Shown here: in pieces, positions 1 to 60,672 of the stretch
Position numbering within the stretch: position 1 is the first letter of the stretch
Layout: the number at the start of each line of letters is the position of its first letter
DNA from: a virus
Lineage: Duplodnaviria > Caudoviricetes
Strand: one strand, 5' to 3'
Length of the DNA: 60,672 nucleotides
IMG/VR virus record: IMGVR_UViG_3300025146_000015
Span: 1-60,672 of that record
The notes under the pieces: generated by a model
Told to the model about the DNA's origin: nothing
What the model saw: only the letters and a program-made list of their open reading frames with translations
Databases searched by the model: none
Made by a program: the position numbers and the translations under genes

Positions 1-222
1 GAGCCACGAGGGATAGCCGACACCACAAGCGCACCCTGGCTCGTGAGCTTCGACGACGTCCAGGGCAACAGCTACCTGTTTGCGGTTTCTGAGGCCAGGC
101 CGGACCGATCGCTGGGCCTCGTCGTCTGCCTACTCGAGGCCTGTGAGGCAACCGGGGCGACACTCGTCACCTCCGGTGGGATCCCGGTGACATCCGCCGG
201 GGAGCGAGTGACCCATGGCTGA
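1..222 (+). CDS. 5'-truncated head-tail joining protein (C-terminal part)
   Basis: Frame 1 is open from base 1 (EPRGIADTTSAPWLVSF...RPDRSLGLVVCLLE) to TGA at 220-222 and overlaps the next start; position upstream of neck and sheath genes. Confidence 0.5.
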   Translation, partial: EPRGIADTTSAPWLVSFDDVQGNSYLFAVSEARPDRSLGLVVCLLEACEATGATLVTSGGIPVTSAGERVTHG

Positions 223-823
223 GCTCGACCTGCTGCACCTACCCGTCACTGTCGTTGCCAACGACACCGCGCGGCTGGCCCTCACGGGCTTCACCGCGGC
301 CGACGTCGGGCGCCTGTACCGGCAGACGGACACCAGCGAGTACTGGGTCCTGACGGCATCCACACCGACGTGGGAGCGCCTGGGGCTGGGCCGCGCGGTC
401 GTGGGCATCGGCCACCTACAGCTCTCGGTGCCAGCGTTGACGGACCTCGAGCTGGACGTCTGGACCCGCATCGCGGGCACGTTCGCCGCCGGCGGCCTCC
501 TCTGGGGCTTCAGCGCGGGCGCATCCGGGGCGGCGCTGCAATACGACGGCGCCCGGACGGCGTCGGTGCACGCCGTAGCGAGCGGAACCCTCGTCCCTGC
601 CTCGGCGGCCAACACCTTCGGCCTGCGGTTCGCGATCGACGGGGTTCCGGTCGGGCAATCCGCACGGCTGACACCGGGCTCAACCGGCGACGCGCCGCTC
701 TGGCTTTCCGAGGGCGTGACGCTCTCGACCGGCGAGGAGCTGGAGCTCCTGCTCGCCAACCACACCGATACCACGGATGCGACGGTCTCGCAGCTGTCCC
801 TGATGCTCATCGCGATCGCCTGA
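215..823 (+). CDS. hypothetical virion-associated protein
   Basis: 202 aa ORF tightly packed in the structural operon; beta-rich C-terminus. Confidence 0.55.
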   Translation: MAELDLLHLPVTVVANDTARLALTGFTAADVGRLYRQTDTSEYWVLTASTPTWERLGLGRAVVGIGHLQLSVPALTDLELDVWTRIAGTFAAGGLLWGFSAGASGAALQYDGARTASVHAVASGTLVPASAANTFGLRFAIDGVPVGQSARLTPGSTGDAPLWLSEGVTLSTGEELELLLANHTDTTDATVSQLSLMLIAIA

Positions 824-826
824 ACC

Positions 827-1504
827 ATGGCTGGCCAGATCACGACTCGGATCACCGAGCTCAATCGGGTCCTCGTGCGGGACGCGATCGGGTCAATCAT
901 CCTCGAAGAGGCGGCCCTGCAGCAGCAGTTGGCGACCTCAGCGGGGGCATCCACGGATCCATACCGTCTGCGCGTCTTCACTGGCCGGACGAACCCGATC
1001 GCCGAATGGATAGATGCTCCCGACACGGGCTCGGCTTCATCGTTTCCGATCGTCAACGTCACATTCGTCAAGCAGGATTTCGACAAAGCGAAATCGAACG
1101 CCGTCAAGGACCGCCGAGGGGCTGCGGTGTTTTACGTGGACTGCTTCGGATACGGCAAGACGCAGGCGGCCGCTGGCGGGCAGATCCCTGGAGAGCTGTC
1201 GGCCGACACCCAGGCGAACTGGGCATCGACTCTCGCCGAGCAGTCCCTGATGGCCGCCCACTACACCTACCTCGGGCTGCGCGGTGTCGTGGCTTCTCGA
1301 TTCCTCACATCGATCGAGCGGCACCAGCCAGCAGAAAACGATCGACCGATACAGAACGTCATGGCGTATCGCCTGACGCTGGAAGTCGTCTTCGGCGAAG
1401 AGTCGCCTCAGGTCGAAGGTCAGATCATCGAACGGATCGTGACCGACGTGACCAGGGCGAGTGACGGACAGTTGTACCTGTCAGTCGACACACCAATCGA
1501 ATGA
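827..1504 (+). CDS. tail completion/terminator-like (neck) protein
   Basis: 225 aa ORF immediately upstream of the tail sheath gene; function from synteny. Confidence 0.55.
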   Translation: MAGQITTRITELNRVLVRDAIGSIILEEAALQQQLATSAGASTDPYRLRVFTGRTNPIAEWIDAPDTGSASSFPIVNVTFVKQDFDKAKSNAVKDRRGAAVFYVDCFGYGKTQAAAGGQIPGELSADTQANWASTLAEQSLMAAHYTYLGLRGVVASRFLTSIERHQPAENDRPIQNVMAYRLTLEVVFGEESPQVEGQIIERIVTDVTRASDGQLYLSVDTPIE

Positions 1505-1547
1505 CGCGGGCCTGTCCCGCGGGCAACCAAACCAAGGAGAAACGACC

Positions 1548-3074
1548 ATGGGCGTCGATGCGAGTGCTATTGCCCGCGTGCTGGGCATCACCACCGAATA
1601 CCAAGACACGCGAGGCGGATCGGTCAAGTACCTTCCGCAGAGGATCGCTGTCATTGCCCAGGGCGCGACCGCGTCTGCTGGGTACAGCCTCAACAAATGG
1701 ACCGCCACCTCGGCGAACGCCGGTGGCGCGCGGTACGGGTACGGCAGCCAGATCCACCTGATGTTGCGTGAGCTGTTGCCGGCGAACGGTGACGGAGTGG
1801 GCACCATTCCGATCGACGTTATTCCAATGAACGACGCTTCAGGCGGAGCGGCAGCGGTTGGCTCGGTGACCCCGAGCGGAACGGCGGCGGCAACCCAGAC
1901 CTACTACGCCCGCATCGGGGGAGTTCTCTCCGAGCCCTTCACGGTGGCAGCTGGCGCCGTGGTACCCGGTACCGTGGTGGACGCGATGGTTGTCGCAGTC
2001 GGCGGCGTCCCGCACATGCCGGTAACGGCAGCCGATGGTACGACAGATCTCGACCTCACATCGAAGTGGGAGGGCACATCGGCGAACGGGATCACGATTC
2101 AGATCCTGAACTCGGACGGTGAAGTGCTCACGTCGGGGACTGCGGACGCAAACGGCGTGATCTTCACCATCGTGGCGATGGCGAGCGGAGCGGCGAACCC
2201 GACGGTCGATACGCCTCTGACCAAGATCGGGAACGTTTGGAACACGATGCTGGTCAACGGTCTCGACCCCGAAGACGAGACCGCTATGACGGCATACGCC
2301 ACCTGGGGCGAGGGCCGCTGGGGCACGCTCTACCACAAGCCCGCTGTGGTGTTCACCGGGTGGACCGGCTTTGGCACACCGACGGTTGCCGAGGCAATCG
2401 CGATTTCGGAGACAAGGACGACCGACCGCGTGAACGCGCAAGTCGTGGCCCCTGGCTCGCCGAATATCCCGTGCGTAGTAGCAGCCCGACACGTGGCCAG
2501 GATCGCCAAGGTCGCGAACAACAATCCTCCGACGGACTACGGTGCCGAGCAAATCACCGGCATCGTCCCAGGCGACGACATCGACCAGTGGGACTACCCG
2601 AACCGCGACCTGGCACTCAAGGGCGGAAGCTCAACGGCCGAGGTCGTCGACAACATCCTGACGATCGGCGATACGGTCACCTTCTACGCACCGACCGGCG
2701 AAGAGCCCCCGGCGTATCGATACGTGGTCGACATCGTGCGGTTGCAGAACATCATCTACAACATCTCGTTGATCTTCGCGGCGAAGGAATGGGCCGGCGC
2801 GCCCCTGATTCCTGACCTACAGCCGACCGTGCGTCCGAATGCAAAGCGTCCGAAGGATGCAAAGGCGGTCGTTGCGGCGATGCTCGATTCGCTCGGGCTC
2901 GAAGCGATCATCAGCGATCCTGCGACTTCGAAGGCGCAGATCTACTGCGGCATCAACAGCCAGAACCCGAAGCGCCTCGACGTCGTGGTGCCAGTGACGC
3001 TCAGCGGAAACACGAACGTCAAGGACGTGACGCTGAGGTTCGGATTCTACTTCCCGGTGGCGCTGGCAGCCTGA
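1548..3074 (+). CDS. tail sheath protein (Mu gpL-like)
   Basis: AAGGAG RBS before ATG 1548; YLPQRIAVIAQG, YGYGSQIH and C-terminal NPKRLDV motifs; about 508 aa. Confidence 0.9.
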   Translation: MGVDASAIARVLGITTEYQDTRGGSVKYLPQRIAVIAQGATASAGYSLNKWTATSANAGGARYGYGSQIHLMLRELLPANGDGVGTIPIDVIPMNDASGGAAAVGSVTPSGTAAATQTYYARIGGVLSEPFTVAAGAVVPGTVVDAMVVAVGGVPHMPVTAADGTTDLDLTSKWEGTSANGITIQILNSDGEVLTSGTADANGVIFTIVAMASGAANPTVDTPLTKIGNVWNTMLVNGLDPEDETAMTAYATWGEGRWGTLYHKPAVVFTGWTGFGTPTVAEAIAISETRTTDRVNAQVVAPGSPNIPCVVAARHVARIAKVANNNPPTDYGAEQITGIVPGDDIDQWDYPNRDLALKGGSSTAEVVDNILTIGDTVTFYAPTGEEPPAYRYVVDIVRLQNIIYNISLIFAAKEWAGAPLIPDLQPTVRPNAKRPKDAKAVVAAMLDSLGLEAIISDPATSKAQIYCGINSQNPKRLDVVVPVTLSGNTNVKDVTLRFGFYFPVALAA

Positions 3075-3121
3075 GCCTGACCGGTTCGGCGAACAAAACA
3101 ACGAGACGAAAACACTAGGGC

Positions 3122-3154
3122 CGAGCCTGGGCGCCGCGTGCGCGCCCGGGCTCG
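3122..3154 (+). other. GC-rich stem-loop between sheath and tube genes
   Basis: CGAGCCTGGGCGC...GCGCCCGGGCTCG inverted repeat; no U-tract, so possibly a processing or stability hairpin. Confidence 0.5.
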
Positions 3155-3194
3155 AGCCTTGTTTGCGCGCGGACTCGCGCGATGGAGCAAGCAC

Positions 3195-3578
3195 ATGACG
3201 GCAGTTGGTGGCAGCATCGAATCTCTCTCGCTCCGAGGTCGGATCTTCGCGGTACCCGCGGACACCGATGCAACTCGGAAGCTCGGCGGCTGGGTCAACG
3301 AGGTTGCGGCAAACGGGAACGGCACCGCCCGCATCATCAAGACTAGAGAACCGCTGATGATCGAAGGCCTCGAGATCGAGGTCGACGACACTCGGGCGGA
3401 CCAGGAGTTTCTGCAGGAGATCGCGGACGGCCAAGACTTCGTGGCATTCGCGGTCACCCTGGCGTCGGGTGTCACCTACCAGGGCAAATGCATCCTCACC
3501 GAGGCGCCGTCGTACAGCACACAGAAGTCGACGGCCAGCGTCAGTCTGTCTGGCCCCGGCAAGGCCGAGCAGCAGTAG
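3195..3578 (+). CDS. tail tube protein
   Basis: GGAG RBS; 127 aa ORF directly after the sheath gene. Confidence 0.8.
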   Translation: MTAVGGSIESLSLRGRIFAVPADTDATRKLGGWVNEVAANGNGTARIIKTREPLMIEGLEIEVDDTRADQEFLQEIADGQDFVAFAVTLASGVTYQGKCILTEAPSYSTQKSTASVSLSGPGKAEQQ

Positions 3579-3602
3579 GCGCACCACGCGGAGCACGCAC
3601 GC

Positions 3603-4082
3603 ATGGCCAAACAGAACACCGGCCCCACCGAGGGTCGGCATAAAGCAACTCGCATGGAGCACGCACGCATGACCGAACAGAAGATTGCCACCGAGGTGGC
3701 AGAACAGGAGTTCCAACGATTCCTGGAGTCCATGGATCTCGACGTTAGCCCCGAGGGTATGGACGACGATGATCGTAAGAGCTTCGAACAAGCGAAGCGC
3801 CGTTTCCTGGCGGCCGTCTCAAGCGGAAACCTTGTCGTCAACGAGAAGGGGGAACCGGTGTTCACGCCGAGAGCGAGCGAACCGTCTACCCCGGTGACGT
3901 TCTACGAGCCGAAGGGAGCAACGCTCTTGGCCATGGACAAGGGTCAAAAGGGCCACGACATGGACAAGATGTTCAAGGTCATGGCCGAGTTGACCCGCGA
4001 GAATGCGCCGCGGTTCGCGAAGATGGCGGGGCGCGACATCAAGGTCTGCCTAGCGATCGTGGGCCTGTACCTGGGGGGATAG
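3603..4082 (+). CDS. tail assembly chaperone (gpG-like); second in-frame start at 3669
   Basis: Between tube and tape measure genes; ends CTG GGG GGA TAG (slippery site). Confidence 0.75.
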   Translation: MAKQNTGPTEGRHKATRMEHARMTEQKIATEVAEQEFQRFLESMDLDVSPEGMDDDDRKSFEQAKRRFLAAVSSGNLVVNEKGEPVFTPRASEPSTPVTFYEPKGATLLAMDKGQKGHDMDKMFKVMAELTRENAPRFAKMAGRDIKVCLAIVGLYLGG

Positions 4083-4348
4083 CACCCGCTGGTCCGACCG
4101 GGGTCACTGTCGCGACGTCCCTTGTTCGCGACGGCGTGGACCAGCGGCTCCTCCGGGCCAGGCGCGAGGACGGTAAGACGCACGCGGCCCACACGCTCGT
4201 CAACGTCTACACCGAGATGCTGCGGCAGATCTGTAGGGACTACTCCGGGCTACCGGACTGCCGCACGCTGACGCTGGGCGAGATACGATTCTTCTACGAA
4301 GGTCTTCGACCAGAACTCAAAGCAGCCACTAAGCCAAGGAAGAAGTAG
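4073..4348 (+). CDS. -1 frameshift extension of the tail chaperone (gpGT-like)
   Basis: Heptamer G GGG GGA at 4073-4079; the -1 frame is open from there through the 4136-4348 ORF (LPDCRTLTLGEIRFFYEGLR). Confidence 0.7.
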   Translation, partial: GGIAPAGPTGVTVATSLVRDGVDQRLLRARREDGKTHAAHTLVNVYTEMLRQICRDYSGLPDCRTLTLGEIRFFYEGLRPELKAATKPRKK

Positions 4349-4350
4349 CA

Positions 4351-6780
4351 GTGGCAGGAGGACGGTTTTCAGTAGACGCGGTCTTCAGGGCGGTGGATCG
4401 CTTCACGCAGCCATTGTCGAGGATGCGCCGCGGCGTGATTGGTCTGACCAGTAGCGCCAAGTTGGGCATGCGCGACGCTGACAAGGTCGCGTCTGGGTTT
4501 CTCAGAACTCTTGGCAGCATCGGAGCGAAGGCGGCAACTGCTGGCGCCGTCTTGGGGGCGGCGGGAGGCGCTGCCGCGTTTGCGATCGGGAAGGTCGGTG
4601 CCGACTTCGAGGAAGCTATCACGGCTGTCGGAGCGGTCTCACTGATGACGCGCGACCAGATCGCTGACCTCGAGAAGAAGGCTCTGCAGCTCGGATCGAC
4701 GACGAAGTTCACCGCAACCGAGGCGGCCAACGCGATGGAGCTCATGGGGCGCGCGGGCTTCACAAACGCCGAGATCATCAAAGGGATCGACGGTGTACTG
4801 AACGCGGCAGCGGCCGAGGGGGCAGGAATCGAGGAGGTAGCCGGCCACGTCTCGAACGTGCTCAAGGGCATGGGCCTGGCCGCGGATGAGGCAAACCGAG
4901 TCGCGGATGTCCTGACTCTAGCCTCCGCTCGAACCAACAGCTCGATCAGTAGCCTCGGCGAGTCGATGGCGAACGTCGCGTCAACAGCTAGGCAGCTGAA
5001 CGTCCCCCTGGAATCCGTCGTGGCAGCCGTCGCGGCTCTGCAGGACGTTGGTCTCGATGCGTCCGTCGCGGGTTCGGCGGTCAACACGATGCTGACGAAC
5101 ATCGCGAAGCCGACCGATGAAGTCGCGGCAAAGATGAAGAAGTGGGGGATCAGCTTCAAGGATGCCAAGGGAAACATGCTCCCGTTTTCCGAGGTCATCG
5201 GACAGATGTCCCAGGCTGCAAAGAAGTCGGGGGGCAACCTGGACCAGGTCGCGTTCTTCGCTGACCTCGTTGGACTGCGCGGCCAGAAGGCGGCCGCAAA
5301 TCTGAAGGACCTCTTCAACACTGGGAAGCTGCAAGCACTCACGAAGGAGCTCGACGGTGCGGCGGGTTCAGCGAAGAAGATGGCCGACCTTCGGATGCAA
5401 AACCTGAAGGGAGATCTGACGCTGCTCAAGTCGGCGACAGAGGGGCTCGAGGTCGCGTTGTTCAACACGGAGTCGGGACCGTTGCGTGGCGTTGTGCAGG
5501 GCATGACAAAATGGGTCACCGCGAACCAGCAACTGATCGTGTCCGGATTTCAGGAGTACCTAGGGAAGATCCGGGATGCGTTGCCGGACATCGTCAAATG
5601 GGGCAAGCGTGTTGCAATCATCGTCGGAATCTTCGCGTCGGTAGCGCTGGCGGTGAAAGCGGCGATGATCGTGGTCGCTGCGTTCAATGTCCTGGCTGCA
5701 ATGAACCCGTACGTCCTGATAGGTATGGCTATCGTAGCGGCCATTGCGCTCGTCGTGGCGTTCTGGCCCGAGATATCCGCGTTCTTCCTGAACCTCTGGA
5801 ACATCGCGAAGGAGACAGCGCAGAAGGTTGCCGACTGGTTCGTTGGGATTTGGAACAGCGTCGCTACCTGGTTCGGTGGCATCTGGGACAGCATCACCGC
5901 GTTCGCCGAACGGTCCGCAACCATCATGCGTCTCGGGTGGGCGACGGTCGTGACATTCTTCCAGGGAATCTGGGATGCGGTTGCCTCGGTCGTGAAAGGT
6001 GTCATCAAATTCATCGTCGGCCTGGTCGTTATTTGGTATGAGGAGCAGTGCCGCATCTTCGCTCCGGTGGTCGCGTTCTTCCAGGCAATCTGGGGCGGCG
6101 TGAAAGCCGCGTTCCTGTGGGCCTGGGGTCTGATCAGCGAGGCGGCCAGTGCCTACTTCGGAGTGCTGAGGGCGATCTGGACTCCGGTTCTCGGGGTGTT
6201 CGTCGCCATCTGGGATGCTGTCAAAGCGGCATTCGCTTGGGCGTTCGACGGGATCTCCGCATACGCGGCTGAGAAGCTGGAGACGGTCAAGTCTATCTGG
6301 GGCTCAGTCGTGGGAGTGTTCTCGACAATCTGGGGCAGCATCAAGCTCGCGTTCAGTGCTGTCTGGGATGCGATCGCCGATGATCTGCGGTCCAAGTACG
6401 ACCTATTCGTGTCCATCTTCTCCCCGATCGTCAGCTTCTTCTCCGGCCTGTGGCAGAGCGTCGCTGACACCTTCAACTCCGTGCTCGGTGGGCTGATGTC
6501 CCGCATCGAGCAGGTGATCGGGTTCGTGCAGGGCAAGGGTGGCACTGCCCTCGGGTGGGAGGGTGCAGGAACCGGGGACAGCCCCGGGGCGCCTCCGGGC
6601 TCGGGTCCGCAAATGGTCACCCCTCAGGATAGGACCGCGCGCACCATCAGCGAGAGCAACACGACGACGACAACCAAGGCCGAGGTCACGATCAAGGACG
6701 AAACAGGCAAGGCCAAGGTCACAAGGTCTCCGAAGGGCAGCGGAGTCGGGCTGCGCTTGGCCCATTCGGGGGCGTTCTGA
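4351..6780 (+). CDS. tape measure protein (TP901-family core)
   Basis: 809 aa; TTKFTATEAANAMELMGRAG core; Trp-periodic amphipathic repeats. Confidence 0.93.
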   Translation: MAGGRFSVDAVFRAVDRFTQPLSRMRRGVIGLTSSAKLGMRDADKVASGFLRTLGSIGAKAATAGAVLGAAGGAAAFAIGKVGADFEEAITAVGAVSLMTRDQIADLEKKALQLGSTTKFTATEAANAMELMGRAGFTNAEIIKGIDGVLNAAAAEGAGIEEVAGHVSNVLKGMGLAADEANRVADVLTLASARTNSSISSLGESMANVASTARQLNVPLESVVAAVAALQDVGLDASVAGSAVNTMLTNIAKPTDEVAAKMKKWGISFKDAKGNMLPFSEVIGQMSQAAKKSGGNLDQVAFFADLVGLRGQKAAANLKDLFNTGKLQALTKELDGAAGSAKKMADLRMQNLKGDLTLLKSATEGLEVALFNTESGPLRGVVQGMTKWVTANQQLIVSGFQEYLGKIRDALPDIVKWGKRVAIIVGIFASVALAVKAAMIVVAAFNVLAAMNPYVLIGMAIVAAIALVVAFWPEISAFFLNLWNIAKETAQKVADWFVGIWNSVATWFGGIWDSITAFAERSATIMRLGWATVVTFFQGIWDAVASVVKGVIKFIVGLVVIWYEEQCRIFAPVVAFFQAIWGGVKAAFLWAWGLISEAASAYFGVLRAIWTPVLGVFVAIWDAVKAAFAWAFDGISAYAAEKLETVKSIWGSVVGVFSTIWGSIKLAFSAVWDAIADDLRSKYDLFVSIFSPIVSFFSGLWQSVADTFNSVLGGLMSRIEQVIGFVQGKGGTALGWEGAGTGDSPGAPPGSGPQMVTPQDRTARTISESNTTTTTKAEVTIKDETGKAKVTRSPKGSGVGLRLAHSGAF

Positions 6781-8195
6781 TGGCGACGTGGGAAGACAGA
6801 ATTCGTGAGGCGGCATACACCTCTCCAAAAAGCGGGACAAGGATCGTCTTTGACTACGAGGACGTAAGTCGAATTGTCGAGCTCAGAACCGCAGCGTTTG
6901 GGTTCCCGGGAGTTGACGGCGAGTACGTCCAGCAGAACGGCTATGGCTCAAGACGATACCCGATGCGCTGCATCTTCTGGGGATCGTTGCACGACATATC
7001 AGCCACTGTTTTCAATGAGTTGCTGCTGGAGCCCGGCATCGGGAAGCTGGAACACCCAATGTATGGGACGTTCAACGTTGTCCCGTTCGGAGAGATCACA
7101 CGGCGCGACGACTTGAAGACAGGCGCAAACCAAACAATCATCGAAGTTACGTTTTGGACAACGATCCGCGAGCTCTTTCCGCTGGCCTTGCAGGATCCTG
7201 GGAGCGTGATTGCCGCGGCCCTGCAAGCATTCACTCTGGCGTCAGCCCAGCAGTTCGCAGACGCTACAGACCTATCGGACGCAATATCGAAGGCGGCTGG
7301 CAAGGGTCTGATCCGCGCTCTGCTGAACATCGTCAGCGACACCCTGCAGCAGGTGTCCGACCTCGTGTCTGGGGTCAATCGCGACTTCCGTGACCTGCAG
7401 AGCACCATCAACTACGGGATGGACGTCCTCATCGGGCAGCCACTGCAGCTAGCCCAGCAGATCGCAAACCTCATCACGGCCCCTGCCCGTGCAATCGACG
7501 GACTCAAGTCGAGGCTAGATGCGTACGGGGAGCTCTTCGACAGCATCTTCGAGTCGGAGGCAGGGAGGCCCGGCGATGCGCTGGACTCGGTTCCTACGGC
7601 AACGGCTGGCCGCATCGGTGTGACGCGGCGGACTCAGCTGATCGCCAACGGGTTCCACGCGGCCGACCTGTTCGCTGCGCACGCAATGGCAGGCAGCGTC
7701 ACGAGCACGCTGGACTCAACGTTTCAGGCGCAGCAGACGATCGCGCTTGAGGATGCTCCGAGCGGGTACAGGCAGCCAGCTGGGAAGGCTGGAGTCTTTC
7801 TGGCGAAGCCGGACGCAATCGTCGCGGCCGAGACGCTTCTCGCGCAGATGGACGCATACACGGCCTGGCGGGAAGCGGGGTTCGTCGCGCTCGGGGCCGT
7901 GCCGAAGACAGGAACCTACCAGCTGGACGCCGGAGCCTCCTATGCCGAGCTGCATCGGGCGGTCTCGATAGCGGCTGGAAACCTCATTCAGATCTCATTC
8001 AACCTCGTCCCCGAGCGGCGACTGGTGCTCGATCGGGAAAGGACGATCGTCGACCTCGCATCTGAGTTCTATGGGCACGTCGATCCGGTCGATGGCTTCG
8101 ATCCGCTCGACTACCTGATCGAGACGAACAACCTCACCGGCTCTCAGATCCTCGAACTGCAGCGTGGGCAAACGGTGAAGTACTACCATGCCTGA
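6780..8195 (+). CDS. Mu gp43-like DNA circularization/tail protein
   Basis: N-terminal WEDRIREAAYTSP and GKLEHPMYG motifs; follows the tape measure gene. Confidence 0.8.
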   Translation: MATWEDRIREAAYTSPKSGTRIVFDYEDVSRIVELRTAAFGFPGVDGEYVQQNGYGSRRYPMRCIFWGSLHDISATVFNELLLEPGIGKLEHPMYGTFNVVPFGEITRRDDLKTGANQTIIEVTFWTTIRELFPLALQDPGSVIAAALQAFTLASAQQFADATDLSDAISKAAGKGLIRALLNIVSDTLQQVSDLVSGVNRDFRDLQSTINYGMDVLIGQPLQLAQQIANLITAPARAIDGLKSRLDAYGELFDSIFESEAGRPGDALDSVPTATAGRIGVTRRTQLIANGFHAADLFAAHAMAGSVTSTLDSTFQAQQTIALEDAPSGYRQPAGKAGVFLAKPDAIVAAETLLAQMDAYTAWREAGFVALGAVPKTGTYQLDAGASYAELHRAVSIAAGNLIQISFNLVPERRLVLDRERTIVDLASEFYGHVDPVDGFDPLDYLIETNNLTGSQILELQRGQTVKYYHA

Positions 8196-9276
8196 GCGGG
8201 TCGAGGTGCGTATCAGCGAGAAAGCGTTCGCACATTGGTCGAGTCTCGAGATCAACCTAGGTCTGGACACGATCGACACCATTGCGCTCTCGGCCCCGTT
8301 TGAGGCAGAGCGACGCGAGTTCCGGGAGCTTTTCCGGCCATTTGGGTTCCAGCCGATCGATGTGACGCTCGACGGTGTGGCTCTCTTCACCGGGACACTG
8401 GTCGAGGTCACTCCGAACGTCACGGAGGAGTCAAGCACGGTGGACGTTGCAGGCTACGCCATCCCTGGTGTCCTCGGGGACTGCAGCCCGCCGGCCTCTG
8501 CGCTCCCGCTCGAGTGGCACGGGGTAGGGCTTCGTGAAATCTGTGAGCTATTGTGCGCACACTTCGGAGTCGACGTCGACTTCGGACTTAGAGACAATGC
8601 TCCATTCGGTAAGGTCGCCCTCGACCCATTGAGCGAGAAGAGGGCAAACGAGTGGGACAAGAAAGCGATTCATGAGCAGACGCTGCCGTGGGCCTTTCTG
8701 ACGAAGCTGGCCCAGCAACGGAACGCACTGCTGACGAGTTCAACGCGCGGCAAGCTGAAGGTGTGGCGTGCCGAGACGTCAGGAACGCCCGTGGCTCAGC
8801 TCGAGGGAGGCCTACCACCGCTCGTCAAGGTGACACCGAGCTTCAGCCCTCAAGACTACTACTCGGAGATTACTGGGTTCGCTCCGGCCAAGCGCGGCCG
8901 CAAGGGCACCAAGTGGACCGAGAACAACCCCAGGCTCGGGTCAAGCGTGCGACCGCATTGTTTCAGTTGCGACGACTCCGAGGACGCCGACGCACCGATG
9001 GCCACGGCCGCGAAGCTGTCAAGGATGTTCGGAAATTCAATCAGCTACATGATCGAAGGTCTTCCAACTTGGCGAACACCGCAGGGTGACATCTGGAGGC
9101 CGAACACCTTCATCCGGCTGAAGGCGCCGAACGCCATGGTCTACGACTGGACAGACCTGCTGATTCGAAACGTCAGGCTGAGCCAGACAGAAGAAATGGA
9201 AACCGCAGACCTGAACGTCTGCCTGCCCGGATCGTTTGGTGGCGAAGTGCCGAAGAGGTTTCCGTGGGAGCTCTAG
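8188..9276 (+). CDS. baseplate hub (Mu gp44-like)
   Basis: 362 aa; WRTPQGDIWRPN motif; synteny. Confidence 0.8.
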   Translation: MPERVEVRISEKAFAHWSSLEINLGLDTIDTIALSAPFEAERREFRELFRPFGFQPIDVTLDGVALFTGTLVEVTPNVTEESSTVDVAGYAIPGVLGDCSPPASALPLEWHGVGLREICELLCAHFGVDVDFGLRDNAPFGKVALDPLSEKRANEWDKKAIHEQTLPWAFLTKLAQQRNALLTSSTRGKLKVWRAETSGTPVAQLEGGLPPLVKVTPSFSPQDYYSEITGFAPAKRGRKGTKWTENNPRLGSSVRPHCFSCDDSEDADAPMATAAKLSRMFGNSISYMIEGLPTWRTPQGDIWRPNTFIRLKAPNAMVYDWTDLLIRNVRLSQTEEMETADLNVCLPGSFGGEVPKRFPWEL

Positions 9277-9857
9277 GCGAGGTCAAGGCAGCGAAGTCGA
9301 CCGACAGCGGACTCGACGTCGAGTTCGATCAGAGCGGCGGGCACATCCGGACCGCTGATCACTTCGACGGAGCGGGCACCGACGCGGTCCCGCTACCGGG
9401 CGACACGGTGGCCCAGCAGCCCTGCTCGGGCACGGGTTCGGTTCTGGCCGTTGGCTACTGCGACCCGATCGCCGCCAACCGGAAGGCCACCGCGGGTGAG
9501 CGCCGCATCTACAGCCGCAACCCACTGACCGGGGTGGCGGTGGCCGAGGTCTACTGCAAGGCCGACGGAACCATCGTGATCGCGTCGCTCAACGGGTCAC
9601 CCATCGAGCTCACGTCTACGGGCCGCGTGACGGTGAACGCCCCCGACGTTCGCCTTGGAGCAGGCGGTCGGCAGGTAGCGTGTGTGGGCGATTTCGTGGG
9701 TGGTTCGATCCGAGGGGTCACGCTGGTGGCCGGAGCTCCGGTTCCGCTCCTGCCTCTACCTCCCGCCACACCTAGCCCGACCGGCGGCGTCACCTTCGTG
9801 GGGCAAATCATCAGCGGTGTCTCGGGAGTATCGGCCGGTACTGGCACGGGTACCTAG
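9264..9857 (+). CDS. baseplate spike (Mu gp45-like) with PAAR-like C-terminus
   Basis: PLPGD and GERRIYSR motifs; C-terminal QVACVGD...GQIISG. Confidence 0.75.
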   Translation: MGALGEVKAAKSTDSGLDVEFDQSGGHIRTADHFDGAGTDAVPLPGDTVAQQPCSGTGSVLAVGYCDPIAANRKATAGERRIYSRNPLTGVAVAEVYCKADGTIVIASLNGSPIELTSTGRVTVNAPDVRLGAGGRQVACVGDFVGGSIRGVTLVAGAPVPLLPLPPATPSPTGGVTFVGQIISGVSGVSAGTGTGT

Positions 9858-9860
9858 CCA

Positions 9861-10904
9861 GTGAGTATCGCGTTCCTGGGTGCGCTGCCTGTCAGCGCCG
9901 TCAACATCGGCCTGCAGGCCTCAATTGCTTGTCTGCAAGCGGAGATTACCAAGCTCGAGCTCGACATCACCGGTCTGACCCCCGCAATCGCCGCAAGCAT
10001 TGAAGTCGGCCTCGACTTCCCGCCGGTGGCTCTCTCCTACGCAGCAGAACTCGCGGCACGGCTGAATCTAGCCGAGATCACCGCGGGGCTCGACCCAACG
10101 ACGTGGGTGTCGGGGGCGATCGACGGCAATGTCGAACTGGCTCTTACGCTCGGACTCATCGACTTGAAGCTACAGGTCGTCTTGGCCATCACGGCCCCCC
10201 TTGAGCTCGGACTCGCGGTACCTGGCATCTCCGGTTGGAGCTACAGCGGGACGGCACACGGGTTTGGTGCCCTGCTCAGCACGGCAACAGCAAGCGGGTT
10301 CGGAAACACGCCGGCGCCCGCCCAGGTCCGCGCAACGATCATCGCGACCGAAAGCCCGGGGACCTGGCTCGGGTTCTCGCAGGGATTCAACACGGGAAGC
10401 TCGGCGGACGGTCTGCACTACCTCGGGCAACTCGGGGCCGCCGAATGGAGCACTGGCCTCGGGACTATCATGCTGCGGCTGCGGGCACTCCTGCTCGAAC
10501 TCGAGGGAATGAAGGCCAGCCTAGAAGCACAGCTTCAGATCTCACTGGGCCTGAACCTTCCCAACCCGCAAATCCTGCTGGACGTAGGCCTCGGTCTAGA
10601 CCTCGGCGTCATGCTCGAAAACATGGTCAACGTCCGGGCGGATATCACGGTCGCGATTGGCAACATTCAGCTTCGCATTGACGCCCTGCTCGACCTGATC
10701 ATCGCGCTTAACGCGCAGCTTTCAGGCGGAGGGCTTGCCTGCTGGACCTACGAGGGGCCGGCTTCGCTGCTCGGTGAGGAACTGCTGGGCCAGATCAAGA
10801 TGGGTGTTCCGGGCGGCAACGGGCCAACAGCTCAGATCTCTGGACTCGTGCTCGCGAGCACTCCGGCAAACATGAACACCTTCAGCAACATCTTTGCAGC
10901 ATGA
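9861..10904 (+). CDS. hypothetical Leu-rich protein with internal duplication
   Basis: 347 aa ORF coupled to both neighbours; two halves ending in GxxxW(S/T)YxG. Confidence 0.6.
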   Translation: MSIAFLGALPVSAVNIGLQASIACLQAEITKLELDITGLTPAIAASIEVGLDFPPVALSYAAELAARLNLAEITAGLDPTTWVSGAIDGNVELALTLGLIDLKLQVVLAITAPLELGLAVPGISGWSYSGTAHGFGALLSTATASGFGNTPAPAQVRATIIATESPGTWLGFSQGFNTGSSADGLHYLGQLGAAEWSTGLGTIMLRLRALLLELEGMKASLEAQLQISLGLNLPNPQILLDVGLGLDLGVMLENMVNVRADITVAIGNIQLRIDALLDLIIALNAQLSGGGLACWTYEGPASLLGEELLGQIKMGVPGGNGPTAQISGLVLASTPANMNTFSNIFAA

Positions 10905-11326
10905 CCGACGTCGTACTCGAGAACACGTCGGACGGCGGCGAGATCACCATCACGAACGGGCTGTTCACGATGGGCGACGGGCTTGGTGCAGCCGTCTACC
11001 TGTCGCTGTTTGGCGGTAACGTCGAGGACGGCGGAGCCGACGGAGACAAACCAGTCCAGTGGTGGGGCAACTGGTCCGAGACTGAAGCATCGCATCAGTA
11101 CCGGAGCGAAACTCAGCACCTGCTGAAGTCGCTCCCGCTCATCCCGGCATCGCTTCGCAGGATCGAGGACGCGGTGACGCGGGACACGGCGTGGATGGTG
11201 CCGACCCCGGCAAGCGCGATCGCCGTCGTGGTGACGATGCCAGCGCTGAACACCGTGAAGATTCAGATCGACGTGACGGTGAATGGCAAGGTGTTCCAGT
11301 TCATCTACGTCGAGACAGGAGTTTAG
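10901..11326 (+). CDS. baseplate wedge protein (Mu gp46-like)
   Basis: AVYLSLFGGN...WWGN motif. Confidence 0.8.
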   Translation: MTDVVLENTSDGGEITITNGLFTMGDGLGAAVYLSLFGGNVEDGGADGDKPVQWWGNWSETEASHQYRSETQHLLKSLPLIPASLRRIEDAVTRDTAWMVPTPASAIAVVVTMPALNTVKIQIDVTVNGKVFQFIYVETGV

Positions 11327-11328
11327 AC

Positions 11329-11622
11329 GTGGCGTACGCAGACGAGCAGTCCGTCCCATTCAAGGACCAGAACGTCATCGATTCGGCATCCCGCACGTGG
11401 GCAGCACTAACCCCGCACAACTCTACGAATTTCGCGTTCGTGCCGAGGGCCGTGCACTGCAATGCTTGCACTGACGCGGCGGGCGGCACGTTCGTAGCGG
11501 TAGGTGAGGACGATACGGTGGGGACGTTCTTTGCTCGCCCCGGGGATATCATCCCGATCCGTCCGAAGAGAATCAACACGACCGGGCTAGCTGCCGGAAT
11601 GGCGTTTACTGGGCTGAAGTAA
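11329..11622 (+). CDS. head-spike base protein (RcGTA rcc01079-like)
   Basis: AALTPHNSTNFAFVPRAVH...GDIIPIRPKRINTTG resembles the family pattern as I recall it; GTG start at 11329. Confidence 0.6.
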   Translation: MAYADEQSVPFKDQNVIDSASRTWAALTPHNSTNFAFVPRAVHCNACTDAAGGTFVAVGEDDTVGTFFARPGDIIPIRPKRINTTGLAAGMAFTGLK

Positions 11623-11624
11623 AA

Positions 11625-12815
11625 ATGGCGTTCCCCGTCCAGACAACCCAGCAGGTGAGCGACACGATCGTCGCGCAACTCGCGGCAAGTCTGTCGCAGA
11701 CGATCCCGTTGCTACCGAAGTCGTTCACGCGCGTCCTCGCGAAGTCGATGGCGGGTGTTTACGTCATGCTGTGGAGGTACGCGGGGTTCATTTTCCTGCA
11801 GATGTTCGTTCGGTACGCGACAGACGAACCAACTAAGATCGGCACGCTCATCATCAGACCACTTACCGAATGGGGACGGATCTCCGGGGTCGGAGAGCGT
11901 GGCCAGGGTGAGAGAGCGGAGTTGACGGTCGCTGTCACGGTGATGAACCAGACAGGGACGATGGCGGCTGGAAAGCAGCTGCTACGTGCCGCAACCGGAG
12001 TGATCTACCTCACACTGGAGGATGTCCTCCTGGATGCTCCGATCGTCAACGTCACGGTCCGGGCGGTTTCCGACCAGGATGGGAACTCGGGAGTCGGTGC
12101 GCTAGGGAACCTAGAGGCTGGCGATGTCGTAACGTTCCTGTCGCCAGTGCCGAACGTGGCGCGCGATGCGTCCGTCGTATCGCTAGACGTCACGGGGGCC
12201 GATGAGGAGACGGTCGACTCCTACAGACTTCGAATCATCCGCCGCTTTCAGACTCCGCCCCAGGGCGGAGCGTATGCTGACTACCAGCAATGGGGCGAGG
12301 GAGTCGCGGGGATCCTGCACGTGTACCCGTACACGGGCGATCCGGGCGAGATGGACATCTACGTCGAGGCTACAGTCGCAAGCTGCGGGGACCCGGACGG
12401 GATCCCTCTTCCGGCGCAGCTCGTCGCTGTCGAGGCAGCAATCACCTACGACGACGCGGGACTGGCCTCGAGGCGCCCCGCAGGAGTCGAGCTGATCAAC
12501 ACCTACGCGATCACCCGGACCGCGTACGACGTCGAGGTGACGGGGCTCGATCCCGACACGCCAGCGCTGCGCACCGGCATTCAGTCGGCGCTTGAAGAGT
12601 ACTTCCTGGACCGCGAACCGTTCATCCTCGGGCTCTCGCCATTGCCACGCAAAGAGCGCGTCACCGCAGGAGACATCTACGCGACCACGGCCGGCGTAGT
12701 GGCCGCACATGGGTCGTCGATAGGCGACGTCACGAGCCCGACGCTCGGCGGATTGGTCGTGGACATTCTTGGGCACGGGGAAAAGGCGAAGCTGGGAACT
12801 CTCACGTTCTCCTGA
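11625..12815 (+). CDS. baseplate J-like protein (Mu gp47-like)
   Basis: GADEETVDSYRLRI and PQGGAYADYQQW motifs. Confidence 0.9.
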   Translation: MAFPVQTTQQVSDTIVAQLAASLSQTIPLLPKSFTRVLAKSMAGVYVMLWRYAGFIFLQMFVRYATDEPTKIGTLIIRPLTEWGRISGVGERGQGERAELTVAVTVMNQTGTMAAGKQLLRAATGVIYLTLEDVLLDAPIVNVTVRAVSDQDGNSGVGALGNLEAGDVVTFLSPVPNVARDASVVSLDVTGADEETVDSYRLRIIRRFQTPPQGGAYADYQQWGEGVAGILHVYPYTGDPGEMDIYVEATVASCGDPDGIPLPAQLVAVEAAITYDDAGLASRRPAGVELINTYAITRTAYDVEVTGLDPDTPALRTGIQSALEEYFLDREPFILGLSPLPRKERVTAGDIYATTAGVVAAHGSSIGDVTSPTLGGLVVDILGHGEKAKLGTLTFS

Positions 12816-12821
12816 GGCATC

Positions 12822-13988
12822 ATGGCAATAGAGCTCTCCACTGAGTACCCGACGCAGGTGGACACGGACGCCGCGTACCCCTACGGGAAGCCGCGTAACC
12901 GCTCAACGCCGACCACCCAGGACGGAACTCCGTTCGAGGAGAAATGGGTGCAGGACCTGCACGGGTTCTTGCAGGCTATCCTGGTGACGGCAGGTACCAC
13001 ACCGAGTGGTACGCCGGACAGTGCGACAGTCAGCCAGCTGCTCGACTCAATGCGTGTAATTGCCCGCACGATTCTGTCGGGTCAGATCCTGAACATCAAT
13101 AGCGGCGGCTACCACTTCGTCTATGGAACGCTGGAGGTCAAAGGGGGTGGGGTGGCGAGGCTGCAAGCGACGTCCGAAATGGAAGTCGAGTCCGGCTCCG
13201 AGGTGAACGTGGAGTCCGGTGGAGAAATCAACGTCGAGTCCGGTGGCAACATCAATGTCAACTCCGGGGGCGACATCGAGATCGAGGACGGCGGAGAGAT
13301 CAACGTCCAGAACGGTGGAGAAATCAACCTCGCTGCTGGAGCCATCGTTGATGCAGTGAGCGGGGCGAATATCCACATTCGTACCGGTGCTCAGATCCAT
13401 GCCTACGCCGGATCGGAGGTCCAGATTGACGGGGTGCTTCAGGCCATCAGCGGGGCGGAGGTCAGGGTAGCGGACGGCGCGACCCTAACGATCGATGGTG
13501 GAGGCAACTGGCCCATCCTCTCCTCGCGTGGAGAATGGCTGCCGTGCAGGGGACACTTCTCATTCTCGACGCCAGCGCAATGGACCGATGCAGACGGAGC
13601 TGGTTTTTCATGCGCGCTCAACACTGCGTGTAAAATGTACTGTCGCGTGGGAGTGCCCGATCACTTCACGATCACCGAGGTGAATGTCAGGTGGAACGGG
13701 CCAACACATCCCACCTGGCCACCACAGAACCTCACAACATTTTCAGCCTACTGGGTGGATTCGACAGCTGGAGGCAAGACGCTACTCGTTGAGACTCCTG
13801 ACACCAGTGCGCAGGTGACGTACGAGGCTTTCCATGTGTTGAAACTCGAGGGGTTCTCGCAAGTTGGCTCGCCAGCGGGTTACCTACTCATCGAGATGCT
13901 GACCGAGAGCGGGACGAATGCGGTGCTCGGATCCATGTGGGTGTCGTGCGAGATGCTCGCGACCATGACTGAGCTTCGCAACGGGTAG
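12822..13988 (+). CDS. tail fibre protein
   Basis: N-terminal anchor (YPYGKPRN...DGTPFEEKWVQDLHGFLQA...SQLLD); central 8-residue GGEINVES repeats. Confidence 0.75.
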   Translation: MAIELSTEYPTQVDTDAAYPYGKPRNRSTPTTQDGTPFEEKWVQDLHGFLQAILVTAGTTPSGTPDSATVSQLLDSMRVIARTILSGQILNINSGGYHFVYGTLEVKGGGVARLQATSEMEVESGSEVNVESGGEINVESGGNINVNSGGDIEIEDGGEINVQNGGEINLAAGAIVDAVSGANIHIRTGAQIHAYAGSEVQIDGVLQAISGAEVRVADGATLTIDGGGNWPILSSRGEWLPCRGHFSFSTPAQWTDADGAGFSCALNTACKMYCRVGVPDHFTITEVNVRWNGPTHPTWPPQNLTTFSAYWVDSTAGGKTLLVETPDTSAQVTYEAFHVLKLEGFSQVGSPAGYLLIEMLTESGTNAVLGSMWVSCEMLATMTELRNG

Positions 13989-13994
13989 CTGCAG

Positions 13995-15896
13995 ATGGCG
14001 TGTCTAGTCGGCGAAGTCACACTCGATAGGAGCTCGGATCAATACCGAGGCTCGGGACTCGCGTGGACGATCTTCCACCAAATCAGCTACTTCTGGAACG
14101 GCGATCGCGTCGCGCTCCGCGAGAAGTCTCCGGAGTTAGCCGCTCAGGCGAAGGGGCTGGCGACCGTACTCTGCGCGATGTTCGACGATGCCGAGGCAGC
14201 GTGGCAGCTCCCGATCGGAACGATCATCATTCTGGGCGTGGCAGATGACCCGGCTACGCTCTACGGCTACGGCACATGGGAAAAGGTAGCGACAGGTCGG
14301 GTGCTGGTCGGTCAGGACATCACCGACCCAGACTGGGATGTGCTCGGAGAGACGGGCGGGTCGAAGACGCACACGCACTACGTGGAGGCCCACGATCATG
14401 GGATGGCCCACACCCACGGCATCACCGCGCACGCTCACCCGATCGGCACGCACGTGCACTCGGTGGGTGGCCACATACATTGGTTTGGGCACAGCCATGC
14501 GTGTCCAGAACATCAGCACTATGGTCCAAGTCACGATCACACGTTGAGTGCGCACACGCACCTTGGCGCAAGCCACGCTCACACCCTCAGCGCGCACACG
14601 CACCTTGGCGCAAGCCACGCTCACACCCTCAGCGCGCACACGCATACGGGCGGCTCGCACACGCATTCGCTAGGCGCGCATACGCATGATGGCAGTTCGC
14701 ACACGCACGGCCTGAACGACCATACGCACAACGGACCGAGCCACGCGCACACGATAACGCACACGCACGCGGGTCCGAGTCATGACCACACGATAACGCA
14801 CACGCATGCGGGTCCGAGTCATGACCACACGCTAGGCAGTCACACGCACACGGGACCGTTGCATGCGCACAGCATGTCCCACAACCATGGAGAATCAGAC
14901 CACACACACGCGGGGCCGAGCCACGATCATTTGATGCCCCACACGCACCTGGGAGCGAGTCACGCGCACACGTTGAGTGCGCACACGCACACTGGTGGAC
15001 TGCACTCGCATACGCTGACTACGGCAGCCGTTGCCAGCGGGTCAGGGGCGGTGGGCTTGGGTTCGTCCACCACGGGGGCTGGCGGCGCGGTAGATTCTGG
15101 CGCGCCGAGCAACGACACGACGGGTAACGGTGGATACCTGGCGACAGGCTCTCCGAGCATTGCCCAAACAAGCCTCGGTGGGGCGAGCGCTACGAGCGGG
15201 CAGCTCGAAGGAGCTACCTACACGAGCCAGCCGCTACCCACCAACGTAACAACTGGTGACTCCGGTAGCGGTAACACAGGGAGCGCATCCGGAAACACTG
15301 GCTCAGGCGGCACGGGGAACACCGGCGCGTCCAGCGCGGCAAGTACCGGTCTAGGCGGTACCGGCAGCACCGGAGCGTCCAGCGCAGCAGACACCGGGAA
15401 TGCCGGAAATGGAGCGACAAGCGGACCCAGCGTGGCGAGCACTACCGCCGGAGGGACTGGAGCGACCGGTGCACCGAGCTTTGATCTGACGGGCGGCGGC
15501 GGAACAGTTCCGTCTAGCACGCCGGACTCTGACACGACAGGCAACGGCGGTGTGCTGGCGTCACAGGGACCCAGTACGGACACGACTGGCAACGGTGGCT
15601 ACCTGGCGACCGCAGCCCCAGACGTGGACCACACCGGGCTTGGTGGAGCCGATCCAACGAGCGAGCCCACAGTGAGCCCGCTCTATACGAGCGTGCCCAT
15701 AGACACACAATACACTGGCGCGAACGATGCGTTCAACACGAGCGCGGCGGCGTCTGGAAGCACCGGCAATAGCACCGAGATCGCGAGCGGCGCGTCGTCG
15801 GAGGCATCAACCGCCGAGGGCGGCGGAGAGAACACCGACGAGGCATCGAACGTGATGCCGTTCTACACGGTCGTGTTCTGGAAGCGGGTGGCATGA
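13995..15896 (+). CDS. gp10-C-type baseplate/fibre protein with a very long HxH needle
   Basis: PIGTII...GYGTWEKVATGRVLVG...TGGSKT and C-terminal NVMPFYTVVFWKRVA enclose 32 HxH motifs and a G/S/T-rich segment. Confidence 0.8.
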   Translation: MACLVGEVTLDRSSDQYRGSGLAWTIFHQISYFWNGDRVALREKSPELAAQAKGLATVLCAMFDDAEAAWQLPIGTIIILGVADDPATLYGYGTWEKVATGRVLVGQDITDPDWDVLGETGGSKTHTHYVEAHDHGMAHTHGITAHAHPIGTHVHSVGGHIHWFGHSHACPEHQHYGPSHDHTLSAHTHLGASHAHTLSAHTHLGASHAHTLSAHTHTGGSHTHSLGAHTHDGSSHTHGLNDHTHNGPSHAHTITHTHAGPSHDHTITHTHAGPSHDHTLGSHTHTGPLHAHSMSHNHGESDHTHAGPSHDHLMPHTHLGASHAHTLSAHTHTGGLHSHTLTTAAVASGSGAVGLGSSTTGAGGAVDSGAPSNDTTGNGGYLATGSPSIAQTSLGGASATSGQLEGATYTSQPLPTNVTTGDSGSGNTGSASGNTGSGGTGNTGASSAASTGLGGTGSTGASSAADTGNAGNGATSGPSVASTTAGGTGATGAPSFDLTGGGGTVPSSTPDSDTTGNGGVLASQGPSTDTTGNGGYLATAAPDVDHTGLGGADPTSEPTVSPLYTSVPIDTQYTGANDAFNTSAAASGSTGNSTEIASGASSEASTAEGGGENTDEASNVMPFYTVVFWKRVA

Positions 15897-16522
15897 TGAG
15901 AAACGAGAAAGCGGATATCTACTTCGCGGTTTCGAGTGGTAAAGGTGGCCCAGTCTGGCCATTCGTGTTTGGGTGCCTCGATGCGACGCACCGGTTCGGC
16001 GGGCGAGGTGGGGCTCCCGGGCTGATGCCGTTCGTTCAGACCGGTCTGTACGTTCCAGAGAACCGCGACATCCTGACGGCACGCTTCGTGGCTTCTGGCT
16101 GTCGCCACATGTTGATGGTTGACACAGACATAGGATTCTCAGCAGACGCGATACAGGATCTGTTGGACAGCGAGCGGGACGTCGTGAGCGGTACCTATCA
16201 CTACCAGGACGGTTCTGGTGTCGTGGTAGGGACGAGTACGGGAGAAATGGACGGGGCGTTTGAGAAATGCACCGTAGTACCTGCGGGATTCCTGCTCGTG
16301 ACGAGGGCGGCTGTCCTAAAGCTCATGGCAGCCATGCCGGAGGACGTCTACGTGGTTCCTGGCGTCGGACTTGTCCCGGCGTTGTGGACCGCTAGGTACC
16401 AGCCTGGTGTGCCGTGCGGCCGAGACGATACCGCATTCTCAAAGCACTGCGTGGATGTGGGGATACCGCTCTGGCGTCACACGGGCTTGGTGCTGTCCCA
16501 CCACGGGAGCGCGGTCTACTAG
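15893..16522 (+). CDS. GT-A-fold glycosyltransferase-like protein
   Basis: NRDILTARF...HMLMVDTDIGF (DxD)...AGFLLVTR...DDTAFS...LSHHG. Confidence 0.65.
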   Translation: MMRNEKADIYFAVSSGKGGPVWPFVFGCLDATHRFGGRGGAPGLMPFVQTGLYVPENRDILTARFVASGCRHMLMVDTDIGFSADAIQDLLDSERDVVSGTYHYQDGSGVVVGTSTGEMDGAFEKCTVVPAGFLLVTRAAVLKLMAAMPEDVYVVPGVGLVPALWTARYQPGVPCGRDDTAFSKHCVDVGIPLWRHTGLVLSHHGSAVY

Positions 16523-16863
16523 AGCGTTCTGCCTTCGCAGGTGATCTCGACTCGGCACCCGTCGATGTACGCCATCGACCGGTAGAATCCGGGCTCGCAG
16601 GCGGCGGCGAGGGTGAATTCAGAGTCCCCTCTCCAGCATCGGATCCAGCCCATGTATTGCTCCGGATCCACCGGAACGCACTGCCAGCCGTCGGAGACTT
16701 CGGCGACCTCGCCTCGCCCGATGAGACGGGCCTCCCCGTCGCATTCCACGATGGCCGACCAGACGTTGGGACCGATGGTCTGCAGCCCTTCGGTTTCGAT
16801 CCTCTGACACGATCCGACGCTCACGGCAACCACCGAGCCAATGACGAGAACGAGAGCCCTCAT
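16519..16863 (-). CDS. Cys-rich putative lipoprotein (moron)
   Basis: Antisense to the tail operon; MRALVLVIGSVVAVSVGSC signal/lipobox-like N-terminus; TTGACC-N16-CATCAT just upstream. Confidence 0.55.
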   Translation of the reverse strand: MRALVLVIGSVVAVSVGSCQRIETEGLQTIGPNVWSAIVECDGEARLIGRGEVAEVSDGWQCVPVDPEQYMGWIRCWRGDSEFTLAAACEPGFYRSMAYIDGCRVEITCEGRTL

Positions 16864-16947
16864 GTCCCACATGATGACCGCTGCGGACGCTTGGTCAAGT
16901 AGCTGACGGGATCAACCGGGATCAACCACCTAAGCCCGCACCGTAAC

Positions 16948-17841
16948 ATGCCGTTCTTCCGTCAGATTCAGCATCTGCTCCCCCGCTCGACCGCCTGGTC
17001 GATCATCATCGACAAGGTGTTGAGGCGGTTCTTCGTCGGGCTGGCCGAGGGCGCTCCGACCAGCGCAAGGGCCGCGATAGATTCGGTCTGGACCCAACTC
17101 GATCCGACGACAACGACGGAGCTCGACGAGTGGGAGCACCAGCATGGGATCTGGTTCCCTGCTGCGACCACGGGAGACCGGCAGGACGCCATCGCTGCCG
17201 CGTGGCAGGCGCTCGGAGGGCAGTCCCCGAGGTACCTCCAGGACACGCTGCAGGCGGCAGGGTTCGACGTCTACTATCACGGGTGGCGCGACCCCGGGAC
17301 GGGCACCGTACTGGACCCGCACGACTACACGACCGAGCCACAGGTCGGTCTCTGGCAGTGCGGAAATGAGGAGGCTCTTTGCGGAGAGGCGTTGGAGCAA
17401 AACACTCCTCTGCTCGATGGGTTCCTCGCGAACGAAGTCTACTACCTCGTCAACGAGACGATGGACTTCATGCCACCCCCTATGATCCCGACGGATCCGG
17501 ACAAGTGGCGGTACTTCATTTACTTCCTCTTCGGCGACTCAGGCGGACTGGACCCGGCGCGGGAGCTGGAGCTCAAGCAACTACTCTTGAAGCTTTGTCC
17601 GGCGCACCTATGGATCGTCTACAACGACCCATGGCGCGTAACGATCGAGTCACCGCTGCTCGGAGCCGAGTTCGTTGTGGGTATAGCGACTGAGGTTTAC
17701 GGAACATCGAGCCTCGTTGGCGAGACGCTTGAGGCGTCGTTCGATGAGAACTTCGCGACGATCGTCGGAACCAGCGGGGTCATCCCTGCAGGCGGATCTT
17801 GGACAATAGACGTGACGGCTGCCCCGGGAGATGTTGACTGA
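16948..17841 (+). CDS. baseplate protein (Mu gp48/YmfQ-like) with C-terminal Ig-like repeat
   Basis: HLLPRSTAW, LDEWEHQHG, GGQSPRYLQ and LKLCPAH motifs. Confidence 0.8.
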   Translation: MPFFRQIQHLLPRSTAWSIIIDKVLRRFFVGLAEGAPTSARAAIDSVWTQLDPTTTTELDEWEHQHGIWFPAATTGDRQDAIAAAWQALGGQSPRYLQDTLQAAGFDVYYHGWRDPGTGTVLDPHDYTTEPQVGLWQCGNEEALCGEALEQNTPLLDGFLANEVYYLVNETMDFMPPPMIPTDPDKWRYFIYFLFGDSGGLDPARELELKQLLLKLCPAHLWIVYNDPWRVTIESPLLGAEFVVGIATEVYGTSSLVGETLEASFDENFATIVGTSGVIPAGGSWTIDVTAAPGDVD

Positions 17842-17899
17842 TCCAAGGGCAGACAAAACTCGAGTTTGGCACATGATTATAGAGCAAGGAAAGCTAGCC

Positions 17900-18169
17900 A
17901 TGGGACTAGGCATCGGCGTGGGATTGGGCGTCTGGAACACTCCTAGGAGAGTGGTGTCTGCGCTAGTGATCTCAGTGCCGCTTTCTGGGCACGAGTTTGT
18001 TGTTGGCGTACCCGATGAAGTGTCAGGGACGTCTACGGGACTTGTTGGCGCCACGCTACAGGCAGCGTTCACGCCGACGTTCGATGATATCGTCGGCACC
18101 AGCGGGGTCATCCCTGCAGGTGGAGCGTGGTCCATGGACGTCACGGCTGAGATAGGAGATGTGGGTTGA
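17900..18169 (+). CDS. putative head-fibre N-terminal part (MGLGIGVGLG anchor plus partial Ig-like repeat)
   Basis: AAGGA RBS before ATG 17900; Gly-hydrophobic alternating N-terminus; repeat shared with both flanking genes. Confidence 0.6.
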   Translation: MGLGIGVGLGVWNTPRRVVSALVISVPLSGHEFVVGVPDEVSGTSTGLVGATLQAAFTPTFDDIVGTSGVIPAGGAWSMDVTAEIGDVG

Positions 18170-19803
18170 TGGCAACTCTCTACATTCGCGAAGTCGGCGG
18201 CACGACGGCCCGGGCTACGCTGGCGTGCACGGTCACGTATATCGTGGTGTCATTCTCGTCTCCGTCTCCAGGGGCCGGATACATTATGGGCTTGGCGAGG
18301 ACAACCACGGGCACGTCGTCGCTAGACGTGCCGCTAGAGTTATCGTTCAGGTCTGATTTCAGTGTGATCGCCAGTCCACCCGGCGGAATCACGCCAGTAG
18401 GCGGAGCGTGGTCCGGACCAGTTACAGCGGTAGCTGGGGACGTCGGGCAGCCGAAACTCTATGTGCGCGAGGTCGGTGGGAGCACGTCACGAGATGATCT
18501 GGATGTTGTGACGACGGATTGGGAAGCCTGTTTTGCTGGGGCTACGCCCGTATTGATCTACGACATCAACCGAACTGATCTCGTGTCCGTCGTGGCGGGC
18601 GAGGTGATCTCGGTGACGCAAGTCACGGGCGGGACTGTGGCTGACGTTTTGGTGGGGCCATCCGGCAATCTAGCGTACGTGGCGAGCGATGCCGATTTTG
18701 GCGGGCTGCCTTCCGCTCGGAACGCCACCACCAAGTATCTGAAGAGCACCACGCCAGCGAGCGCTGCTTCGCAGGCACAACCTAATTACCGTGTGCTGCT
18801 AGCTACCGAGGCCGCAGCTGCCTCACAAATGTCTCTGGCCTGCGCAGACAACACGGATCGGCAAGAGCTGTGGTCCGAAGGCGCGATCACACCACCGTAT
18901 TGGGTGGGGTACGCCGGTGGACCGCTTCATCGCATCTATGCTGGAGAGACCGGGCGTACGAACATCATACCCAAGGAAATTGAGTCACTAGCGATCATCT
19001 ACTGCGACGGCGCGAACTCCTGGGTCCGCGTGAGGCGGTCTGATGGGCTGGTCGCGCAAGGCAAGGTGTGGTCAACGATAGGCACTCAGCAGATGCGAGG
19101 CGTGAGTTTGCTGGCACACAATTCCGGAGGAGTCAATGTCGTCGGCGCCGTTGCGGCCGAGGCCGATGTGACCGGGTTGACATCCGGTAACATTACGCTG
19201 CTCGATGGCTACGCCGATGCCATCTGGGGGACCACGAAGCACTATCGGACCATTGTTTCGTGTGTCGGAAACTCGCTCACGATTGGGGCGCCGCCAACGA
19301 TCGTCCCGTACCCCACGCCATTGCTGGCTCTATTGGGTGCAGATGATCAAGTCTGGAACTGGGGCCACAGTAGCTATGACACTGAGCAACTTACGGCGCT
19401 GCTGGCGACGGAGGGGGCAAAGCAATTCGACGGGATCAGCCACGCGCGCAACGTGATGATCCTGTGGGAGTCGGTCAACGATCACATCAACGATGGATGT
19501 ACCCCGGCGCAGTCGTACGCCCGGCACCAGGCATTTGTGACGGCTGCTCGTGCTGCGGGTTGGACCGGCTACATTCTGGTCACCGCGATCGGCCCGAACA
19601 ACGCCTGGTCTGAGGTGGAGCGGGCCGAATTCAATGCGTTGCTCGTGGCAGACAACGCCGGGGCTGACGGGACCGTGACCGCTATCTCTACCGACCCGGC
19701 GCTCGATCCGCCGGCGTATGACGGCCTGCACTACACGACGGCTCAGCACGTGCTCATTGCTGCCCACTTCCACGCGGCGATTGCCGCGCTGGCGTTCCCA
19801 TGA
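18169..19803 (+). CDS. fibre-like protein with C-terminal SGNH/GDSL hydrolase domain
   Basis: CVGNSLT (block I), ESVND (block III), DGLHY (block V); GGAG RBS and TGATG coupling. Confidence 0.7.
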   Translation: MATLYIREVGGTTARATLACTVTYIVVSFSSPSPGAGYIMGLARTTTGTSSLDVPLELSFRSDFSVIASPPGGITPVGGAWSGPVTAVAGDVGQPKLYVREVGGSTSRDDLDVVTTDWEACFAGATPVLIYDINRTDLVSVVAGEVISVTQVTGGTVADVLVGPSGNLAYVASDADFGGLPSARNATTKYLKSTTPASAASQAQPNYRVLLATEAAAASQMSLACADNTDRQELWSEGAITPPYWVGYAGGPLHRIYAGETGRTNIIPKEIESLAIIYCDGANSWVRVRRSDGLVAQGKVWSTIGTQQMRGVSLLAHNSGGVNVVGAVAAEADVTGLTSGNITLLDGYADAIWGTTKHYRTIVSCVGNSLTIGAPPTIVPYPTPLLALLGADDQVWNWGHSSYDTEQLTALLATEGAKQFDGISHARNVMILWESVNDHINDGCTPAQSYARHQAFVTAARAAGWTGYILVTAIGPNNAWSEVERAEFNALLVADNAGADGTVTAISTDPALDPPAYDGLHYTTAQHVLIAAHFHAAIAALAFP

Positions 19804-20054
19804 TCCGCCTATACTTTCTAGCCCTCGCCCTCCTCCTCCCCGCCTGCGCCCCAGTCGCACAGCGAGACGCCGCACTGGCCGCGGTCGTCGCAGGAGCTAC
19901 CGCTTCGGTCGCGTGTGGCATCGCCAACGGGCAGACTCGCCACCAGTTCGAGTTCGGCGCCTGCGCGATCGTGGGCGGGACCGTCGCGATCGGTGGCGGG
20001 GTCGTGCTGCACTCACAACTCGAGGCGGGGGACCGCCAGGAGACAACCAGATGA
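19800..20054 (+). CDS. small putative lipoprotein/membrane protein
   Basis: LLLPAC lipobox plus hydrophobic segments. Confidence 0.5.
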   Translation: MIRLYFLALALLLPACAPVAQRDAALAAVVAGATASVACGIANGQTRHQFEFGACAIVGGTVAIGGGVVLHSQLEAGDRQETTR

Positions 20055-20725
20055 CTCAAGTACTCGCGTTTCTCAATGCTCCAGGCGTCCAGCACTACGT
20101 TGTGCTTGCCGTAGTCGCTCTCTTGTTCGTGGCCCGCGTGCTCTCGAAGTCCGAGGCCCCGACGCTGTGGTCTCTCCTGCCGGCATGGTGCGATATCACG
20201 ACGTGGCCGCGACTCGCGCAGCCCATCGTGCCGTTCGTTCTCGCTGGAGGGCCGATCGTGGTGGCCGGGTTTGCGTCTGACGGAATCGATGCGTCGGAGC
20301 TTGCCGCGGCATTCTGGGCGGGCGTCGAAGCGACAGGTGTCTACCATCTGGCCAAGAAAGCGGTCCCGGCTCCGGCGGTGGCGGGCAAGATCGTGGCGGC
20401 GTCACTGCTGCTGATCGCGAGCGGATGCGCTGGTTCGTTCGAGGAAAGTCGTCTCGCCGGTCTCAACCCGCAGGCTCGTGCCTCCGCTCCTCCCCCGACG
20501 GAGCGATGCGTCTCCCTCGACAGCCAGCACCGAAACTGGGGCGGGGTCGCCAAGATCTCTGCAGTGCTCGCCGGCGGCAGTGGCCTCTCGACCATCCCGG
20601 CGGAGGACAAGACGCTTCGCATCGGGCTCGCCGCGGGGGCTGCAGCGACGGCGGCTCTGGCTGCGGGTGCGGGGTACCTGTCCGAGTCGGCAGCCACCAG
20701 TTGGGCGAGGGAGTGCTCGCAGTAG
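20051..20725 (+). CDS. multi-pass membrane protein (holin-like?)
   Basis: ATG 20051 overlaps the upstream stop; several hydrophobic helices; internal LIASGC lipobox-like motif. Confidence 0.5.
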   Translation: MTQVLAFLNAPGVQHYVVLAVVALLFVARVLSKSEAPTLWSLLPAWCDITTWPRLAQPIVPFVLAGGPIVVAGFASDGIDASELAAAFWAGVEATGVYHLAKKAVPAPAVAGKIVAASLLLIASGCAGSFEESRLAGLNPQARASAPPPTERCVSLDSQHRNWGGVAKISAVLAGGSGLSTIPAEDKTLRIGLAAGAAATAALAAGAGYLSESAATSWARECSQ

Positions 20726-20735
20726 GGCATGTGTC

Positions 20736-21083
20736 ACGCGACTCGGAATTGGCATCGGACTTGGTTTCGCTTGCGGGACTGCGGCACAGATATCGGTTCC
20801 AGAGCCCGAAGACTCTAGGTATGACGTGCTGATCAACGTCGCAACCGACACGACGCTCGACACGCGCAACACTTGCGTCGTGGTCACGGGAAACTCTGCC
20901 CCCGTTCTGGTGACACTTCCTGCAACTCCAGCGTTCGGGCAGCTCGTGACGGTGGTGGACGGGGACGGTCATTCGGCCGTCTACCCGATCACCGTCCTGG
21001 GAAACGGCATGCTCATCAACGTGGGTTGCGGCCGCCACAGGCCGAATGCTCGTCGGATTCGACGCGAGCCAGACCGAGTTTGA
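20736..21083 (+). pseudogene. damaged fibre gene: (M)RLGIGIGLG anchor plus T4 gp9/10-like segment
   Basis: ACG where ATG is expected; VTLPATPAFGQLVTVVDG...ITVLGNGMLIN, then homology switches frame near 21019. Confidence 0.5.
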
Positions 21084-21636
21084 TACGATCCGCGAGACCG
21101 GGGGATCGAAGACGGTCACACCATCCGGAACCGTCAGCCAGCCGACGTTCGCGGGCTCGGCGCTGGGAACGCACAGCCACGGAGTCGGGACCTACGCAGC
21201 GGTCGCCGCCAGCGCCGGGACTCCCTCGGGCACGTGCACGGCCCCAACGTTTACCGGATCAGCCCTCGGAACTCACGCCCACGAGCTTCCGATCCAGCTT
21301 GTGAGCGGGACAAGCGGTCGTCACCTGGCGTCGACGGTGTTTGGGACGGGCACTAGCCGGGCCGCCCAGGGCCAATGGACCAAGACGGCCAACACGACGT
21401 CGGCAGCCGTAGCGCTGAGCCAAGCAATCACCGCTGGCACCCCGGCAGGGACATGCACAGCCCCGACATTCACCGGAAGCTCGTTGGGGACCCACGGTCA
21501 CTCGTGCTCCGGATCGAGCGAGTCTGTCAGCGCCGGCACGCCTGCCGGTACCGTCAGCACGCCGAGCTTCACTGGCGCCGAGCAGACGAATCTTCCGCCG
21601 TACCTTGTCGTGCACATGTGGGAAAGGACCTCCTGA
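21019..21636 (+). CDS. gp10-C-type fibre domain with HxH motifs (5'-truncated; first ATG at 21046)
   Basis: TWVAAATGRMLVG...ETGGSKT...NLPPYLVVHMWERTS; three GTHxH motifs and AGTPxGT repeats; paralogous to 13995-15896. Confidence 0.65.
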   Translation, partial: TWVAAATGRMLVGFDASQTEFDTIRETGGSKTVTPSGTVSQPTFAGSALGTHSHGVGTYAAVAASAGTPSGTCTAPTFTGSALGTHAHELPIQLVSGTSGRHLASTVFGTGTSRAAQGQWTKTANTTSAAVALSQAITAGTPAGTCTAPTFTGSSLGTHGHSCSGSSESVSAGTPAGTVSTPSFTGAEQTNLPPYLVVHMWERTS

Positions 21637-22091
21637 TGCAAGATTCCATGATGGCTCACGTGACGCGCGGATTCCTCGCGGGGTTCGCTCTCTGCTGCAT
21701 GGCTGCCCTTCCGGCTTCGAGCTGTGACGTCCCAGACCCTGTCCCCCCCGAGCCGCCGCCGGCGACGGGCGGCTACTGGCCGACACCACCCGTAACCGGA
21801 GGCTCGGTCGCCACCGGGGGAAGCGCGGGAACGGGCGGGACAGTGAGCACCGGGGGTCAACCGGCGCCCGTGGACGACTGCGAGGTTGCTGAGCGGCGCC
21901 TCCGGGAGCTCCAGTGCCGCTCCCCTGCTGGCCTCCCACGGTGGGAGACTCCCGCCGGGACCCCGCTCTCGGTTGTCTGCCGAGCTCGAGCGGCCGACGG
22001 AGACCCGATCTGTCCGCGATGCATAGCGTCGGTATCAACATGCTCCGAGGTCGATCTTTGCCGTCCACGCTCACCAGGAGTTTGCCCGTGA
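21636..22091 (+). CDS. putative lipoprotein with TGG/GGSAGTGG linker and Cys-rich domain
   Basis: Signal peptide ending ASSC; Pro/Gly/Thr linker; six Cys in the C-terminal domain. Confidence 0.6.
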   Translation: MQDSMMAHVTRGFLAGFALCCMAALPASSCDVPDPVPPEPPPATGGYWPTPPVTGGSVATGGSAGTGGTVSTGGQPAPVDDCEVAERRLRELQCRSPAGLPRWETPAGTPLSVVCRARAADGDPICPRCIASVSTCSEVDLCRPRSPGVCP

Positions 22092-22888
22092 CCATCATCG
22101 TCAGAGCCACCGGTCTTCGACGCGCGACCGAGCGCCAGCAGAGGAGCGCTACGCGCTACGTGGGCGCGAGCGCTACCCGCGCCGTGTCCTACCCGGTGCA
22201 GCAGCCCATCGCGCGCATCATCGACCAAGGCAACCTAGGGGCATGCGTGGGATGCGCCATGTGCGCGGGAGCCGAGGCGGTACTCGGCATTCCTCCCCGG
22301 ATCTCCTGGGTGCGCCTGTGGACGGACGCCCGCAGACGGGACGGCAACATCACTGGCAACGAGGACGGGACGTGGTTCGCCTCGGCGATTCAATCCGCCA
22401 TGATCCGAGGGTTCGACCCCGAGGAGACCGGCGAGTGGAATGACGTCACCGAGCAAACCGAGCCCGATGACCTGGACTCAGAGCTCGCGGCGTACGACAC
22501 CCGCCAGACCGACTCCGAGCACTGGCGATGCGACGACGGGAACCTGGAGGCTGTCGACGACGCTCTGGAGCGGGGCTTCGCGGTTGGGATTGCGACCGGC
22601 GTCCGGGACCCGTACTTCGATTTCTTCTCAGCCGAGCGTTCTCCCCTACTTGCCGACCTCGTCCTGGGAACGGCCGCCATGGGCGGCAGCAGCAACGGAC
22701 ACGAGCAACGGGTCGTCGCCGTCGAGTACATCGCCGGAGTGCGTCAGTACGTGATTCAGAACTCGTGGGGGCTCAACGGCGGCTGCCACCTTCCAGATGG
22801 CAATTTCCAACTCGGCTGCGCCAAAGTCTCCGAGGCCGTCATTCGAGACGCATGGGACGTCGACTGCCTTTACATTCGGCGGAGGTAG
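22088..22888 (+). CDS. papain-like (C1) cysteine peptidase
   Basis: DQGNLGACVG (Gln/Cys), GHEQ (His), IQNSWG (Asn). Confidence 0.85.
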   Translation: MTIIVRATGLRRATERQQRSATRYVGASATRAVSYPVQQPIARIIDQGNLGACVGCAMCAGAEAVLGIPPRISWVRLWTDARRRDGNITGNEDGTWFASAIQSAMIRGFDPEETGEWNDVTEQTEPDDLDSELAAYDTRQTDSEHWRCDDGNLEAVDDALERGFAVGIATGVRDPYFDFFSAERSPLLADLVLGTAAMGGSSNGHEQRVVAVEYIAGVRQYVIQNSWGLNGGCHLPDGNFQLGCAKVSEAVIRDAWDVDCLYIRRR

Positions 22889-23529
22889 CCTCTAGGACCG
22901 GCATCAACATGTTTCCAGGTTTTCCCCTTCCAGATGAAAACGATCGCGCTCGCGGAAACGCCGAACCTCGTTCCGATGTCACGGTAGGCAACGCCGGATC
23001 TCCTGAGTGTGCAGATGGAGATTATGTCACAATTGCTCAGCTTCGACCGTGCATTGTCCTCCCCGCGCTTCAACCTTTCAGGATGGAGTCGAGACCCATT
23101 CGAGTCTCCGCGTGCTGCCCGTTCAGGATGGAGATGAAGCCCAGCACGGTCCCCTCGGCAGATGCTTTCCGGATGCATAGCCGCTCCGTGTCTTTTTTTG
23201 GTGACCATGTCTCGAGAGTTGTCCCTCGGGGTCCCCTCCCACAGGTGCCCAGGGTTGCAACACGACGGGTTGTCGCAACGATGCAGACAGAACGGGAATG
23301 CCCATCTATCGTGCGCAAGATAGAACGAGACCCAGTGGGCCAACAGGCGATAGACCTTACCAGTCCGGGAAACCGTGAAGTTCCCGTACCCAGCAGGAAG
23401 ACACCCATATCGCCACACCCAGCACGGGCCCAACTCGGGGCAATGTGGCGGGGTCGGCCCGTTCTTGTTGACCTTCGACCAGAACCGCTCGACATCCTTC
23501 GCGGTCAAGGTCAGAATCAGTTTGCTCAT
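22870..23529 (-). CDS. HNH homing endonuclease
   Basis: RFWSKV, CWVW and LHRCDNPSCCNPGHLWEGTPRDN motifs; three HPExxxRG repeats; C-terminal HTH. Confidence 0.9.
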   Translation of the reverse strand: MSKLILTLTAKDVERFWSKVNKNGPTPPHCPELGPCWVWRYGCLPAGYGNFTVSRTGKVYRLLAHWVSFYLAHDRWAFPFCLHRCDNPSCCNPGHLWEGTPRDNSRDMVTKKRHGAAMHPESICRGDRAGLHLHPERAARGDSNGSRLHPERLKRGEDNARSKLSNCDIISICTLRRSGVAYRDIGTRFGVSASAIVFIWKGKTWKHVDAGPRGYLRRM

Positions 23530-23618
23530 GGGAACCTACTTTCCTGTGGCCAAGCCCCGGGTCGCGCAAACGATGCCGGGGCAACTCGATTTGTAGCAGA
23601 AACACACGGGGGGTTCCA

Positions 23619-24380
23619 GTGGTGATCGGAGGTCACGTGGCAAGCATCCACGACGAAGCCCGAATCTTCGCATGCAACGCGGTGGGAACGCTCACTGGAC
23701 AGGACCCACACTTCAATGCTACCCGCCACCTTGCCGGTATCGGTCATCTCGAAACCAGCTACGGGCGCGGGTGGAAGGGGGCCGGCGTTGGATCGTGGAA
23801 CATCGGGGCGATTCAAGCCGGCGCATCGTGGAACGGCTACGTGTTCGTCTACACGGACACCCACCCGGAAGCAGACGGTAGCTCGACGCCATACCAGGTC
23901 GCGTTCCGCAAGTACCCGACTCCGCAGGCGGGATGGGATGACCTGGCCAGGGTGATGTTCGGAGGACGGCGACGTGATGTGCTCGTCGCGGCCTCCGCCG
24001 GTTGCACGTACACCGTGAGCCAGCGGATGCGAGAGACGGGGTACTATGAGGGTTTCGGCCCCACGCAAACCGACCGAATCAGAAACCACTTCCTGGCGCT
24101 ACGCAAGGGGATTTGGATCGCCGATGGAGCGCAGGGCATCGAGGTTCCGAATGGAGCTCCGGTGGGCATACCGAAGACCGTGCGTCGCAGAGATCACGGC
24201 GACGCGGTGAAGACGCTTCAGCGAGAATTGCAACTGGCTGCCGACGGGATTTTCGGAGTAATCACCGAGCGCTATGTCCGCGACTACCAGGGTGCCAACG
24301 GTCTACTGTCCGATGGCATCGTCGGCCCTGCAACGTGGAGCGCGCTGTTCAGCGACTCCTACACGCCGGAACCGGCATGA
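23619..24380 (+). CDS. endolysin (glucosaminidase-like domain plus peptidoglycan-binding domain)
   Basis: LETSYG, NIGAIQ, FRKYPT and GYY motifs; C-terminal ADGIFG...DGIVGPATW. Confidence 0.85.
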   Translation: MVIGGHVASIHDEARIFACNAVGTLTGQDPHFNATRHLAGIGHLETSYGRGWKGAGVGSWNIGAIQAGASWNGYVFVYTDTHPEADGSSTPYQVAFRKYPTPQAGWDDLARVMFGGRRRDVLVAASAGCTYTVSQRMRETGYYEGFGPTQTDRIRNHFLALRKGIWIADGAQGIEVPNGAPVGIPKTVRRRDHGDAVKTLQRELQLAADGIFGVITERYVRDYQGANGLLSDGIVGPATWSALFSDSYTPEPA

Positions 24381-24438
24381 CGATCAACCCCTCGCCAACT
24401 TGGGGAACCATTTCCTGCTACGTGGAGAACGACAACCC

Positions 24439-24810
24439 ATGAACGCTGAACGACCACCGCCCAACGAGAGTTCCGTGCCCGATCCAATCGGGCAGATCCC
24501 CCGGGCGCCTCCCGTCGCCCACGTTGACGACACCATTCCGGCAGGCCCTGACGCGATCCGTGACCTGGTCCAATCGGTGGCCGAACTGCGACACGACATC
24601 CGGGAATACCGAGACGAGGTCTGCCGGATGGGACGCCGACAGGAAGAGCTGCACCGGGCAGTGCTTCGCATCGGGGAATCGCAGGCTGAGATCTTGACCC
24701 TGCTTCGCTCGTACACCGACCGGCTCGACCGGATCGAAGGGCAGTGCGTGGCGACCCACGGGCGCCGGCCGGCACTTGCTGTCGTGGACGGTCGGGAGCC
24801 GGGTCCGTGA
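24439..24810 (+). CDS. hypothetical coiled-coil protein
   Basis: GGAG RBS; heptad-like region; follows the endolysin. Confidence 0.5.
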   Translation: MNAERPPPNESSVPDPIGQIPRAPPVAHVDDTIPAGPDAIRDLVQSVAELRHDIREYRDEVCRMGRRQEELHRAVLRIGESQAEILTLLRSYTDRLDRIEGQCVATHGRRPALAVVDGREPGP

Positions 24811-25487
24811 CCAAGTGGACTCCTGGTCTGCCGGGGGTTCCGCTGCCTCCGCCGAGCCCGGTCCACCCGAGACGCGCCCCGACTCCACCGCTCGGAGCTC
24901 TCACCCTCCAGGCTGTCGAACGTGTGCATCCGATTCATCCGCTCGTTCCTCCGTCGCTTCCGCAGATAGCCAACGAGCTGACTCCGGTGGACGGTGGCTA
25001 CGAGGCCCTGATCCGTCGGATCTACGAGAGCGTCCGGGCCATCCACACCTCGTCCCGAGCCCAGGCGCAGACGATCGAGTCCGTCTCGGTCCGAGTAGAC
25101 TCCCTGGACGACGCCAACCGGGAGCGTGCCGCGGCGAAGGCGCGACTGGTCCGGGTGATGGCCTGGGGAGTGATCCCAGTGCTGACGTCCATCGTGGGCT
25201 CGGCAATGTGGGTCGGAGGGGCTGTCCGGGATTCGATGGCCGCGCAGAACCGAGAGCAGGCCGCCGCAGTCGCCCGGGCCGTGGCCGGGGAGCTCGCGTC
25301 ACAGCTGTCCGAGCTCCGACGTCAGGACCTCGAGCAGAGGGCCGCCATCGCAGCGGTGGACAAGGATCTGTCGGCCAAGATTGCGGCCCGCCCCCTGCCA
25401 CGCGCCACCGATACCGTCAGGAGAGCGTCGACGCCGCCGGCGCCCGTCCACCAAGATCTCGAAAGGCCCAACGACTACGGGTTTTGA
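24807..25487 (+). CDS. membrane-anchored coiled-coil protein (possible lysis accessory)
   Basis: GTGA overlap with the upstream gene; one TM helix flanked by coiled coils. Confidence 0.5.
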   Translation: MTKWTPGLPGVPLPPPSPVHPRRAPTPPLGALTLQAVERVHPIHPLVPPSLPQIANELTPVDGGYEALIRRIYESVRAIHTSSRAQAQTIESVSVRVDSLDDANRERAAAKARLVRVMAWGVIPVLTSIVGSAMWVGGAVRDSMAAQNREQAAAVARAVAGELASQLSELRRQDLEQRAAIAAVDKDLSAKIAARPLPRATDTVRRASTPPAPVHQDLERPNDYGF

Positions 25488-25553
25488 CGTGCTACACTCG
25501 ACATCCAACCATCCACACGGGGCCCATTGGGTTTCCCGATTTGGAGGAAGCAA

Positions 25554-25937
25554 ATGTCCAATCAATTCGCGTACACGGTCAAGGCCTACACGTTCGACGA
25601 CGGCAGCCAGGGATTCTTCGCGTCGCTGTTGTCCAGGCCCGAAGATGGATCTACGGGGACAACGCAGGAGGACGCCGTAGCTGGCTTGATCCAGTTCGTG
25701 GCTCAACTGGCCTACGACAGAGAGCTGCTACCTGACTGCCCGGAAGCAGAGGTCAAGTCCGACTCGATCCAGCGCGCCATGTTCCTGCTAGCAACCGACC
25801 TTCGACGAGAAGTAAACTCCCGCGAACAGGCGATGAACTTCGGCGATCTGGACGCTTCAGCGATCCAGCGCAGGTCCGAGCGCATCGGAAACCTCGGGAC
25901 GGCCATTGCGGCACTGTCCCGCGTCAAGCCCGACTGA
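25554..25937 (+). CDS. hypothetical protein with HicB-like N-terminus
   Basis: GGAGG RBS; YTVKAYTFDDGSQGFFASL...GTTQEDAVAGL. Confidence 0.5.
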   Translation: MSNQFAYTVKAYTFDDGSQGFFASLLSRPEDGSTGTTQEDAVAGLIQFVAQLAYDRELLPDCPEAEVKSDSIQRAMFLLATDLRREVNSREQAMNFGDLDASAIQRRSERIGNLGTAIAALSRVKPD

Positions 25938-25961
25938 TCACCAGCCCGCCGGTACCACGAT

Positions 25962-25995
25962 GCCCCGCTGCCCTCACGGGTGGCGGGGCGTTTCT
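25962..25995 (+). terminator. intrinsic terminator-like hairpin
   Basis: GCCCCGCTGCCC-TCAC-GGGTGGCGGGGC followed by GTTTCT, after the stop at 25937. Confidence 0.6.
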
Positions 25996-26549
25996 GCGTC
26001 AGGCCGACTGGCATGAGCATGATTCGCACATCAGGTGGCATCCTGAGAGCGGTTGTCCATGACGGAATCAGCACCAAAAAGTTGGCCCCGGGGTTGGACG
26101 ACGCCCGGGGCCTGTGTTACCCTTGCGGGTGGACGATGATACGGAGATCTTCCCATTCAAAACCGACGACGTCAAGTACGTTTCGGTCGAAGCGCTCCCG
26201 GTGGCGCACAATTGGACCTGCGTCCAGGGTCTACGGCGGAAGCCGAAATGGCCGGACAGTAGCGCGGTTACCGAAAAAACCAGGAGGGAAACCACCCTGG
26301 CCTCGGGATTTCCGGTGTTCGCCGGGGACCGAGCGGCGCACTTTGCCAACGGAGTCTGGAAATAACGGGGGTCATCCTGCTCGGAGGGCGGTCGTGCCTA
26401 GCCGTGCTGCCTCGTTGAGTTCCAGGCTTCGTCAACCCACCACCGGTGCTGGGGCCGCGTCCTGCTGTACAGGAGACATCCAAAAGGGTCGTCGAGTGCT
26501 ATTCCCTGGGCAGGGGTCTCGACCCGAATGCCGCGCGGCGGAGATGTCT

Positions 26550-26744
26550 CTACCTTCGGACAAGAAGAGCTAAGTCACCGGAGAGATCCGGGTCGGAGCA
26601 CGGACCCTGGTGGTGGTTTGTCTCAGGTGAAATCTCGACCTGCTCTCCGTCGATCGTGGTCCGGCCGTCGTGCTCTGGGAGCTCGGACGGGTCGCGGCGG
26701 AGCATCAGGGCGAGGCGGGCGCGGTCGAGCGTGCTGAGGTCCAT
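26550..26744 (-). CDS. hypothetical protein
   Basis: 64 aa ORF at the end of the leftward arm. Confidence 0.4.
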   Translation of the reverse strand: MDLSTLDRARLALMLRRDPSELPEHDGRTTIDGEQVEISPETNHHQGPCSDPDLSGDLALLVRR

Positions 26745-26956
26745 GGTTGGTGTACGGTACGGTCGTGTGGCCGGTTAAGGGTTGGGACGGACATGATCGT
26801 AGAAACAGACCCCGGACCTACGGCCCCGCATGTTCGTCCAGCGCTGTAGGTGCCGGGCCCATTCGAGCGTGCATCGCCAGCAGACGAGGAAGGTCGGGGT
26901 GTAGACGCAGCCCGTCGCCGGGTGCGCGGCACCACCGCAGATTCGGCAGGGAGAGG

Positions 26957-27205
26957 TCACGCGACCCGCCGCTTCCACTCGGGCCAGGCCGCTACGCGTT
27001 CGGAAGCCCGCTCAGCCCCGGCCAGGACCTCGGAGAGGGAAGGCTCCCGGGGCACGTGCCGGAGGCCCACGGCGAGCTCCACGTCAGCCGCCAGGCGCTC
27101 CAGCTCCGCTGCTCCCAGGACTGCCTCGGCCACGTCCAGGGCGCCGTGGAGGCGCTGCAATGCCCTAGTTCGGGTCGTGGTGTCGGATTCGGTCGGGCGG
27201 GCCAT
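26957..27205 (-). CDS. hypothetical protein
   Basis: AGGAG RBS; 82 aa. Confidence 0.5.
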   Translation of the reverse strand: MARPTESDTTTRTRALQRLHGALDVAEAVLGAAELERLAADVELAVGLRHVPREPSLSEVLAGAERASERVAAWPEWKRRVA

Positions 27206-27619
27206 GGCTTGCTCCTAGGCCCCTTCTGTCGGGGCCGGCTAGCGGGTGTGCATGATCCGTAGTGTGCGCCCAGTTAGGTCGGCGGGTCAAGCGTCGCGCA
27301 ACGCTCCGCGATGCAATAGCTCGCACAGCACCGGGCCTTCGCCGTCGTAGTCCCTCGGCGCGGCAGTCGCCGGGTGAGACTCCTCCGTCAGTCCAATACT
27401 CGATTTCCTGGGTCTGTCGACGTGTCAGTAACCAGCCGTTGGTAGTCTCGCGGGTATTCATGACCCCGAAAGCCCGGGGCTCGTGGCCTACCGGGCTGGG
27501 GTGCCGGGCTTTCCCCGGCTGGTGCATGGCTACCTCCTAGGTCTGGGACCTGTGGTCCATCGACGTCCCTAGCCCCCGGGCTCATTCGCGAGCGCGGGGG
27601 CGGGACGGGGGAGGGTGGA

Positions 27620-28372
27620 CTAGTCGGTGAACCCGATTTCCCAGGCCTCAGAAAACTCTCGGTCTGCAAACAACTCGGCCAGCCCGGTAATCTGCTTGAG
27701 CCTCAACACCTCGTCTGCGTCCATCCCGAGCTCCTTGGAGATCTTGGCATCGCTCCAGTTGCGCTTTGCGAGGTCGGCAACGATGTCGCTCATGGCGTCG
27801 ACCTGGTGTTTGCCTCGAGCTCGATTGTGGCGAATTGTCGCCGCTACGCGGTCGTTGTGGTCCTCACGGGCAGCGTTGATCCGTGTGATCGGAAGGTACC
27901 CGTGAACCCGCTCACGGACAGCTTTGCATTCCTTGCCGACCCGGTTCCTGTGGAAACCGTCGACGACTTCGTACCCGGCGCCGATCTGGTGGGCGACGAT
28001 CGGTTGGGTATATCCGTCGCTGCAGATCGAGTGCTCAAGAAGACGCATCTCCGGGGGCGCCACGTGGTTCGGGTTGTAATCGTTGGCTGTGACGTTGTCA
28101 GCCGGCACCCATTCGACGAAGTCCACGGGTTCGTCCGAGAACGGACTGACGGCATGCAGAGCGCTCCGGGCCTGGTTGATCGCGGCCACGCGCTCGGATA
28201 GCGGCATCGAACCGATCATCGCCACGATCACGATCAGTAGATCCCCCAGAGAGCCCGCCTCTTCTTCATGATGCGCCTGTACTTCTCGTATGCTTGGCTC
28301 TTGTGCTGGGTAAAGCTCAATCCCTTCATCCACCAGTCGTTTCGCAGAAGTGCCTTTGCGATTCTTTGCCAT
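27620..28372 (-). CDS. ibrB: IbrB-like ParB/Srx-domain protein
   Basis: ANDYNPNHVAPPEMRLLEHSI, VVDGFHR, ATIRHNRARGKH and LGMDADEVLRLKQITG motifs. Confidence 0.9.
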   Translation of the reverse strand: MAKNRKGTSAKRLVDEGIELYPAQEPSIREVQAHHEEEAGSLGDLLIVIVAMIGSMPLSERVAAINQARSALHAVSPFSDEPVDFVEWVPADNVTANDYNPNHVAPPEMRLLEHSICSDGYTQPIVAHQIGAGYEVVDGFHRNRVGKECKAVRERVHGYLPITRINAAREDHNDRVAATIRHNRARGKHQVDAMSDIVADLAKRNWSDAKISKELGMDADEVLRLKQITGLAELFADREFSEAWEIGFTD

Positions 28373-29433
28373 GACGGAGTGTCCTTGCTGTTTGGGGGGC
28401 CAGCGTCTGGAATACCACTCTGGTAGCCGCGATCCGCGTACCAGTGGAGGAACACCGCAATCTTGTCCCTGTAGTGCTCGGCCGTAGACGGCGGAAGCGT
28501 CGCCAACAGCAGTTCGGAGTAGCTCTGCCAGTTGTGCCCTGGGGGCAAAGCCATCGTGATCCGACCCAGTATGTTGCCGGACTCTCGAGCGTATAGGGCT
28601 CCACCGTTTGCCCCGTTGACCCGAGCGACAACCCTGCCCCAGGTCTCCGGCTCGATCACATGGTACAGCCACAGACCCTTCCGTTGGTCATCGCCGTACG
28701 GCTGGCAGATCCTCTGCTGGTGGATCGAAAGTCCAGCCTTGTGCATGCGGTCATACAGTCGGTTGTGGGGATTTCCTGTCCGTGCATGGTACGTCCAAAT
28801 GTCCTCGGTGCGCCAGTCGTAAATCGGGTAGGCGTTGAAGACGGTCCCTCCCTTCCACGTAGTCCACCGGTGGCCGTCGTAGCGTGATTTCTCAGCCATG
28901 AGCGTCCGAAATCTATTCAGTGATTCGTCGGACCGTATTCCGACGAGGCACATGGTCGGTTCTCCCCCACTGTACCACTCGCCAAAGTGCTCGATGAACT
29001 CCTCGAACTCCTGGTCCCGATGAAAGAACGGGAACGTGCTCGGGTCCGTAATGCTCATCGGATCGGGCTGACGAACCCAAAGATCACGAGCATCGGGATC
29101 CCAACATTGCCACTTTGGCTGGTAGTTGCTGACGGCGTTGCGGAGCGCCATCGGGAGCGCCACCCAGTACGGATCGACGTGGTTCCGATAGAGGCCGAAC
29201 ATCTCGCGTACGTGTTCGATCGTGAGCCGATACTGCGCTTCCAGGTCGACGAACAGGACTCCGATCTTTCGCCCGCGAGCAATGGCCTGCTCCATGACTA
29301 GGTGGAGCATGACGGTGGAGTCCTTGCCGCCGCTGAAACTCACGTATACTCGGCTGAAGTCGTCGAGTACCCGTGCTATCCGGGAGCGCGCAGCCGAGAG
29401 GACGTTGACGCCAAGTCCTTGCTTGAGACCCAT
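28234..29433 (-). CDS. ibrA: IbrA-like PAPS-reductase-family (DUF3440) protein
   Basis: VSFSGGKDS, GIRSDESLNR, YPIYDW and QRICQPYG motifs. Confidence 0.9.
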   Translation of the reverse strand: MGLKQGLGVNVLSAARSRIARVLDDFSRVYVSFSGGKDSTVMLHLVMEQAIARGRKIGVLFVDLEAQYRLTIEHVREMFGLYRNHVDPYWVALPMALRNAVSNYQPKWQCWDPDARDLWVRQPDPMSITDPSTFPFFHRDQEFEEFIEHFGEWYSGGEPTMCLVGIRSDESLNRFRTLMAEKSRYDGHRWTTWKGGTVFNAYPIYDWRTEDIWTYHARTGNPHNRLYDRMHKAGLSIHQQRICQPYGDDQRKGLWLYHVIEPETWGRVVARVNGANGGALYARESGNILGRITMALPPGHNWQSYSELLLATLPPSTAEHYRDKIAVFLHWYADRGYQSGIPDAGPPNSKDTPSWQRIAKALLRNDWWMKGLSFTQHKSQAYEKYRRIMKKRRALWGIY

Positions 29434-29792
29434 TCCGAGACCTCCTCCTTGGAGACTCTGGTCAACGTGTTCCCGTCGATCCGAAAGAAGTACCTGTCTG
29501 AACTCCTCCAGGAGAGGCGTTGGTATGCCTCGTACAACCCTGGCTTGAGAAAGTAGACTGCGTGAACTCCACGGTTGCCTGTTCCGTTGGCATCCTCATA
29601 GTCGACCATGGGCTTGCAGAATTCTCGCGCCATCCCGTGCTTTGGATCGGCCCCCTTGATTCTCGCGACCCAACCGCAGCTCGGGATCTTCCCAATGAAG
29701 TCCGGGGCGCTGATCTCGCGACATACGGAAGACGCCAGTTGCAGGTAAGCGCGGTTGGTGTGCCCGATGAGCTCAAGTCGTAATACATACAT
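29376..29792 (-). CDS. hypothetical protein overlapping the ibrA start
   Basis: WVARIKG...AREF...DYEDANGTGNRGV; translationally linked to ibrA. Confidence 0.65.
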   Translation of the reverse strand: MYVLRLELIGHTNRAYLQLASSVCREISAPDFIGKIPSCGWVARIKGADPKHGMAREFCKPMVDYEDANGTGNRGVHAVYFLKPGLYEAYQRLSWRSSDRYFFRIDGNTLTRVSKEEVSEWVSSKDLASTSSRLRAPG

Positions 29793-30178
29793 CAGATGCC
29801 GGCCAGCTCGCGGAGCTCGGAGACGCGATGCGCGACGGCACGCTCTTGGTCGTCCGCCGCTTCGCGGGGCGTGTAGAAGCGGTCGAACTTCGCGATCTCC
29901 AGAAGCTCGGAATCATCCTTCGCCGGCCTGCGACCAGTTAGCGCGTCCCACAGTCCCGTGCTCGCCATGGTCTTGGTAGTTTGGTACCCAGGGGGAGTGG
30001 TCCAGCCGGTCGCGTCTGGCTCGACGACCACCGCGGACCCATCGGGACACTCATAGATCGCGGGATTGCTGGGCCCGCGCGTCCCACACACCGAGTGCGC
30101 ACACCAGAGGGCGCCGTCGAGGGGGCGGACGACGGTCGATGTGCCGTGGAACGTGTTGGTGAGCGTGATGTGTGCCAT
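29792..30178 (-). CDS. hypothetical protein
   Basis: AGGAG RBS; 128 aa; TGATG-coupled to the next gene. Confidence 0.6.
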   Translation of the reverse strand: MAHITLTNTFHGTSTVVRPLDGALWCAHSVCGTRGPSNPAIYECPDGSAVVVEPDATGWTTPPGYQTTKTMASTGLWDALTGRRPAKDDSELLEIAKFDRFYTPREAADDQERAVAHRVSELRELAGI

Positions 30179-30252
30179 TGTCGTTTCTCCTGCCGGCTCC
30201 TCGCCGGGTTGCCGCCCGGGTCCTCCCCGGGTGGGCTTCTGGGGTTCTAGTG

Positions 30253-30270
30253 TTGCAATCGGCGTGCCGG
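30253..30270 (-). promoter_or_regulatory. sigma54 (-24/-12) promoter
   Basis: Minus strand CCGGCACGCCGATTGCA = GG-N10-GC with near-consensus context, upstream of the 30178 gene. Confidence 0.7.
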
Positions 30271-30272
30271 TG

Positions 30273-30452
30273 TCAGTACTGCGGCCACAGAATGTCGTTG
30301 ACGACTGAGAGTGCTCGACATCCGACTATCTCGTCACAGTCGTCAATCGACGCGCAGGTGTGCTCGTGTGTTTCGATCGATACGTCGTCGAACTCGAGAG
30401 CGAGCGCGGCAAGTTTCGCCGCTGAAGTGTTTTCGGGTACGTAGATGATCAT
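30273..30452 (-). CDS. small acidic hypothetical protein (59 aa, below the ORF-track cutoff)
   Basis: AGGAG RBS; MIIYVPENTSAAKLAALALEFDDVSIE...LWPQY. Confidence 0.6.
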   Translation of the reverse strand: MIIYVPENTSAAKLAALALEFDDVSIETHEHTCASIDDCDEIVGCRALSVVNDILWPQY

Positions 30453-30566
30453 GATGTGCTCCTACGATCCCAGGCCCGCGACCCTTCGGTGGCGAGCCCT
30501 GGGGCGGCCCTGATTCCCCGGTGTGCCCCCCGGGCTCTCTTCCCCTTCCGGGGACGATGGGGGTAG

Positions 30567-30584
30567 TTGCATGGGCTGTGCCAG
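30567..30584 (-). promoter_or_regulatory. sigma54 (-24/-12) promoter
   Basis: Minus strand CTGGCACAGCCCATGCAA = GG-N10-GC. Confidence 0.65.
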
Positions 30585-30636
30585 AGTCGGGCTGCTCTAG
30601 GACGTGGGGTTTTTGCGTGTATGACATTATACTACC

Positions 30637-30683
30637 CGGACAAGTGTCCGCTAGGCGGACAGGTGTCCGCGGACATGTGTCCG
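30637..30683. promoter_or_regulatory. three palindromic binding sites CGGACA-NG-TGTCCG (putative enhancer)
   Basis: Copies at 30637-30650, 30656-30669 and 30670-30683, upstream of the sigma54 promoter. Confidence 0.7.
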
Positions 30684-30960
30684 GGGCAGGCGGCCAGTAG
30701 GAGACAGGCCCGGACCACGAGCTCGGCCGACTCGGGCGCTCCGACTGCCACGAGCTCGGCGTAGGCCGCGTCCACGGCACCTGGGAGCTCCGCCAGCGCG
30801 TCGCGGCGGACCGTGGGGTCCGTGGTACCGGAGGCTGCTGAGGCGAGATCCAGGGCTCGAGACGTGGCGGTCATGGTAGTAGCGGAAGGTATCATGGAGA
30901 TCTCATCGGAGATACGGGTGTGCAATCCGCGGGCCAAGGCTCAGGACGCGGCCGCGTGAG

Positions 30961-31452
30961 TCACCGGGGCGGCGGGGCATCAAGCGGCCCCGTCTGGCAG
31001 ATCCTTCCTGCTTCGGACCGGCATTCGGCCAACATCGCGTGTTCGCGCTGAGCCCTCCGGAGCGACTTCTGGAGTTCGTTGGCCACACCAGCCGAGAACA
31101 GGTCCCGCATCTCGGAGGTACGCGCTTGGATCGAATCGAATTCCGTGCGGTCAATCCTTCCACGGGCCCTGGCAATCCTGGCCTGCTTCGCGATGAGATG
31201 ACACTGTTGAGCCCACAGGTACTCGTCGGCTTCTGGATCGGTCAAGATCCGAATCCCGAGACCCTCGACTTTCGCCACCAGTTCCTCGCAGTTGTCCCAT
31301 ATGGCTCCACGAAGCCGCATGAGTTCGAGCTGGAAGCGTCTCGGGTTCTCCGACGCCTTGAACCCGACGATGTCCTCGGCGTCGCTCTGGTTGATGAACT
31401 GTCCCTTCTGGAGGGTCGAGTAATCGAGAGGATGTAGTTTCGAAACGTCCAT
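30961..31452 (-). CDS. hypothetical protein downstream of the pentamer arrays
   Basis: AGGAG RBS; 163 aa starting MDVSKLHPLDYS. Confidence 0.7.
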   Translation of the reverse strand: MDVSKLHPLDYSTLQKGQFINQSDAEDIVGFKASENPRRFQLELMRLRGAIWDNCEELVAKVEGLGIRILTDPEADEYLWAQQCHLIAKQARIARARGRIDRTEFDSIQARTSEMRDLFSAGVANELQKSLRRAQREHAMLAECRSEAGRICQTGPLDAPPPR

Positions 31453-31485
31453 CGTGTGTCTCCTATTGATGCCCCAAAGGGGCCC

Positions 31486-31789
31486 CTGCCTTGCCATGCC
31501 CAGCCCGGCCATCCACACCTCGACGCGCGTTGGCCCGCCTAGCCTCGGGCCCTCCCGCTGGAATCGAACCAGCGTGCAACCATTGGAGGGCTTGTCCAAA
31601 CCTTGCCTTGCCCTTCCGCGCCGGGACTTGCCATGCACTGCCGAACCGAGAATGTACCGAGCCCAGCCATGGGCACGCCGCCGGGAATCGAACCCGGCGT
31701 ACGACCATCGCGTGCTGTTCATCCAAGCCATGCCCTGCCGAGCCTCGCCTCGCCTGGCCCCGTATGGCCTCGGCTCACCATGCCATGCC
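31486..31789 (-). ncRNA. three GG(C/T)-NN pentamer tracts separated by two tRNA-like T-loop elements (putative guide-RNA array)
   Basis: Tracts at 31725-31789, 31598-31668 and 31486-31544; 43-nt elements at 31673-31715 and 31549-31591. Confidence 0.75.
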
Positions 31790-32353
31790 TCACTCGACCG
31801 TGAACCTTCCGTATCGCGGTCGAAAATCTCCAACGCCAACCCTGGACCCCGCCGCGATCATCGCCTCGCGGGCTTGCTCCGGGTTGAGAATCTCCTCATC
31901 CACCTGCAGCGTCACCTTGCATGACCACGACCGGAAGATTGGTCGAGCTCGCATGATGCGCTGCCTCTGTTGCGCGACCGTTCGGTAGTCACAGAATCGA
32001 CCGTCGGCGTACAACTTCTTGATGTCCTTAGGACCGTCGTACTCGAGAGGAAAGAACGCCTGGTCACAGTAGACGGCGGCGCTCGCTTCCTTCCCGAGCT
32101 TCGCCTTGCGAGCTCCCTGAACGATGGTGGCCAGAATGACGTCGGCCGGAAGGGAAGGGTGGCCCTGTTCGTCGACGTAGAGCCCGCCACGCCATTCTAG
32201 TTCCTTGATCGCCATCAACGTCTCTTCGGTCTTGTTCTTGCCCTTCGCGATCTTCGACTTTTCCCGAGTGATTGGATCCGTCGGGTCAGCGAGACGCGCG
32301 TTGTGCATGAGAAGAGGCGCTACGCCTGTTAGCTTCAGATTGACTGTCTTCAT
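31790..32353 (-). CDS. stand-alone Cas7/RAMP-like RNA-binding protein (Vipr-like)
   Basis: AAGGAG RBS; LKLTGVAPLLMHN, GLYVD..GHPSLP, RARPIF and Gly-rich C-terminal loop GSRVGVGDFRPRYGRF; arrays on both sides. Confidence 0.7.
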   Translation of the reverse strand: MKTVNLKLTGVAPLLMHNARLADPTDPITREKSKIAKGKNKTEETLMAIKELEWRGGLYVDEQGHPSLPADVILATIVQGARKAKLGKEASAAVYCDQAFFPLEYDGPKDIKKLYADGRFCDYRTVAQQRQRIMRARPIFRSWSCKVTLQVDEEILNPEQAREAMIAAGSRVGVGDFRPRYGRFTVE

Positions 32354-32363
32354 GATGTTCTCC

Positions 32364-32575
32364 TTCCCCCGAAGGGGAATCCTTGCCTCGCCCAATCCGG
32401 CCTCGCTCGAACCGCTCTGCCTGCCAGTTGGGGGTTTCCTAACCTCGCCATGCCATGCCATGCCTCGCCGAGCCGTGCCCTGACCAACCCGGCCGCGCCG
32501 CGCCCAGCCTTGAAGCGGGCGCCGTTGGTGCGACTGTCATGGCGTTCACAAATCAGCGACGCCCGCTTCAAGGCT
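32364..32575 (-). ncRNA. long hairpin, two GG(C/T)-NN tracts and a UUCG hairpin upstream of the RAMP-like gene
   Basis: 16-bp inverted repeat 32506-32521/32560-32575; 14 pentamers at 32440-32509; degenerate tract 32383-32425; TTCCCC-TTCG-GGGGAA. Confidence 0.7.
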
Positions 32576-32839
32576 ACGTCATTCACGGAAAGAGCACTTC
32601 CCCGCTTCCAGGCCATCGGCGCTCGGCCTCGGCGCGTAGACGCTCCTCGGAGGCGTCTCCGTAAAATCGAAGCGTCACGAACATTCGGATCAGTTGCCCC
32701 CTCGCCTCGTCGCGCTCCATCACCGCCTTGAGCGCACACGTTGGGCAGAGGATGGGGGACGAGCGCCGCCGAGTCCACGTCGCTAGGCAGAATCACATCG
32801 CATCCGCAGCCGTCGCACTCCACGTACTGGTACGTCGTC

Positions 32840-33568
32840 TCAGTCATAGTTGATCCTCCCTGGCAATTCCAGCCTCCATCGCTTCCTGTCCTCTGGGCAA
32901 ATCAACATGATGGCCCCGTCTGGACGGTCTCGCCAATTCTCTCCATCGTAGTAGCGCAGTCGATACACTGGACCGTACGCCGTGGTGTCGAGGCAGAGAT
33001 GGTTTCCGACGATGGGAGGGCCGTCCTCGGGAGCTGGCCATGCCTGTCTTACCTCGTCGCGCTCCCGTCGGGCAGCGTCACGCTCAGCCGCTACCCTTGG
33101 TAGCTCCACTCGAGCCAACTGCCAGTTTCCATCGAGCAGGTCTCTGATGGTGACGATGGCCTCGGTGCGCTTCGACTCAAGCATAGCGATTCTGTGCTCG
33201 AGTTGCTCCGCGTAGTCGCGCAGCGGGAGGTAGTCACCATCCTCTGCACCTTCGAGCCAGAGTTCTGCTGCTCGGGTCATTGTACCCTGTAGTGCCGTCT
33301 CCAGTCGAGCGTACTGCTCCTTGCGCAGTTCGCACCTTGATTCACACTCGCGACACGGCTTCTCGTCTTCCGGATCAGTTGGATCGCTGGAAGGCTCGGC
33401 TCCGATGGGTTGGTCCTTGGACTCCAGGGCAGCGACGCGCGCGCCGAGTTCATCCAGCACGCCACCGAGCGCTGTGACATTGATCGTTGCAGACCTGATC
33501 AGTTCTCCGCGTACGAACACGTTGGGCTCGATGCATCGTTCGCTCGGTTTCATCGTCCCTCCGGCCAA
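32840..33568 (-). CDS. hypothetical coiled-coil protein
   Basis: 242 aa ORF; the real start may be the ATG at 33553. Confidence 0.55.
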   Translation of the reverse strand: MAGGTMKPSERCIEPNVFVRGELIRSATINVTALGGVLDELGARVAALESKDQPIGAEPSSDPTDPEDEKPCRECESRCELRKEQYARLETALQGTMTRAAELWLEGAEDGDYLPLRDYAEQLEHRIAMLESKRTEAIVTIRDLLDGNWQLARVELPRVAAERDAARRERDEVRQAWPAPEDGPPIVGNHLCLDTTAYGPVYRLRYYDGENWRDRPDGAIMLICPEDRKRWRLELPGRINYD

Positions 33569-33735
33569 GTACGTCCTTCGGGGATTGGAAACCCTAGCTT
33601 TTCCAGCAGTGGCGCGATGACGTCCCGCTCCACTTCTGCCATCGTCCAGTACGCGAAGGTAGCCAGTAGCTGGGCCTCGTAGCGGGTCAGTGTCACGGCA
33701 GGATCAGGGTGTTGGATCTCGTTCTCTGTCTTCAT
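33550..33735 (-). CDS. hypothetical protein
   Basis: 4-nt overlaps with its neighbours. Confidence 0.5.
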   Translation of the reverse strand: MKTENEIQHPDPAVTLTRYEAQLLATFAYWTMAEVERDVIAPLLEKLGFPIPEGRTWPEGR

Positions 33736-33968
33736 CGTTCCTCGATTCCGCAGGCGCGGAGTAGGGCAATGGGCAGCATCATGTAGGCGGAGCCCAGTTG
33801 TTCGGTTTCGAAGCTGTCGCTACCCGCCCGTGCATGGACCCAAATGCTGATGAGTTTGACGATCGCCGGAGGTGTAAACCCTGCGTCCGCGTACCGCGCG
33901 AGCTGATGTCGAAGCTCCTCGACCGTGAATTGGTAGACGACGATCGGGCCCTGCTGGTCCCGGGTCAC
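33732..33968 (-). CDS. hypothetical protein
   Basis: 4-nt overlaps with its neighbours. Confidence 0.5.
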   Translation of the reverse strand: MTRDQQGPIVVYQFTVEELRHQLARYADAGFTPPAIVKLISIWVHARAGSDSFETEQLGSAYMMLPIALLRACGIEER

Positions 33969-34408
33969 AGGGTCACCGTTCCACTCTCAGGATCCACCAC
34001 ATGGTCTCCAGGCTCGAAGGGCTGTGACAATCGGTATCCGTTCGTAGTTGTGATCACGCGGTCATATCCGTTGCATCGCATATTGCTGAGCAGAATACTT
34101 TCCTTCGGGTCGTGTCTGGCCTCGACGTCAGCAATGGTTTCGACCACACCCCCGAGATAGTACATCCCGGAGCGCTCGACGGTCTTGGGCTCCACGTCTA
34201 GGGTGCCACCCTCACCATCTGGAATTGGGCCCGCCACGACCCTGGTCTCGAACCTGAAGCCGTACGGGATAGCTCCGTGTCTCTCGGTAATGGACTTGGC
34301 CACAGATGTGGCGGTTTCAGTCGACCACGATTCAATGGGTCTGACGCTCGATTCGGCTATGAACGTTCCCGGGCTGTAGAATACCACGTAGTGTTTGCGT
34401 TTCGTCAC
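33965..34408 (-). CDS. hypothetical protein
   Basis: AGGAGG RBS before GTG; KHYVVFYSPGTFIAE...PYGFRFET. Confidence 0.65.
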   Translation of the reverse strand: MTKRKHYVVFYSPGTFIAESSVRPIESWSTETATSVAKSITERHGAIPYGFRFETRVVAGPIPDGEGGTLDVEPKTVERSGMYYLGGVVETIADVEARHDPKESILLSNMRCNGYDRVITTTNGYRLSQPFEPGDHVVDPESGTVTL

Positions 34409-34543
34409 ATTGTCCTCCTGTGGTCCATGACCACGAGCAGAGCTATCAACGGGCACGGTCGCGGGGGAGGACGCCCGGTGCTCTCGCTGCTAGCTCTGCG
34501 CGCAGGTCATGGCTCCCCCGCAGAGTCAGAGCACCAAGCACAG

Positions 34544-34603
34544 CCGGAGATGCGGGCTGGAGGCTCAGGTGCCCCGGAGATGCGGGCTGGAGGCTCAGGT
34601 GCC
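34544..34603. repeat. perfect 30-bp tandem duplication
   Basis: CCGGAGATGCGGGCTGGAGGCTCAGGTGCC x2. Confidence 0.9.
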
Positions 34604-34635
34604 CTGGGTCCACGGGGGAGGGACATGGTGGTGGA

Positions 34636-35454
34636 TCAGCCTTCCTGGCCCGGCTCTCTTTCCACCACAGGTTGCGCCTGCGCCTGGGCAGTGGGATTCC
34701 CGAGCTTGATGCGGCGACCGTCCTGCTCGGGATCTGTAGGAGCCGGTGACGCTTCCGTGTTCACCGAGACCCCTTCCGCCGTGATCACCTCTCCGACTTC
34801 GCCATCCTCGATGGTCAGGACTGACCCGCTCAGCATGTCGTAGATCGACTTCAGCATCTTCCGGGTTGCCTTCCCGATCACGGCGTCAACGCCCATCCCG
34901 GAGTTGACCTTGACCGGTATCCGGCTGTCGTGCACGGTCCCGTCGGCGGTCTTGGTGACATCGCGGATCATGGTGTACGGTTTACCTGAGACCATCCACG
35001 TCGCGCGCATCGGCACGATCGCTCCGCCGTCTTTCATCACGGGGACGCCGGGTGTGATGATCAGATCGGACAACCCCTCGAACTCTCGCACCTTCCGAGC
35101 GAACCCGTTCTTGGCCCCGTACATCCTACCAGCGATGATGTTGATCTCGTTTCCGACCGGATAGAACCCGTGGATCAGCGCTTCGACGACGACGTTACGC
35201 ACGGTCGGCAGGTCATAGCCTCCGTCGCGATCCTTGTCGGTCACGAACCCGAGCGCAGACCCCTGCAACGGCATGAACACAGAGCGCATGATGTCGTCGG
35301 TCAGGCAGCGACGGATCTGCGTTACGCCGGTGGCCAGGATGACCGCTTGACGGAGCACTGGCATTTCGCGCAGCGCCGCCGCGTTGCACTGCTCGAGCAC
35401 GACCTCGATGTCTTTGGTCGCTTGGTCTACGGTCGATAGCTTTTCGGTTGCCAT
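34636..35454 (-). CDS. putative single-strand annealing protein (RecT/Beta-like)
   Basis: GFYPVGNEINIIAGRMYGAKNG; next to an exonuclease gene; acidic tail. Confidence 0.55.
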   Translation of the reverse strand: MATEKLSTVDQATKDIEVVLEQCNAAALREMPVLRQAVILATGVTQIRRCLTDDIMRSVFMPLQGSALGFVTDKDRDGGYDLPTVRNVVVEALIHGFYPVGNEINIIAGRMYGAKNGFARKVREFEGLSDLIITPGVPVMKDGGAIVPMRATWMVSGKPYTMIRDVTKTADGTVHDSRIPVKVNSGMGVDAVIGKATRKMLKSIYDMLSGSVLTIEDGEVGEVITAEGVSVNTEASPAPTDPEQDGRRIKLGNPTAQAQAQPVVEREPGQEG

Positions 35455-36555
35455 TCACTGTCCTCCTGAGACTCGCTTGCTGACGAGTCGGTAGCTGGTC
35501 TTCCTGGTCACGGCGCCCGCGGTGTCGAGCGCCGCGTCAAGCTCTCGGACGGACGCCGCTCCTTGCCCTCTGGATGCCCGCTTCCGCACGATGTCCTCGG
35601 CTTTACTGAGACTGACGTCCACGCATTGCGCGAACTCCTTGTCGCCGAACCCATGTGATTCTAGCACTGGGAACGCCTTCAGGGGATCGAGTTCTCGCGG
35701 ATGCGTACCCTCGAGGGTGAGTCGGTGGTCGGATCCCACGACGTCGCCGGTGGCAACGACAAGGTCTCGGACCACTTGCTGCGCAGCCTTCGCGTACCGC
35801 TCGACCAACTTGGCCGTGTCGAGCAGGGAGATCACCTGATCGGGTGTCATGGCGGCGAGCTGATCCGCGGCGTTGCCAGGCACGAAGGCCTCGACGGAGC
35901 GACGCACCATCGCTCGCGCGGCCGGGCACGACGCCGTGCGCTGGCACCATTGGCAGTGCGATCCGGTGGTGTAGACTCCGTTCCAGTCGACGACCACCGA
36001 CGCCAGATCGTCAAGCCATTCGTGGGCCCCGCGCTGGCCCATCGTGTAGCTCTCGATCTCCTGGTCGCGGACCCACAGGAGCGTGCTGGTGACCTGCGTC
36101 AGTTCGGGGTGCTGGTATAGGACGAGGGACGCATACGTCTTCAGTTGCGCGGAGTAGTCGGAGTCTTTGCGGCCAAACTTCCAATCGCCTACGCGGGCGA
36201 TCGACCCACCGATCGACAGGATGTCGGCGTGCCCGGTGACGACGATGCCGCCGGTCTCGTAGCGCAGAGGGACCTCGGTCATCGCGTTCGGAAAGCTCTC
36301 CTCGACCTGTCGCCAAAGCTTGGTTGCAAGCGCGCAGAGAGTCCGGAGCTCCTTGTCTTCGGGCAAGGTGTCCCACGGGATGCTGCCGGTTTGGACGAGC
36401 ACTGCCGCTGCCGCGTGCGCCGCGGTGCCCATGTCGGCCGCGTTGCTGTCCTGGTCGATCAGTAGCTCGCTGGGCTCCGGGTAGAGGCTGCCGGCGCAGC
36501 GCATGATCTGCGGAGTCGCCGAGGCGCGAATGTGGATGGTGCGTGGTGTTTCCAT
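35455..36555 (-). CDS. PD-(D/E)XK exonuclease (DUF2800/Cas4-like)
   Basis: GTAAH, GHADIL, DWKFG, QLKTYA and CQWC...CP motifs. Confidence 0.8.
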   Translation of the reverse strand: METPRTIHIRASATPQIMRCAGSLYPEPSELLIDQDSNAADMGTAAHAAAAVLVQTGSIPWDTLPEDKELRTLCALATKLWRQVEESFPNAMTEVPLRYETGGIVVTGHADILSIGGSIARVGDWKFGRKDSDYSAQLKTYASLVLYQHPELTQVTSTLLWVRDQEIESYTMGQRGAHEWLDDLASVVVDWNGVYTTGSHCQWCQRTASCPAARAMVRRSVEAFVPGNAADQLAAMTPDQVISLLDTAKLVERYAKAAQQVVRDLVVATGDVVGSDHRLTLEGTHPRELDPLKAFPVLESHGFGDKEFAQCVDVSLSKAEDIVRKRASRGQGAASVRELDAALDTAGAVTRKTSYRLVSKRVSGGQ

Positions 36556-36579
36556 GCTTTCCCTCCTGTCCCTCCGACT

Positions 36580-36879
36580 TCACACCGGCGTGGTGTTCGT
36601 CGGATACGGATTCTCGCGACGGTGTTCAAACTGAAACAGCAGCAGCTCGGCCTCGCGAGTTCGCTCGAGTAGCTCCTCGACGCCGTCTTGGATGCCGCGC
36701 CTCCTGAGTTCGACGAGAGCGCCCATCAGCCCGGACTGCACGAGCAAGACGTCCGTCTTGATGTCGTCGTCGGTCTTGCGCTCGATCAGCCGCATTGCCC
36801 ACGGGCAGCCTGGGAGCGTGACGCTGCACCGAAGCGCCCAGTTGCGCGCACGTTGGGCCCAGGTCAGTTGAGTCGTCAT
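36580..36879 (-). CDS. hypothetical protein
   Basis: ATG overlapping the upstream stop (MTTQLTWAQ...). Confidence 0.45.
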   Translation of the reverse strand: MTTQLTWAQRARNWALRCSVTLPGCPWAMRLIERKTDDDIKTDVLLVQSGLMGALVELRRRGIQDGVEELLERTREAELLLFQFEHRRENPYPTNTTPV

Positions 36880-37165
36880 TTGGCGGCCCCCCGAATCTTG
36901 CTGCGTAGCGGCATTGCTGCCAACGCTTGCTCTAACTTCTGCCTGACCACCGACAGAGCCTCCCGCTTCGCAGCGGTGACTTCTCTGGATGAGAGACGAC
37001 AATCTCCAATGCCGATGCCGTGAGCATTAAGAACCCAAACGTCCGGAGGATAATCTGGACTACGAGTGACGACGACTCTGAGCCAGGCGAACACAGCTTC
37101 CCACGACCGTGGGGTGCGCGGTTGGGGCTCTGAGCGCATATAACACGTGATGTCGGCCCAGATTT

Positions 37166-37390
37166 TCACTTGTCCGCCCCGGGTTCGACATACGAATTCC
37201 GCGGCCACTGTGTGCTCAGGATGCTCGACCGCTTGATCGACTGGAGCTTCGTGAGACCATCCTGCGCCCGCGCGACGTCCAGAGGAGCGGACCACACGAA
37301 GTGATACAAGCTCTTCCCCTGGCGCTTGGCCTCGACCTCGAGCTCAGCGTGCTGCTCGTCGGTGTAGTGGAGCGTGATGGTTGGCATCAT
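37166..37390 (-). CDS. small putative ribbon-helix-helix-like protein
   Basis: PTITLHYTDEQHAELEVEAKRQGKSLYHFV pattern. Confidence 0.45.
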   Translation of the reverse strand: MMPTITLHYTDEQHAELEVEAKRQGKSLYHFVWSAPLDVARAQDGLTKLQSIKRSSILSTQWPRNSYVEPGADK

Positions 37391-37581
37391 GCCTCACTCA
37401 CGTAGTAGTCAGCCATCGGTCAGATCCTCCTGCATGAGTTGCACAGCGAAGGCGACACACAGACCACCGAGCGTCGGGTTGCCGACCGCGTACCACCATC
37501 CGGCGGCGTGACACCGCTGTTCGATGTCCTCGCGGACTCGGTCCAAGAGTGACAGCGGTTCGGTCCAACGGAGACGGAACA

Positions 37582-37824
37582 TCAGACGTCCCCTTCCTCG
37601 AGCTGGTAGATGGCCGCCCGAAGACAGCACTCTACACAGTCGCATCCGGGTGAACAGTCGACACGAGTTCCGATGAACTGCTCCGCCATCCGCGCGACGG
37701 TCTGGAGTCGAAGCAACCGCTGGGCGTTGCGGGCAGTCTCCACGTTCTGGGCGCGCACGCGTGCGATCGCCGCGTCGCGCTCTGCCTCGAGTTGCCGGGC
37801 GGCCTCGGAGAGGTAGCGGCTCAT
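37582..37824 (-). CDS. hypothetical protein with CxxxCxCxxC
   Basis: GAGGTG RBS; 80 aa. Confidence 0.5.
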   Translation of the reverse strand: MSRYLSEAARQLEAERDAAIARVRAQNVETARNAQRLLRLQTVARMAEQFIGTRVDCSPGCDCVECCLRAAIYQLEEGDV

Positions 37825-38283
37825 AACTCACCTCGGTCCAGCAGCTCGTTGACGGTCGGGTCGATGTCGTCCGGATCATCATCGTCGTTGGGGTCGTCGG
37901 GAGGGTCGCCGGTGAGCATGTTCGCGAGCATCTTGCCGATCGCGTCGTGAAGATGCATCGCTTGCTCCATCGTCGCGAACACCCGCAGGTCGTCGTCGAG
38001 GTCTAGGATCACGCCGTCCACCGGGTCTGCCCAGGCCTGCGGCTCCTGCTCCGGCGAGATGGTGACCTGGAGGCCTCCGGGGATCAGCACGACTCCGTCT
38101 CCCACGGTGGCGGGCACCGGTCGGTGTCTCGGGTGTCGCGCTCGGATGAGAGAATCGGTTGGTGGACGCCGTCGATCGTTGTCAGGCCTTGGCTCTCCTG
38201 CGGCCACGACTCGACCGTCTCGAGCGGGACTCCGAGGCGGGCGGCGACCGTCAGGACCTGGAGGCGGGCTGCCTGGGTGGCGG

Positions 38284-38577
38284 TCACAGCACCCCCCGGA
38301 GAGCACTCAGCCCCCGTTCCGCGCCCAGCATCCGGACCACGTCCAGTCGCACTTGCAGGCACGCTACGAGCTCGCGCGGCTCATGGTGAGGGCGCTCGCC
38401 GGCAACGTACCGAGCGACCGCTAATGCGGCGCCAGGGTTCTCGGCAACCCAAGCGTTGAGCCCGGGATCTTCCTCGCAGGCGTAGGCCAGCGCGGAGGCG
38501 GCGCGGATGTCGTCGTTTCGGACAGCGCTCCGCTTCGCGGGGCGGCAGGGGACGGGCTCGGGTGCTGCGTGGCTCAT
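38284..38577 (-). CDS. hypothetical protein
   Basis: GGAGG RBS; 97 aa. Confidence 0.5.
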   Translation of the reverse strand: MSHAAPEPVPCRPAKRSAVRNDDIRAASALAYACEEDPGLNAWVAENPGAALAVARYVAGERPHHEPRELVACLQVRLDVVRMLGAERGLSALRGVL

Positions 38578-38943
38578 CGGATGTGCCTCCCTTGGCTGTC
38601 TCGCTTGGCCGTGCCTTCAACGCGTTCGCGGGCCCGGCGCTGGCGGCGCGCCCGCTTCGACTCGTGCTTGTCGGTCGGGGTGAGTCTCATCGAGAGATCT
38701 CCGACCAGTGCAGGTCGACGAAATCCTTGGCTGCGCCTACGTCCGCCAGGTAACCGGAGTGATTGTCCGGATCTTTGGCGTATTCGCGAACGGCCTTGGC
38801 TGCCTCCAGGTCCTTGCCGGACCATTTGCCGCTCGTCAGACCCGCGATCCGGAGGGCATCCGTCGGATTGGCCTCGACCCAGATCTTAGGGTCGACGCAC
38901 ACGGATTTCAGGGCTTCAGCGGCGGTGGTCGCAGTAGCGGTGG

Positions 38944-39126
38944 TCACGCTGGCACCACTTCCCACTTCTGCTTGGCGCCGAACGTCAGGTTGTCCGTCGC
39001 GTCCCGGCTGGTGCCCTGTGCCCGCGAGTTCTTGCGGTCACCGATGCGCATCTTGCGGTAGGCCTCGGCCTCTGCAAGGCTCATCAGCATCGTGTAGCGT
39101 ATGCCATTGCACGTCACGATGTACAT
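38944..39126 (-). CDS. hypothetical protein
   Basis: 60 aa ORF in the packed leftward operon. Confidence 0.4.
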   Translation of the reverse strand: MYIVTCNGIRYTMLMSLAEAEAYRKMRIGDRKNSRAQGTSRDATDNLTFGAKQKWEVVPA

Positions 39127-39612
39127 GGATCACCCTGCGAAATGCTGGACCAGTCGAATGACTGCCCAGATGACTACGCCGGTCAGGGCCAGGCCCAGAA
39201 CGGTGCTGATTAGTGCGCCGATCCACGCGAGCGTAGCGACGCGGTTGAAGTCACGATCGAACTTGTCCACTGTGCCCTCCTAGTTGTTGGCTTACGCCGC
39301 TCGCTGAACGAGCGGGAACTGGTAAATCCTCGCCCCCCGCGGGGTCGGGTCGGGTAGCTGCGGGGGCTCACTCTCTCGTCCCTGCGGTCCCTGATACTGT
39401 TCGACAGTGACGGTCTCGATCATGATGATCGCGACTCGCACCGTCGTCTTGGTGCGCGACATCTGGTCCTCCTGTTGGTGGTATGGTGTGGGCCCCTCGA
39501 CCGCTCGAGCCGCCGCGTCCTGGCGCTGGTGCCAGCCAGCCGGTATCGGCGAGTCCCCAGGCATGGCGGTGGCGCTGGGTGAGCTCTGCGGGGTGCGGGG
39601 TGCCATCGCTTA

Positions 39613-39645
39613 AGTATGCGCGGCCGCATGTTTGCGGCAACGCAA
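39613..39645 (-). promoter_or_regulatory. PL/OL-like promoter with two tandem operators
   Basis: ATGCG-N4-CGCAT (39616-39629) and TTGCG-N4-CGCAA (39632-39645); minus strand TTGCCG-N16-CATACT. Confidence 0.7.
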
Positions 39646-39716
39646 AAACGACACGGCACCAAACTTAGGCCGCCAGACCGGACCTACACCGTCTTTTCAC
39701 GTGAAAATTCGTGGGG

Positions 39717-40064
39717 CTATTCGTCGGGCGGATTGCTCGACCTGGGCCTCGTCTCGGATTGCGGCTCCTCGTCATCGACGAAGGGAACCGGATCTGAGCT
39801 CGTGAGCCACCCGGGACGAACCCTCAAGGCTCGCTCGATGCTGATCAGGGTGGTGACGCGCATCCGTTCTAGACCGATGTACGAGAGGAGCCTCGACACG
39901 GTTGATTGCGCCAGTCCTGCGCGTTTCGCGAGGATCTCTTGGGACAGCTTGCGTCTGCGGCCAGCTTCGGCGACCCGTCGCGGCAGTGCCCAGAGCTCGT
40001 CCGGGATTCCTGGGGGCCGGCGTTTTGGTTCCAGCGCTGTGAGCTCTCTCGGTCTCGCGGGCAA
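39717..40064 (-). CDS. XRE-family HTH repressor (CI-like)
   Basis: RRKLSQEILAKRAGLAQSTVSRL...ALRVRPGWL; divergent from a cro-like gene; start uncertain. Confidence 0.75.
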   Translation of the reverse strand: MPARPRELTALEPKRRPPGIPDELWALPRRVAEAGRRRKLSQEILAKRAGLAQSTVSRLLSYIGLERMRVTTLISIERALRVRPGWLTSSDPVPFVDDEEPQSETRPRSSNPPDE

Positions 40065-40102
40065 GTCGGGCTCCCTCTCGGTGGTTCTAGGCGATCCTGT
40101 TT

Positions 40103-40135
40103 TTGCTTGCGCGCATGTTTGCGGCGGCGCATAGT
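40103..40135 (+). promoter_or_regulatory. PR/OR-like promoter with two tandem operators
   Basis: TTGCT-N4-CGCAT (40103-40116) and TTGCG-N4-CGCAT (40119-40132); TTGCGC-N17-CATAGT. Confidence 0.7.
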
Positions 40136-40142
40136 CCAGGCG

Positions 40143-40373
40143 ATGGACGAAAACAGAGGATCGCGCGCCCTGCGCTTGGCCTGCGCTGGCTGGGGCGCTC
40201 AGAAGCGCGTGTCAGAGCAGACCGGTATTCCCCAGAGCACGCTGAGCAAAATCATCAGCGGCCAACAGCCAGGCAGAAGGCATGCCGTATCGCTACAAGA
40301 GGAGCTGGCGATTGACCTCGCGTGGTGGGACGAGCCCGCCGAGTCGGAGAGTCCCGCAGGGGACGCCGCGTGA
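40143..40373 (+). CDS. Cro-like HTH protein (probably leaderless)
   Basis: AQKRVSEQTGIPQSTLSKIISG; ATG begins 7 nt after the -10 box. Confidence 0.75.
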   Translation: MDENRGSRALRLACAGWGAQKRVSEQTGIPQSTLSKIISGQQPGRRHAVSLQEELAIDLAWWDEPAESESPAGDAA

Positions 40374-40981
40374 CGCACCCGGTCGTCTCCTACGCTATTT
40401 TCGACGCCGCTGTAGTTGACTGGTGTTCCGCGCGGTCGATTCTGGTCCTTCCGATCCGACGGGTGGGGACGCCAACGAATCTGTACTGCGCGACGTCGAG
40501 CGGTGGGCTCGTCAAGTTCGGCGTGTCCAGGGACCCGGCGAAGCGCATCCTGGATCTGTCGAAGTCCACGCTGGGGGTAATCACCATTGCCTTCGTGGTA
40601 AGTGACGTTTTCGACGCCATAGAGCGCGATGTGCACGCGATGCTGGCGCCATGGAGAGAGAGCGGTGAATGGTACCGAGCGGTCCCCGCCGTCCAAGAAC
40701 TCGTTGAGCTTGTCCAGGGGAGAGCGGCTGGACAGAGGGAAATCAAGGCCCCTGCCGGTAGGTCTCGTGGATCTGTGGCCCTCGAACGGTTCCTGTCCGA
40801 CCACTCCTCCCATGAGGCGTGCCTTCGTGGAGTGGTGCACCGAACCCAGCTGTGGCGATACCTGAAGGGCAAAAGTCCCACGGTAGAACTGGCGGCACGG
40901 ATTCAGGATGCCACCGGAGGTGTCCTCCAGGCCAGTTGGTGGGGCCAGCCCGCCGACCTCGCCAACGGAGGCTCTCCGTGA
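40370..40981 (+). CDS. T5orf172/GIY-YIG-family domain fused to an HTH
   Basis: LVKFGVSRDPAKRI...ERDVH...GEWY; C-terminal VHRTQLWRYLKGKSP. Confidence 0.7.
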   Translation: MTHPVVSYAIFDAAVVDWCSARSILVLPIRRVGTPTNLYCATSSGGLVKFGVSRDPAKRILDLSKSTLGVITIAFVVSDVFDAIERDVHAMLAPWRESGEWYRAVPAVQELVELVQGRAAGQREIKAPAGRSRGSVALERFLSDHSSHEACLRGVVHRTQLWRYLKGKSPTVELAARIQDATGGVLQASWWGQPADLANGGSP

Positions 40982-41350
40982 CCCCGCTATCCGTCCCATC
41001 CGTCCTCGTCCTGACCTCGACGCACGACGCTTTGCTGACCGAGTTCGCCGAGGCCCGCGCGGCCCGGACCGGCGAGGATGTCGAGCGTGCACGCCGGGGC
41101 GTGGAACTCGACGCGCTGCGGGCTGGAATCGAGGAGCTGCAGGAGCTCGAAAGGCGAGAGTCATGAAACGAACCATCCCACAGGCGTTCGACGAATGGAT
41201 GCGCAGATACATCGAGGAACCCGAGCGATTTGCGCGAGAGTTCCAGGCTGTGCAGGAGTTCGTCGCGCAAGGCGGGATCGACGGAAGGGAGACGACCTAC
41301 GGCGCCGAGTGCGCCGCGTTACTCGATCAGTTGGTGAAGGGCGGTTGAGC

Positions 41351-41581
41351 ATGCTCGGCAAGCTGCGTCTCCTCCCGCCCCCGTCCACTGTCGATCGTCG
41401 GAGTCTCGAGGCTCAGGCCCGGGTGTCGTTCCGCCGCTGGCGCTGCACGGCCGGGCTCTCTCAGGAGCAAGCGGCGGCGTGGCTCGGGGTGTCGTCGGAC
41501 TCCGTCTCGGCATGGGAGCGGGGAGTCAAACGGCTGCCAGCGTGGGTGCTGGTGGCGATTCGATTGGAGGTGGCGGCGTGA
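41351..41581 (+). CDS. XRE-family HTH protein
   Basis: GLSQEQAAAWLGVSSDSVSAWERG. Confidence 0.75.
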   Translation: MLGKLRLLPPPSTVDRRSLEAQARVSFRRWRCTAGLSQEQAAAWLGVSSDSVSAWERGVKRLPAWVLVAIRLEVAA

Positions 41582-42270
41582 GCGACATCGTACGGTACCA
41601 AGAGCACGGCCTCGACCTGGCGTGCCGACTCGAGGACGGGCAAGCGTGGGTCACGATCGCCCAGCTGGCCGAGCTGTTCGGCGTCCACACAAGGACGGTC
41701 CGAGAGCACGTGGAGAACATCCTCAAGGACATGGAGCTGCCCGAGGCAGTTGTGAAGGATTTCCTCACCACTGCTTCTGACGGGAAAAACTACCAGATGC
41801 GCCACGTGACCCAGGACATGGCCTTGCACGTCGGCTACCGAGTCAGGTCAGAGCGCGGGGCCGACTTCCGGCGGTGGGCCACCGCGATCGTGAAGGGCGA
41901 GGCCCCGTCGCTGGCAATGCAGCCGGCCTCAGCAGCCCAGCAGGCCCTCGCCATGGCGCAAGCGCTGGTGGACATCGAGCAGCGCCAGCTGGCCCAGGAC
42001 AGTCGCCTCGTGCTGGTCGAACGGGCCCTGGAACAGCGGGGCATCCAGGACGCCGGGTTCGGCTACTACAGCGTGCTCGGCTGGTCGAAGCGCCGAGGGC
42101 TGAAGCTCGATGCGGTGAAGGCGACGAAGGTCGGAAAGCGCGCAACCGCGGTCTGCAAGGCGAACGGGTGGCACATCGGGAGCGTGGCGGATGCTCGATT
42201 CGGAAGCGTCCACACCTACCCTGAGGAGGCTTTGGACCTAGCCTGGTCGGAAATCGGGCGGTCAGCATGA
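41578..42270 (+). CDS. antirepressor-like protein with RhuM-type N-terminal domain
   Basis: WVTIAQLAELFG...TASDGKNY...VGYRVRSERGADFRRWAT. Confidence 0.75.
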   Translation: MSDIVRYQEHGLDLACRLEDGQAWVTIAQLAELFGVHTRTVREHVENILKDMELPEAVVKDFLTTASDGKNYQMRHVTQDMALHVGYRVRSERGADFRRWATAIVKGEAPSLAMQPASAAQQALAMAQALVDIEQRQLAQDSRLVLVERALEQRGIQDAGFGYYSVLGWSKRRGLKLDAVKATKVGKRATAVCKANGWHIGSVADARFGSVHTYPEEALDLAWSEIGRSA

Positions 42271-42627
42271 CTCAGGCGTGGGTGCTGGTGGCGACGAGGG
42301 AGGCGGCATGAACCGTTCGGAACGTAGATCAGCGATGGAACGCCGAGTTGGACTCGCTCCCCCAGAGGAATGCGAGGAGAGGGCATTCCTCCGGACGTTA
42401 CTCGAAGCAAGCGCATGCGGGCTACTGAAGGGCGGCGCCGAGCGTGAGTATCTCGAAGACATCCGCGACATGATCAACCTGCGGCTCGCGTTCATCGGTG
42501 AGAAATCATGAACATGAGGCCGGACGTGTCGATGTGCCCGCTGTTCGCGACGCTGCAGGTCGTGGCCGGGCTGAAGCAACCAGAAAAAAGCCGCCGGGAG
42601 TCAGCCGGCGGCAGGAAGGTAACCGAG

Positions 42628-43368
42628 ATGAGCAAGAGCATAGCACAGGACCGAGAGAACATCGTCGAGATTCAGGTCGATCGGCTGAAGGCGTGCAGAA
42701 TTCAGCCGAAGTCGCGCATGGACGAGCGGAGAATCATCGCGCTCCGGAAGAACATCGAGGGGGCAGGAAAGATCTACCAGACGCTCGTCGTCGTACCGTC
42801 AGGAACGAACACGTGGACCATCGCCGACGGCCACCGGCGCTGGGTGATAGCGAAGGCGCTTGGTTGGACCGCGGTGCCCTGTCGAGTGATCGACAATGGC
42901 ATTGCTGTTGAGACGCTCTTCATTCTGCTCAACGCCGACACGGCGCGTGTGACCGGAGCAGATTGGCTGACGGGATGGGCTCTAGCGAACAAGGCTGTTC
43001 GAGAGGAGCTTTTTGAGAAATATCCGAGGCGGGCGTCGACTATCAATCGGGCGATCGACGTCTATGGTGAACAGCGGCTGGTCGAACTTGGGAAGGGAAA
43101 CTGCAAGCTGGTCGACGGAGCCAGCATCCTGAAGAGCTATGATCCAGCGAGGGCATCGTGGGCGCTGAAGTTGCACTCGCGACTGAAGGAGTGGGCGACG
43201 GTGAAGGTCCCAACTCCTCGAGGTATCGGCGAAGTGTTGTTGCTGCCAAAGATGACAGGACTTGCGCAGGATTGGCTCAAGAATGTCACGCCGACGCAGA
43301 AGCGGGCCGACAAGATCGCCAACGCTTTGCGACGCAACTCCTTCCCAGTAGCGGACAAGTGGAGCTGA
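42628..43368 (+). CDS. ParB N-terminal-domain protein
   Basis: IADGHRRW motif; alternative start at 42508. Confidence 0.75.
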   Translation: MSKSIAQDRENIVEIQVDRLKACRIQPKSRMDERRIIALRKNIEGAGKIYQTLVVVPSGTNTWTIADGHRRWVIAKALGWTAVPCRVIDNGIAVETLFILLNADTARVTGADWLTGWALANKAVREELFEKYPRRASTINRAIDVYGEQRLVELGKGNCKLVDGASILKSYDPARASWALKLHSRLKEWATVKVPTPRGIGEVLLLPKMTGLAQDWLKNVTPTQKRADKIANALRRNSFPVADKWS

Positions 43369-43372
43369 CCCC

Positions 43373-44191
43373 GTGACGAGCTTCGAGATCACGAAAATCA
43401 GGGTCGATGAATCGCATCGACCTCTCGACGAGGCCACTCTTGAGGCGCTCGTGGACAGCATTCGTGAACTCGGCTTGCTCCACCCCATCGTCGTCGAGGC
43501 GGATGGCGGGAACGTGGTGCTCGTTGCCGGCAGGCACAGGCTCGAAGCCTGCCGGCGCCTGGGCCACAGGGCGATCGACGCGGTCAACATCTACGCCATG
43601 ATCTTGGATGACGACCCGTCAGAGGCCGAATGCCTCCGGCCGATCGTTGAAATTGAAGAGAACCTATGTCGGCTGAACGTCAAGGACCGCAAGGCAGCCA
43701 CGAAGCGTCTGCTTCAGGCGAAGCGGGCCCTGAAGTCCTACCGGGAGAAGAGGGCCGCCGCGAAGGCTTCCGAGCAAGCACAGGCCGAACCGCAGGTGGA
43801 GATTATCGAGACACCATGTCCGGAAACTCGCGGCCGCCCAACCAAGAAGTCCAGGAAGACACGGGAGTTTCCTGCCGCTTCAAAGGGCCGCCCCCGCAAC
43901 GCGGCCAAGGACGAGGTCGCCAAGACCATTGGCGTCACCCGGCGCACCGTCGACAGGGCGCTGCAGGAGGAGCCGGAGGCTCCGGAAGAACCGTCACTCC
44001 CGAAACGGTCGGCTCCAAAGCCTCCGAAGGCCAACCCAACCACGTCGCCTCCGAAGTCTCGTCTCATCGTCGAGACCTGCCAGCAGTCATGGCTACTGCT
44101 TCACCCGAAGGAACGTGAGAACTTCCGGATGGCCTACAAGATGATGACACGCGAAGAGCGCGCCGCGTTCTGGGCATGGGTGGCAGCGTGA
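43373..44191 (+). CDS. ParB/Spo0J-like protein
   Basis: SIRELGLLHPIVV, LVAGRHRLEA and EENLCR motifs; HTH VAKTIGVTRRTV. Confidence 0.8.
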   Translation: MTSFEITKIRVDESHRPLDEATLEALVDSIRELGLLHPIVVEADGGNVVLVAGRHRLEACRRLGHRAIDAVNIYAMILDDDPSEAECLRPIVEIEENLCRLNVKDRKAATKRLLQAKRALKSYREKRAAAKASEQAQAEPQVEIIETPCPETRGRPTKKSRKTREFPAASKGRPRNAAKDEVAKTIGVTRRTVDRALQEEPEAPEEPSLPKRSAPKPPKANPTTSPPKSRLIVETCQQSWLLLHPKERENFRMAYKMMTREERAAFWAWVAA

Positions 44192-44446
44192 CCCCCTTCC
44201 GCCGCCGCCCCGAGTCCGAGCAGGCCTGCTCCCACGAGCACTACCGCATCGTGGCGGTCCATACGGGTCAGGTCCCGCTCGAGGTCCACCGGTGCACCCA
44301 CCGACCCGGCTGCAAACACACCTGGCTGGTCGTCGGTGAGCAGCCGCCACGGTACCAGATCGCGATGATGGTGCGGCACGTTCTCAGGGCGAGGTGCGCA
44401 TGACGTTTTTTCTGTGGTGCACCGAGGCTCTGGCGAAGAGGCGCTC

Positions 44447-44956
44447 ATGACGGACCCCGAGGTCTACGACGTCGACGACGTGGCGCGCGCTCCGGACATG
44501 CTTGACGCGATTGTGAACATGACGCCTGACGATGCCGCCCAATACCTGAGATGCTCAAAGGGAGACGCCAAAGCTGGCATTCGCGAAGCTCGCAAGGCGG
44601 TTGGGCTGCCGATTGGTTTCCAGGGAATGACGCCTCCGCGCATCTGCATGGAGATCCTGGAGAGGGCGAAGCGTGGCCACATGAACAGGAGATCGGATCG
44701 GGTCTACGTTGTCCAGTGCGCCGCCAATGACCTGGGTCCAGTGAAGATAGGGTACTCAATGTACCAGATGGGGGAGCGCCTCAGATCAATGCAGACCGGG
44801 TGCCCCTACCCACTGGTAGCAATTCGCGAGCTTCCGGCAGACCGCGAGACAGAAGCGGATCTCCACGAACGGTTCGCCGAGTATCGCATGCATGGAGAAT
44901 GGTTCAGATGCGAGGAAGACGTGGCCTGGTTCGTATCGATCCTGAGGGACATGTGA
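44447..44956 (+). CDS. T5orf172/MUG113 GIY-YIG-family protein
   Basis: VYVVQ...VKIGYS...RLRSMQTGCPYPL...EADLHERF...GEWF. Confidence 0.8.
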   Translation: MTDPEVYDVDDVARAPDMLDAIVNMTPDDAAQYLRCSKGDAKAGIREARKAVGLPIGFQGMTPPRICMEILERAKRGHMNRRSDRVYVVQCAANDLGPVKIGYSMYQMGERLRSMQTGCPYPLVAIRELPADRETEADLHERFAEYRMHGEWFRCEEDVAWFVSILRDM

Positions 44957-45342
44957 TGCCCGAGTCCCTCTCCCCTCTCCGCACCCGTGGTGAAGCGGCA
45001 GCTTTTCTGCACGTCCACCCGTCGACCTTCGACCGGCGCATCCGTTCAGCTATCCAGCCTGTGCGGATCGGTGGCAGGGTCTTCTTTCACCAGGAAGACC
45101 TACAGGCATGGCTCGACCGACAGAGGGCTGGAAGCTCAGATGGAAAGGCGACCGCCCTGCGACTGTGCGGTTCACGGTCGACGGTCGAGAGCGCGAAGTC
45201 TCTACCGGTGAGCGGGAGCCTGCGCGAGCTGCGGAGGAAGCTGAGCGCATCTACGCCGCTGCGGTCTCCGGGAGGCTCCAGCGACGCCGGCGGGCGGCAC
45301 ATGGCGGGGTCAGCCTCGAGGGGGTCTTCACGTCATGGCTGA
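44956..45342 (+). CDS. excisionase-like winged HTH protein
   Basis: LRTRGEAAAFLHVHPSTF...VRIGGRVFFHQEDLQAWL; overlaps int. Confidence 0.7.
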   Translation: MPESLSPLRTRGEAAAFLHVHPSTFDRRIRSAIQPVRIGGRVFFHQEDLQAWLDRQRAGSSDGKATALRLCGSRSTVESAKSLPVSGSLRELRRKLSASTPLRSPGGSSDAGGRHMAGSASRGSSRHG

Positions 45343-46163
45343 CCGAGGCTCCGATCGACCCGAGAACGGCGTCCATCTACGCGCTCTATGGAGAAGCCCA
45401 CCTGATTCCAGCGTTCGATACGCTTGGGGAAGTTACGCCGGAGTCGGTCGCACGCTACATCCGGGCCAGGTTGCGGGTGGTCCAGGCCGGAACCGTGCGG
45501 AAGGAGCTCTCCGCCCTCAGGGGCGCCGTCGCCTGGGCTGTGGAGCAGGGGTTCCTGTCGGAGGCCCCGCTGCTACCAGGTGTTCCGAAACGTGCCCCAG
45601 GTACTCGCTACCAGCGGCCCAGCAGGCAGCGCGCGGATCAGCTCAGCCCGGCGGAGGTACAGGCAATCATAGGGGCCCTGCCCGAGCGTGCGCCGCGGGG
45701 AGGCTACCCAGTACGCGCTCGGTTTATCGTGGCCTACGAGGCGGGTCTGAGGCCATCGGTGCTCGACGTCCTGTCTGTTCCCGAGCACTACGAGCGGGAG
45801 CGGCCCCTGCTGGTCATCCCGTTCGAGCACGACAAGGACTCTCGGGAGCGCCGGCTGCCACTGACACCACGAGCCGCCGGGGCACTCGACTCGGTTGCCC
45901 CGGAAACCGGGCTGATATTCGGAGCGCACCGGTACACGACACACGTGAAGTCGGCAGCCCGAGAGGTGCTCGGACAGCAGAGGGGCGACCGGTTCTCTGG
46001 GGCACACCTGAGGTCTGCCCGGATCACGCACTGGCTCGAGGAGCCATCTTCGACCCTGGCGGGGGCTCAGTGGCTGGCCTGCCACTCCCGCGCCTCGACG
46101 ACGGACGGATACGTGCGGGCGAGCGAGCGGGCCGCGCGGAGAATGTTGGGGCTGGACGAGTAG
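45108..46163 (+). CDS. int: tyrosine recombinase (integrase)
   Basis: AGLRPS (R), HLRSARIT (HxxR), CHSRASTTDGY (H, Y); adjacent att site. Confidence 0.9.
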   Translation: MARPTEGWKLRWKGDRPATVRFTVDGREREVSTGEREPARAAEEAERIYAAAVSGRLQRRRRAAHGGVSLEGVFTSWLTEAPIDPRTASIYALYGEAHLIPAFDTLGEVTPESVARYIRARLRVVQAGTVRKELSALRGAVAWAVEQGFLSEAPLLPGVPKRAPGTRYQRPSRQRADQLSPAEVQAIIGALPERAPRGGYPVRARFIVAYEAGLRPSVLDVLSVPEHYERERPLLVIPFEHDKDSRERRLPLTPRAAGALDSVAPETGLIFGAHRYTTHVKSAAREVLGQQRGDRFSGAHLRSARITHWLEEPSSTLAGAQWLACHSRASTTDGYVRASERAARRMLGLDE

Positions 46164-46165
46164 AT

Positions 46166-46360
46166 TTCCGGGGCAATCCCGGGGCAACGATCTCTGGCGT
46201 GGTGCGAAGGGCGGGACTTGAACCCGCACGGACTATCCGTCCACTAGAACCTGAAAGTAGCGAAACACGGGTAATCTGGCCAACGGCTGAGGCTGGGGGT
46301 TCGCAGTTCTCAGCTGGATTCTGCAGTGGGCAGCAGGGTTTCCGGGGCAGCCCCAGAAAC
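46166..46360. repeat. integrase arm-type sites flanking the core
   Basis: CCGGGGCAA x2 at 46168-46187 and TTCCGGGGCAG near 46340-46350. Confidence 0.6.
46200..46255 (-). other. attP core: 3' half of tRNA-Leu(CAG) including CCA
   Basis: Minus strand TTCAGGT-TCTAGTGGACGGATAGTCCGT-GCGGGTTCAAGTCCCGC-CCTTCGCACCA (anticodon loop, long variable arm, T-arm); no 5' half. Confidence 0.9.
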
Positions 46361-46407
46361 TCCGAGTGGGCCCTCTCCTCAGCGGCCCACCGGATGGCGG
46401 TGCTCCC

Positions 46408-46770
46408 ATGAGCGAGGTCCGAGAAGCGCTGAAGGTCTTGCTCGGTCTGACCGACGAGGCAATCGACGAGATAGGGCACAACGCGGAAGCCACTTGCGGA
46501 GGAATCAACGAGCCCGGACTGTCGATCGACTTCTATGGGCCATGCCCGGTGCAGGGGACCGGGGAGGCCGATGGCCACCCGATCTACTACCGAGCTAGGG
46601 ACGGTGGATCGCTGGAGGTCTACGCTCCGGGCACTGATGTCTCGTCGAGCGAACCCATATGGTCCACGGAGTTCGACGCCGACGGGTGGGACGAGGCGGA
46701 GGTCACCAAGGAGAACATTCGAGGTGCCGTAGCTCTCTGGCGCAACCACCGGATGGCGGTGCTGGCGTGA
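46408..46770 (+). CDS. acidic hypothetical protein flanked by 18-bp direct repeats
   Basis: GPCPVQGTGEADGHPIYYRAR; CCACCGGATGGCGGTGCT at 46387-46404 and 46746-46763. Confidence 0.65.
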   Translation: MSEVREALKVLLGLTDEAIDEIGHNAEATCGGINEPGLSIDFYGPCPVQGTGEADGHPIYYRARDGGSLEVYAPGTDVSSSEPIWSTEFDADGWDEAEVTKENIRGAVALWRNHRMAVLA

Positions 46771-46870
46771 CCGACCCCACCTACCTCGCCACGTACCTGC
46801 TCGGGTGCGCCTCCGGCGTGTCGCTCACTGTCATCATGCTGTCCTTGTGGCGAGTAGTGCAAGGGACGCG

Positions 46871-47368
46871 ATGACGCACGAACAGCTCGTCCGCCACGCC
46901 TGCGCCTGGCTCCGCCGCACGGAACGGTGTTGCATCGTCCTGAAGGAAGCCTCCCACCTCGGTCTCTCGGAGATCCCGGACGCGATCGGGTGGCGCTCCA
47001 TCTGGAGAGGCGCTCACGTAGACACGGGTTGCACCGTGGTCGAGGTCAAGGTCTCTCGGTCAGACGTCGTCGCCAACCACCGCAAACCTCCGCAGACCCT
47101 CGGTCGCCACCGGTACTTGCTGACGCTCGATGGTCTAGCAACTGCGGCGGACCTGCCTGACGGCTGGGGCCTGCTCATCTGGTCAGGCAGCCGAGCCAAG
47201 CGCGTCGTCAAAGCTGGGTGGAATTGGTCTCGTGATGAGCGACACGAGCAGGTGCTGCTGGTCGCGGAGATGAGGAGGATTGGCGGAGTGCTCACGATAT
47301 CTCGCCGGCTTGCTGAGCGCAAAAACGGGCTGGTTGAAGCCGACTATGCAGAGGAGGAGACGCAGTGA
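46871..47368 (+). CDS. PD-(D/E)XK-fold protein (MmcB-like)
   Basis: EIPDAIGW...VVEVKVSRSD...LPDGWGL. Confidence 0.65.
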   Translation: MTHEQLVRHACAWLRRTERCCIVLKEASHLGLSEIPDAIGWRSIWRGAHVDTGCTVVEVKVSRSDVVANHRKPPQTLGRHRYLLTLDGLATAADLPDGWGLLIWSGSRAKRVVKAGWNWSRDERHEQVLLVAEMRRIGGVLTISRRLAERKNGLVEADYAEEETQ

Positions 47369-47395
47369 CCGAAAGACCCTTGATGGAGGCGGAGC

Positions 47396-47812
47396 ATGGC
47401 TGACTTGGCGGTGACCGTGCCGAAAAATCTGTGGCTATCATGGGTGCTTGAAGGTGATGCGGCCGGAGAAGTCGAGTCGGGCGAGGAATGGGGGTTCTAC
47501 CTCGGAGGGGGCAGACCACCAATCGCGCCCGGCGAGCGACTCTACGTCGTGGCTTACGGCTTGCTCCGCGGGTACGCGCCAGTTACGCGATTCGAGCGGA
47601 CCGCTCGGGGATGGTGCATCGTCAGACGCGGAGCAGCGGTTGCTTGCACCATCGACGAGCCGATTCCGGGATTCCGTGGCTGGCGGCTGGTGTGGTGGGA
47701 ACGAGCCGCTGAGCACCCGTTCCCTGACTGGATGACGGCTGGGCTACCCGAGAAACTCACCCGAGATCAGCAGGCAGATCTGGGGGTGATCGAGAGGGTT
47801 TACCATGCCTGA
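47396..47812 (+). CDS. hypothetical protein (ASCH/PUA-like?)
   Basis: PGERLYVV...GFRGWR; GGAGG RBS. Confidence 0.55.
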   Translation: MADLAVTVPKNLWLSWVLEGDAAGEVESGEEWGFYLGGGRPPIAPGERLYVVAYGLLRGYAPVTRFERTARGWCIVRRGAAVACTIDEPIPGFRGWRLVWWERAAEHPFPDWMTAGLPEKLTRDQQADLGVIERVYHA

Positions 47813-48179
47813 TCTGGACCTCGACACCCTGTCGATCGCGTGCGCCGTCGCGCTCTACATCGTGCTGATCGGCTGGCTGTTGCCGGCGCGAAGGCCTGAC
47901 CCGCGGACACCTTGGTGCGAGCGGGGGAAGTACTGGAGGAAACGTGGACACTAGGACTGGACACATTCGGGAACTCGAAAGTGGACAATTCGTGGCCGAG
48001 GCGAAGGTCGTGCTGACGAGAGAACAGGCCGAGAGGCTTCGGCCGCTGCTTCCCAAGAACCGATTAGACCTGTTCTGCGACATGATTCACGTGTCGGCGC
48101 GGCCGCACGGTTTGACCGACTGCGAGTGGAAAGCTCAGAAGAACGCGGCGAAGAGGATTCGAAGCGCGAGGAGAGTCCG

Positions 48180-48515
48180 ATGAACCGAGAGACAGCAACC
48201 CATTACCTGACCCGCAAGGTGGCGCAGATCATCCACGACACGGTCGAGTGGTGCACCGAAGAGCCGCGCGCAGAAACCGACTGGCTCACGGCTGAGCGCA
48301 TCGTGCGCGAGCGGTTCGCGTGGATGATCGGGCGGATGATTGGTGAGCCTGTCGACGCCGATGTGTTGAGCAAGCTCTATCCAGACTGGAGGATGGCGGA
48401 TTCTGCCACATTCGAGGACTTTGACCGTCAACTCGGGCACTCCATCTGGAGCAATACCCAAGGCGAGCGCCGCCACCTACCACGTCCCCCCTACGGGCAG
48501 ATCACTTTCTCATGA
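48180..48515 (+). CDS. hypothetical protein
   Basis: GAGGAG RBS; 4-nt overlaps with its neighbours. Confidence 0.5.
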   Translation: MNRETATHYLTRKVAQIIHDTVEWCTEEPRAETDWLTAERIVRERFAWMIGRMIGEPVDADVLSKLYPDWRMADSATFEDFDRQLGHSIWSNTQGERRHLPRPPYGQITFS

Positions 48516-49000
48516 TCTGCCCCTCGATCATCCTCTCCGCCTGGGCCCTCCTGCCGACGTGGTATCAGGACCGAGACGAGACCCCGGAGGCCCGCGACGC
48601 GCTCCGCCTGCCGGTGGCCGAGGCCATCTGCAGGGCGACGAAGGACCCGCGCGAGCGCCGGTTCCTGGCCGCGCAGGCGTACGCGGAGACGAAGCTCGCC
48701 CGGGCAGTCATCGAGGAAAGATGCCAGGACATGCCTGAGGGCGTTCGGTGCGATGAGGGGCGCGCCCGGGGGCCCTGGCAGGTGCACGGGCACTGCCGCG
48801 CCGCATGGGATGCCACGACGCTAGGTGCTCGTCTCGCGGCCGGGGCACTCTGTGCGCTCCGCAACTGGCGCTACGGAGTTGCCAGGTGCAAGACCGACGC
48901 TGGGGGCTTCGCCAGTCAGGCGGGGGGAATTCCAAGGTGCAACGCCGCGTGGGCCCGGCGACGTGTCGCGCTCATGCAGAGGATTGGAGGACGGTTATGA
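48512..49000 (+). CDS. lysozyme/transglycosylase-fold-like protein
   Basis: AQAYAET (putative catalytic Glu) and ARGPWQVH (GxxQ). Confidence 0.5.
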   Translation: MICPSIILSAWALLPTWYQDRDETPEARDALRLPVAEAICRATKDPRERRFLAAQAYAETKLARAVIEERCQDMPEGVRCDEGRARGPWQVHGHCRAAWDATTLGARLAAGALCALRNWRYGVARCKTDAGGFASQAGGIPRCNAAWARRRVALMQRIGGRL

Positions 49001-49647
49001 GTTCGGAAGACGGGGAGTTGCACGATGCTGTCACCCGCGATGAATCGAAGTTCACGGTGGGCATTCCACAGGCCGTTGTTGTCTCGCTCCCCGTGTGCTG
49101 GGGATGCGAGTGCGGAGTGCCGATTGTTGACGGACGGCACGTGGAAGAGTGCGACGACCAAAGTCTCGAGTACGCGTACCAGTGCACGAGGATCTCCAAT
49201 GCCGACAACCTTTACCATCTCCACTCTACCATCGATGCTGACGCCAGAAATTCTACGAGCCTGCGGAATCGAACAGGATCCGAATCGATGAACAACTACT
49301 CCGGCAACCCCACCGCGGCAGCAAACCGCCAAGCGCGCCAAACCTGCGGACGCTACATCCGCAAGGCGCAAGCCGACATCGCGATCCTGTCCCAAGTCGT
49401 GACCGAGCACCCGGGCCTCGCGCTGAAGGAGCTCGCCCCGCTGCTCGCTGGCCGATGCTCCTGGACCAACCCGGTGGCGACGATCCAGAACCAGATCCGA
49501 AGCGGGCTGAACCGGCTCGGGAAGGCCGGAATTCGGGTCGAGCAAGGGCGCGACGGGAAGCCTACGCGGCTTTGGCCGGATTCGGGCGCTGACGGGGACG
49601 GATGGATGACCTCGATCGCCGACGTCCTCGAGGTCAGGTCGACATGA
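48997..49647 (+). CDS. hypothetical protein (possibly two genes; second start at 49288)
   Basis: GGAGG RBS; C-terminal winged-helix-like segment. Confidence 0.45.
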   Translation: MSSEDGELHDAVTRDESKFTVGIPQAVVVSLPVCWGCECGVPIVDGRHVEECDDQSLEYAYQCTRISNADNLYHLHSTIDADARNSTSLRNRTGSESMNNYSGNPTAAANRQARQTCGRYIRKAQADIAILSQVVTEHPGLALKELAPLLAGRCSWTNPVATIQNQIRSGLNRLGKAGIRVEQGRDGKPTRLWPDSGADGDGWMTSIADVLEVRST

Positions 49648-50129
49648 GCCCCCGGCAGAAGCCCCACCGAAGCAACCAGGCGTACTGCACGCCAGAGGAC
49701 TTCCTGCACGCCATCCGGGCAACCTTCGGCATCATCGCGATCGACCTAGCAGCGTCGGGCCCGAACGTCTGCGATCGCTGGCTAGGCCCTGGCTCTGCGC
49801 TGGCCGAGGACGCATTGTCCGTCGACTGGTTCCCTCACGTGCCGATGGGAGGAAAACACCTGGGTTGGGTGAACCCTCCCTTTGGTGACATCGCGCCATG
49901 GGCTAGGAAGTGCGTGGCAGAGGGTGAGCGTTGCAAGATCGTGATGCTCACGCCGTCGAGCCTTGGCGCAAACTGGTACTGCGACATCGTGCAGGGGCAC
50001 GCCCTAACGCTGATCGTGAGGCCGCGGCTGACGTTCGTTGGGGAGTCGGCTCCGTACCCGAAGGACCTTGCGATCCACGTGTTCGGCGCCGGAATGGTCG
50101 GGCTCGGGACGTGGAGGTGGAGACAGTGA
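49644..50129 (+). CDS. phage DNA N6-adenine methyltransferase
   Basis: YCTPEDF, IDLAAS, WVNPPF and RLTF motifs. Confidence 0.85.
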   Translation: MSPRQKPHRSNQAYCTPEDFLHAIRATFGIIAIDLAASGPNVCDRWLGPGSALAEDALSVDWFPHVPMGGKHLGWVNPPFGDIAPWARKCVAEGERCKIVMLTPSSLGANWYCDIVQGHALTLIVRPRLTFVGESAPYPKDLAIHVFGAGMVGLGTWRWRQ

Positions 50130-51058
50130 GCGCCTCCAGTTCCGTGATCCAATTGGTACGCGCCCACTACGGCGGCGACGAGCGGCAGTTCGCGAGCTCG
50201 GCCCTCTCTCTCGCCGCGGGCTCGAAGGTCTGGAGCGTGCGGCGCAACATCGAGGATGCGGTGCGTGCCGGGGTCCAGCGGTCAGTCAACAAGCCTCGTC
50301 AGCTCCAGGAGCTGCGCCCGGTGAAGCTGCTCGCTGGGGGCATGCTCGAGGAGCTCGAGCCTGTGACGCTGGCGGAGCTGCAGCTACCGGAGTCCTTGGC
50401 TACCAGCATCGAAGCCATCACGACCGAGCTCGAGTACCGCGAGGAGCTCGGGGAACGGGGACTCAGGCCTCGGAATCGCATTCTGCTTTGGGGGCCCCCC
50501 GGATGCGGCAAGACCTCAGTCGCCCGTGCCATCGGCTCCGCTCTGGACGTCCCGGCTTACGGCGTGAGCTTGCCGAGGGTCATCGACAAGTACATCGGCG
50601 CGACTGGGCAGAACCTCGGCGAGCTCTTCGCCCACATTCAGGACAACACGCTGGTAGTGCTCGACGAGATCGACGCGCTCGGGGCCACTCGTGGGGGCGT
50701 CGAGCAGTCGGCGGGCAAGGAATTCAACGGAATCGTCAACACGATGCTGACCCTGCTCGACCGGTGCCACCGAGGCATCATCGTCGCGACGACGAATCGA
50801 CCCGATATTGTCGACCCGGCGTTGCTTCGTCGCTTCGACGAACAGTTTGAAGTGCCAGAGCCAACCACCGAGCAGATGACGGCGCTAGCCGCGCGACTCT
50901 GCGACGGATTCAAGATTCCAGCGGTTCCCGTTGATGGGTGCCGCAACTACGACGAAGTCACCAAGCAAGTGCAGCGCGAGGCCCGCCGGATCGTCATGGC
51001 GGAGATCTTGGCTGCCGAGGAGCTGAGCGAAGATGGCGAAGAAAAAGCCGCAGAATGA
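50126..51058 (+). CDS. AAA+ ATPase
   Basis: GPPGCGKT (Walker A), VLDEID (Walker B), TTNRPDIVDPALLRRFD. Confidence 0.9.
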   Translation: MSASSSVIQLVRAHYGGDERQFASSALSLAAGSKVWSVRRNIEDAVRAGVQRSVNKPRQLQELRPVKLLAGGMLEELEPVTLAELQLPESLATSIEAITTELEYREELGERGLRPRNRILLWGPPGCGKTSVARAIGSALDVPAYGVSLPRVIDKYIGATGQNLGELFAHIQDNTLVVLDEIDALGATRGGVEQSAGKEFNGIVNTMLTLLDRCHRGIIVATTNRPDIVDPALLRRFDEQFEVPEPTTEQMTALAARLCDGFKIPAVPVDGCRNYDEVTKQVQREARRIVMAEILAAEELSEDGEEKAAE

Positions 51059-51452
51059 GGAATCCAAGGGTCAAGAGCATGTGCGCAAGGAACCATTCTC
51101 ACGGCAGCTCAGCTGCCAGCTGACGCGCGAAGAGGTCGAGGAGCGGGCGCGCGAGTCCGCGCAGCTGCTCGAGCGACGCGACCAGTTCGACGACGAATTG
51201 AAGTCCGCGCAGAAGTCCGGCAAGGCCCGCCTGACAGAGATGGAGGCCGAGCTCCGCCGGCTCGCCACCGAGGTGCGTGACCGAGCGGTGCTCCGCCTCA
51301 CGCAGTGCGAGAGGCGACTCGACTACGACGCGGGGACTGTATCGGAGGTGAGAGGAGACACGGGCGAGTTCATCCAGACGCGCAAGATGACCGAGGAGGA
51401 GAAGCAGCGGGAGCTCGACCTCGGGGGCGATGTCGACAAGGAGTTTGGCTAA
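51033..51452 (+). CDS. hypothetical coiled-coil protein
   Basis: 139 aa, highly charged. Confidence 0.6.
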   Translation: MAKKKPQNEESKGQEHVRKEPFSRQLSCQLTREEVEERARESAQLLERRDQFDDELKSAQKSGKARLTEMEAELRRLATEVRDRAVLRLTQCERRLDYDAGTVSEVRGDTGEFIQTRKMTEEEKQRELDLGGDVDKEFG

Positions 51453-51465
51453 GGGGTCGATCACC

Positions 51466-51789
51466 ATGCACGAGTCGGTTCTCCAGCGCGGGATCCTCGA
51501 TGCCATCACAGCATCAGGTTACTGGGCCATGCGGCTCAACAGCGGGACCACGGTGCTCGGTGAGGGCCCATCGAAGCGAGTCATCAAGATGGCCCCCGCC
51601 GGGACCCCTGACATCCTGGTGCTCGTCCCATACGGCTTTCTTGAGGTGAAAACCGATCGTGGGAAGCTGAGCCCAGCGCAGTGGGTCTGGCACTGCAAGG
51701 CCTCAGAGAAAGGGATTCGCGTGCGCACAGTGAGGTCGATTCGAGAGGCTCTGGATGCGGTGAAGGCTTGGTGTTCTGATGGTCGCTAG
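51466..51789 (+). CDS. VRR-NUC nuclease
   Basis: GTPDIL...FLEVKTDRGKLSPAQ. Confidence 0.85.
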   Translation: MHESVLQRGILDAITASGYWAMRLNSGTTVLGEGPSKRVIKMAPAGTPDILVLVPYGFLEVKTDRGKLSPAQWVWHCKASEKGIRVRTVRSIREALDAVKAWCSDGR

Positions 51790-51978
51790 AGCCGACAACG
51801 CTTGGCAGGGTCTCCCGCGGGTGAACATGGATCCACCCGGACGCCTCAGGGCCAGAAACACACGAAGCCAGAGCGTCACACCGGTTCAGTCGTGCCGGGC
51901 CGACTTGGAGCTGGGTCGCGCCGAGTTGGGTGTCGGCGGTGCCCACTGGTCGGATCCGGACGAAGACGGTGGTGGAGG

Positions 51979-52914
51979 ATGATCACGATCAAAGAGGAGT
52001 TCATCCGCTGCGACAAGCTTCGTCGAGCGGTCAAGCTTGGTGGTCCAGCCGTGGGGTTGGTCTGGTTGGCCCTGAAGACCTACGTGTCCGAACACCTGAC
52101 CGACGGATTCGTTCCTGTAGACGATGTAGACGGTCTTGTAGACGGTCTTGTAGACGCAAGGTGTAGACGCCGATGCATCGACGCTCTGGTCTCATGTGGT
52201 CGTCTGCTTGCCGACGGTGGGCGCGGATCTGGTCTCGTGGACCGCGTCGAGCATGGCCTACGGCTCCATGATTACCTCGAACATGCAGACGATGCTGAGT
52301 ACGAGCTGAACAGAAGAAGACTCCGATCAGAGCGCCAGAAGAAGTGGCGCAGGGCCAAACAGCAAAGAGAGATTGATGCGTCAAACAAGCTTGGCCAACA
52401 ACCAAATGTAGACGATGTAGACGCGTCTACAGTAGACGATGTAGACGCGTCTCCCTCGTGCGCGCGTACGGGGGCGCCCGCGTCCCCAGCCCAGCCCAGC
52501 CCAGCCCAGCCCAGCCAAACCGAGTTAGATCTAGATCAGGATCCCCCCTATGGTCCCCCAGTGGGGGACGCTCCAGCCAAGGTCCGGCCACGGAAGAGCC
52601 CGAGGTCCAAACTCCCCGAGGGGTGGCAACCGAACGAGGGACACCGATCGCTAGCCACCGAAGTTGGTGTCGAGCTAGCGGCCGAGGTTCCCAAGTTCGT
52701 GGATCATGCGGCAGCCACCGACCGACGGATGGCTGATTGGGATGCTGCGTTTCGGACATGGCTCCGCAACGCGAAGGATTTTCACCGAGGTGGGTTGCTA
52801 CCCTCTGGGGCGAGGGATTCGAGGGCGGACGCGCAGATGCGACGACAGCTCGCGCACATCGAAGACTTGAGACGACAGGAGGCAAGAGAACGTGACCAAG
52901 CTGCAAGCAAGTGA
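51979..52914 (+). CDS. replication initiator protein
   Basis: TDGFVP, LHDYLE and C-terminal LPEGWQPN...FVDH...DWDAAFRTW; internal iterons. Confidence 0.75.
   Translation: MITIKEEFIRCDKLRRAVKLGGPAVGLVWLALKTYVSEHLTDGFVPVDDVDGLVDGLVDARCRRRCIDALVSCGRLLADGGRGSGLVDRVEHGLRLHDYLEHADDAEYELNRRRLRSERQKKWRRAKQQREIDASNKLGQQPNVDDVDASTVDDVDASPSCARTGAPASPAQPSPAQPSQTELDLDQDPPYGPPVGDAPAKVRPRKSPRSKLPEGWQPNEGHRSLATEVGVELAAEVPKFVDHAAATDRRMADWDAAFRTWLRNAKDFHRGGLLPSGARDSRADAQMRRQLAHIEDLRRQEARERDQAASK
52116..52452. repeat. (T)GTAGACG iterons, putative replication origin
   Basis: Five copies at 52116-52169; four direct and one inverted copy at 52407-52447. Confidence 0.75.
52485..52516 (+). repeat. (CCCAG)6 microsatellite encoding a PAQPS linker
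   Basis: Directly visible in the sequence. Confidence 0.85.
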
Positions 52915-53494
52915 GTTGGTGGCAACGCTGATGGCAGCATTCCCGCAGTCGCAGGTCAGCGAGGCGACTACGGGGGTGTACGAGGAGGACTTGGCTGAAC
53001 TCGACTTTGCCATCGGCATCAAGGCGTGCACGAGACTTCGGCGCACATGCAAGTTCCTCCCGAGCGTCGCCGAGATTCTCTCGGCCGTGGCCGACATCGA
53101 GTATGGCCCGCAACGTCCCGGCGGCGAGGCGTGGTGTGACGTGCTCGAGCAGAGCCGCCGCGTCGGTTACTGCGGCACCCCGCGGTTCGAGGACCCGATC
53201 GTCACGGAGATCGTGCGCCGAACCGGGTGGCGAGAGATGTGCCTGAGCCAGGACGGAGCCCCGGACCGGGCCCGGTTCATCGAGCTGTACGACCAACTGG
53301 CGCGGCAGGCGCGCCTGGACCTGGTGTCTGGCGTCCCGCTCACCAGGCGGCTCCCTGGAGCCTCGTCGACGCCGAAGTCCCTCACCCACGCAGTGGGTCC
53401 CAAAGACGCAGCCACGGGGCAGCCAGATGGCAGCAATGGCCCATCCAGCATGGCTCGGCTACTCGAGAGGGTCCCGGGTGGCCGCCGTGCGTGA
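52892..53494 (+). CDS. helicase loader/inhibitor-like protein (G39P-like)
   Basis: LMAAFP...KFLPSVAEI...GWREMC...DRARFIELY; follows the initiator gene. Confidence 0.65.
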   Translation: MTKLQASELVATLMAAFPQSQVSEATTGVYEEDLAELDFAIGIKACTRLRRTCKFLPSVAEILSAVADIEYGPQRPGGEAWCDVLEQSRRVGYCGTPRFEDPIVTEIVRRTGWREMCLSQDGAPDRARFIELYDQLARQARLDLVSGVPLTRRLPGASSTPKSLTHAVGPKDAATGQPDGSNGPSSMARLLERVPGGRRA

Positions 53495-53799
53495 CGACGA
53501 GGTCCCGGACGACATTCAGGGACCGGACCGCTTGGCGATTCTGAGGCTCGATCCGATCTTGAGGCCGGCCGCTGTCAAGATCACGCGAAACGTGCGGGAG
53601 CGGGAGAGACTCCGGAGGCCGACGGGAGAGCCGCCCGACCCAGATGGCATCGACGGGAGGTACCCATGACCATGAACGACCAAGCGGAAGGCCATGGCAC
53701 AGTACGCCCCGCTCATGGTCGCTCCCGGGGACGGCGACACGACCTCGACGCACCGCCACCGAACTACGTGGATCACGACGCCATTGATGGGAGGTATCC

Positions 53800-53997
53800 A
53801 TGAGCCGCAGCGCTGAAGCGAAGAGACGTCGACGCGAGAAGCGGGACGCGGAGCGTGTTCGTGTCTGGCGATCCGATCCGGATGACGTCAGAACGCGCAA
53901 GCATCTCAACGCGCTCCCACCATGCTCCGCGACCATCGGTGAGCACACGGGAATGGGAGAAGAAGACTTGGACAACACGAAGGAAGGTGAGGCATGA
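53800..53997 (+). CDS. small protein with Arg-rich N-terminus
   Basis: GGAGGT RBS; MSRSAEAKRRRREKRDAE. Confidence 0.5.
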   Translation: MSRSAEAKRRRREKRDAERVRVWRSDPDDVRTRKHLNALPPCSATIGEHTGMGEEDLDNTKEGEA

Positions 53998-54551
53998 AGC
54001 GCTACGAACCGACACTCCAGTGGAGGCAAGGCCATGGCCAGATGACAGACTTCTGCAAACCCACCGTGATGCTGGTCGAGAGTGAGACCGGCAGCGTCGT
54101 GAGGTGGGAGGAGGCTGCAGAGCACGCGAAGGACATCCCAATTCTCCAGCGGACAGTTCGCCGTCTCGATGACGAGATCGATAGGCTCCGTGGTGAGCTT
54201 CTGAGCGCTGAGTCCGAGCTCTGCATGCGGGTGGCCCGACCCCGAGCCATCGAAGGCGATGACGTGGGGGGCGGCGCTCGATGCAATGCGCGCAGGCAAG
54301 AGCGTGGCCTGGTACCACTGGCACGGTACCAGCGTCAGCCTGTGCCATGACGGCGTCATCCGCTTCGATGGTCCAGTGGATCAGCGTCGTCCATTCGAGT
54401 TCCGTCTCGAATACGCCGAGAAGGCACATTGGCGCGTGGTCGAACCGGCATGCGCGGAGGTAGTTCCGGACCGTCACGAGACGGCCAATTACGCAGCGTT
54501 GATGGCGTCACTTGGAGACGAGGAATACTGAAGCGAAAGGAAACGAACCAC

Positions 54552-55058
54552 ATGGCGGCTGAACAACGAGCAGGAATCAACCTGCAGGAACTCGCGACTC
54601 GCCTCAAGAACGCTGTCACGACAGGAGCAACGGCTCCGCTCGTCGTTGCGGGAGACGTCGCTCGGCTTGCCGAGAACTGGGCGGCGTATCGAGAGGAGGC
54701 CGGAGGGGTAGCTTGCACGACGTGGATCCAGGGCGTGTGTGGAGGGGGCCGAAACCTCGCCTGGTGGATGAGCCGACACGAGGCCGTTGAGAAGTTAGGG
54801 GAGTCAACGCGCCGCACTACCGATCACCATGTCGCCGTCTGGTTGGCGAACAAGATCCCCGAGACGGAGCACGACCGCGTTGCCCTCATCATGAGGCGCG
54901 AACAGAAGCAAAACCACGGCGTGCCGATCAGCATGCCGATGGCGAAACGTGTGCTGCGTGCCGAGGGCCTGATCGACGGCTCACAGAGCAAAAAGTGTCG
55001 GCGTTGCGAGCAACTTGAGCAACTGCTCGAGGATCATGACATCGCAGTGCCGGAGTGA
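54552..55058 (+). CDS. hypothetical protein upstream of the TIGR-like array
   Basis: AAGGA RBS; 168 aa; C-terminal CRRC; stop codon lies within the first array repeat. Confidence 0.7.
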   Translation: MAAEQRAGINLQELATRLKNAVTTGATAPLVVAGDVARLAENWAAYREEAGGVACTTWIQGVCGGGRNLAWWMSRHEAVEKLGESTRRTTDHHVAVWLANKIPETEHDRVALIMRREQKQNHGVPISMPMAKRVLRAEGLIDGSQSKKCRRCEQLEQLLEDHDIAVPE

Positions 55059-55350
55059 GAGCTGGGCAACGAAAAGCGAGAAGAACAACGAGCGGGCTAG
55101 GGTCAACGAAGTGATGACGCGTCAGCGAGCGAGCGCAATCCAACGAAAGCGGGCACGACGAAACGAGGGGCCGCCAGCGAGCGACAAGCGTCCAGCGAAG
55201 CGAGCGAATGCCACTGAGCGACCGAGGCTCAACGAAGCGAACCACCGGCAACGAGCGAGGGTCCAACAACGAAGTGACAGCTGTCGAGCGAGCGCAACGA
55301 AAAGCGGAAAGAAGAATAGACAACGAAGCGATCCGGAGCGACTGAAAGGA
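55053..55350 (+). ncRNA. TIGR-like dual-repeat array
   Basis: Alternating AACGAA(A)nGYGA and ANYGAGCGA repeats separated by mostly 9-nt variable spacers; unit about 37 nt. Confidence 0.8.
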
Positions 55351-55359
55351 ACCTCATCA

Positions 55360-56406
55360 ATGAAACGACAGACGAGCACTGAAAGCACCACGACACTGAA
55401 AAAGGTCGAACGCAAACTGAAGGGCAAGCGGGTCGCCGTGCCCGTGTACGACGACCCAAGGACAGAGCTCCGGCGCCTCGTCAAGGTTCACAAGTCTTTG
55501 ACGAAGGCGTCGGTCGCGCTGCACCACATGGCCAGTGACCGACAGCGCCCACCGAACCTACCGAACGACATGGACACGGTCCGCTCTGAGGCTGCGTCGA
55601 GAGGGTCGATGGCAGACACGAAGTCGATTGACGCCGTGCTTGCGGGGACCGCCACAGCGGCGCAGAAGGTGCGCGCCGAATACCTGCAGAAGAACGTCGT
55701 CTGTCTGCTCCCGAAGGATGACCAAGAGGATCTGCTATCAGCGTCAAAGAGGCGCAGCGCCTCAGCTGCAAAGCTCGAGTCAGCGATGGTGAAGGAGCTC
55801 CGGAAGCTGGACGTCTACAAGCTCTTCATGGTCAACGTCTTCGGGCTCGGCCCCGTGGTATCCGGATACCTGGGTGCCATGGTCGACATTCAGAAGGCGG
55901 AGAAGCCGAGCCAGCTGATCCGGTATTGCGGGTATGCCTGCATCGACGGCAAGGCCGAGCGGCGCCGGGAAGGGTTCGCGCCACGCACAGGGATCACTGG
56001 CAACGCCGAGGCGAAGGGCACGTTCAACCTCGAACTGAAGACCCGCATTTGGCAGGCCATGGCAGCAATGTGGAAGAACGGGGCGAAGTCGAACTGCACG
56101 ACCAAGTACCTCACGCGGTGGCGGCAGGAGAAAGATCGGCGGCTCCTCCAGGGACAGACGAAGGGCAAGGCACACGATGCGGGCCGACGTGCAGCGACGG
56201 ACCTCCTGCTGTACGACCTGTACCTGGTCTGGCGCGCCATCGAGGGCCTGCCGTCATGGGTGACGTGGTACGACTGGACGAGGGGCTACGAGCACGGACG
56301 CGGCCCCCTGCCCCGAGAGAACGCGCCAAGAATGCTGACGGTCGACGAGGCACTGGCCATCGTCGGCAACGTCGGGAAGGACATCGTCGCAATTGCGGCG
56401 GAGTGA
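55360..56406 (+). CDS. tasA: IS110-related Nop-domain RNA-binding protein lacking a nuclease domain (TasA-like)
   Basis: GLGPVVSGYL...KPSQLIRYCGY...FNLELKT...AHDAGRR...LYLVWRAIEGLP; no N-terminal DEDD/RuvC; arrays on both sides. Confidence 0.75.
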   Translation: MKRQTSTESTTTLKKVERKLKGKRVAVPVYDDPRTELRRLVKVHKSLTKASVALHHMASDRQRPPNLPNDMDTVRSEAASRGSMADTKSIDAVLAGTATAAQKVRAEYLQKNVVCLLPKDDQEDLLSASKRRSASAAKLESAMVKELRKLDVYKLFMVNVFGLGPVVSGYLGAMVDIQKAEKPSQLIRYCGYACIDGKAERRREGFAPRTGITGNAEAKGTFNLELKTRIWQAMAAMWKNGAKSNCTTKYLTRWRQEKDRRLLQGQTKGKAHDAGRRAATDLLLYDLYLVWRAIEGLPSWVTWYDWTRGYEHGRGPLPRENAPRMLTVDEALAIVGNVGKDIVAIAAE

Positions 56407-56530
56407 GTGAGGTTCAACGAAGCGAACCATGCTATTGAGCGAACGATGAATCAACGAAGCGAAGGCCCGACATCGAGCGAAACACGGCCAACGAAGCAAA
56501 TGACATCCAACGAAAAGCGAGACCAAATGA
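56401..56530 (+). ncRNA. second TIGR-like array
   Basis: Same repeats with seven 8-10 nt spacers (gtgaggttc, accatgct, acgatgaatc, aggcccgac, aacacggcc, atgacatcc, gaccaaatg). Confidence 0.75.
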
Positions 56531-56683
56531 AACACCTATGCATACTGATCACGGCAACCCTCCTGGCCTGCAACACCGTCTGAAGTTCGGACTGACGACG
56601 AGCCACGTCCGGGTTCTCGAAGGAGCGTACCAGGGGCGCGCCGGATGGCTTGTCAACGAATGGACAATGGGAAGGTGAAAACC

Positions 56684-56950
56684 ATGGCTAAGAAGATAGG
56701 ATTAGGCGACAAGGTCAAGGATCGAATCACGGGCTTCGACGGCATCGTGGTGTGCCGAGCCGAGTGGCTGAACGGCTGCGTGCGATTCACGGTGCAGCCG
56801 ACCAAGCTCAAGGACGGCAGGGCGATCGACACGGATTGCTTCGATGAGAATCAACTCGTGTTGCTGAAAGCAGGGGCCTACCAAGACTCCGCCGCGCCTA
56901 GCGGAGGGCCACGGCCTAAACAGCGCATGCCACCGAATCCGAGCAGGTGA
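56684..56950 (+). CDS. conserved small SH3-like phage protein
   Basis: LGDKVKDRITGFDGIVVCRAEWLNGC. Confidence 0.7.
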   Translation: MAKKIGLGDKVKDRITGFDGIVVCRAEWLNGCVRFTVQPTKLKDGRAIDTDCFDENQLVLLKAGAYQDSAAPSGGPRPKQRMPPNPSR

Positions 56951-57041
56951 GCCCCAAAGAAAAACCCCGGCGAGTCTTTTGGGTGAGAGTCGCCGGGGGG
57001 CTTAGAGAGATCGAGCGGCTAGCCTGGAGAAAGGCTACCGC

Positions 57042-58163
57042 ATGCATACCGTCCAGGCAACCGAACGACACATCCGAATCGACCCTCACCGCAGGCGCGC
57101 CCAACAGCTGCCGTTCTCGGCAGAGCTCGAGTGGCTGCTGAACGTTGCTGAGACTGTGCTCGGGGAACGGAGCAGCGCGGGGGCTCAGCTGGCGACTATC
57201 GAGTTCGGGCCAGGTCCCCATGGAGACCCCGCCCAGTGCGAGCCAGGGGGCAGGGCCTACGCGCTGGGCGTCGGCACGCGCCAAGTCGCCTACCTGCGGC
57301 GCTGGTGGACGCTAGAGTCGCGGCACCGCCCACCGCTCCTCGCCTACTACGGCCGGTTCCGCGCGGCGGCCGTGCTGGTGAGGTCACCTGGTAGTCACCG
57401 GCGTCGACCCGTCCTCGACTCCCTCGCTCCCATCGTGCGCAGAATCTCCCAGGACGCAGGCCAGACCGAGATCGAAGATCTATCGGGCGCGAAGGGTCGC
57501 GAAGAGGCTGCATGGATCGCCCGGGACCCAGAGGAGGCCACGAGGCTACGCCGGGAGACGCGGCGCTCACAGGACGACCAGGAGCGGGCCCGAGACGCCG
57601 ATACGCGAGCCAACGCCTCCTCCAGGCGCCTGGCGGGGGCCATGGCGTGGTGGTCCTCCACCGAGGAGGCCGAAGCCAGACTGGCAAGGGTCACCGACCA
57701 GCTCATCATCGCGGACCAGGAGGTCGGTGCGGCCAGGGAGTCGGCAGCGCAGTTGATACCCGATGCCATTGCCCGCCTCCTTGACACCCGCAGGAGGCTG
57801 GTAGCCGGGCTCCACGGGGAGGCGCCGCTCTGCCTCCAGGCTGCCCGCCTCGCTGCGCTAGAGGCTCGTCTGTGTGTATTCGGGTCACCCGGGACGAAAC
57901 GAGCTCTGAGGGCCCTTTCTGTGGCACTGGCGAGGGTCGCAGATCTGGAGGCGCTCTGCCACGAGTGGCTAGTCGACGACGATTGGCGGCCACTGGTCCG
58001 GCTGGTGGAGGCCCATGGCGGAGGTCCGGGGACGAGCGGTCCAGCCTACCGCGAGCTCGGGCAGCTCAAGCGGCGCGCCGAGGGCATTGTCCGGGAGGCT
58101 CACCGAGCCTGGGCGGACACGGCGCCGCAGGAATCCGAGTCCACGGTGGAGGTGATCCAGTGA
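57042..58163 (+). CDS. hypothetical helical protein
   Basis: 373 aa ORF; start uncertain. Confidence 0.5.
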   Translation: MHTVQATERHIRIDPHRRRAQQLPFSAELEWLLNVAETVLGERSSAGAQLATIEFGPGPHGDPAQCEPGGRAYALGVGTRQVAYLRRWWTLESRHRPPLLAYYGRFRAAAVLVRSPGSHRRRPVLDSLAPIVRRISQDAGQTEIEDLSGAKGREEAAWIARDPEEATRLRRETRRSQDDQERARDADTRANASSRRLAGAMAWWSSTEEAEARLARVTDQLIIADQEVGAARESAAQLIPDAIARLLDTRRRLVAGLHGEAPLCLQAARLAALEARLCVFGSPGTKRALRALSVALARVADLEALCHEWLVDDDWRPLVRLVEAHGGGPGTSGPAYRELGQLKRRAEGIVREAHRAWADTAPQESESTVEVIQ

Positions 58164-58624
58164 CCAGGGTAGCGAGGTGTACACCTCCAAACCCTGAGGC
58201 CGCGGCCCTCACAGACCTCATGAGCATTCGCCAGGCCGTGGAGGCCGTGGGGGAGTCACCGACCCCGGAGGCTTGCCAGCGGATGAGGCGACGCATGGAG
58301 CTTATCGACGCCCGCGCTGGTGGGAAGATCCTGCGAACCCTCGAGGGGAGGCGGCAGAGCGGCTGCAAGCTCTGGATCTCCAAGGCAGCCCTGATGTGTG
58401 AACTTCGCACCGACTACGCTCGGCACGACACCGAGCTGTCGGGACTACGATGCCAGCTCGAAGGGGTCGAGCGGAGGCTCTCAGGACTGGGCCGAGCACA
58501 CCGCAAGCTCGGGCGGCGCGTGACAGATTTTCAGGATCGCCAGGAAAAGATCAACCACCTCAGTACCGCAGCAATACAGGCAGTTGAGACACTCGCCCAC
58601 ACTGTCGCGGAACGTCAAACCTAG
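58160..58624 (+). CDS. hypothetical protein (HTH-like N-terminus plus coiled coil)
   Basis: GGAGGTG RBS; GTGA overlap. Confidence 0.5.
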   Translation: MTRVARCTPPNPEAAALTDLMSIRQAVEAVGESPTPEACQRMRRRMELIDARAGGKILRTLEGRRQSGCKLWISKAALMCELRTDYARHDTELSGLRCQLEGVERRLSGLGRAHRKLGRRVTDFQDRQEKINHLSTAAIQAVETLAHTVAERQT

Positions 58625-58863
58625 TCAAACCTGGCTTTGCCTCGCGCGGTACAGGGTAGCAGCATGCGAGAGCGGCCAATCGCGGGCATGACCCGCAGGC
58701 CCCGAGTCATCGACGCCACCCAATAGGCCTCGCTGAGCAACCGTGAGAGGGCGAAACGGGCCATCAGGGTCGAGCCCCGACCGATGTTGACCGCCACCCT
58801 GGCGGAAGCCTGCATCGCACGGCAGATCGCACGACTCACCCAGGCCCCCGAGGACACGACCTG

Positions 58864-59556
58864 ATGTTCGTCATCGACGACCGCCAGATTCGCCACCTGG
58901 CAGCCCGCCTGAAGGACTCACCCAAGGCCGTCGGCTACGCGGCTCGCAACACACTCAACCGCCAGGCTTTCGACGCTCGGAAGGCGTGGCAGGGCGAGAT
59001 GCGGTCGACGTTCACGCTGCGCAACACTTGGACGATGGGCAGCATCCGGGTCGAAAAGGCGAGCGGCTACTCGCTCCAGACCATGCAGTCCCGGGTGGGC
59101 AGCGGCCTCAACTACCTCGAGACTCAGGAGGAGGGCGGGGCGAAGCCGGGCGGCGGCGCCTACGGGCAGCCCATCCCGACCAGCGTCGCATCCGGTGAGG
59201 GCCGAGGCGCGAGGCCCCGCAAGCGGACGGTACGGGCTAGGTATAAGCTCGGTGCCATCACGCTGCAGCAACGCCCGGGCGGGAGCCGCAAGCAGCGCAA
59301 CGCGGCAGCCATCCAGCAGGCGCGGCGCAAGGGCACCAAGTACGCGTTCCTCGAGCTCGGAAAGGGCACTGGAATCGCGCAGATCCCGAAGGGTAAGCGG
59401 GGTAAGATCCAGCTGATCTGGAGCCTGGCGCATTCCGGCGTGAAGGTGCCCCCGCACCCGACTCTCGGACCGGCAGTTGCGAAGGTCCAGAGGCGCTTCC
59501 CACGATACGCGGCGGCCGAGCTCCTCCGACAACTCAAGCGGGCAAAGCTCGCGTAG
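58864..59556 (+). CDS. basic minor tail/neck-like protein
   Basis: AARNTLNRQAFDARK...FTLRNTWT; 230 aa, very basic. Confidence 0.6.
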   Translation: MFVIDDRQIRHLAARLKDSPKAVGYAARNTLNRQAFDARKAWQGEMRSTFTLRNTWTMGSIRVEKASGYSLQTMQSRVGSGLNYLETQEEGGAKPGGGAYGQPIPTSVASGEGRGARPRKRTVRARYKLGAITLQQRPGGSRKQRNAAAIQQARRKGTKYAFLELGKGTGIAQIPKGKRGKIQLIWSLAHSGVKVPPHPTLGPAVAKVQRRFPRYAAAELLRQLKRAKLA

Positions 59557-60016
59557 GACGACAACCACCATGGCAAACGAAGGCCTCCTTGGGGTCCAGC
59601 ACTGTCTTTCACCGGACCCGGCCGGGAACGCAGATCTGGCGAAGATCGTCCGAATCCTATCGGGTCGGTACGCGGGATACTTCGCGACCACCACGCTTCT
59701 GGCGGCACTCCTCGCCGACCTTCCGATCTGCCTTCGACGGCTTCCCGGCGCCGGTTGAGCCATGGAAGAATCGTTCACCATGGCCGATTCGTCTGAAACG
59801 GGGCAATCGCTCCCCGAGTAGATCTTCTACGTGAACCCCGTGATCGCGCTGCTCGGCTATCGCTTTTACCTGGGAAAGGCCAGTGACGAATCGAGAATCT
59901 TGGTCCTGTCGAAGGAGCCGCTGGGCTCGGGCACCGCTACGATCGTCGAGCTTTCGTCCTCTGTGTGGATTCACGTGTCTTCTTCGAACTGACCTCGTAC
60001 ACGGACACTCGAGGCG

Positions 60017-60439
60017 GTGCTCGGAGAGCTCGGCCCCTACCGCGTCAAGGTCGCGAGCCTGGCATTCGGCTTCGCCCAGGTGGCTGCCATCGGGGCTGTG
60101 ACCGACGGGGCCATCGACTTCGCGGCCGCTCTACCCGTAGGTGCAGTGCGGCTCGGCGGGTACGCGGACGTCACGGCCGTGTTCGACAACGCGGGAAACA
60201 CGGCGTCCCTGTCGTTTGACCTCGGGGTAGCTTCCCCGGGGGACACGGACGGTTGGCTCGACGGCGGCGCACTCGATGCGGTGGCCAAGGTGTCCAGCCC
60301 CCTCGGCGTCGTCGTCCCCAACTTCGCAGGCGGATCGCTGCCGAGCGTCATGATTCACTCGGATGTCAACTGCGACACCATCACCAAGGGTGCGGCGGTT
60401 GCGTACATCCCGTACTTCGAGCAGTTTAAGCCAGCGTGA
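60017..60439 (+). CDS. hypothetical beta-rich protein (possible capsid decoration)
   Basis: GAGG RBS before GTG; LPVGAV...DVTAVFD...DLG...DTDGWL. Confidence 0.5.
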   Translation: MLGELGPYRVKVASLAFGFAQVAAIGAVTDGAIDFAAALPVGAVRLGGYADVTAVFDNAGNTASLSFDLGVASPGDTDGWLDGGALDAVAKVSSPLGVVVPNFAGGSLPSVMIHSDVNCDTITKGAAVAYIPYFEQFKPA

Positions 60440-60627
60440 CCGATGCTGGCCGGCCAGAGGCTCAGTTACGCCACAGACAAGTCAGCATCACAAAACAGCA
60501 TGTTTCTTGCTGATTTGTCATCCGGCCATCATGAACACACGTAAAAGTAGCCGTGTTTCTGTTCGGTTGCTAAAACAGCACAAAACAAGGCAGTTTATGC
60601 AACGCGAAAACAGCATAAAACATGCTG

Positions 60628-60662
60628 GGTCCTGTGGCCGGGGCCCCACGCCACGCGGGTTT
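60628..60662 (+). other. possible cos region (lambda cosQ/cosN-like)
   Basis: GGGTCCT...CGCGGGTTT resembles the lambda cos flanks; preceded by an AT-rich tract with AAAACAGCA repeats. Confidence 0.45.
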
Positions 60663-60672
60663 GAGTCAGGCC

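What the first reader, a model, noticed from the sequence alone, without database searches (positions are those of the whole stretch)
14330..15850. Tail needle with 32 HxH motifs and a mirror-image return strand showing co-duplicated repeats
Seen: 32 consecutive HxH motifs at 6-7 residue spacing, then a nearly His-free G/S/T segment of similar periodicity, all inserted into a gp10-C-type domain. The duplications are nested: SAHTHLGASHAHTL x2 (early) mirrors DTTGNGG(V/Y)LA x2 (late); THTHAGPSHDHT x2 mirrors TGASSAAxTG x2; a third HTHLGASHAH near the turn mirrors the third DTTGNGGYLA just after the turn. Knowledge: the T4 gp37 tip is a trimeric out-and-back needle in which HxH motifs from three chains bind iron, with seven sites. 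Inference: an exceptionally long metal-threaded needle (up to ~32 ions) whose length evolves by paired duplications at two distant places in the gene.
Basis: partly seen in the sequence, partly recalled or inferred. Interest (0 to 1): 0.72.

Follow-up and report, generated by a model that had tools for sequence, protein, structure and literature searches.

The report
Very long histidine-stapled phage fibre needle
A tail-fibre gene of an uncultured contractile-tailed phage most likely builds a T4-style out-and-back needle about four to five times longer than the known ones, and it and its relatives appear to lengthen by copying matching pieces of the outgoing and the returning strand at the same height.

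Summary
ORF 13995-15896 (+, 633 aa) has 32 HxH motifs at 7- or 6-residue spacing (aa 126-339). A segment with a single His and a 16-residue period follows. Both lie inside a split gp10-type collar (aa 72-127 plus 616-633).

The window is a whole IMG/VR myovirus contig, and the gene sits in the baseplate/fibre module.

No structure prediction resolved the needle, so the architecture is inferred from four results.
- Split-collar topology: it matches T4 gp37, whose collar is residues 811-881 plus 1010-1026.
- Layer spacing: T4 uses 7-9 residues per metal layer; here it is 7 (outgoing) and 8 (returning).
- Arm lengths: in 42 homologues the return-arm length tracks the HxH-arm length (slope 1.18, r 0.95).
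- Selection: both arms are under purifying selection against a 32-motif orthologue (dN/dS 0.085 and 0.18).

One contiguous tip hairpin (aa 269-437) copies aa 139-213 plus 498-592.

In 16 proteins with tandem arrays in both arms, the arrays lie at the same height under the mirror model (placement simulation p about 0.0002-0.0008).

32 is not the database record; one metagenome protein has 41 motifs.

Metal binding, trimer state and physical register remain untested.

The scan had noted HxH fibre tips before on other DNA, including one look-alike fibre plus glycosyltransferase-like gene pair.

Verdict: a new variant of a known kind.

The parts
13995..15896 (+). Fibre gene, 633 aa plus stop. Its TGA stop overlaps the ATG of the next gene (ATGA).
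13995..14207 (+). N-terminal domain, aa 1-71: a short strand pair plus two helices. Probably the attachment domain.
   Evidence: AF2 pLDDT is 87-95 here. It is only 23 of 68 identical to the orthologue in L003, which also has a different upstream gene. There are weak fold matches (Z 4.4-4.8) to N-termini of chains in baseplate entries.
14208..14369 (+). N-terminal half of the gp10-type collar, aa 72-125.
   Evidence: Pfam PF21939 scores 35.8 bits against a cut-off of 27. It aligns to T4 gp10 residues 454-515.
14370..15011 (+). Outgoing arm, aa 126-339: 32 HxH motifs in 7/6-residue steps, mostly as 14- or 13-residue double units.
15012..15050 (+). Tip turn, aa 340-352. A short Gly/Ser/Ala/Thr loop with no aromatic head domain.
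   Evidence: Sequence. The orthologues L002p, L004p, P0001 and P0050 carry an aromatic-rich head at this place.
15051..15839 (+). Return arm, aa 353-615: one His, 16-residue period (roughly xxPSxDTTGxGGxxAx). It has two irregular YTSxP elements at aa 408-420 and 564-576.
15840..15893 (+). C-terminal collar strand, aa 616-633 (…PFYTVVFWKRVA).
   Evidence: It aligns to the C-terminal strand of T4 gp10, though that piece alone is not significant. The motif is shared by 129 of 194 proteins examined. AF2 pLDDT is 87-94.
14409..14633 (+). Base copy of the duplicated block, outgoing arm (aa 139-213).
   Evidence: Local alignment to aa 269-342, 43 of 75 identical. In orthologue L003p it is 52 of 75 without gaps; the next-best register there gives 41 of 75.
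14799..15305 (+). Tip copy, aa 269-437: one contiguous hairpin cassette of outgoing strand, turn and return strand.
15486..15770 (+). Base copy of the duplicated block, return arm (aa 498-592).
   Evidence: Local alignment to aa 346-437, 42 of 95 columns identical. Score 194 against 80 +/- 9 (maximum 131) in 200 shuffles.
14517..14666 (+). Tandem array in the outgoing arm: 14-residue units, 3.6 copies (LGAS type), height about 10-13 motifs.
15522..15611 (+). Tandem array in the return arm: 16-residue units (DTTGNGG type), height about 11-12.
14721..14837 (+). Tandem array in the outgoing arm: 13-residue units (AGPS/TIT type), height about 20-21.
15288..15419 (+). Tandem array in the return arm: 16-residue units (TGASSAA type), height about 20-21.6.
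15893..16522 (+). Translationally coupled 209-aa gene. A GT-A-like glycosyltransferase is a lead only. A possible partner of the fibre.
   Evidence: It lies just downstream of the fibre gene in the window and in L002, L003 and L004. Atlas neighbours partly carry Anp1 or Glycos_transf_2. There was no Pfam hit at E <= 0.1.

Best explanation
The gene encodes the receptor-binding fibre, or fibre tip, of a contractile-tailed phage, built on the plan of the T4 gp37 tip.

Proposed architecture, step by step:
1. A 70-residue N-terminal domain fixes the protein to the baseplate or to the neighbouring fibre protein. This is inferred.
2. A gp10-type collar is formed from aa 72-127 and from the last 18 residues. 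This is shown at the sequence level.
3. Everything between is one long excursion. The chain runs out for 214 residues, carrying an HxH motif every 7 (sometimes 6) residues. It turns in a loop of about 13 residues and runs back as a His-free Gly/Ser/Thr strand. The return strand uses about 8 residues per HxH layer, that is one 16-residue unit per two HxH motifs.
4. In a homotrimer, the three HxH motifs of each layer would give six imidazoles around one buried metal ion. In solved relatives the ion is Fe(II). That would make up to 32 ions in a six-stranded needle. This is inferred by analogy and was not tested.

Because each layer needs a piece of both strands, the needle can only lengthen if both arms gain matching units. 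The sequence records such events:
- a nested copy of a whole hairpin block (aa 269-437 copies aa 139-213 plus 498-592);
- height-matched tandem duplications, of 14 or 13 residues in the outgoing arm and 16 residues in the return arm.
For: Context: the window is a complete IMG/VR virus record. Its tail module runs sheath, tube, tape measure, hubs, Baseplate_J, fibre genes, Mu gp48-like.

Split collar:
- PF21939 scores above its cut-off.
- aa 72-127 align to T4 gp10 454-515, and the C-terminal strand aligns to gp10's last strand.
- AF2 is confident only for aa 1-130 and 612-633.
- The best Foldseek hit of the orthologue model is the T4 gp10 C-terminal domain (E 6e-3, prob 0.97).
- The T4 gp37 collar is likewise residues 811-881 plus 1010-1026 (passage in PMC6957217).

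Layer spacing: T4 gp37 has HxH at 883, 915 and 929 (outgoing) and at 966, 980, 989 and 998 (returning). That is 7-9 residues per layer. Here it is 7 and 8.

Arm lengths: 42 homologues have the C-terminal motif, a run of at least 3 HxH and no later HxH. In these the length after the last HxH rises with HxH-arm length. Slope is 1.18, intercept 51, r 0.95; without the window protein r is 0.89. All 128 scored give r 0.41.

Orthologues:
- L003p (630 aa) also has 32 motifs and is collinear, 487 of 634 columns identical.
- dN/dS against L003p is 0.085 for the HxH arm and 0.18 for the return arm, at dS 1.4 and 0.9.

Nested block:
- In L003p, aa 266-340 match aa 136-210 at 52 of 75 (next register 41). 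aa 357-399 match from aa 512 at 32 of 43 (next 25).
- The lags are 130 and 155, ratio 1.19 against 16/14 = 1.14.
- The window protein shows the same blocks.

Heights:
- The rule is: height = HxH index = (length - 15 - position)/8.
- In the window protein the tandem arrays fall at 10.2-13.1 and 20.1-20.6 (outgoing) against 11.1-12.1 and 20.1-21.6 (return).
- In L002p (25 motifs) one array in each arm falls at 15.6-17.4 against 15.3-17.8. The mirror model gives r 0.86 at zero offset; the parallel model's best is 0.75 at offset -5.

Family-wide:
- 16 of the 51 proteins with a run of at least 8 HxH have arrays in both the HxH arm and the downstream arm.
- For these the mirror model gives r 0.79 and median difference 1.25 motifs. 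The parallel model gives r 0.46 and median 5.25.
- Random placement of the return-arm array gave so small a mean difference in 0.02-0.08% of 20,000 simulations.
- Equal copy numbers occur, for example 5.0 and 4.6 in P0005 and 3.1 and 3.1 in L002p.
Against: - No model shows the needle. The AF2 monomer has pLDDT below 50 over most of aa 140-611. The short orthologue reaches 45-72 there.
- No sequence match to the solved gp37 tip. The PDB search returned 4 sequences, three gp10 entries and one unrelated.
- This protein and L003p lack the head domain of T4 and of their own shorter orthologues.
- In the window protein alone, the two tandem-array peaks lie symmetrically. A parallel model fits them as well as the mirror model (r 0.89 against 0.83-0.88). 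Orientation there rests on the third copies and on other proteins.
- Unit types are not paired in general. GPSHxH units occur in 30 of 197 proteins, but together with ASSAA units in only 5.
- P0062 has 25 HxH followed by 55 residues of another kind. HxH arrays can therefore exist without a downstream return arm.
- The homologues are related to each other, so the correlations overstate independence.
- The height rule uses a constant (length - 15) chosen from the gp10 alignment.
- dS of the HxH arm is near saturation.
- Which metal is bound, and whether any is, is unknown. T4 gp12 was solved with zinc (passage in PMC6116203).
Confidence: 0.72

Rival explanations
1. The HxH arm forms a metal-stapled three-chain rod by itself. 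The Gly/Ser/Thr arm is only a loose tether or coat, perhaps O-glycosylated. It must reach back to the collar but has no fixed register with the rod.
For: - A GT-A-like gene is translationally coupled to the fibre gene (ATGA). It lies just downstream of the fibre gene in the window and in L002, L003 and L004.
- The arm is Ser/Thr-rich.
- The models give it low confidence.
- P0062 shows an HxH array without a downstream return arm.
- A tether would also have to scale with rod length.
Against: - The arm has a strict 16-residue period with near-fixed Gly positions.
- dN/dS is 0.18 at dS 0.9.
- Slope near 8:7 with r 0.95 in the 42-homologue subset, not merely 'long enough'.
- Duplications are matched in height and often in copy number.
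Confidence: 0.13
2. The out-and-back needle is real, but the 'mirror' pattern of duplications is coincidence. Both arms are repeat-prone and only their total lengths are constrained.
For: - In the window protein a parallel model fits the two tandem peaks equally well.
- Unit types do not pair family-wide.
- Copy numbers differ in some proteins, for example 3.4 against 5.4 in P0020 and 4.4 against 2.6 in P0085.
- Only 16 of 51 proteins could be scored.
Against: - Placement simulation gives p 0.0002-0.0008, also without the window protein and L003p.
- L002p fits the mirror model at zero offset but not the parallel one.
- The tip copy is one contiguous hairpin whose two halves match the two base blocks. 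The lags are in the 16:14 ratio.
Confidence: 0.12
3. The His-rich stretch is not a structural needle. It would be a low-complexity metal-scavenging or pH-sensing region of a baseplate protein, or a slippage-driven expansion without function.
For: - Extreme composition: 64 His in 227 residues.
- No confident fold.
Against: - The regular 7/6 spacing is the same in an orthologue at dS about 1.4, with dN/dS 0.085.
- The split collar forces the chain to return.
- The same motif builds solved needles (passages in PMC12609058 and PMC6116203).
Confidence: 0.04

Closest known systems
Receptor-binding tip of the T4 long tail fibre protein gp37 (PDB 2XGF; collar, needle, head)
   Same: - The collar is split by the needle: 811-881 plus 1010-1026 in T4, aa 72-127 plus 616-633 here.
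- HxH motifs repeat every 7-9 residues of strand.
- The chain must double back to finish the collar.
   Different: - T4 has 7 sites shared between both arms (3 outgoing, 4 returning). Here all 32 are on the outgoing arm, and the return arm is a His-free 16-residue repeat.
- There is no head domain.
- There is no detectable sequence match to 2XGF.
- The next gene is GT-like, not a gp38 or Tfa-type chaperone gene.
Felix O1-type fibres: Bas63 gp26 and gp27 (cryo-EM 2025) and RBPseg class TC6
   Same: A gp10-like C-terminal domain connects to a T4-like needle with HxH motifs. The chain doubles back to give a six-stranded needle. The authors suggest that motif number follows needle length (passages in PMC12609058 and PMC12143355).
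   Different: Those fibres have six or seven sites and a head domain. They carry long N-terminal shafts. Matched duplications are not mentioned in the passages I read.
T4 baseplate protein gp10, C-terminal domain (Pfam PF21939; PDB 2FKK)
   Same: The only significant family and PDB sequence match. It is also the best fold match of the orthologue model.
   Different: In gp10 about 70 residues lie between the parts matched here (ends 515 and 585). Here about 490 repetitive residues lie between them.
Single HxH iron sites in R-pyocin fibres and in P2 gpV / phi92 spikes
   Same: Three HxH motifs give six His around an octahedral buried Fe. A role in chain registration and stiffness has been proposed (passage in PMC6116203).
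   Different: Those have one site per protein, and no out-and-back repeat array.

Membership tests
Pfam PF21939 Gp10_C (gp10/gp11/gp12/gp37-type collar) | Profile match above the curated gathering score | tested here: met
   35.8 bits against a cut-off of 27, E 1.8e-8, aa 73-183 on profile positions 7-110 of 139.
Pfam PF21939 Gp10_C (gp10/gp11/gp12/gp37-type collar) | C-terminal closing strand (…PYxVVxxWKRTA) present | tested here: met
   aa 616-633 align to the last strand of T4 gp10, though that piece alone is not significant. The motif is shared by 129 of 194 proteins examined. AF2 pLDDT is 87-94.
Pfam PF21939 Gp10_C (gp10/gp11/gp12/gp37-type collar) | Same three-dimensional fold | tested here: inconclusive
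   VIA-align gives Z 4.3 to 2fkk_A (92 residues aligned, 25% identity). Foldseek with the L004p model ranks 2fkk first (E 6e-3, prob 0.97), but nothing reaches E <= 0.001.
T4 gp37-type receptor-binding tip (collar-needle-head) | Needle inserted within the collar, so that the chain must return | tested here: met
   T4 domain boundaries from PMC6957217.
T4 gp37-type receptor-binding tip (collar-needle-head) | Repeated HxH motifs at the layer spacing of the solved needle | tested here: met
   7- or 6-residue spacing here, against 7-9 residues per layer from the T4 gp37 motif positions.
T4 gp37-type receptor-binding tip (collar-needle-head) | Six-stranded antiparallel needle of a homotrimer | not testable with these tools
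   Only monomer folding was on offer, and it left the needle below pLDDT 50. The support is indirect: arm scaling and height-matched duplications.
T4 gp37-type receptor-binding tip (collar-needle-head) | Octahedral Fe(II) at each HxH layer | not testable with these tools
   Needs metal analysis or a structure.
T4 gp37-type receptor-binding tip (collar-needle-head) | Head domain at the distal end | tested here: not met
   Only about 13 Gly/Ser/Ala/Thr-rich residues lie between the last HxH and the first return unit. Shorter orthologues do have an aromatic head.
T4 gp37-type receptor-binding tip (collar-needle-head) | Detectable sequence homology to the gp37 tip | tested here: not met
   phmmer against PDB sequences at E <= 1 returned three gp10 sequences and one unrelated protein, no gp37. 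I therefore file it as 'works like', not as a member.

The most novel reading that the evidence does not exclude
The needle is a modular, metal-stapled nanorod. Its building block is a layer pair of about 14 outgoing residues (two HxH sites) plus one 16-residue return unit.

Phages would tune fibre length over a roughly tenfold range in two ways. One is height-matched duplications in two distant gene segments. The other is, at least once, nesting a whole hairpin cassette into the tip of an existing needle.

The coupled GT-A-like enzyme would decorate the exposed Ser/Thr return strand. In these head-less needles the rod surface would then be the receptor-binding or shielding surface.
Probability: 0.3. 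Interest if true: 0.72.

Novelty: new variant of a known kind. Interest (0 to 1): 0.58.

Why it matters
Solved HxH needles have six or seven metal sites. This one would have about 32, and a database relative about 41. All sites sit on one strand, opposite a simple 16-residue partner repeat.

If the architecture holds, it gives three things:
- a clean natural series of syntenic orthologues (280, 551, 630 and 633 aa, besides database relatives of 248-401 aa) for asking how a trimeric fibre changes length without losing register;
- a concrete example of compensated duplications at two distant sites of one gene;
- a simple repeat grammar that could be used to design stiff metal-stapled protein rods of chosen length.

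It also bears on estimates of how much iron phage tails can hold. The ocean-iron hypothesis assumes six or seven ions per fibre.

Tried and rejected
Trimer prediction. I sent three copies of aa 229-495 with four Fe ions riding along. The result was 'no answer': score 0.00 in both runs and no controls folded. The tool states this is neither support nor evidence against, and I do not use it either way. The 1000-residue limit ruled out the whole C-terminal region.

AF2 monomer of the whole protein with a 31-sequence alignment. Mean pLDDT was 49. Only the N-terminal domain and the collar were confident.

AF2 monomer of the 280-aa orthologue L004p with 117 sequences. Mean pLDDT was 74, with the needle at 45-72.

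Fold searches. VIA-align wide gave no Z >= 8; matches to the N-terminal domain were at Z 4-6 and are leads only. Foldseek against the PDB gave nothing at E <= 0.001 and did not list the gp37 tip.

Search for closer relatives with single recent indels.
- Metagenome scan: only the L003 contig again, plus a gene cut by a contig end.
- Viral scan with the C-terminus: only the L003 contig.
- Genome scan: nothing, so no host is assigned.
- The phage collection held no cultured phage with this fibre: 8 records, all matching only parts of the N-terminal 190 residues.

General pairing of unit types between the arms. I tested it and rejected it as a family-wide rule.

Their Gly/Ser/Thr arm lies upstream of the HxH array.

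P0073 is an unrelated HLHLLAA repeat, not a fibre.

Literature. Four searches and the passages read showed no fibre with more than seven HxH sites and no mention of matched duplications. I read passages only, not whole texts or supplements. The 2010 gp37 structure paper is not held, so what I say about it comes from citing papers.
Full report
WHAT IS THERE

The window is a complete IMG/VR virus record of 60,672 bases, estimated 84% complete. Bases 1461-19803 of the + strand hold a contractile-tail module. Its order is sheath, tube, tape measure, two hub proteins, a wedge subunit, Baseplate_J (11625-12815), a fibre-like gene (12822-13988), the gene in question (13995-15896), a 209-aa gene, a Mu gp48-like wedge gene and a GDSL-like gene. 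The sheath is at most 55% identical to those of cultured phages of Shewanella, Aeromonas and Acinetobacter.

The ORF encodes 633 residues. It has 32 HxH motifs at aa 126-339, with 25 spacings of 7 and 6 of 6. Only two His lie elsewhere. Shuffles never reached this count. The maximum was 19 for the whole protein and 29 for the His-rich segment, each in 10,000 shuffles.

The return segment has a period of 16 residues, not 6-7. The HxH arm is organised as 14-residue (sometimes 13-residue) double units.

THE FRAME AROUND THE REPEATS

Pfam finds only Gp10_C, above its cut-off. Against PDB sequences, aa 72-127 align to T4 gp10 454-515, and the last 18 residues align to gp10's last strand. The collar is therefore split by an insertion of about 490 residues.

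This is the topology of the T4 gp37 tip, whose collar is residues 811-881 plus 1010-1026 (passage in PMC6957217). It is also that of the Felix O1-type fibres. In those, a collar holds a needle with HxH motifs, the chain doubles back at the head, and the needle has six strands (passage in PMC12609058; class TC6 in PMC12143355).

I read the T4 gp37 sequence from the public genome. Its seven needle motifs lie at 883, 915 and 929 on the way out and at 966, 980, 989 and 998 on the way back. That gives 7 to 9 residues of strand per metal layer. The present protein uses 7 residues per layer on the way out and 8 on the way back.

DO THE ARMS CHANGE TOGETHER?

From two database searches I examined 194 proteins. 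Of these, 129 end in the collar's closing motif, and 128 of them contain an HxH motif.

Among the 42 with a run of at least three HxH and no later HxH, the number of residues after the last HxH rises with the length of the HxH arm. The slope is 1.18, the intercept 51 and r 0.95; without the window protein r is 0.89. With all 128, r is 0.41, because many have extra tip domains or HxH in both arms.

Three syntenic orthologues came from viral contigs:
- L003p: 630 aa, 32 motifs.
- L002p: 551 aa, 25 motifs, with an aromatic head.
- L004p: 280 aa, short needle with a head.

L003p is collinear with the window protein, with only single-residue indels in the arms. dN/dS is 0.085 for the HxH arm and 0.18 for the return arm, at dS of about 1.4 and 0.9. 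Both arms are therefore constrained protein sequence, not drifting low-complexity filler.

THE MIRROR PATTERN

- In L003p, aa 266-340 match aa 136-210 at 52 of 75 residues without a gap; the next register gives 41. aa 357-399 match from aa 512 at 32 of 43; the next gives 25.
- The two lags are 130 and 155. Their ratio is 1.19, close to 16/14.
- In the window protein, local alignment pairs aa 139-213 with 269-342. It also pairs aa 346-437 with 498-592, at score 194 against 80 +/- 9 in shuffles.

The tip copy is thus one contiguous hairpin cassette, aa 269-437. Its two halves match two blocks that lie 284 residues apart in the chain, which is what a nested out-and-back structure predicts.

By eye, the irregular element YTSxP of the return arm (aa 408-420 and 564-576) falls opposite an odd heptad of the outgoing arm in both copies.

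I then applied a simple rule: height = HxH index = (length - 15 - position)/8. The tandem arrays of the window protein fall at heights 10.2-13.1 and 20.1-20.6 in the outgoing arm. In the return arm they fall at 11.1-12.1 and 20.1-21.6. These two peaks happen to be symmetric about the middle, so in this protein a parallel model fits them as well (r 0.89 against 0.83-0.88). Orientation is decided by the third copies near the tip and by other proteins.

In L002p, a three-copy 14-residue array (about 80% identical between copies) lies at height 15.6-17.4. A three-copy 16-residue array lies at 15.3-17.8. The mirror model gives r 0.86 at zero offset; the best parallel fit is 0.75 at offset -5.

Of the 51 proteins with at least 8 HxH in a run, 16 have a tandem array in both the HxH arm and the downstream arm.
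- Under the mirror model their heights correlate at r 0.79, with a median difference of 1.25 motifs.
- Under the parallel model r is 0.46 and the median difference 5.25.
- Placing the return-arm array at random gave so small a mean difference in 0.02-0.08% of 20,000 trials. This held with or without the window protein and L003p.

Copy numbers are often equal: 5.0 and 4.6 in P0005, 3.1 and 3.1 in L002p, 3.4 and 3.4 in P0043. They are not always equal: 3.4 and 5.4 in P0020, 4.4 and 2.6 in P0085.

A family-wide pairing of particular unit types does not hold.

WHAT WAS NOT SHOWN

No prediction resolved the needle. Fold searches support only the collar, and weakly. There is no sequence match to the solved gp37 tip. 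Trimer state, antiparallel packing and metal content are inferred from the solved relatives (passages in PMC6116203 and PMC12609058).

One protein, P0062, has 25 HxH with no return arm after it. HxH arrays may therefore also stand alone. The homologues are related to each other, so the p-values and correlations are optimistic.

HOW IT MOST LIKELY WORKS

Three chains leave the collar side by side. At each 7-residue step the three HxH motifs close around a buried ion, which sets the register of the three chains layer by layer. After 32 layers the chains turn in a short loop. They then run back in the grooves as Gly-rich strands, 16 residues for every two layers, and finish the collar with the last strand.

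Lengthening requires a gain in both arms at the same height. The record shows two routes:
- local tandem duplications of 14/13 and 16 residues;
- one nested copy of a block of about 11 layers, with its turn.

I cannot tell whether that copy arose in one event (a hairpin cassette inserted at the tip) or in two compensating steps.

The head-less tip of this protein and of L003p suggests that receptor contact is made by the turn or by the rod surface. That is speculation.

COMPARISON AND NOVELTY

The kind is known: T4 gp37, the Felix O1-type fibres, and Burkholderia and Alteromonas phage fibres with six or seven motifs. The following are new as far as my four literature searches and the passages I read go:
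- the scale, 32 sites here and up to 41 in a metagenome protein;
- the strict division of labour between an all-HxH strand and a His-free 16-residue partner repeat;
- the evidence that the two arms are duplicated together.

The scan has noted HxH fibre tips on other DNA before (72 notes). One note describes a look-alike fibre followed by a GT-like gene in another genome.

I rate this a new variant of a known kind, of moderate to good interest.

Noticed in passing
window 15893-16522 (+): A 209-aa gene whose ATG overlaps the fibre gene's TGA (ATGA). It lies just downstream of the fibre gene in the window and in L002, L003 and L004.

It has no Pfam hit at E <= 0.1. Its ESM Atlas neighbours are phage clusters, of which some members carry Anp1 (12%) or Glycos_transf_2 (11-33%).

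By eye, a DxD-like 'VDTD' lies in the sequence. It may glycosylate the Ser/Thr-rich return arm, or it may act on the host envelope.
   Followed up: partly
window 12822-13988 (+) and 13995-14207; L003 2898-4001: The N-terminal 70 residues of the fibre and the upstream gene vary together.
- L002 and L004 keep an upstream gene like the window's, and they keep the window's N-terminal domain.
- L003 has an unrelated upstream gene, and its N-terminal domain is only 23 of 68 identical.
- The collar and needle of L003p are about 80% identical to the window's.

This suggests that the N-terminal domain docks on the upstream gene's product.
   Followed up: partly
proteins P0002, P0003, P0010, P0023, P0031, P0041, P0047 (metagenome, about 800-1060 aa, some with PF06605): A second architecture in which the Gly/Ser/Thr/Asn repeat arm comes first and the HxH array (13-41 motifs) second, followed by a C-terminal domain of about 100-180 aa.

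The two arm lengths again go together, for example 303 against 284 residues in P0002. Over 15 proteins Pearson r is 0.67, but Spearman is only 0.34; my block detection was crude.
   Followed up: partly
protein P0062 (1414 aa): A collar-type protein with 25 HxH motifs, followed by only 55 residues of charged, non-repetitive sequence. This is an HxH array apparently without a return arm.
   Followed up: no
alignment A1, e.g. P0131, P0154, P0188: A large subfamily of short fibres. The outgoing arm repeats HxHTQ(N/D)(A/S) every 7 residues, and the return arm repeats A(T/V)NQxxT-like heptads. That is a 7:7 pairing instead of the 14:16 pairing here.
   Followed up: no
window 17650-18300 (+): The ends of ORFs 16948-17841 and 17831-18169 share a unit of about 30 residues (…IVGTSGVIPAGGxWxxDVTAxxGDV). 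The start of ORF 18166-19803 holds a looser copy of it. The genes overlap by a few bases.
   Followed up: no
window 13995-14207 (aa 1-70): The confident helical N-terminal domain gives weak fold matches (Z 4.1-4.8) to the N-termini of chains in several baseplate entries. These are phage Mu, pyocin R2, Pam3, XM1, Bas63, phi812 and diffocin. It may be a common baseplate-binding hairpin. Z is too low to say.
   Followed up: no

What the first reader, a model, noticed from the sequence alone, without database searches (positions are those of the whole stretch)
30961..32575. Stand-alone RAMP/Cas7-like gene embedded in GG(C/T)-NN pentamer arrays: candidate RNA-guided system with a non-contiguous code
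Seen: five minus-strand tracts keep a 5-nt period with a near-constant GGC/GGT and a variable dinucleotide. For example, 31789-31725 reads ggcAT ggcAT ggtGA gccGA ggcCA tacGG ggcCA ggcGA ggcGA ggcTC ggcAG ggcAT ggcTT, and 32509-32440 reads ggcTG ggcGC ggcGC ggcCG ggtTG gtcAG ggcAC ggcTC ggcGA ggcAT ggcAT ggcAT ggcGA ggtTA. Tracts are 9-14 units long, differ from one another, mostly end in GGA and are bounded by hairpins. They sit on both sides of a 187 aa ORF with an N-terminal beta-strand/PLLMHN motif and a Gly-rich C-terminal loop. No cas1/cas2, nuclease or CRISPR repeat is present in this locus. Knowledge: RAMP proteins carry a C-terminal G-rich loop and polymerise along RNA with a fixed step. 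Inference: one protomer binds each GGY and displays the NN bases, so the dinucleotide string specifies a gapped target. This matches my recollection of recently reported phage VIPR systems, which I cannot verify here.
Basis: partly seen in the sequence, partly recalled or inferred. Interest (0 to 1): 0.95.

Follow-up and report, generated by a model that had tools for sequence, protein, structure and literature searches.

The report
Phage VIPR system with tRNA-like tails
This uncultured soil-type phage carries a complete VIPR system, a CRISPR-related way of silencing rival DNA first described in 2026, so it is a new example of a known kind; its guide RNAs end in miniature tRNA-like structures, not the published pseudoknot.

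Summary
The 187-aa ORF (31790-32353, minus) matches the solved SUSP1 Vipr protein over its full length (E 5.9e-29) and keeps the GGY-binding residues. Four GGY-NN arrays lie on the same strand (51 units, 42 canonical). Positions 1-3 carry 1.3-1.6 bits and positions 4-5 carry 0.02-0.14 bits. Shuffles do not reproduce this. The downstream 163-aa gene belongs to the family of the SUSP1-type Vap1 accessory protein. No cas gene or CRISPR array is nearby. The window is one whole IMG/VR myovirus contig.

This is a type II-like VIPR system, as in bioRxiv 10.64898/2026.04.26.720920: a new member of a known kind.

One feature goes beyond the papers as far as I could read them. Two guides end in a covarying acceptor-stem/T-arm module with the tRNA T-loop consensus. 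The same module occurs in 19 of 93 related loci. None of the four VIPR papers mentions tRNA in its text; supplements were closed. Earlier agents of this scan noted the same tails on other DNA.

No natural target, host or RNA evidence was found.

The parts
32505..32580 (-). Long stem-loop immediately 5' of array A. Its 3' arm overlaps the first pentamer. It may be a processing or attenuation element (inference).
   Evidence: Inverted repeat 32506-32527 / 32554-32575, 22 nt, 91% complementary. RNA fold -45.2 kcal/mol, z -7.59, 0 of 200 shuffles as stable.
32440..32509 (-). vrRNA array A: 14 GGYNN units (13 canonical), followed by GGA.
32364..32439 (-). Tail region of array A. It holds a degenerate copy of the tRNA-like tail, a 2-unit array remnant and a small GC hairpin before the vipr ribosome-binding site.
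   Evidence: It is the 65%-identical third copy of repeat family D3, shared with tails B and C. The tail model scores only 9.7 bits (E 4.5), which is not significant. The fold is no better than shuffles (z 0.21).
31790..32353 (-). vipr gene: 187-aa RAMP protein that binds the GGY of each repeat (by homology).
   Evidence: PDB 36pp_D 'SUSP1 Vipr protein', E 5.9e-29, residues 1-187 against 1-188. phrog_4652, E 1.2e-50. 96 homologues. H17, R137 and D176-F177-R178 align with SUSP1 H17, R138 and D177-W178-R179.
31725..31789 (-). vrRNA array B: 13 units (11 canonical). It starts directly after the vipr stop codon and is followed by GGA.
31673..31715 (-). tRNA-like tail of vrRNA B: 6-bp acceptor-like stem, GATGGTCGTA linker, 7-bp T-arm with a TTCGATT loop, then CCCA.
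   Evidence: Structure finder. Tail model 46.6 bits. Covariation. Sub-threshold Rfam match to the tRNA-like mascRNA family, 20.4 bits, E 0.31.
31598..31668 (-). vrRNA array C: 3 units, one 6-nt irregular unit, then 10 units (7 canonical), followed by GGA.
31549..31591 (-). tRNA-like tail of vrRNA C: 7-bp acceptor-like stem, linker AATGGTTGCA, 6-bp T-arm with a TTCGATT loop.
   Evidence: Tail model 37.1 bits. The minimum-free-energy fold shows both helices.
31471..31544 (-). vrRNA array D: 6 units, GGAT, 5 units, GGG, then the hairpin GCCCC-TTT-GGGGC. It has no tRNA-like tail and is possibly decayed.
   Evidence: No tail-model hit.
30961..31452 (-). vap gene: 163-aa Vap1-family accessory protein with an N-terminal helix-helix-beta-hairpin domain and a long helical hairpin.
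   Evidence: tblastn finds homologues in 12 vipr loci at E<1e-4; they lie downstream of vipr in the loci I checked. An iterated HMM finds 66 of 1360 ORFs. The Felixounavirus Vap1-position gene (L004 2591-3031) scored E 1.4e-8 before it was included in the profile. AlphaFold2 model pLDDT 90.8.

Best explanation
The locus 30961-32580 (minus strand) is a type II-like VIPR (Viral Interference Programmable Repeat) system carried by an uncultured myovirus. Its order is: leader hairpin, vrRNA A, vipr, vrRNAs B, C and D, then a vap1-family gene.

Shown here:
- The protein is a full-length homologue of the structurally solved SUSP1 Vipr and keeps the GGY-contacting residues.
- The arrays have fixed GGY and free NN.
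- The arrays, the tails and both genes lie on one strand.
- Homologues elsewhere carry the same arrays and the same accessory gene.

Inferred from the published SUSP1 and P. fulva work:
- The arrays are transcribed and cut into roughly 120-nt vrRNAs.
- One Vipr protomer binds each repeat, sequesters GGY and presents NN.
- The NN string pairs with double-stranded DNA reading two bases and skipping one (1-nt skip rule), and transcription of the bound DNA is silenced.
- The bound DNA is most likely a competing phage, prophage or satellite in the same host.
- The Vap1-like protein assists.

Inferred from structure conservation only: in this lineage the vrRNA 3' tail is not the SUSP1 pseudoknot. 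It is a miniature tRNA-like module (acceptor-like stem stacked on a T-arm, with a GG-containing linker that could mimic the D-loop). It sits between consecutive arrays and probably marks the vrRNA 3' boundary and caps the filament.
For: Protein:
- phmmer against PDB sequences gives 36pp_D 'SUSP1 Vipr protein', E 5.9e-29, over residues 1-187 of 187. The next hit is at E 0.73.
- H17, R137 and D176/F177/R178 align with H17, R138 and D177/W178/R179, which the cryo-EM paper names as the G1/G2/Y3 contacts. R137, R178 and G173 are invariant, and H17 is at least 90% conserved, among 34 homologues.
- phrog_4652, E 1.2e-50.

Arrays: periodicity far above shuffles; 42 of 51 units are canonical and the information sits only at positions 1-3.

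Context:
- 73 of 84 homologue loci have at least one array on the vipr strand. Only 2 have any on the other strand.
- Vap: one family of 66 ORFs in 66 of 94 loci, including the gene at the Vap1 position of a SUSP1-type Felixounavirus (E 1.4e-8 before inclusion; no weak off-family hits remained in the last two rounds).
- No cas genes, CRISPR repeats or PADLOC hits.
- The record is viral, with tail sheath, tape-measure and baseplate hub genes.

No self-target: the best 1-nt-skip matches in the phage's own contig are 18/28, 16/26 and 14/20. All are under 80%, as the paper reports for its systems.

Tails:
- The covariance model finds 56 hits in 19 of 93 loci plus the window, all 56 on the vipr strand.
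- 84.1% of cells are paired against 54.9% in shuffles (0 of 500 reach it). The covariation score is 0.682 against 0.170 (0 of 500).
- 5 of 5 acceptor pairs and 6 of 7 T-arm pairs show compensatory changes.
- 47 of 56 tails follow an array and 44 of 56 precede another.
Against: - Nothing here shows expression, processing, Vipr binding or silencing. No RNA run holds the sequence.
- No natural target was found, so the biological role at this locus is unproven.
- Arrays C and D carry register shifts and degenerate units, and tail A is degenerate. Part of the locus may be decaying.
- SUSP1 K33, a backbone contact whose mutation abolished silencing, aligns with S33 here, with K32 and K34 beside it.
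- The type assignment rests on the Vap1 link and on 35.6% identity to Felixounavirus Vipr. It does not rest on the authors' phylogeny, which is in supplements I could not open.
- The Vap N-terminal domain has no significant fold match: Foldseek best E 0.76, and the VIA rows cover only the helical hairpin.
Confidence: 0.9

Rival explanations
1. It is a VIPR locus, but the tRNA-like tails are host-enzyme processing signals, not a retained cap. RNase P would cut at the 5' side of the acceptor-like stem, and RNase Z or another tRNA 3' enzyme at the 3' side. This would excise the module and release tail-less guides, like the hammerhead-interspersed arrays of the paper or engineered tRNA-guide arrays.
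For: - The tails sit between consecutive arrays (44 of 56 are followed by another array, most often 5-6 nt after the module).
- The stacked helix is 11-13 bp in 38 of 41 distinct tails. By my knowledge, not a call, the tRNA acceptor/T stack is 12 bp.
- 40 of 41 have GG in the linker.
- The invariant loop letters are G, T, T, C, A and C, which by my knowledge correspond to tRNA G53, T54, psi55, C56, A58 and C61.
- The best, though sub-threshold, Rfam match is mascRNA, a tRNA-like RNA that by recall is made by RNase P and RNase Z.
- The paper reports ribozyme-punctuated arrays, so punctuation by a cleavage element has precedent.
Against: - In SUSP1 the tail stays on the mature vrRNA and caps the filament.
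- What follows the module is mostly RCGC, not CCA; only tail B has CCA.
- ARAGORN and the Rfam tRNA and tmRNA models do not call these elements.
- No cleavage data exist.
Confidence: 0.3
2. It is a decaying, non-functional VIPR remnant. The genes are intact by chance or were inactivated recently, and the guides are no longer used.
For: - Arrays C and D have one-base register shifts and 3 of 13 and 3 of 11 non-canonical units.
- Tail A is degenerate, and array D has no tail.
- No target was found in any collection.
Against: - Both ORFs are full length, with good ribosome-binding sites and conserved functional residues.
- Arrays A and B are 13/14 and 11/13 canonical.
- My target search needed exact seeds and could not see most 80% matches.
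Confidence: 0.08
3. The T-arm-like segments are fragments of real tRNA genes, for example attP cores that duplicate a tRNA 3' end, and are unrelated to the arrays.
For: By recall, phage attachment sites often copy the T-arm and acceptor 3' strand of a tRNA gene. The loop matches the tRNA consensus.
Against: - Each module has its own complementary 5' strand directly upstream, and this strand covaries (5 of 5 pairs with compensatory changes).
- The modules recur two or more times per locus, always on the vipr strand (56 of 56), and 47 of 56 directly follow an array.
- They differ in sequence between copies.
- No integrase turned up among the genes I scanned around them, though I scanned only part of the window.
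Confidence: 0.02

Closest known systems
Type II VIPR systems of Escherichia phage SUSP1 and the Pseudomonas fulva prophage (bioRxiv 10.64898/2026.04.26.720920; structures in 10.64898/2026.04.26.720927; infection biology in 10.64898/2026.10.15.759431)
   Same: - A Vipr protein of about 190 aa, alignable end to end (E 5.9e-29 to the solved chain), with the GGY-contact residues kept.
- GGYNN arrays of 11-14 units, within the published 9-16.
- One vrRNA upstream and three downstream of vipr.
- A Vap1-family accessory gene.
- Viral location, no cas genes and no self-target.
   Different: - Only 35.6% identity to Felixounavirus Vipr.
- The downstream arrays lie between vipr and vap, not after vap.
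- The 3' tail is a nested acceptor/T-arm module, not the H-type pseudoknot. The tail model finds nothing in the Felixounavirus locus L004.
- W178 is F here, and K33 is S flanked by two lysines.
- Targets are unknown.
VIPR loci of actinobacteriophages Trine, LittleE and MakoManhole, and of 16 metagenomic or genomic loci (annotated as hypothetical proteins in GenBank)
   Same: The same tRNA-like tail class, the same Vap family, and arrays on the vipr strand.
   Different: - Vipr is only 36-40% identical.
- On the quick Vipr tree, 16 tail-bearing loci sit in one well-supported clade of 25, while the window sits elsewhere with L006, L007, L016 and L086. So the tail class is clustered but patchy: at least 6 changes are forced by supported branches.
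Hammerhead-ribozyme-interspersed vrRNA arrays (types I and V; fig. S19 legend of 10.64898/2026.04.26.720920)
   Same: A structured RNA element sits between adjacent vrRNAs in one array.
   Different: Here the element is a tRNA-like module that cannot cleave itself. Any cutting would need host enzymes.
Class 1 CRISPR-Cas backbone proteins (Cas7 / RAMP)
   Same: According to the papers: the RRM core, G-loop and thumb, polymerisation along a guide with a fixed step, and a flipped base at each step.
   Different: No CRISPR array, no cas1/cas2 or other cas genes. The step is 5 nt, with three guide bases hidden per step. The guides are fixed in the genome, not acquired.
tRNA-like small RNAs lacking an anticodon arm (mascRNA; the tRNA-like domain of tmRNA) - recalled, apart from the Rfam row
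   Same: An acceptor stem stacked on a T-arm with the T-loop consensus. The best Rfam row for tail B is mascRNA-menRNA.
   Different: That match is below threshold (20.4 bits against a gathering score of 42.5, E 0.31). There is no CCA in most copies. The elements are not called by ARAGORN.

Membership tests
VIPR system | A Vipr protein: a minimal RAMP (RRM core, G-loop, thumb) homologous to the characterised Vipr proteins | tested here: met
   Full-length match to PDB 36pp_D 'SUSP1 Vipr protein', E 5.9e-29. The GGY-contact residues are conserved. The fold itself was not predicted here; it is inferred from sequence homology to the solved chain.
VIPR system | vrRNA genes: tandem GGY/NN (YNNGG) pentamers, 9-16 per vrRNA, beside vipr, with hypervariable NN | tested here: met
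   Four arrays of 11-14 units on the vipr strand. 42 of 51 units are canonical. NN carries 0.02-0.14 bits and uses 15 of 16 dinucleotides. Shuffles reach at most 6 of 9. Hypervariability between close relatives could not be tested: no locus above 52% Vipr identity could be fetched.
VIPR system | A structurally conserved 3' tail after the repeat tract | tested here: met
   Tails B and C fit a covarying two-helix model shared with 19 other loci. The structure differs from the published SUSP1 pseudoknot. Tail A is degenerate and array D has only a small hairpin.
VIPR system | A minimal locus with a vipr-accessory (vap) gene and no CRISPR array or cas genes | tested here: met
   A Vap1-family gene lies at 30961-31452. 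There are no PADLOC or Pfam cas hits in 10 neighbouring ORFs and no CRISPR-like repeat family.
VIPR system | Predominantly viral or proviral location | tested here: met
   The window is an entire IMG/VR virus record (CheckV 84%) with tail sheath, tape-measure and baseplate hub genes.
VIPR system | Guides match natural targets under the 1-nt skip rule (at least 80% of NN) and not the element's own genome | tested here: inconclusive
   There is no self-target (at most 64%, 62% and 70%). No convincing foreign target was found. The best is 25/28 in a metagenome contig, upstream of a gene that looked to me like proB, with about 0.05-0.14 expected by chance after 14 seeds. All others are at most 81% and at chance level. 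The collection scans needed exact seeds.
VIPR system | vrRNAs are expressed, co-purify with Vipr and direct repression | not testable with these tools
   No RNA run holds the stretch. This needs bench work.
VIPR type II | Placement in the type II clade of the authors' Vipr phylogeny, with vap1 | tested here: inconclusive
   A vap1-family gene is present, and on my quick tree the Felixounavirus Vipr lies within the same large group. The authors' type table and tree are in supplements that were closed.
CRISPR-Cas (class 1) | A CRISPR repeat-spacer array plus cas genes (adaptation module, several RAMPs) | tested here: not met
   None was found in the locus. This agrees with the definition of VIPR as distinct from CRISPR.
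tRNA / tmRNA gene | A cloverleaf, or tmRNA architecture, recognised by ARAGORN or Rfam | tested here: not met
   ARAGORN finds 0 genes in the window. Rfam finds nothing at gathering thresholds, and no tRNA or tmRNA row at E up to 10 in 31400-32650. Only the acceptor/T-arm half is mimicked.

The most novel reading that the evidence does not exclude
In a widespread subset of VIPR systems, including this one, the guide RNA's 3' handle is a miniature tRNA: an acceptor/T-arm stack of about 12 bp, the T-loop consensus, and a GG linker that could mimic the D-loop elbow. This module would borrow the host's tRNA machinery (RNase P, RNase Z, perhaps T-loop modification enzymes) to cut polycistronic vrRNA arrays into units and stabilise them. 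That would be a natural counterpart of engineered tRNA-guide arrays, and a third punctuation mode besides the published pseudoknot tails and hammerhead ribozymes. The class is patchy on the Vipr tree, which suggests that tails are exchanged or replaced between lineages.
Probability: 0.3. Interest if true: 0.6.

Novelty: new member of a known kind. Interest (0 to 1): 0.38.

Why it matters
VIPR is a months-old class of RNA-guided DNA-binding system, proposed to predate CRISPR.

This locus extends the class to a divergent myovirus lineage. Its Vipr is at most 40% identical to any in the phage collection searched, and at most 52% identical to any locus I could fetch.

It also gives another instance of a tail class that the four papers' texts do not describe. 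Here that tail is supported by covariation across 46 distinct sequences. If the tRNA-like tail does engage host tRNA enzymes, it would explain how long vrRNA arrays are matured without a dedicated nuclease, and it would offer a compact natural design for multiplexed guide expression.

As a single locus it adds no new principle. The class, its code and its biology are already published.

Tried and rejected
Target search (1-nt skip rule, both strands):
- Own contig: best 18/28 (A), 16/26 (B) and 14/20 (last 10 units of C). The 3-nt-skip control recovers the guides themselves.
- 93 fetched loci: best 19/28, 18/26 and 15/20.
- Viral contigs, exact patterns: guide B with its two degenerate units wildcarded, 0 hits. 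Guide A 3' seed with 18 specified bases, 0 hits. Guide C last 10 units, 0 hits.
- Guide B 3' seed (16 bases): 23 hits, best extension 21/26, in contigs of 39-42% GC. About 1.8 such hits are expected by chance.
- Guide A 5' seed: 9 hits, best 21/28. Guide B 5' seed: 46 hits, best 21/26.
- Metagenome contigs, guide A 3' seed: 14 hits. The best is L125 with 25/28, in an intergenic stretch beside a gene that looked to me like proB, on a 50% GC contig. I treat it as probable chance.
- Whole records of the five nearest Vipr relatives, up to 3 mismatches: 0 of 5 for A and for B.
- The collection scans take exact patterns only, so most 80% matches are invisible to them.

Host:
- No tRNA genes.
- megablast of 8 kb against the phage collection: no match.
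- Tail sheath: best 54.6% to a Shewanella phage.
- Genome contigs: Vipr relatives at 45% or less, in MAGs of several phyla.
- Tail sheath not found in 5 genomes holding Vipr relatives, nor in 301 + 301 sampled genomes of two classes at E<=1e-40. The host remains unknown.

Expression: no RNA holder is listed. Six DNA metagenome runs hold small shares (0.05-0.13). Laying four of them gave only short pieces of related strains, none spanning the locus, so I make no statement on habitat or on NN variation.

Vap fold:
- The single-sequence model was poor (pLDDT 64.4).
- The alignment-based model was good (pLDDT 90.8), but Foldseek against PDB gave nothing at E<=0.001. The best row is 3ihu_A at E 0.76, and several weak rows are winged-helix regulators.
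- VIA-align wide gave only generic helical-hairpin rows (top Z 8.2, residues 70-162).
- hhalign of the Vap alignment against single Vap1-position proteins gave probabilities of 1.6-3.5%. The link was made by iterated HMM instead.
- No Pfam family at E<=0.001 for Vipr, Vap or the Vap relatives; weakest-tier hits only, E 0.021-0.077, one member each.

Other:
- Rfam found nothing at gathering thresholds.
- TRF does not call the arrays.
- The sigma-70 promoter and terminator scan gave 1 and 0 sites, not above shuffles.
- The search for related loci with the single protein found no close relative in viral contigs.
- Rejected: coding Gly-rich repeat, because a 5-nt period cannot hold a reading frame.
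- Rejected: CRISPR array.
Full report
What is there. On the minus strand between 32580 and 30961 lie, in order:
- a very stable stem-loop (arms 32506-32527 / 32554-32575; -45.2 kcal/mol, z -7.6);
- a 14-unit GGY-NN array A (32509-32440);
- a poorly structured tail region;
- a 187-aa ORF (32353-31790);
- array B (13 units, starting at the base after the stop codon);
- a 43-nt structured tail (31715-31673);
- array C (3 + 10 units with one irregular 6-nt unit);
- a second 43-nt tail (31591-31549);
- array D (6 + 5 units around a 4-nt unit), ending in a small GC hairpin;
- a 163-aa ORF (31452-30961).

The periodicity is not chance. Nine in-phase positions carry GGY up to 8 times here, against at most 4-6 in 50 dinucleotide shuffles and at most 4 on the plus strand. 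Of 51 units, 42 are canonical. Positions 1-3 hold 1.62, 1.31 and 1.29 bits, and positions 4-5 hold 0.14 and 0.02 bits.

What it is. The library holds three preprints from one laboratory that define VIPR systems, plus a fourth that recovers them with a language model. For 10.64898/2026.04.26.720920 I read the abstract, the whole Results section and methods sections 18, 20, 25, 26 and 27. For 10.64898/2026.04.26.720927 I read the abstract and Results sections 5 and 6. For 10.64898/2026.10.15.759431 and 10.64898/2026.10.21.760802 I read term-search passages only.

According to these papers, a VIPR system has:
- a Vipr protein, a minimal RAMP;
- vrRNAs of 9-16 YNNGG repeats followed by a conserved 3' tail;
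- usually one accessory gene (vap1-6);
- no CRISPR array;
- a mostly viral location.

One Vipr protomer binds each repeat, hides GGY and presents NN. The NN string pairs with DNA by reading two bases and skipping one.

The ORF here matches the deposited 'SUSP1 Vipr protein' chain (PDB 36pp_D) from first to last residue, with E 5.9e-29. The next PDB hit has E 0.73. In that alignment H17, R137, D176, F177 and R178 stand opposite SUSP1 H17, R138, D177, W178 and R179. The structure paper names those residues as the contacts to G1, G2 and Y3. Most are invariant or nearly so among 34 homologues. SUSP1 K33 aligns with S33, flanked by K32 and K34.

The protein also hits phrog_4652 (E 1.2e-50). It has 96 homologues in the large protein collection, the best at 83% identity. 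It has homologues in 131 phage records, the best being Gordonia phage Trine at 39.7%, with Felixounaviruses at 35.6%.

Do homologues carry the arrays? I examined 84 loci: 80 IMG/VR contigs found with an alignment of homologues and 4 phage records. Of these, 73 have at least one array (6 of 8 units canonical) on the vipr strand, 258 arrays in all. Only 2 loci have any array on the other strand.

The second gene. The 163-aa protein has no Pfam, PHROG or PADLOC hit. tblastn finds relatives in 12 vipr loci at E<1e-4; they lie downstream of vipr in the loci I checked. An HMM iterated over all 1360 ORFs of the loci converges on 66 ORFs, one per locus. They include the gene at the Vap1 position of the SUSP1-type Felixounavirus wV8, LittleE gp33, Trine gp40 and MakoManhole gp77 (annotated 'DNA binding protein'). 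The wV8 protein scored E 1.4e-8 with the profile built before it was included, and no off-family weak hits remained in the last two rounds. I equate wV8 gp94 with Vap1 from gene order and from the 1,114-bp vipr-vap1 segment mentioned in the third preprint. This is an inference.

An AlphaFold2 model built with 13 relatives is confident (pLDDT 90.8). It shows two short helices and a beta-hairpin followed by a long antiparallel helical hairpin. Structure searches gave nothing significant. A DNA-binding role is therefore taken from the paper's statement about type II vap genes, not shown here.

Context. The window is one whole IMG/VR virus record (60,672 bp, CheckV 84%). It carries tail sheath, tape measure and baseplate hub genes. 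Neighbours are a PD-(D/E)XK/DUF2800 exonuclease and a PAPS-reductase/DUF3440 plus ParB-N pair. There are no cas genes and no CRISPR-like repeats.

The tails. Tails B and C share one architecture: a 6-7 bp stem, a 10-nt linker containing ATGGT, a 6-7 bp hairpin whose 7-nt loop reads TTCGATT, and then directly the 3' strand of the first stem. A structure finder locates exactly two such elements on the minus strand of the window and none on the plus strand. It finds 45 in the related loci.

A covariance model built from 33 of them finds 56 hits at E<=1e-3 in 19 of 93 loci plus the window. All 56 lie on the vipr strand. The hit loci include loci absent from the seed set, such as a Streptomyces genome and an Alphaproteobacteria MAG.

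On the 46 distinct sequences:
- 84.1% of cells pair, against 54.9% in shuffles (0 of 500);
- the covariation score is 0.682 against 0.170 (0 of 500), and slid controls give at most 0.26;
- 5 of 5 outer pairs and 6 of 7 inner pairs show compensatory changes.

That alignment was fitted to the model, which favours the structure. RNAalifold on the plain MAFFT alignment independently gave the inner helix, with 5 of 6 pairs compensated.

The invariant letters are G, T, T, C, A and C around the loop. By my knowledge these are the conserved G53, T54, psi55, C56, A58 and C61 of the tRNA T-arm. The stacked helices total 11-13 bp in 38 of 41 distinct tails, and 40 of 41 have GG in the linker. Of the 56 tails, 47 follow an array and 44 are followed by another, usually 5-6 nt later.

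They are not tRNA genes. ARAGORN and Rfam call nothing. The best sub-threshold Rfam row is the tRNA-like mascRNA family (E 0.31).

The Felixounavirus tails (the published pseudoknot class) are not hit by the model. A word search finds 'tRNA' 0 times in the three VIPR preprints and 'tRNA-like' 0 times in the fourth. A further search for tRNA-like + guide RNA + phage + RAMP found no paper. Supplements, which may show other tail classes, were closed.

On a quick Vipr tree, 16 tail-bearing loci fall in one supported clade of 25 that holds the actinophages. The window, L086, L026 and L081 carry the tail elsewhere on the tree. Supported branches force at least 6 changes, and the label is more clustered than in all 500 shuffles. 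The careful tree search did not finish.

Tail A is a 65% copy of the same element with broken stems.

How it most likely works. By homology, the arrays are transcribed with the two genes from the minus strand and matured into vrRNAs of roughly 120 nt. Vipr coats each repeat tract, and the complex binds DNA that matches the NN code with one skipped base per step and blocks its transcription. Vap1 assists; in SUSP1 both genes were needed to overcome a satellite. The tail probably serves as the 3' cap and boundary.

Whether host tRNA enzymes cut at the tail is open. I put that at about 0.3.

What it targets is unknown. There is no self-match at 80% or more, in line with the paper. Seeded searches of IMG/VR, JGI metagenomes and the nearest relatives' records gave only chance-level matches. 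The one 25/28 match lies beside what looked to me like a proB gene on a 50% GC contig. No host could be assigned and no RNA data exist.

Verdict. The locus passes every VIPR membership feature that can be tested in silico. It is a new, divergent member of a class published in 2026, most like type II.

The tRNA-like tail is the one feature that goes beyond the papers' texts. Earlier agents of this scan reported the same tail class in other phages (e1-5360981, e1-5841718, e1-5799093). I had reached it independently, and here I tested it with a covariance model and pair counts.

Noticed in passing
window 52472-52536 (minus), with 52125-52156 and 52406-52447: A perfect (GGCTG)x6 pentamer run preceded by GGTTT. 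It scores 7 of 9 in the GGY phase test but has a single NN (TG) and no tRNA-like tail. It sits next to iteron-like 9-12 nt tandem repeats. It could be a simple repeat or a solo or decoy vrRNA-like element.
   Followed up: partly
window 32583-32847 (minus): A small ORF upstream of the locus starts with a CxxC motif, and a second CxxC (CPTC) plus the rest of the protein continue in another frame after a run of five C. This looks like a zinc-ribbon gene split by a frameshift or a homopolymer assembly error.
   Followed up: no
L016 2735-2929 and 4028-4558: One of the nearest Vipr relatives has uninterrupted arrays of 39 to 87 pentamers with no tails. They are punctuated every 9-13 units by GGCAC TCCNN, possibly the 'staggered array' architecture of the paper's fig. 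S18 legend.
   Followed up: no
L125 5701-5741: Guide A matches 25 of 28 NN positions under the 1-nt skip rule in an intergenic stretch upstream of a gene that looked to me like proB, on a 50% GC metagenome contig. It is probably chance: about 0.05-0.14 expected after 14 seed hits.
   Followed up: partly
These are ordinary phage modules flanking the VIPR locus.
   Followed up: partly
If real, one phage would carry two different non-CRISPR guide-RNA systems. I did not examine it.
   Followed up: no

What the first reader, a model, noticed from the sequence alone, without database searches (positions are those of the whole stretch)
31486..56530. One temperate phage carries two unrelated putative RNA-guided systems, one in each early arm
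Seen: the pentamer/RAMP locus is in the leftward arm and the TIGR-like locus is in the rightward arm; neither has a recognisable nuclease. Inference: parallel programmable repressors for inter-phage competition or host-gene silencing, possibly expressed at different stages or sharing targets.
Basis: inference. Interest (0 to 1): 0.7.

Follow-up and report, generated by a model that had tools for sequence, protein, structure and literature searches.

The report
Phage carrying VIPR and TIGR-TasA
One uncultured phage carries two different, recently published guide-RNA systems that bind DNA without cutting it (VIPR and TIGR-TasA), one in each early gene arm; both are real, but they look like independent add-ons of known kinds.

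Summary
Both loci are real, and both belong to published families.

**Leftward arm (minus strand).**
- Gene 31790-32353 is a Vipr protein. Its profile hits the SUSP1 Vipr structure 36pp at E 1.1e-52.
- It is flanked by four (GGYNN)n guide tracts, which makes this a VIPR system (bioRxiv 10.64898/2026.04.26.720920).

**Rightward arm (plus strand).**
- Gene 55360-56406 is a nuclease-less Nop-domain TasA. Its profile hits TasR 9mty at E 8e-24.
- It lies between two dual-repeat TIGR arrays with a 37-nt period.

**What I could not support.**
- I found no targets, either within the phage or elsewhere, and no shared targets.
- The pairing is rare among relatives. Vipr is present in 1 of 14 Tas-bearing viral records, and there the Tas is only a remnant. 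Tas is present in 0 of 80 Vipr-bearing records.

I read the pair as independent stacking of two accessory modules. Earlier agents of this scan reported the same pairing in several other phage genomes.

**One extra observation.** Two vrRNA tails here, and tails in 20 of 87 related loci, are tRNA-like T-loop minihelices with strong covariation. The main texts of the three VIPR preprints do not mention tRNA.

"Temperate" is plausible but not shown.

The parts
32506..32575 (-). Long hairpin at the 5' edge of the VIPR locus (about 20 pairs). Its 3' arm runs into the first pentamer unit. It may be a boundary, terminator or processing element.
   Evidence: RNA fold of 32500-32585(-): -48 kcal/mol, z -6.36, 0 of 200 shuffles fold as well.
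32435..32509 (-). vrRNA tract 1, upstream of vipr: 14 of 15 GGYNN units.
   Evidence: Period-5 scan and the sequence itself.
32364..32434 (-). Region after tract 1. It holds a degenerate T-loop-like stretch (GGTTCGAGC, + strand 32404-32412), a short GG-pentamer run and a GC hairpin just before the vipr RBS. It does not match the tail model.
   Evidence: Sequence, fold, and no R1 match at E <= 0.01.
31790..32353 (-). vipr gene, 187 aa: a RAMP-fold protein of the Vipr family.
   Evidence: phrog_4652 at E 1.2e-50. Profile A1 against PDB 36pp_D 'SUSP1 Vipr protein' at E 1.1e-52. The single sequence aligns over its full length at E 5.9e-29, with the thumb (RxxxxRPIFRxWS) and G-loop (GVGDxRPRxGRF) stretches shared. 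AF2 pLDDT 96.3. Csm3/Cas7 are the top Foldseek hits.
31720..31789 (-). vrRNA tract 2. It starts at the vipr stop codon and has 12 of 14 GGYNN units.
31661..31725 (-). Tail of vrRNA 2: a tRNA-like minihelix made of an outer stem, a linker and a T-arm with a GGTTCGATTCC loop.
   Evidence: R1 match at 46.3 bits, E 9e-7. Weak Rfam mascRNA-menRNA hit at E 0.35, below threshold. Covariation on alignment A3.
31593..31647 (-). vrRNA tract 3: 9 of 11 GGYNN units.
31537..31599 (-). Tail of vrRNA 3: a second tRNA-like minihelix.
   Evidence: R1 match at 46.0 bits, E 1.1e-6. The MFE fold shows a 7-bp outer stem stacked on a 6-bp T-arm.
31471..31510 (-). Short tract 4 (5 clean GGYNN units) ending in a GC hairpin just before the RBS of the next gene. 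There is no tail, so its function as a guide is doubtful.
30961..31452 (-). Candidate vipr-accessory gene (vap), 163 aa, of no known family.
   Evidence: No Pfam, PHROG, NCBIfam or PADLOC hit. tblastn relatives lie downstream of vipr in 12 of 87 related loci, best E 6e-18. It is not similar to the vap1-like second genes of six named phages.
55066..55340 (+). Upstream TIGR array. It has four canonical 37-nt units starting at 55104, 55156, 55193 and 55230, plus degenerate units at both ends.
   Evidence: Repeat families D1, D2 and D4 and my parse.
55360..56406 (+). tasA gene, 348 aa: a Nop-domain protein without a nuclease domain.
   Evidence: Profile A2 against TasR 9mty_A at E 8.3e-24 and TasH 21kl_A at E 2.7e-15. 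The top 10 Foldseek chains are all TasR or TasH, E 5e-7 to 6.5e-6. NCBIfam NF052498 TIGR_Tas_endo at E 2.9e-15, 56.8 bits, below the cut-off of 100. phrog_4285 at E 2.5e-9. The AF2 model is all-helical, pLDDT 88.3.
56414..56530 (+). Downstream TIGR array: two canonical units starting at 56415 and 56452, then truncated units.
39717..40064 (-). cI-type HTH regulator at the head of the leftward arm (context for the 'temperate' claim).
   Evidence: phrog_2328 transcriptional repressor at E 3e-9. Pfam HTH_3 at E 5e-6.
45108..46163 (+). Divergent tyrosine-recombinase-like gene (context for the 'temperate' claim).
   Evidence: phrog_1 integrase at E 1.9e-22. No Pfam hit and no PF00589 match in the six-frame search. 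Weak XerC hit at E 1.5e-5, far below cut-off.

Best explanation
The phage carries two independent, intact, nuclease-free RNA-guided DNA-binding modules of published kinds.

(1) A VIPR system in the leftward arm. By homology to SUSP1 VIPR, Vipr protomers would polymerise along each (GGYNN)n vrRNA. They would hold the GGY bases and present the NN pairs, which read double-stranded DNA with one base skipped per unit. Binding would silence transcription of a competing element. Here the guide tracts sit before vipr and between vipr and a 163-aa accessory gene. Two of them end in a tRNA-like T-loop minihelix, which I take to be the 3' cap or processing handle.

(2) A dual-repeat TIGR-TasA system in the rightward arm. 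By homology, a TasA dimer would bind roughly 36-nt tigRNAs cut from the two arrays. Spacer A would pair with one DNA strand and spacer B with the other, and the bound complex would block transcription.

Shown here: the anatomy, family membership, conservation of the arrays in relatives, and the rarity of the pairing. Inferred from homology and not shown: RNA expression, processing, DNA binding, silencing and targets. I read the pairing as stacking of two separately acquired accessory cassettes, not as one combined machine.
For: VIPR membership:
- for the protein, and for the tracts.
- Same-strand tracts of at least 7 GG units occur in 76 of 86 related Vipr loci, against 5 of 86 on the opposite strand. 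These include named phages Trine, LittleE, wV8, Medea1, MakoManhole and prophiBWHA-1.

Tail structure:
- 10 of 11 predicted pairs show compensatory changes.
- 92.5% of cells are paired against 59.2% in shuffles. The covariation score is 0.80 against 0.19 shuffled and at most 0.21 for slid controls.
- There are 56 model matches, all on the vipr strand, and 18 of them are outside the training set.

TIGR membership:
-.
- The closest relative, L008 (65% identical Tas), has the same edge and loop repeats with different spacers on both sides of its gene.
- Related arrays flank tas in L008-L013, which is 6 of the 13 loci examined. L015 was left out.

Independence of the two modules:
- Vipr occurs in 1 of 14 Tas-bearing viral records.
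- Tas occurs in 0 of 80 Vipr-bearing records, including 0 of the 19 that are at least 90% complete. The positive control found Tas in 4 of 4 known records.
- The loci lie 23 kb apart on opposite strands.

Published function of relatives: VIPR Results; TasA repression, section 12.
Against: - No natural target was found for any guide, so activity is unproven.
- Both arrays contain degenerate units. Tract 4 has only 5 clean units and no tail, and the region after tract 1 does not match the tail model.
A nuclease or another activity there is therefore not excluded.
- Two of 15 Tas-bearing records (this one and G009) also carry Vipr. That is far more than naive independence across 2.9 million viral contigs would give, so some ecological or functional association cannot be ruled out. 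Earlier agents of this scan also report the pairing in several other phages (not re-tested by me).
- The 80 Vipr records tested are the best 80 of 171 confirmed relatives, and many are fragments.
- Profile A2 represents one TasA clade and could miss distant Tas proteins.
Confidence: 0.8

Rival explanations
1. The two silencers form a functional pair. VIPR, in the repressor-side leftward operon, would act during lysogeny or early-left transcription. TIGR-TasA, in the replication-side rightward operon, would act during lytic growth. Together they would give layered exclusion of the same or complementary competitors.
For: The loci sit in opposite arms headed by a cI-type HTH gene. Both families are published silencers. 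The pairing recurs: G009 and earlier reports of this scan.
Against: The pairing is not conserved among relatives: 1 of 14 and 0 of 80. In G009 the Tas is a truncated remnant without an array. No shared or self targets were found. Promoter and terminator scans gave nothing above shuffles. There are no expression data.
Confidence: 0.12
2. One or both loci are decaying remnants that no longer work, for example arrays drifting after loss of selection.
For: There are degenerate units in both arrays, a short tail-less tract 4, no targets found, and a truncated Tas in the only other co-occurring record.
Against: Both ORFs are full length and keep the family's conserved columns. Vipr keeps R135, R137, W143, G169, R178 and G182, invariant in 52 sequences. 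Tas keeps 14 invariant columns, including G309 and H312. Both models are confident. There are six canonical tigRNA units and two vrRNAs with intact covarying tails.
Confidence: 0.06
3. The pentamer tracts are not guides but some other periodic element, such as two-tier G-quadruplex-forming (G2N3)n runs or binding sites for a TRAP-like RNA-binding protein.
For: The (GGNNN)n sequence could formally form G-quadruplexes. This is my inference and no call tested it.
Against: The third position is kept as a pyrimidine. The tracts are tied to a protein that matches the solved SUSP1 Vipr at E 1e-52. They keep the gene's strand in 76 of 86 loci across GC contents from 31% to 72%. This matches the published vrRNA grammar exactly.
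Confidence: 0.02

Closest known systems
VIPR systems (Viral Interference Programmable Repeat), founding member Escherichia phage SUSP1 (type II). Sources: bioRxiv 10.64898/2026.04.26.720920, 10.64898/2026.04.26.720927 and 10.64898/2026.10.15.759431.
   Same: A small stand-alone RAMP protein with the thumb and G-loop stretches shared with SUSP1 Vipr. GGYNN tandem tracts of 9-14 units lie on the gene's strand, both upstream and downstream. A second small gene follows. The system is carried by a phage, and the effector has no nuclease domain.
   Different: - The protein is only about 36% identical to Felixounavirus Vipr.
- The array lies between vipr and the accessory gene.
- Tails are tRNA-like T-loop minihelices, not the SUSP1 pseudoknot (against 91, 123).
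- The accessory gene is not similar to the vap1-like genes of six named phages.
Dual-repeat TIGR-TasA systems, e.g. FpTIGR-TasA of Flavonifractor plautii (Faure et al. 2025, PMC12045711), and TasA repressors (Xu et al. 2026, bioRxiv 10.64898/2026.09.09.750476).
   Same: A solo Nop-domain protein. Arrays of two alternating short repeats separated by 8-9-nt spacers lie on both sides of the gene. The system is phage-borne. The unit length is close to the published 36 nt.
   Different: - The unit is 37 nt.
- The repeats are CAACGAAGCGA and NNCGAGCGA, not the UG...CCA boxes described for TasR.
- It scores below the NCBIfam equivalog cut-off, 56.8 against 100 bits.
- It is not in an operon with a tasParB gene. 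The two ParB_N genes lie 11 kb upstream.
Class 1 CRISPR Cas7/Csm3 backbone subunits.
   Same: The fold: the best solved-structure matches by Foldseek are Csm3 chains, E 7e-5 to 1e-3, TM 0.45-0.55.
   Different: There is no CRISPR array, no other cas genes and no second RRM. The guide has a 5-nt rather than a 6-nt period. Sequence identity is about 10%.
tRNA-like processing elements such as mascRNA/menRNA (Rfam RF01684) and tRNA acceptor/T-arm minihelices.
   Same: The vrRNA tails have an outer stem stacked on a T-arm with the canonical GGTTCGAnTCC loop. There is a weak Rfam match to mascRNA-menRNA.
   Different: - The Rfam match is below threshold (20.4 against 42.5 bits, E 0.35).
- There is no D arm or anticodon arm.
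- ARAGORN calls no tRNA.
- The 3' flank is not CCA in most copies.
- Processing by RNase P or RNase Z is only my inference.

Membership tests
VIPR | Vipr protein: a minimal RAMP with RRM core, thumb and glycine-rich loop, homologous to SUSP1 Vipr. | tested here: met
   Profile against 36pp_D at E 1.1e-52. Full-length pairwise alignment at E 5.9e-29. Foldseek top hits are Csm3/Cas7.
VIPR | vrRNA tracts: tandem YNNGG/GGYNN repeats (at least 4, typically 9-16) beside vipr on its strand, with a conserved GGY and variable NN. | tested here: met
   Four tracts of 14, 12-13, 9 and 5-7 units. The same association holds in 76 of 86 related loci.
VIPR | A structured, conserved 3' tail after the tract. 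| tested here: met
   Two of four tracts end in a covarying T-loop minihelix. This tail class differs from the published SUSP1 pseudoknot. Tracts 1 and 4 lack a model match.
VIPR | An adjacent vipr-accessory (vap) gene. | tested here: inconclusive
   A 163-aa gene follows on the same strand and recurs downstream of vipr in 12 of 87 loci. It has no family hit and no similarity to vap1-like genes. The vap1-6 definitions are in closed supplements.
VIPR | vrRNAs are expressed, bind Vipr, and silence DNA targets by the 1-nt-skip rule. | not testable with these tools
   No RNA holder was listed. No target was found.
TIGR-Tas (TasA, dual-repeat) | A Tas protein with a Nop domain related to TasR and TasH. 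| tested here: met
   Profile against 9mty_A at E 8.3e-24 and 21kl_A at E 2.7e-15. The top 10 Foldseek hits are all TasR or TasH. NF052498 at E 2.9e-15, but below its equivalog cut-off.
TIGR-Tas (TasA, dual-repeat) | An array of two alternating 8-12-nt repeats (edge and loop) separated by roughly 9-nt spacers A and B, lying upstream and/or downstream of tas. | tested here: met
   37-nt units of 11+9+9+8 nt on both sides of the gene. The feature is defined in PMC12045711, section 4.
TIGR-Tas (TasA, dual-repeat) | Repeats are conserved and spacers differ between related loci. | tested here: met
   L008 has identical repeats with all spacers different. Arrays flank tas in 6 of the 13 relatives examined.
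TIGR-Tas (TasA, dual-repeat) | TasA subtype: no HNH or RuvC domain. | tested here: met
   No Pfam domain. The AF2 model is all-helical.
TIGR-Tas (TasA, dual-repeat) | A Y/H processing dyad on a C-terminal loop of the Nop domain (SpTasH Y289/H296). | tested here: inconclusive
   A GYEHG loop at 309-313 has G309 and H312 invariant in 48 sequences and low pLDDT. I did not align it residue by residue to SpTasH. The residues come from PMC13421893 passages and Xu et al., section 10.
TIGR-Tas (TasA, dual-repeat) | Processing to roughly 36-nt tigRNAs and split-strand DNA binding. | not testable with these tools
   No RNA data. Self and locus scans stayed at control level.
tRNA / tRNA-like RNA | Cloverleaf or curated tRNA-like family match. 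| tested here: not met
   ARAGORN found 0 genes. Rfam gathering search found 0. The only hit is a sub-threshold mascRNA-menRNA match at E 0.35. The tails work like a T-arm/acceptor minihelix but are not members of a curated family.

The most novel reading that the evidence does not exclude
The phage splits its RNA-guided silencing by life-cycle stage. VIPR is transcribed with the repressor-side operon and TIGR-TasA with the replication-side operon. In addition, the vrRNA array is matured by the host's tRNA-processing enzymes, because each guide ends in a tRNA-like T-loop minihelix. That would be a guide-processing route not described for VIPR, where hammerhead ribozymes and pseudoknot tails are the published forms.
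Probability: 0.15. Interest if true: 0.6.

Novelty: new member of a known kind. Interest (0 to 1): 0.3.

Why it matters
- It gives one more natural example of a phage stacking two nuclease-free RNA-guided silencers. That bears on how phages arm themselves against rivals.
- The pairing is rare among relatives, which argues that the two systems are modular cargo and not a co-evolved pair.
- The tRNA-like tail class is found in 20 of 87 related loci, including mycobacteriophage LittleE and Gordonia phages Trine and MakoManhole. These are culturable systems in which vrRNA maturation and capping by a T-loop element could be tested.

Tried and rejected
**Searches that found nothing**
- Near-identical DNA search of 31486-56400 against GenBank phages: no match.
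- tblastn of the Tas protein against GenBank phages: no match.

**Target decoding: vrRNAs (1-nt-skip rule)**
- The best scores in the window were 18 of 28, 16 of 26, 14 of 20 and 9 of 10 NN positions. These equal the permuted-order controls.
- Against 105 fetched loci the best scores were 19 of 28, 18 of 26 and 15 of 20, again at control level.
- Exact 10-unit patterns found 0 matches in viral contigs in four scans, 0 in genome contigs and 0 in metagenome contigs.
- Exact scans miss imperfect targets, so this is not evidence that targets do not exist.

**Target decoding: tigRNAs**
- Six canonical units were scanned in two split-strand geometries and two same-strand ones.
- The best score in the window was 15 of 17 and in the 105 loci 15 of 18, both at shuffled-control level.
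- I did not scan the collections, because 17-18-nt sites give many chance hits.

**Host identification**
- There is no close Vipr relative in genome contigs, so the host stays unknown.

**Expression**
- No RNA holder was listed for 30900-33000. I did not lay any reads.

**Promoters and terminators**
- Nothing exceeded the shuffles.

**Accessory gene**
- The atlas look-up returned only unnamed viral clusters.

**Integrases**
- PF00589 and PF00239 six-frame searches of the record found nothing.

**Readings I rejected**
- The G-quadruplex and TRAP-like readings of the pentamers are dropped. See the rival explanations.
- I first read the T-loop stretches as attP-type tRNA fragments. I dropped that because they recur after tracts in 20 unrelated loci, with covariation.

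**Literature limits**
- Supplements are closed. The VIPR type tables, the vap definitions and figs S9 and S17-S19 (tail and array architectures) may already show T-loop tails or this clade.
- My statement that tRNA-like tails are not described rests only on 0 hits for 'tRNA' in the main texts of the three VIPR preprints and 0 for 'T-loop' in one of them.
- My statement that the VIPR and TIGR pairing is not in print rests on one search. It found one paper holding both words, and in the passages I saw that paper treats them as separate array classes.

Full report
**What the window is**

The window is a whole IMG/VR virus record of 60,672 bases. It is classed as linear and CheckV estimates it 84% complete. 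GC content is about 63%.

ORFs with high third-position GC show three blocks:
- a structural block on the plus strand up to about 27 kb;
- a leftward block on the minus strand from 28.2 to 40.1 kb;
- a rightward block on the plus strand from about 40.3 kb to the end.

A cI-type HTH gene (39717-40064, minus strand) heads the leftward block. The rightward block holds:
- an anti-repressor/RhuM-like gene;
- two ParB_N genes;
- a divergent integrase-like gene (45108-46163);
- an AAA ATPase;
- a replication initiator (51979-52914).

**Locus A: the pentamer/RAMP locus is a VIPR system**

On the minus strand, four tracts keep a strict 5-nt period with GG(C/T) followed by two variable bases:

| Tract | Coordinates | GG-led units |
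|---|---|---|
| 1 | 32509-32435 | 14 of 15 |
| 2 | 31799-31720 | 13 of 16 |
| 3 | 31647-31593 | 9 of 11 |
| 4 | 31510-31471 | 7 of 8 |

One search counted runs of 5 or more GG units: 16 in the window and 3-11 in each of the 20 Markov controls. I did not record the lengths of the control runs, so the tracts' length of 9-14 units is the signal.

The gene between the tracts (31790-32353, 187 aa) has no Pfam hit but belongs to phrog_4652, a family of unknown function, at E 1.2e-50. A profile of 52 homologs matches PDB 36pp chain D, deposited as 'SUSP1 Vipr protein', at E 1.1e-52. The single sequence aligns over its whole length at E 5.9e-29, and the RPIFRxWS and GVGDxRPRxGRF stretches are shared. 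The AlphaFold model is very confident (pLDDT 96.3). Its best solved-structure neighbours by Foldseek are Csm3/Cas7 subunits, E 7e-5. The Foldseek library ends in April 2026 and did not return 36pp.

The VIPR discovery preprint (10.64898/2026.04.26.720920; Results read in full, methods sections 20 and 26) describes exactly this arrangement:
- a minimal RAMP protein (Vipr) carried by phages;
- an accessory vap gene;
- vrRNAs made of 9-16 GGY/NN repeats followed by a structured 3' tail.

In that paper the NN pairs read double-stranded DNA with one base skipped per unit, and binding represses transcription of competing elements.

The association holds widely among relatives. Of 86 loci encoding relatives, six come from named GenBank phages and 80 from IMG/VR. 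Tracts of at least 7 GG units lie on the gene's strand in 76 of them, and on the opposite strand in 5.

**The tails**

After tracts 2 and 3 the RNA would form the following, in order:
- an outer stem;
- a 9-10-nt linker with a conserved GG;
- a 6-bp stem closed by a GGTTCGATTCC loop, which is the tRNA T-arm signature.

I aligned the two window copies with 36 similar elements from 16 related loci.
- RNAalifold predicts 11 pairs, and 10 of them show compensatory changes.
- On that structure 92.5% of cells pair, against 59.2% in shuffles.
- The covariation score is 0.80, against 0.19 in shuffles (0 of 500 shuffles reach it) and at most 0.21 when the partners are slid.
- A covariance model built from the alignment finds 56 matches in 88 sources, all on the vipr strand. 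The matches fall in the window and in 20 of 87 loci, and 18 of them are outside the training set.

The Felixounavirus (SUSP1-clade) tails in L003 have no such element, so this is a different tail class.

ARAGORN and the Rfam gathering search find nothing here. A sub-threshold Rfam hit to mascRNA-menRNA (E 0.35) is only a resemblance. The word 'tRNA' does not occur in the main texts of the three VIPR preprints.

My inference is that the minihelix is the 3' cap of the filament, like the SUSP1 pseudoknot. It may also be a handle for host tRNA-end processing that separates successive guides.

The region after tract 1 does not match the model. Tract 4 is short and has no tail.

**The accessory gene**

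The 163-aa gene after the array (30961-31452) has no hit in Pfam, PHROGs, NCBIfam or PADLOC. Its relatives lie downstream of vipr in 12 of 87 loci. The second genes of six named phages are all similar to one another but not to this one. I treat it as a vap of an unassigned type.

**Locus B: the TIGR-like locus is a dual-repeat TIGR-TasA system**

Gene 55360-56406 (348 aa) has no Pfam hit. A profile of 48 homologs matches the TasR structure 9mty at E 8.3e-24 and TasH at E 2.7e-15. The AlphaFold model (pLDDT 88.3, all helices) has TasR and TasH chains as its ten best Foldseek hits. IS110/IS621 recombinases, Prp31 and box C/D Nop proteins follow. NCBIfam NF052498 'TIGR-Tas system RNA-guided endonuclease' hits at E 2.9e-15 but below its equivalog cut-off. 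That fits a nuclease-less TasA.

The flanking DNA holds 37-nt units of an 11-nt edge repeat, a 9-nt spacer, a 9-nt loop repeat and an 8-nt spacer. Four canonical units lie upstream and two downstream, with degenerate units at the array ends. This matches the definition in Faure et al. 2025 (PMC12045711, section 4).

The closest viral relative (L008, 65% identity) has the same two repeats with different spacers on both sides of its gene. Arrays with related repeats flank tas in 6 of the 13 loci I examined. L015 was left out.

A GYEHG loop, with G309 and H312 invariant, may be the Y/H processing loop described for dual-repeat systems. I did not align it to SpTasH.

Xu et al. 2026 show that a TasA represses transcription in a guide-dependent way (section 12).

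**Is the pairing more than coincidence?**

- Among 14 viral records with a Tas relative, one also has a Vipr gene (G009). There the Tas is only the C-terminal half (a 170-aa ORF) with no array nearby, and it sits 1.4 kb from a VIPR locus with a single tract.
- Among the best 80 of 171 Vipr-bearing viral stretches, none has a Tas relative. That includes 0 of the 19 records at least 90% complete. The same profile found 4 of 4 known Tas records.
- Earlier agents of this scan reported VIPR together with TIGR-TasA in several other phage genomes and also judged them independent. I did not re-test those reports.

So the pairing recurs but is not conserved. Two of 15 Tas records carrying Vipr is more than naive independence would predict. 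Habitat, host and contig length confound that comparison, and I did not control for them.

**Targets**

Under the published rules I found no target for any guide.
- Self-scans of the window and scans of 105 fetched loci stayed at the level of permuted or shuffled controls, for vrRNAs and for tigRNAs.
- Exact 10-unit vrRNA patterns had no match in the viral, genome or metagenome collections.

The absence of self-targets agrees with the VIPR paper's own control (passage).

**Temperate?**

Three genes are the only lysogeny signals:
- the HTH gene;
- the anti-repressor-like gene;
- a phrog_1 'integrase' match at E 1.9e-22.

The integrase-like protein has no Pfam hit and only a weak XerC match. Six-frame searches for PF00589 and PF00239 were empty. 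The record is incomplete. I consider 'temperate' plausible but not shown.

**Novelty**

Both systems are in print: TIGR-Tas in 2025 and VIPR in April 2026. A full-text search for both names together found one paper. In the passages I saw, that paper lists them as separate array classes. The TIGR repressor preprint does not mention VIPR, and the VIPR preprints do not mention TIGR.

This is therefore a new member of each known kind. It comes with a rare but recurrent pairing and one possibly undescribed detail, the T-loop tails.

Noticed in passing
window 31537-31599 and 31661-31725 (minus strand); also L001, L002, L005, L006, L035, L036, L038, L042, L045, L054, L058, L064, L067, L082, L085, L089, L093, L096, L099, L100: vrRNA tails that are tRNA-like minihelices: an outer stem, a linker with a conserved GG, and a T-arm with a GGTTCGAnTCC loop. 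They show strong covariation, and the class differs from the SUSP1 pseudoknot tail.
   Followed up: yes
G009 (L107 5626-8080; record 29626-32080): A second viral record holds both families. A truncated Tas (C-terminal half only, 170-aa ORF, no TIGR array found nearby) lies 1.4 kb from a vipr gene with one upstream tract of 14 GG units out of 18.
   Followed up: partly
window 32506-32575 (minus strand): A near-perfect hairpin of about 20 bp lies between the upstream small ORF and vrRNA tract 1 (z -6.4). Its role as terminator, insulator or processing site is unknown.
   Followed up: partly
window 52117-52160, 52406-52452, 52485-52516: Iteron-like GTAGACG repeats (TGTAGACGGTCT x2.7; GTAGACGATGTAGACGCGTCT x2) and a (CCCAG)6 run lie inside the replication-initiator gene 51979-52914. 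This is probably the origin of replication.
   Followed up: no
window 42508-43368 and 43373-44191 (+): Two tandem ParB_N-domain genes. They lie 11 kb from tasA, so they are not the published tasParB-tasA operon.
   Followed up: partly
window 28234-29433 (-): A PAPS-reductase/DUF3440 gene (phrog_2302, E 7e-83), IbrA-like, at the far end of the leftward arm. It is not an integrase.
   Followed up: no
window 58864-59556 (+): A minor-tail-protein gene (phrog_4688, E 1e-42) sits at the right end of the record. The structural module therefore seems to wrap around the record's ends, and the genome may be circularly permuted.
   Followed up: no
window 34544-34603: A perfect 30-nt tandem duplication inside the leftward arm (TRF score 122).
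   Followed up: no
window 32583-32847 (-): The ORF starting at 32847 (MTETTYQYVECDGCGC...) turns arginine-rich after about 60 residues, while a second frame (32723-32583) reads like a real protein. This could be a frameshift or two small genes just upstream of the VIPR locus.
   Followed up: no
window 35455-36555 (-): A PD-(D/E)XK / DUF2800 exonuclease gene lies 3 kb upstream of the VIPR locus in the same arm. It is probably a recombination gene, and I found no link to VIPR.
   Followed up: no
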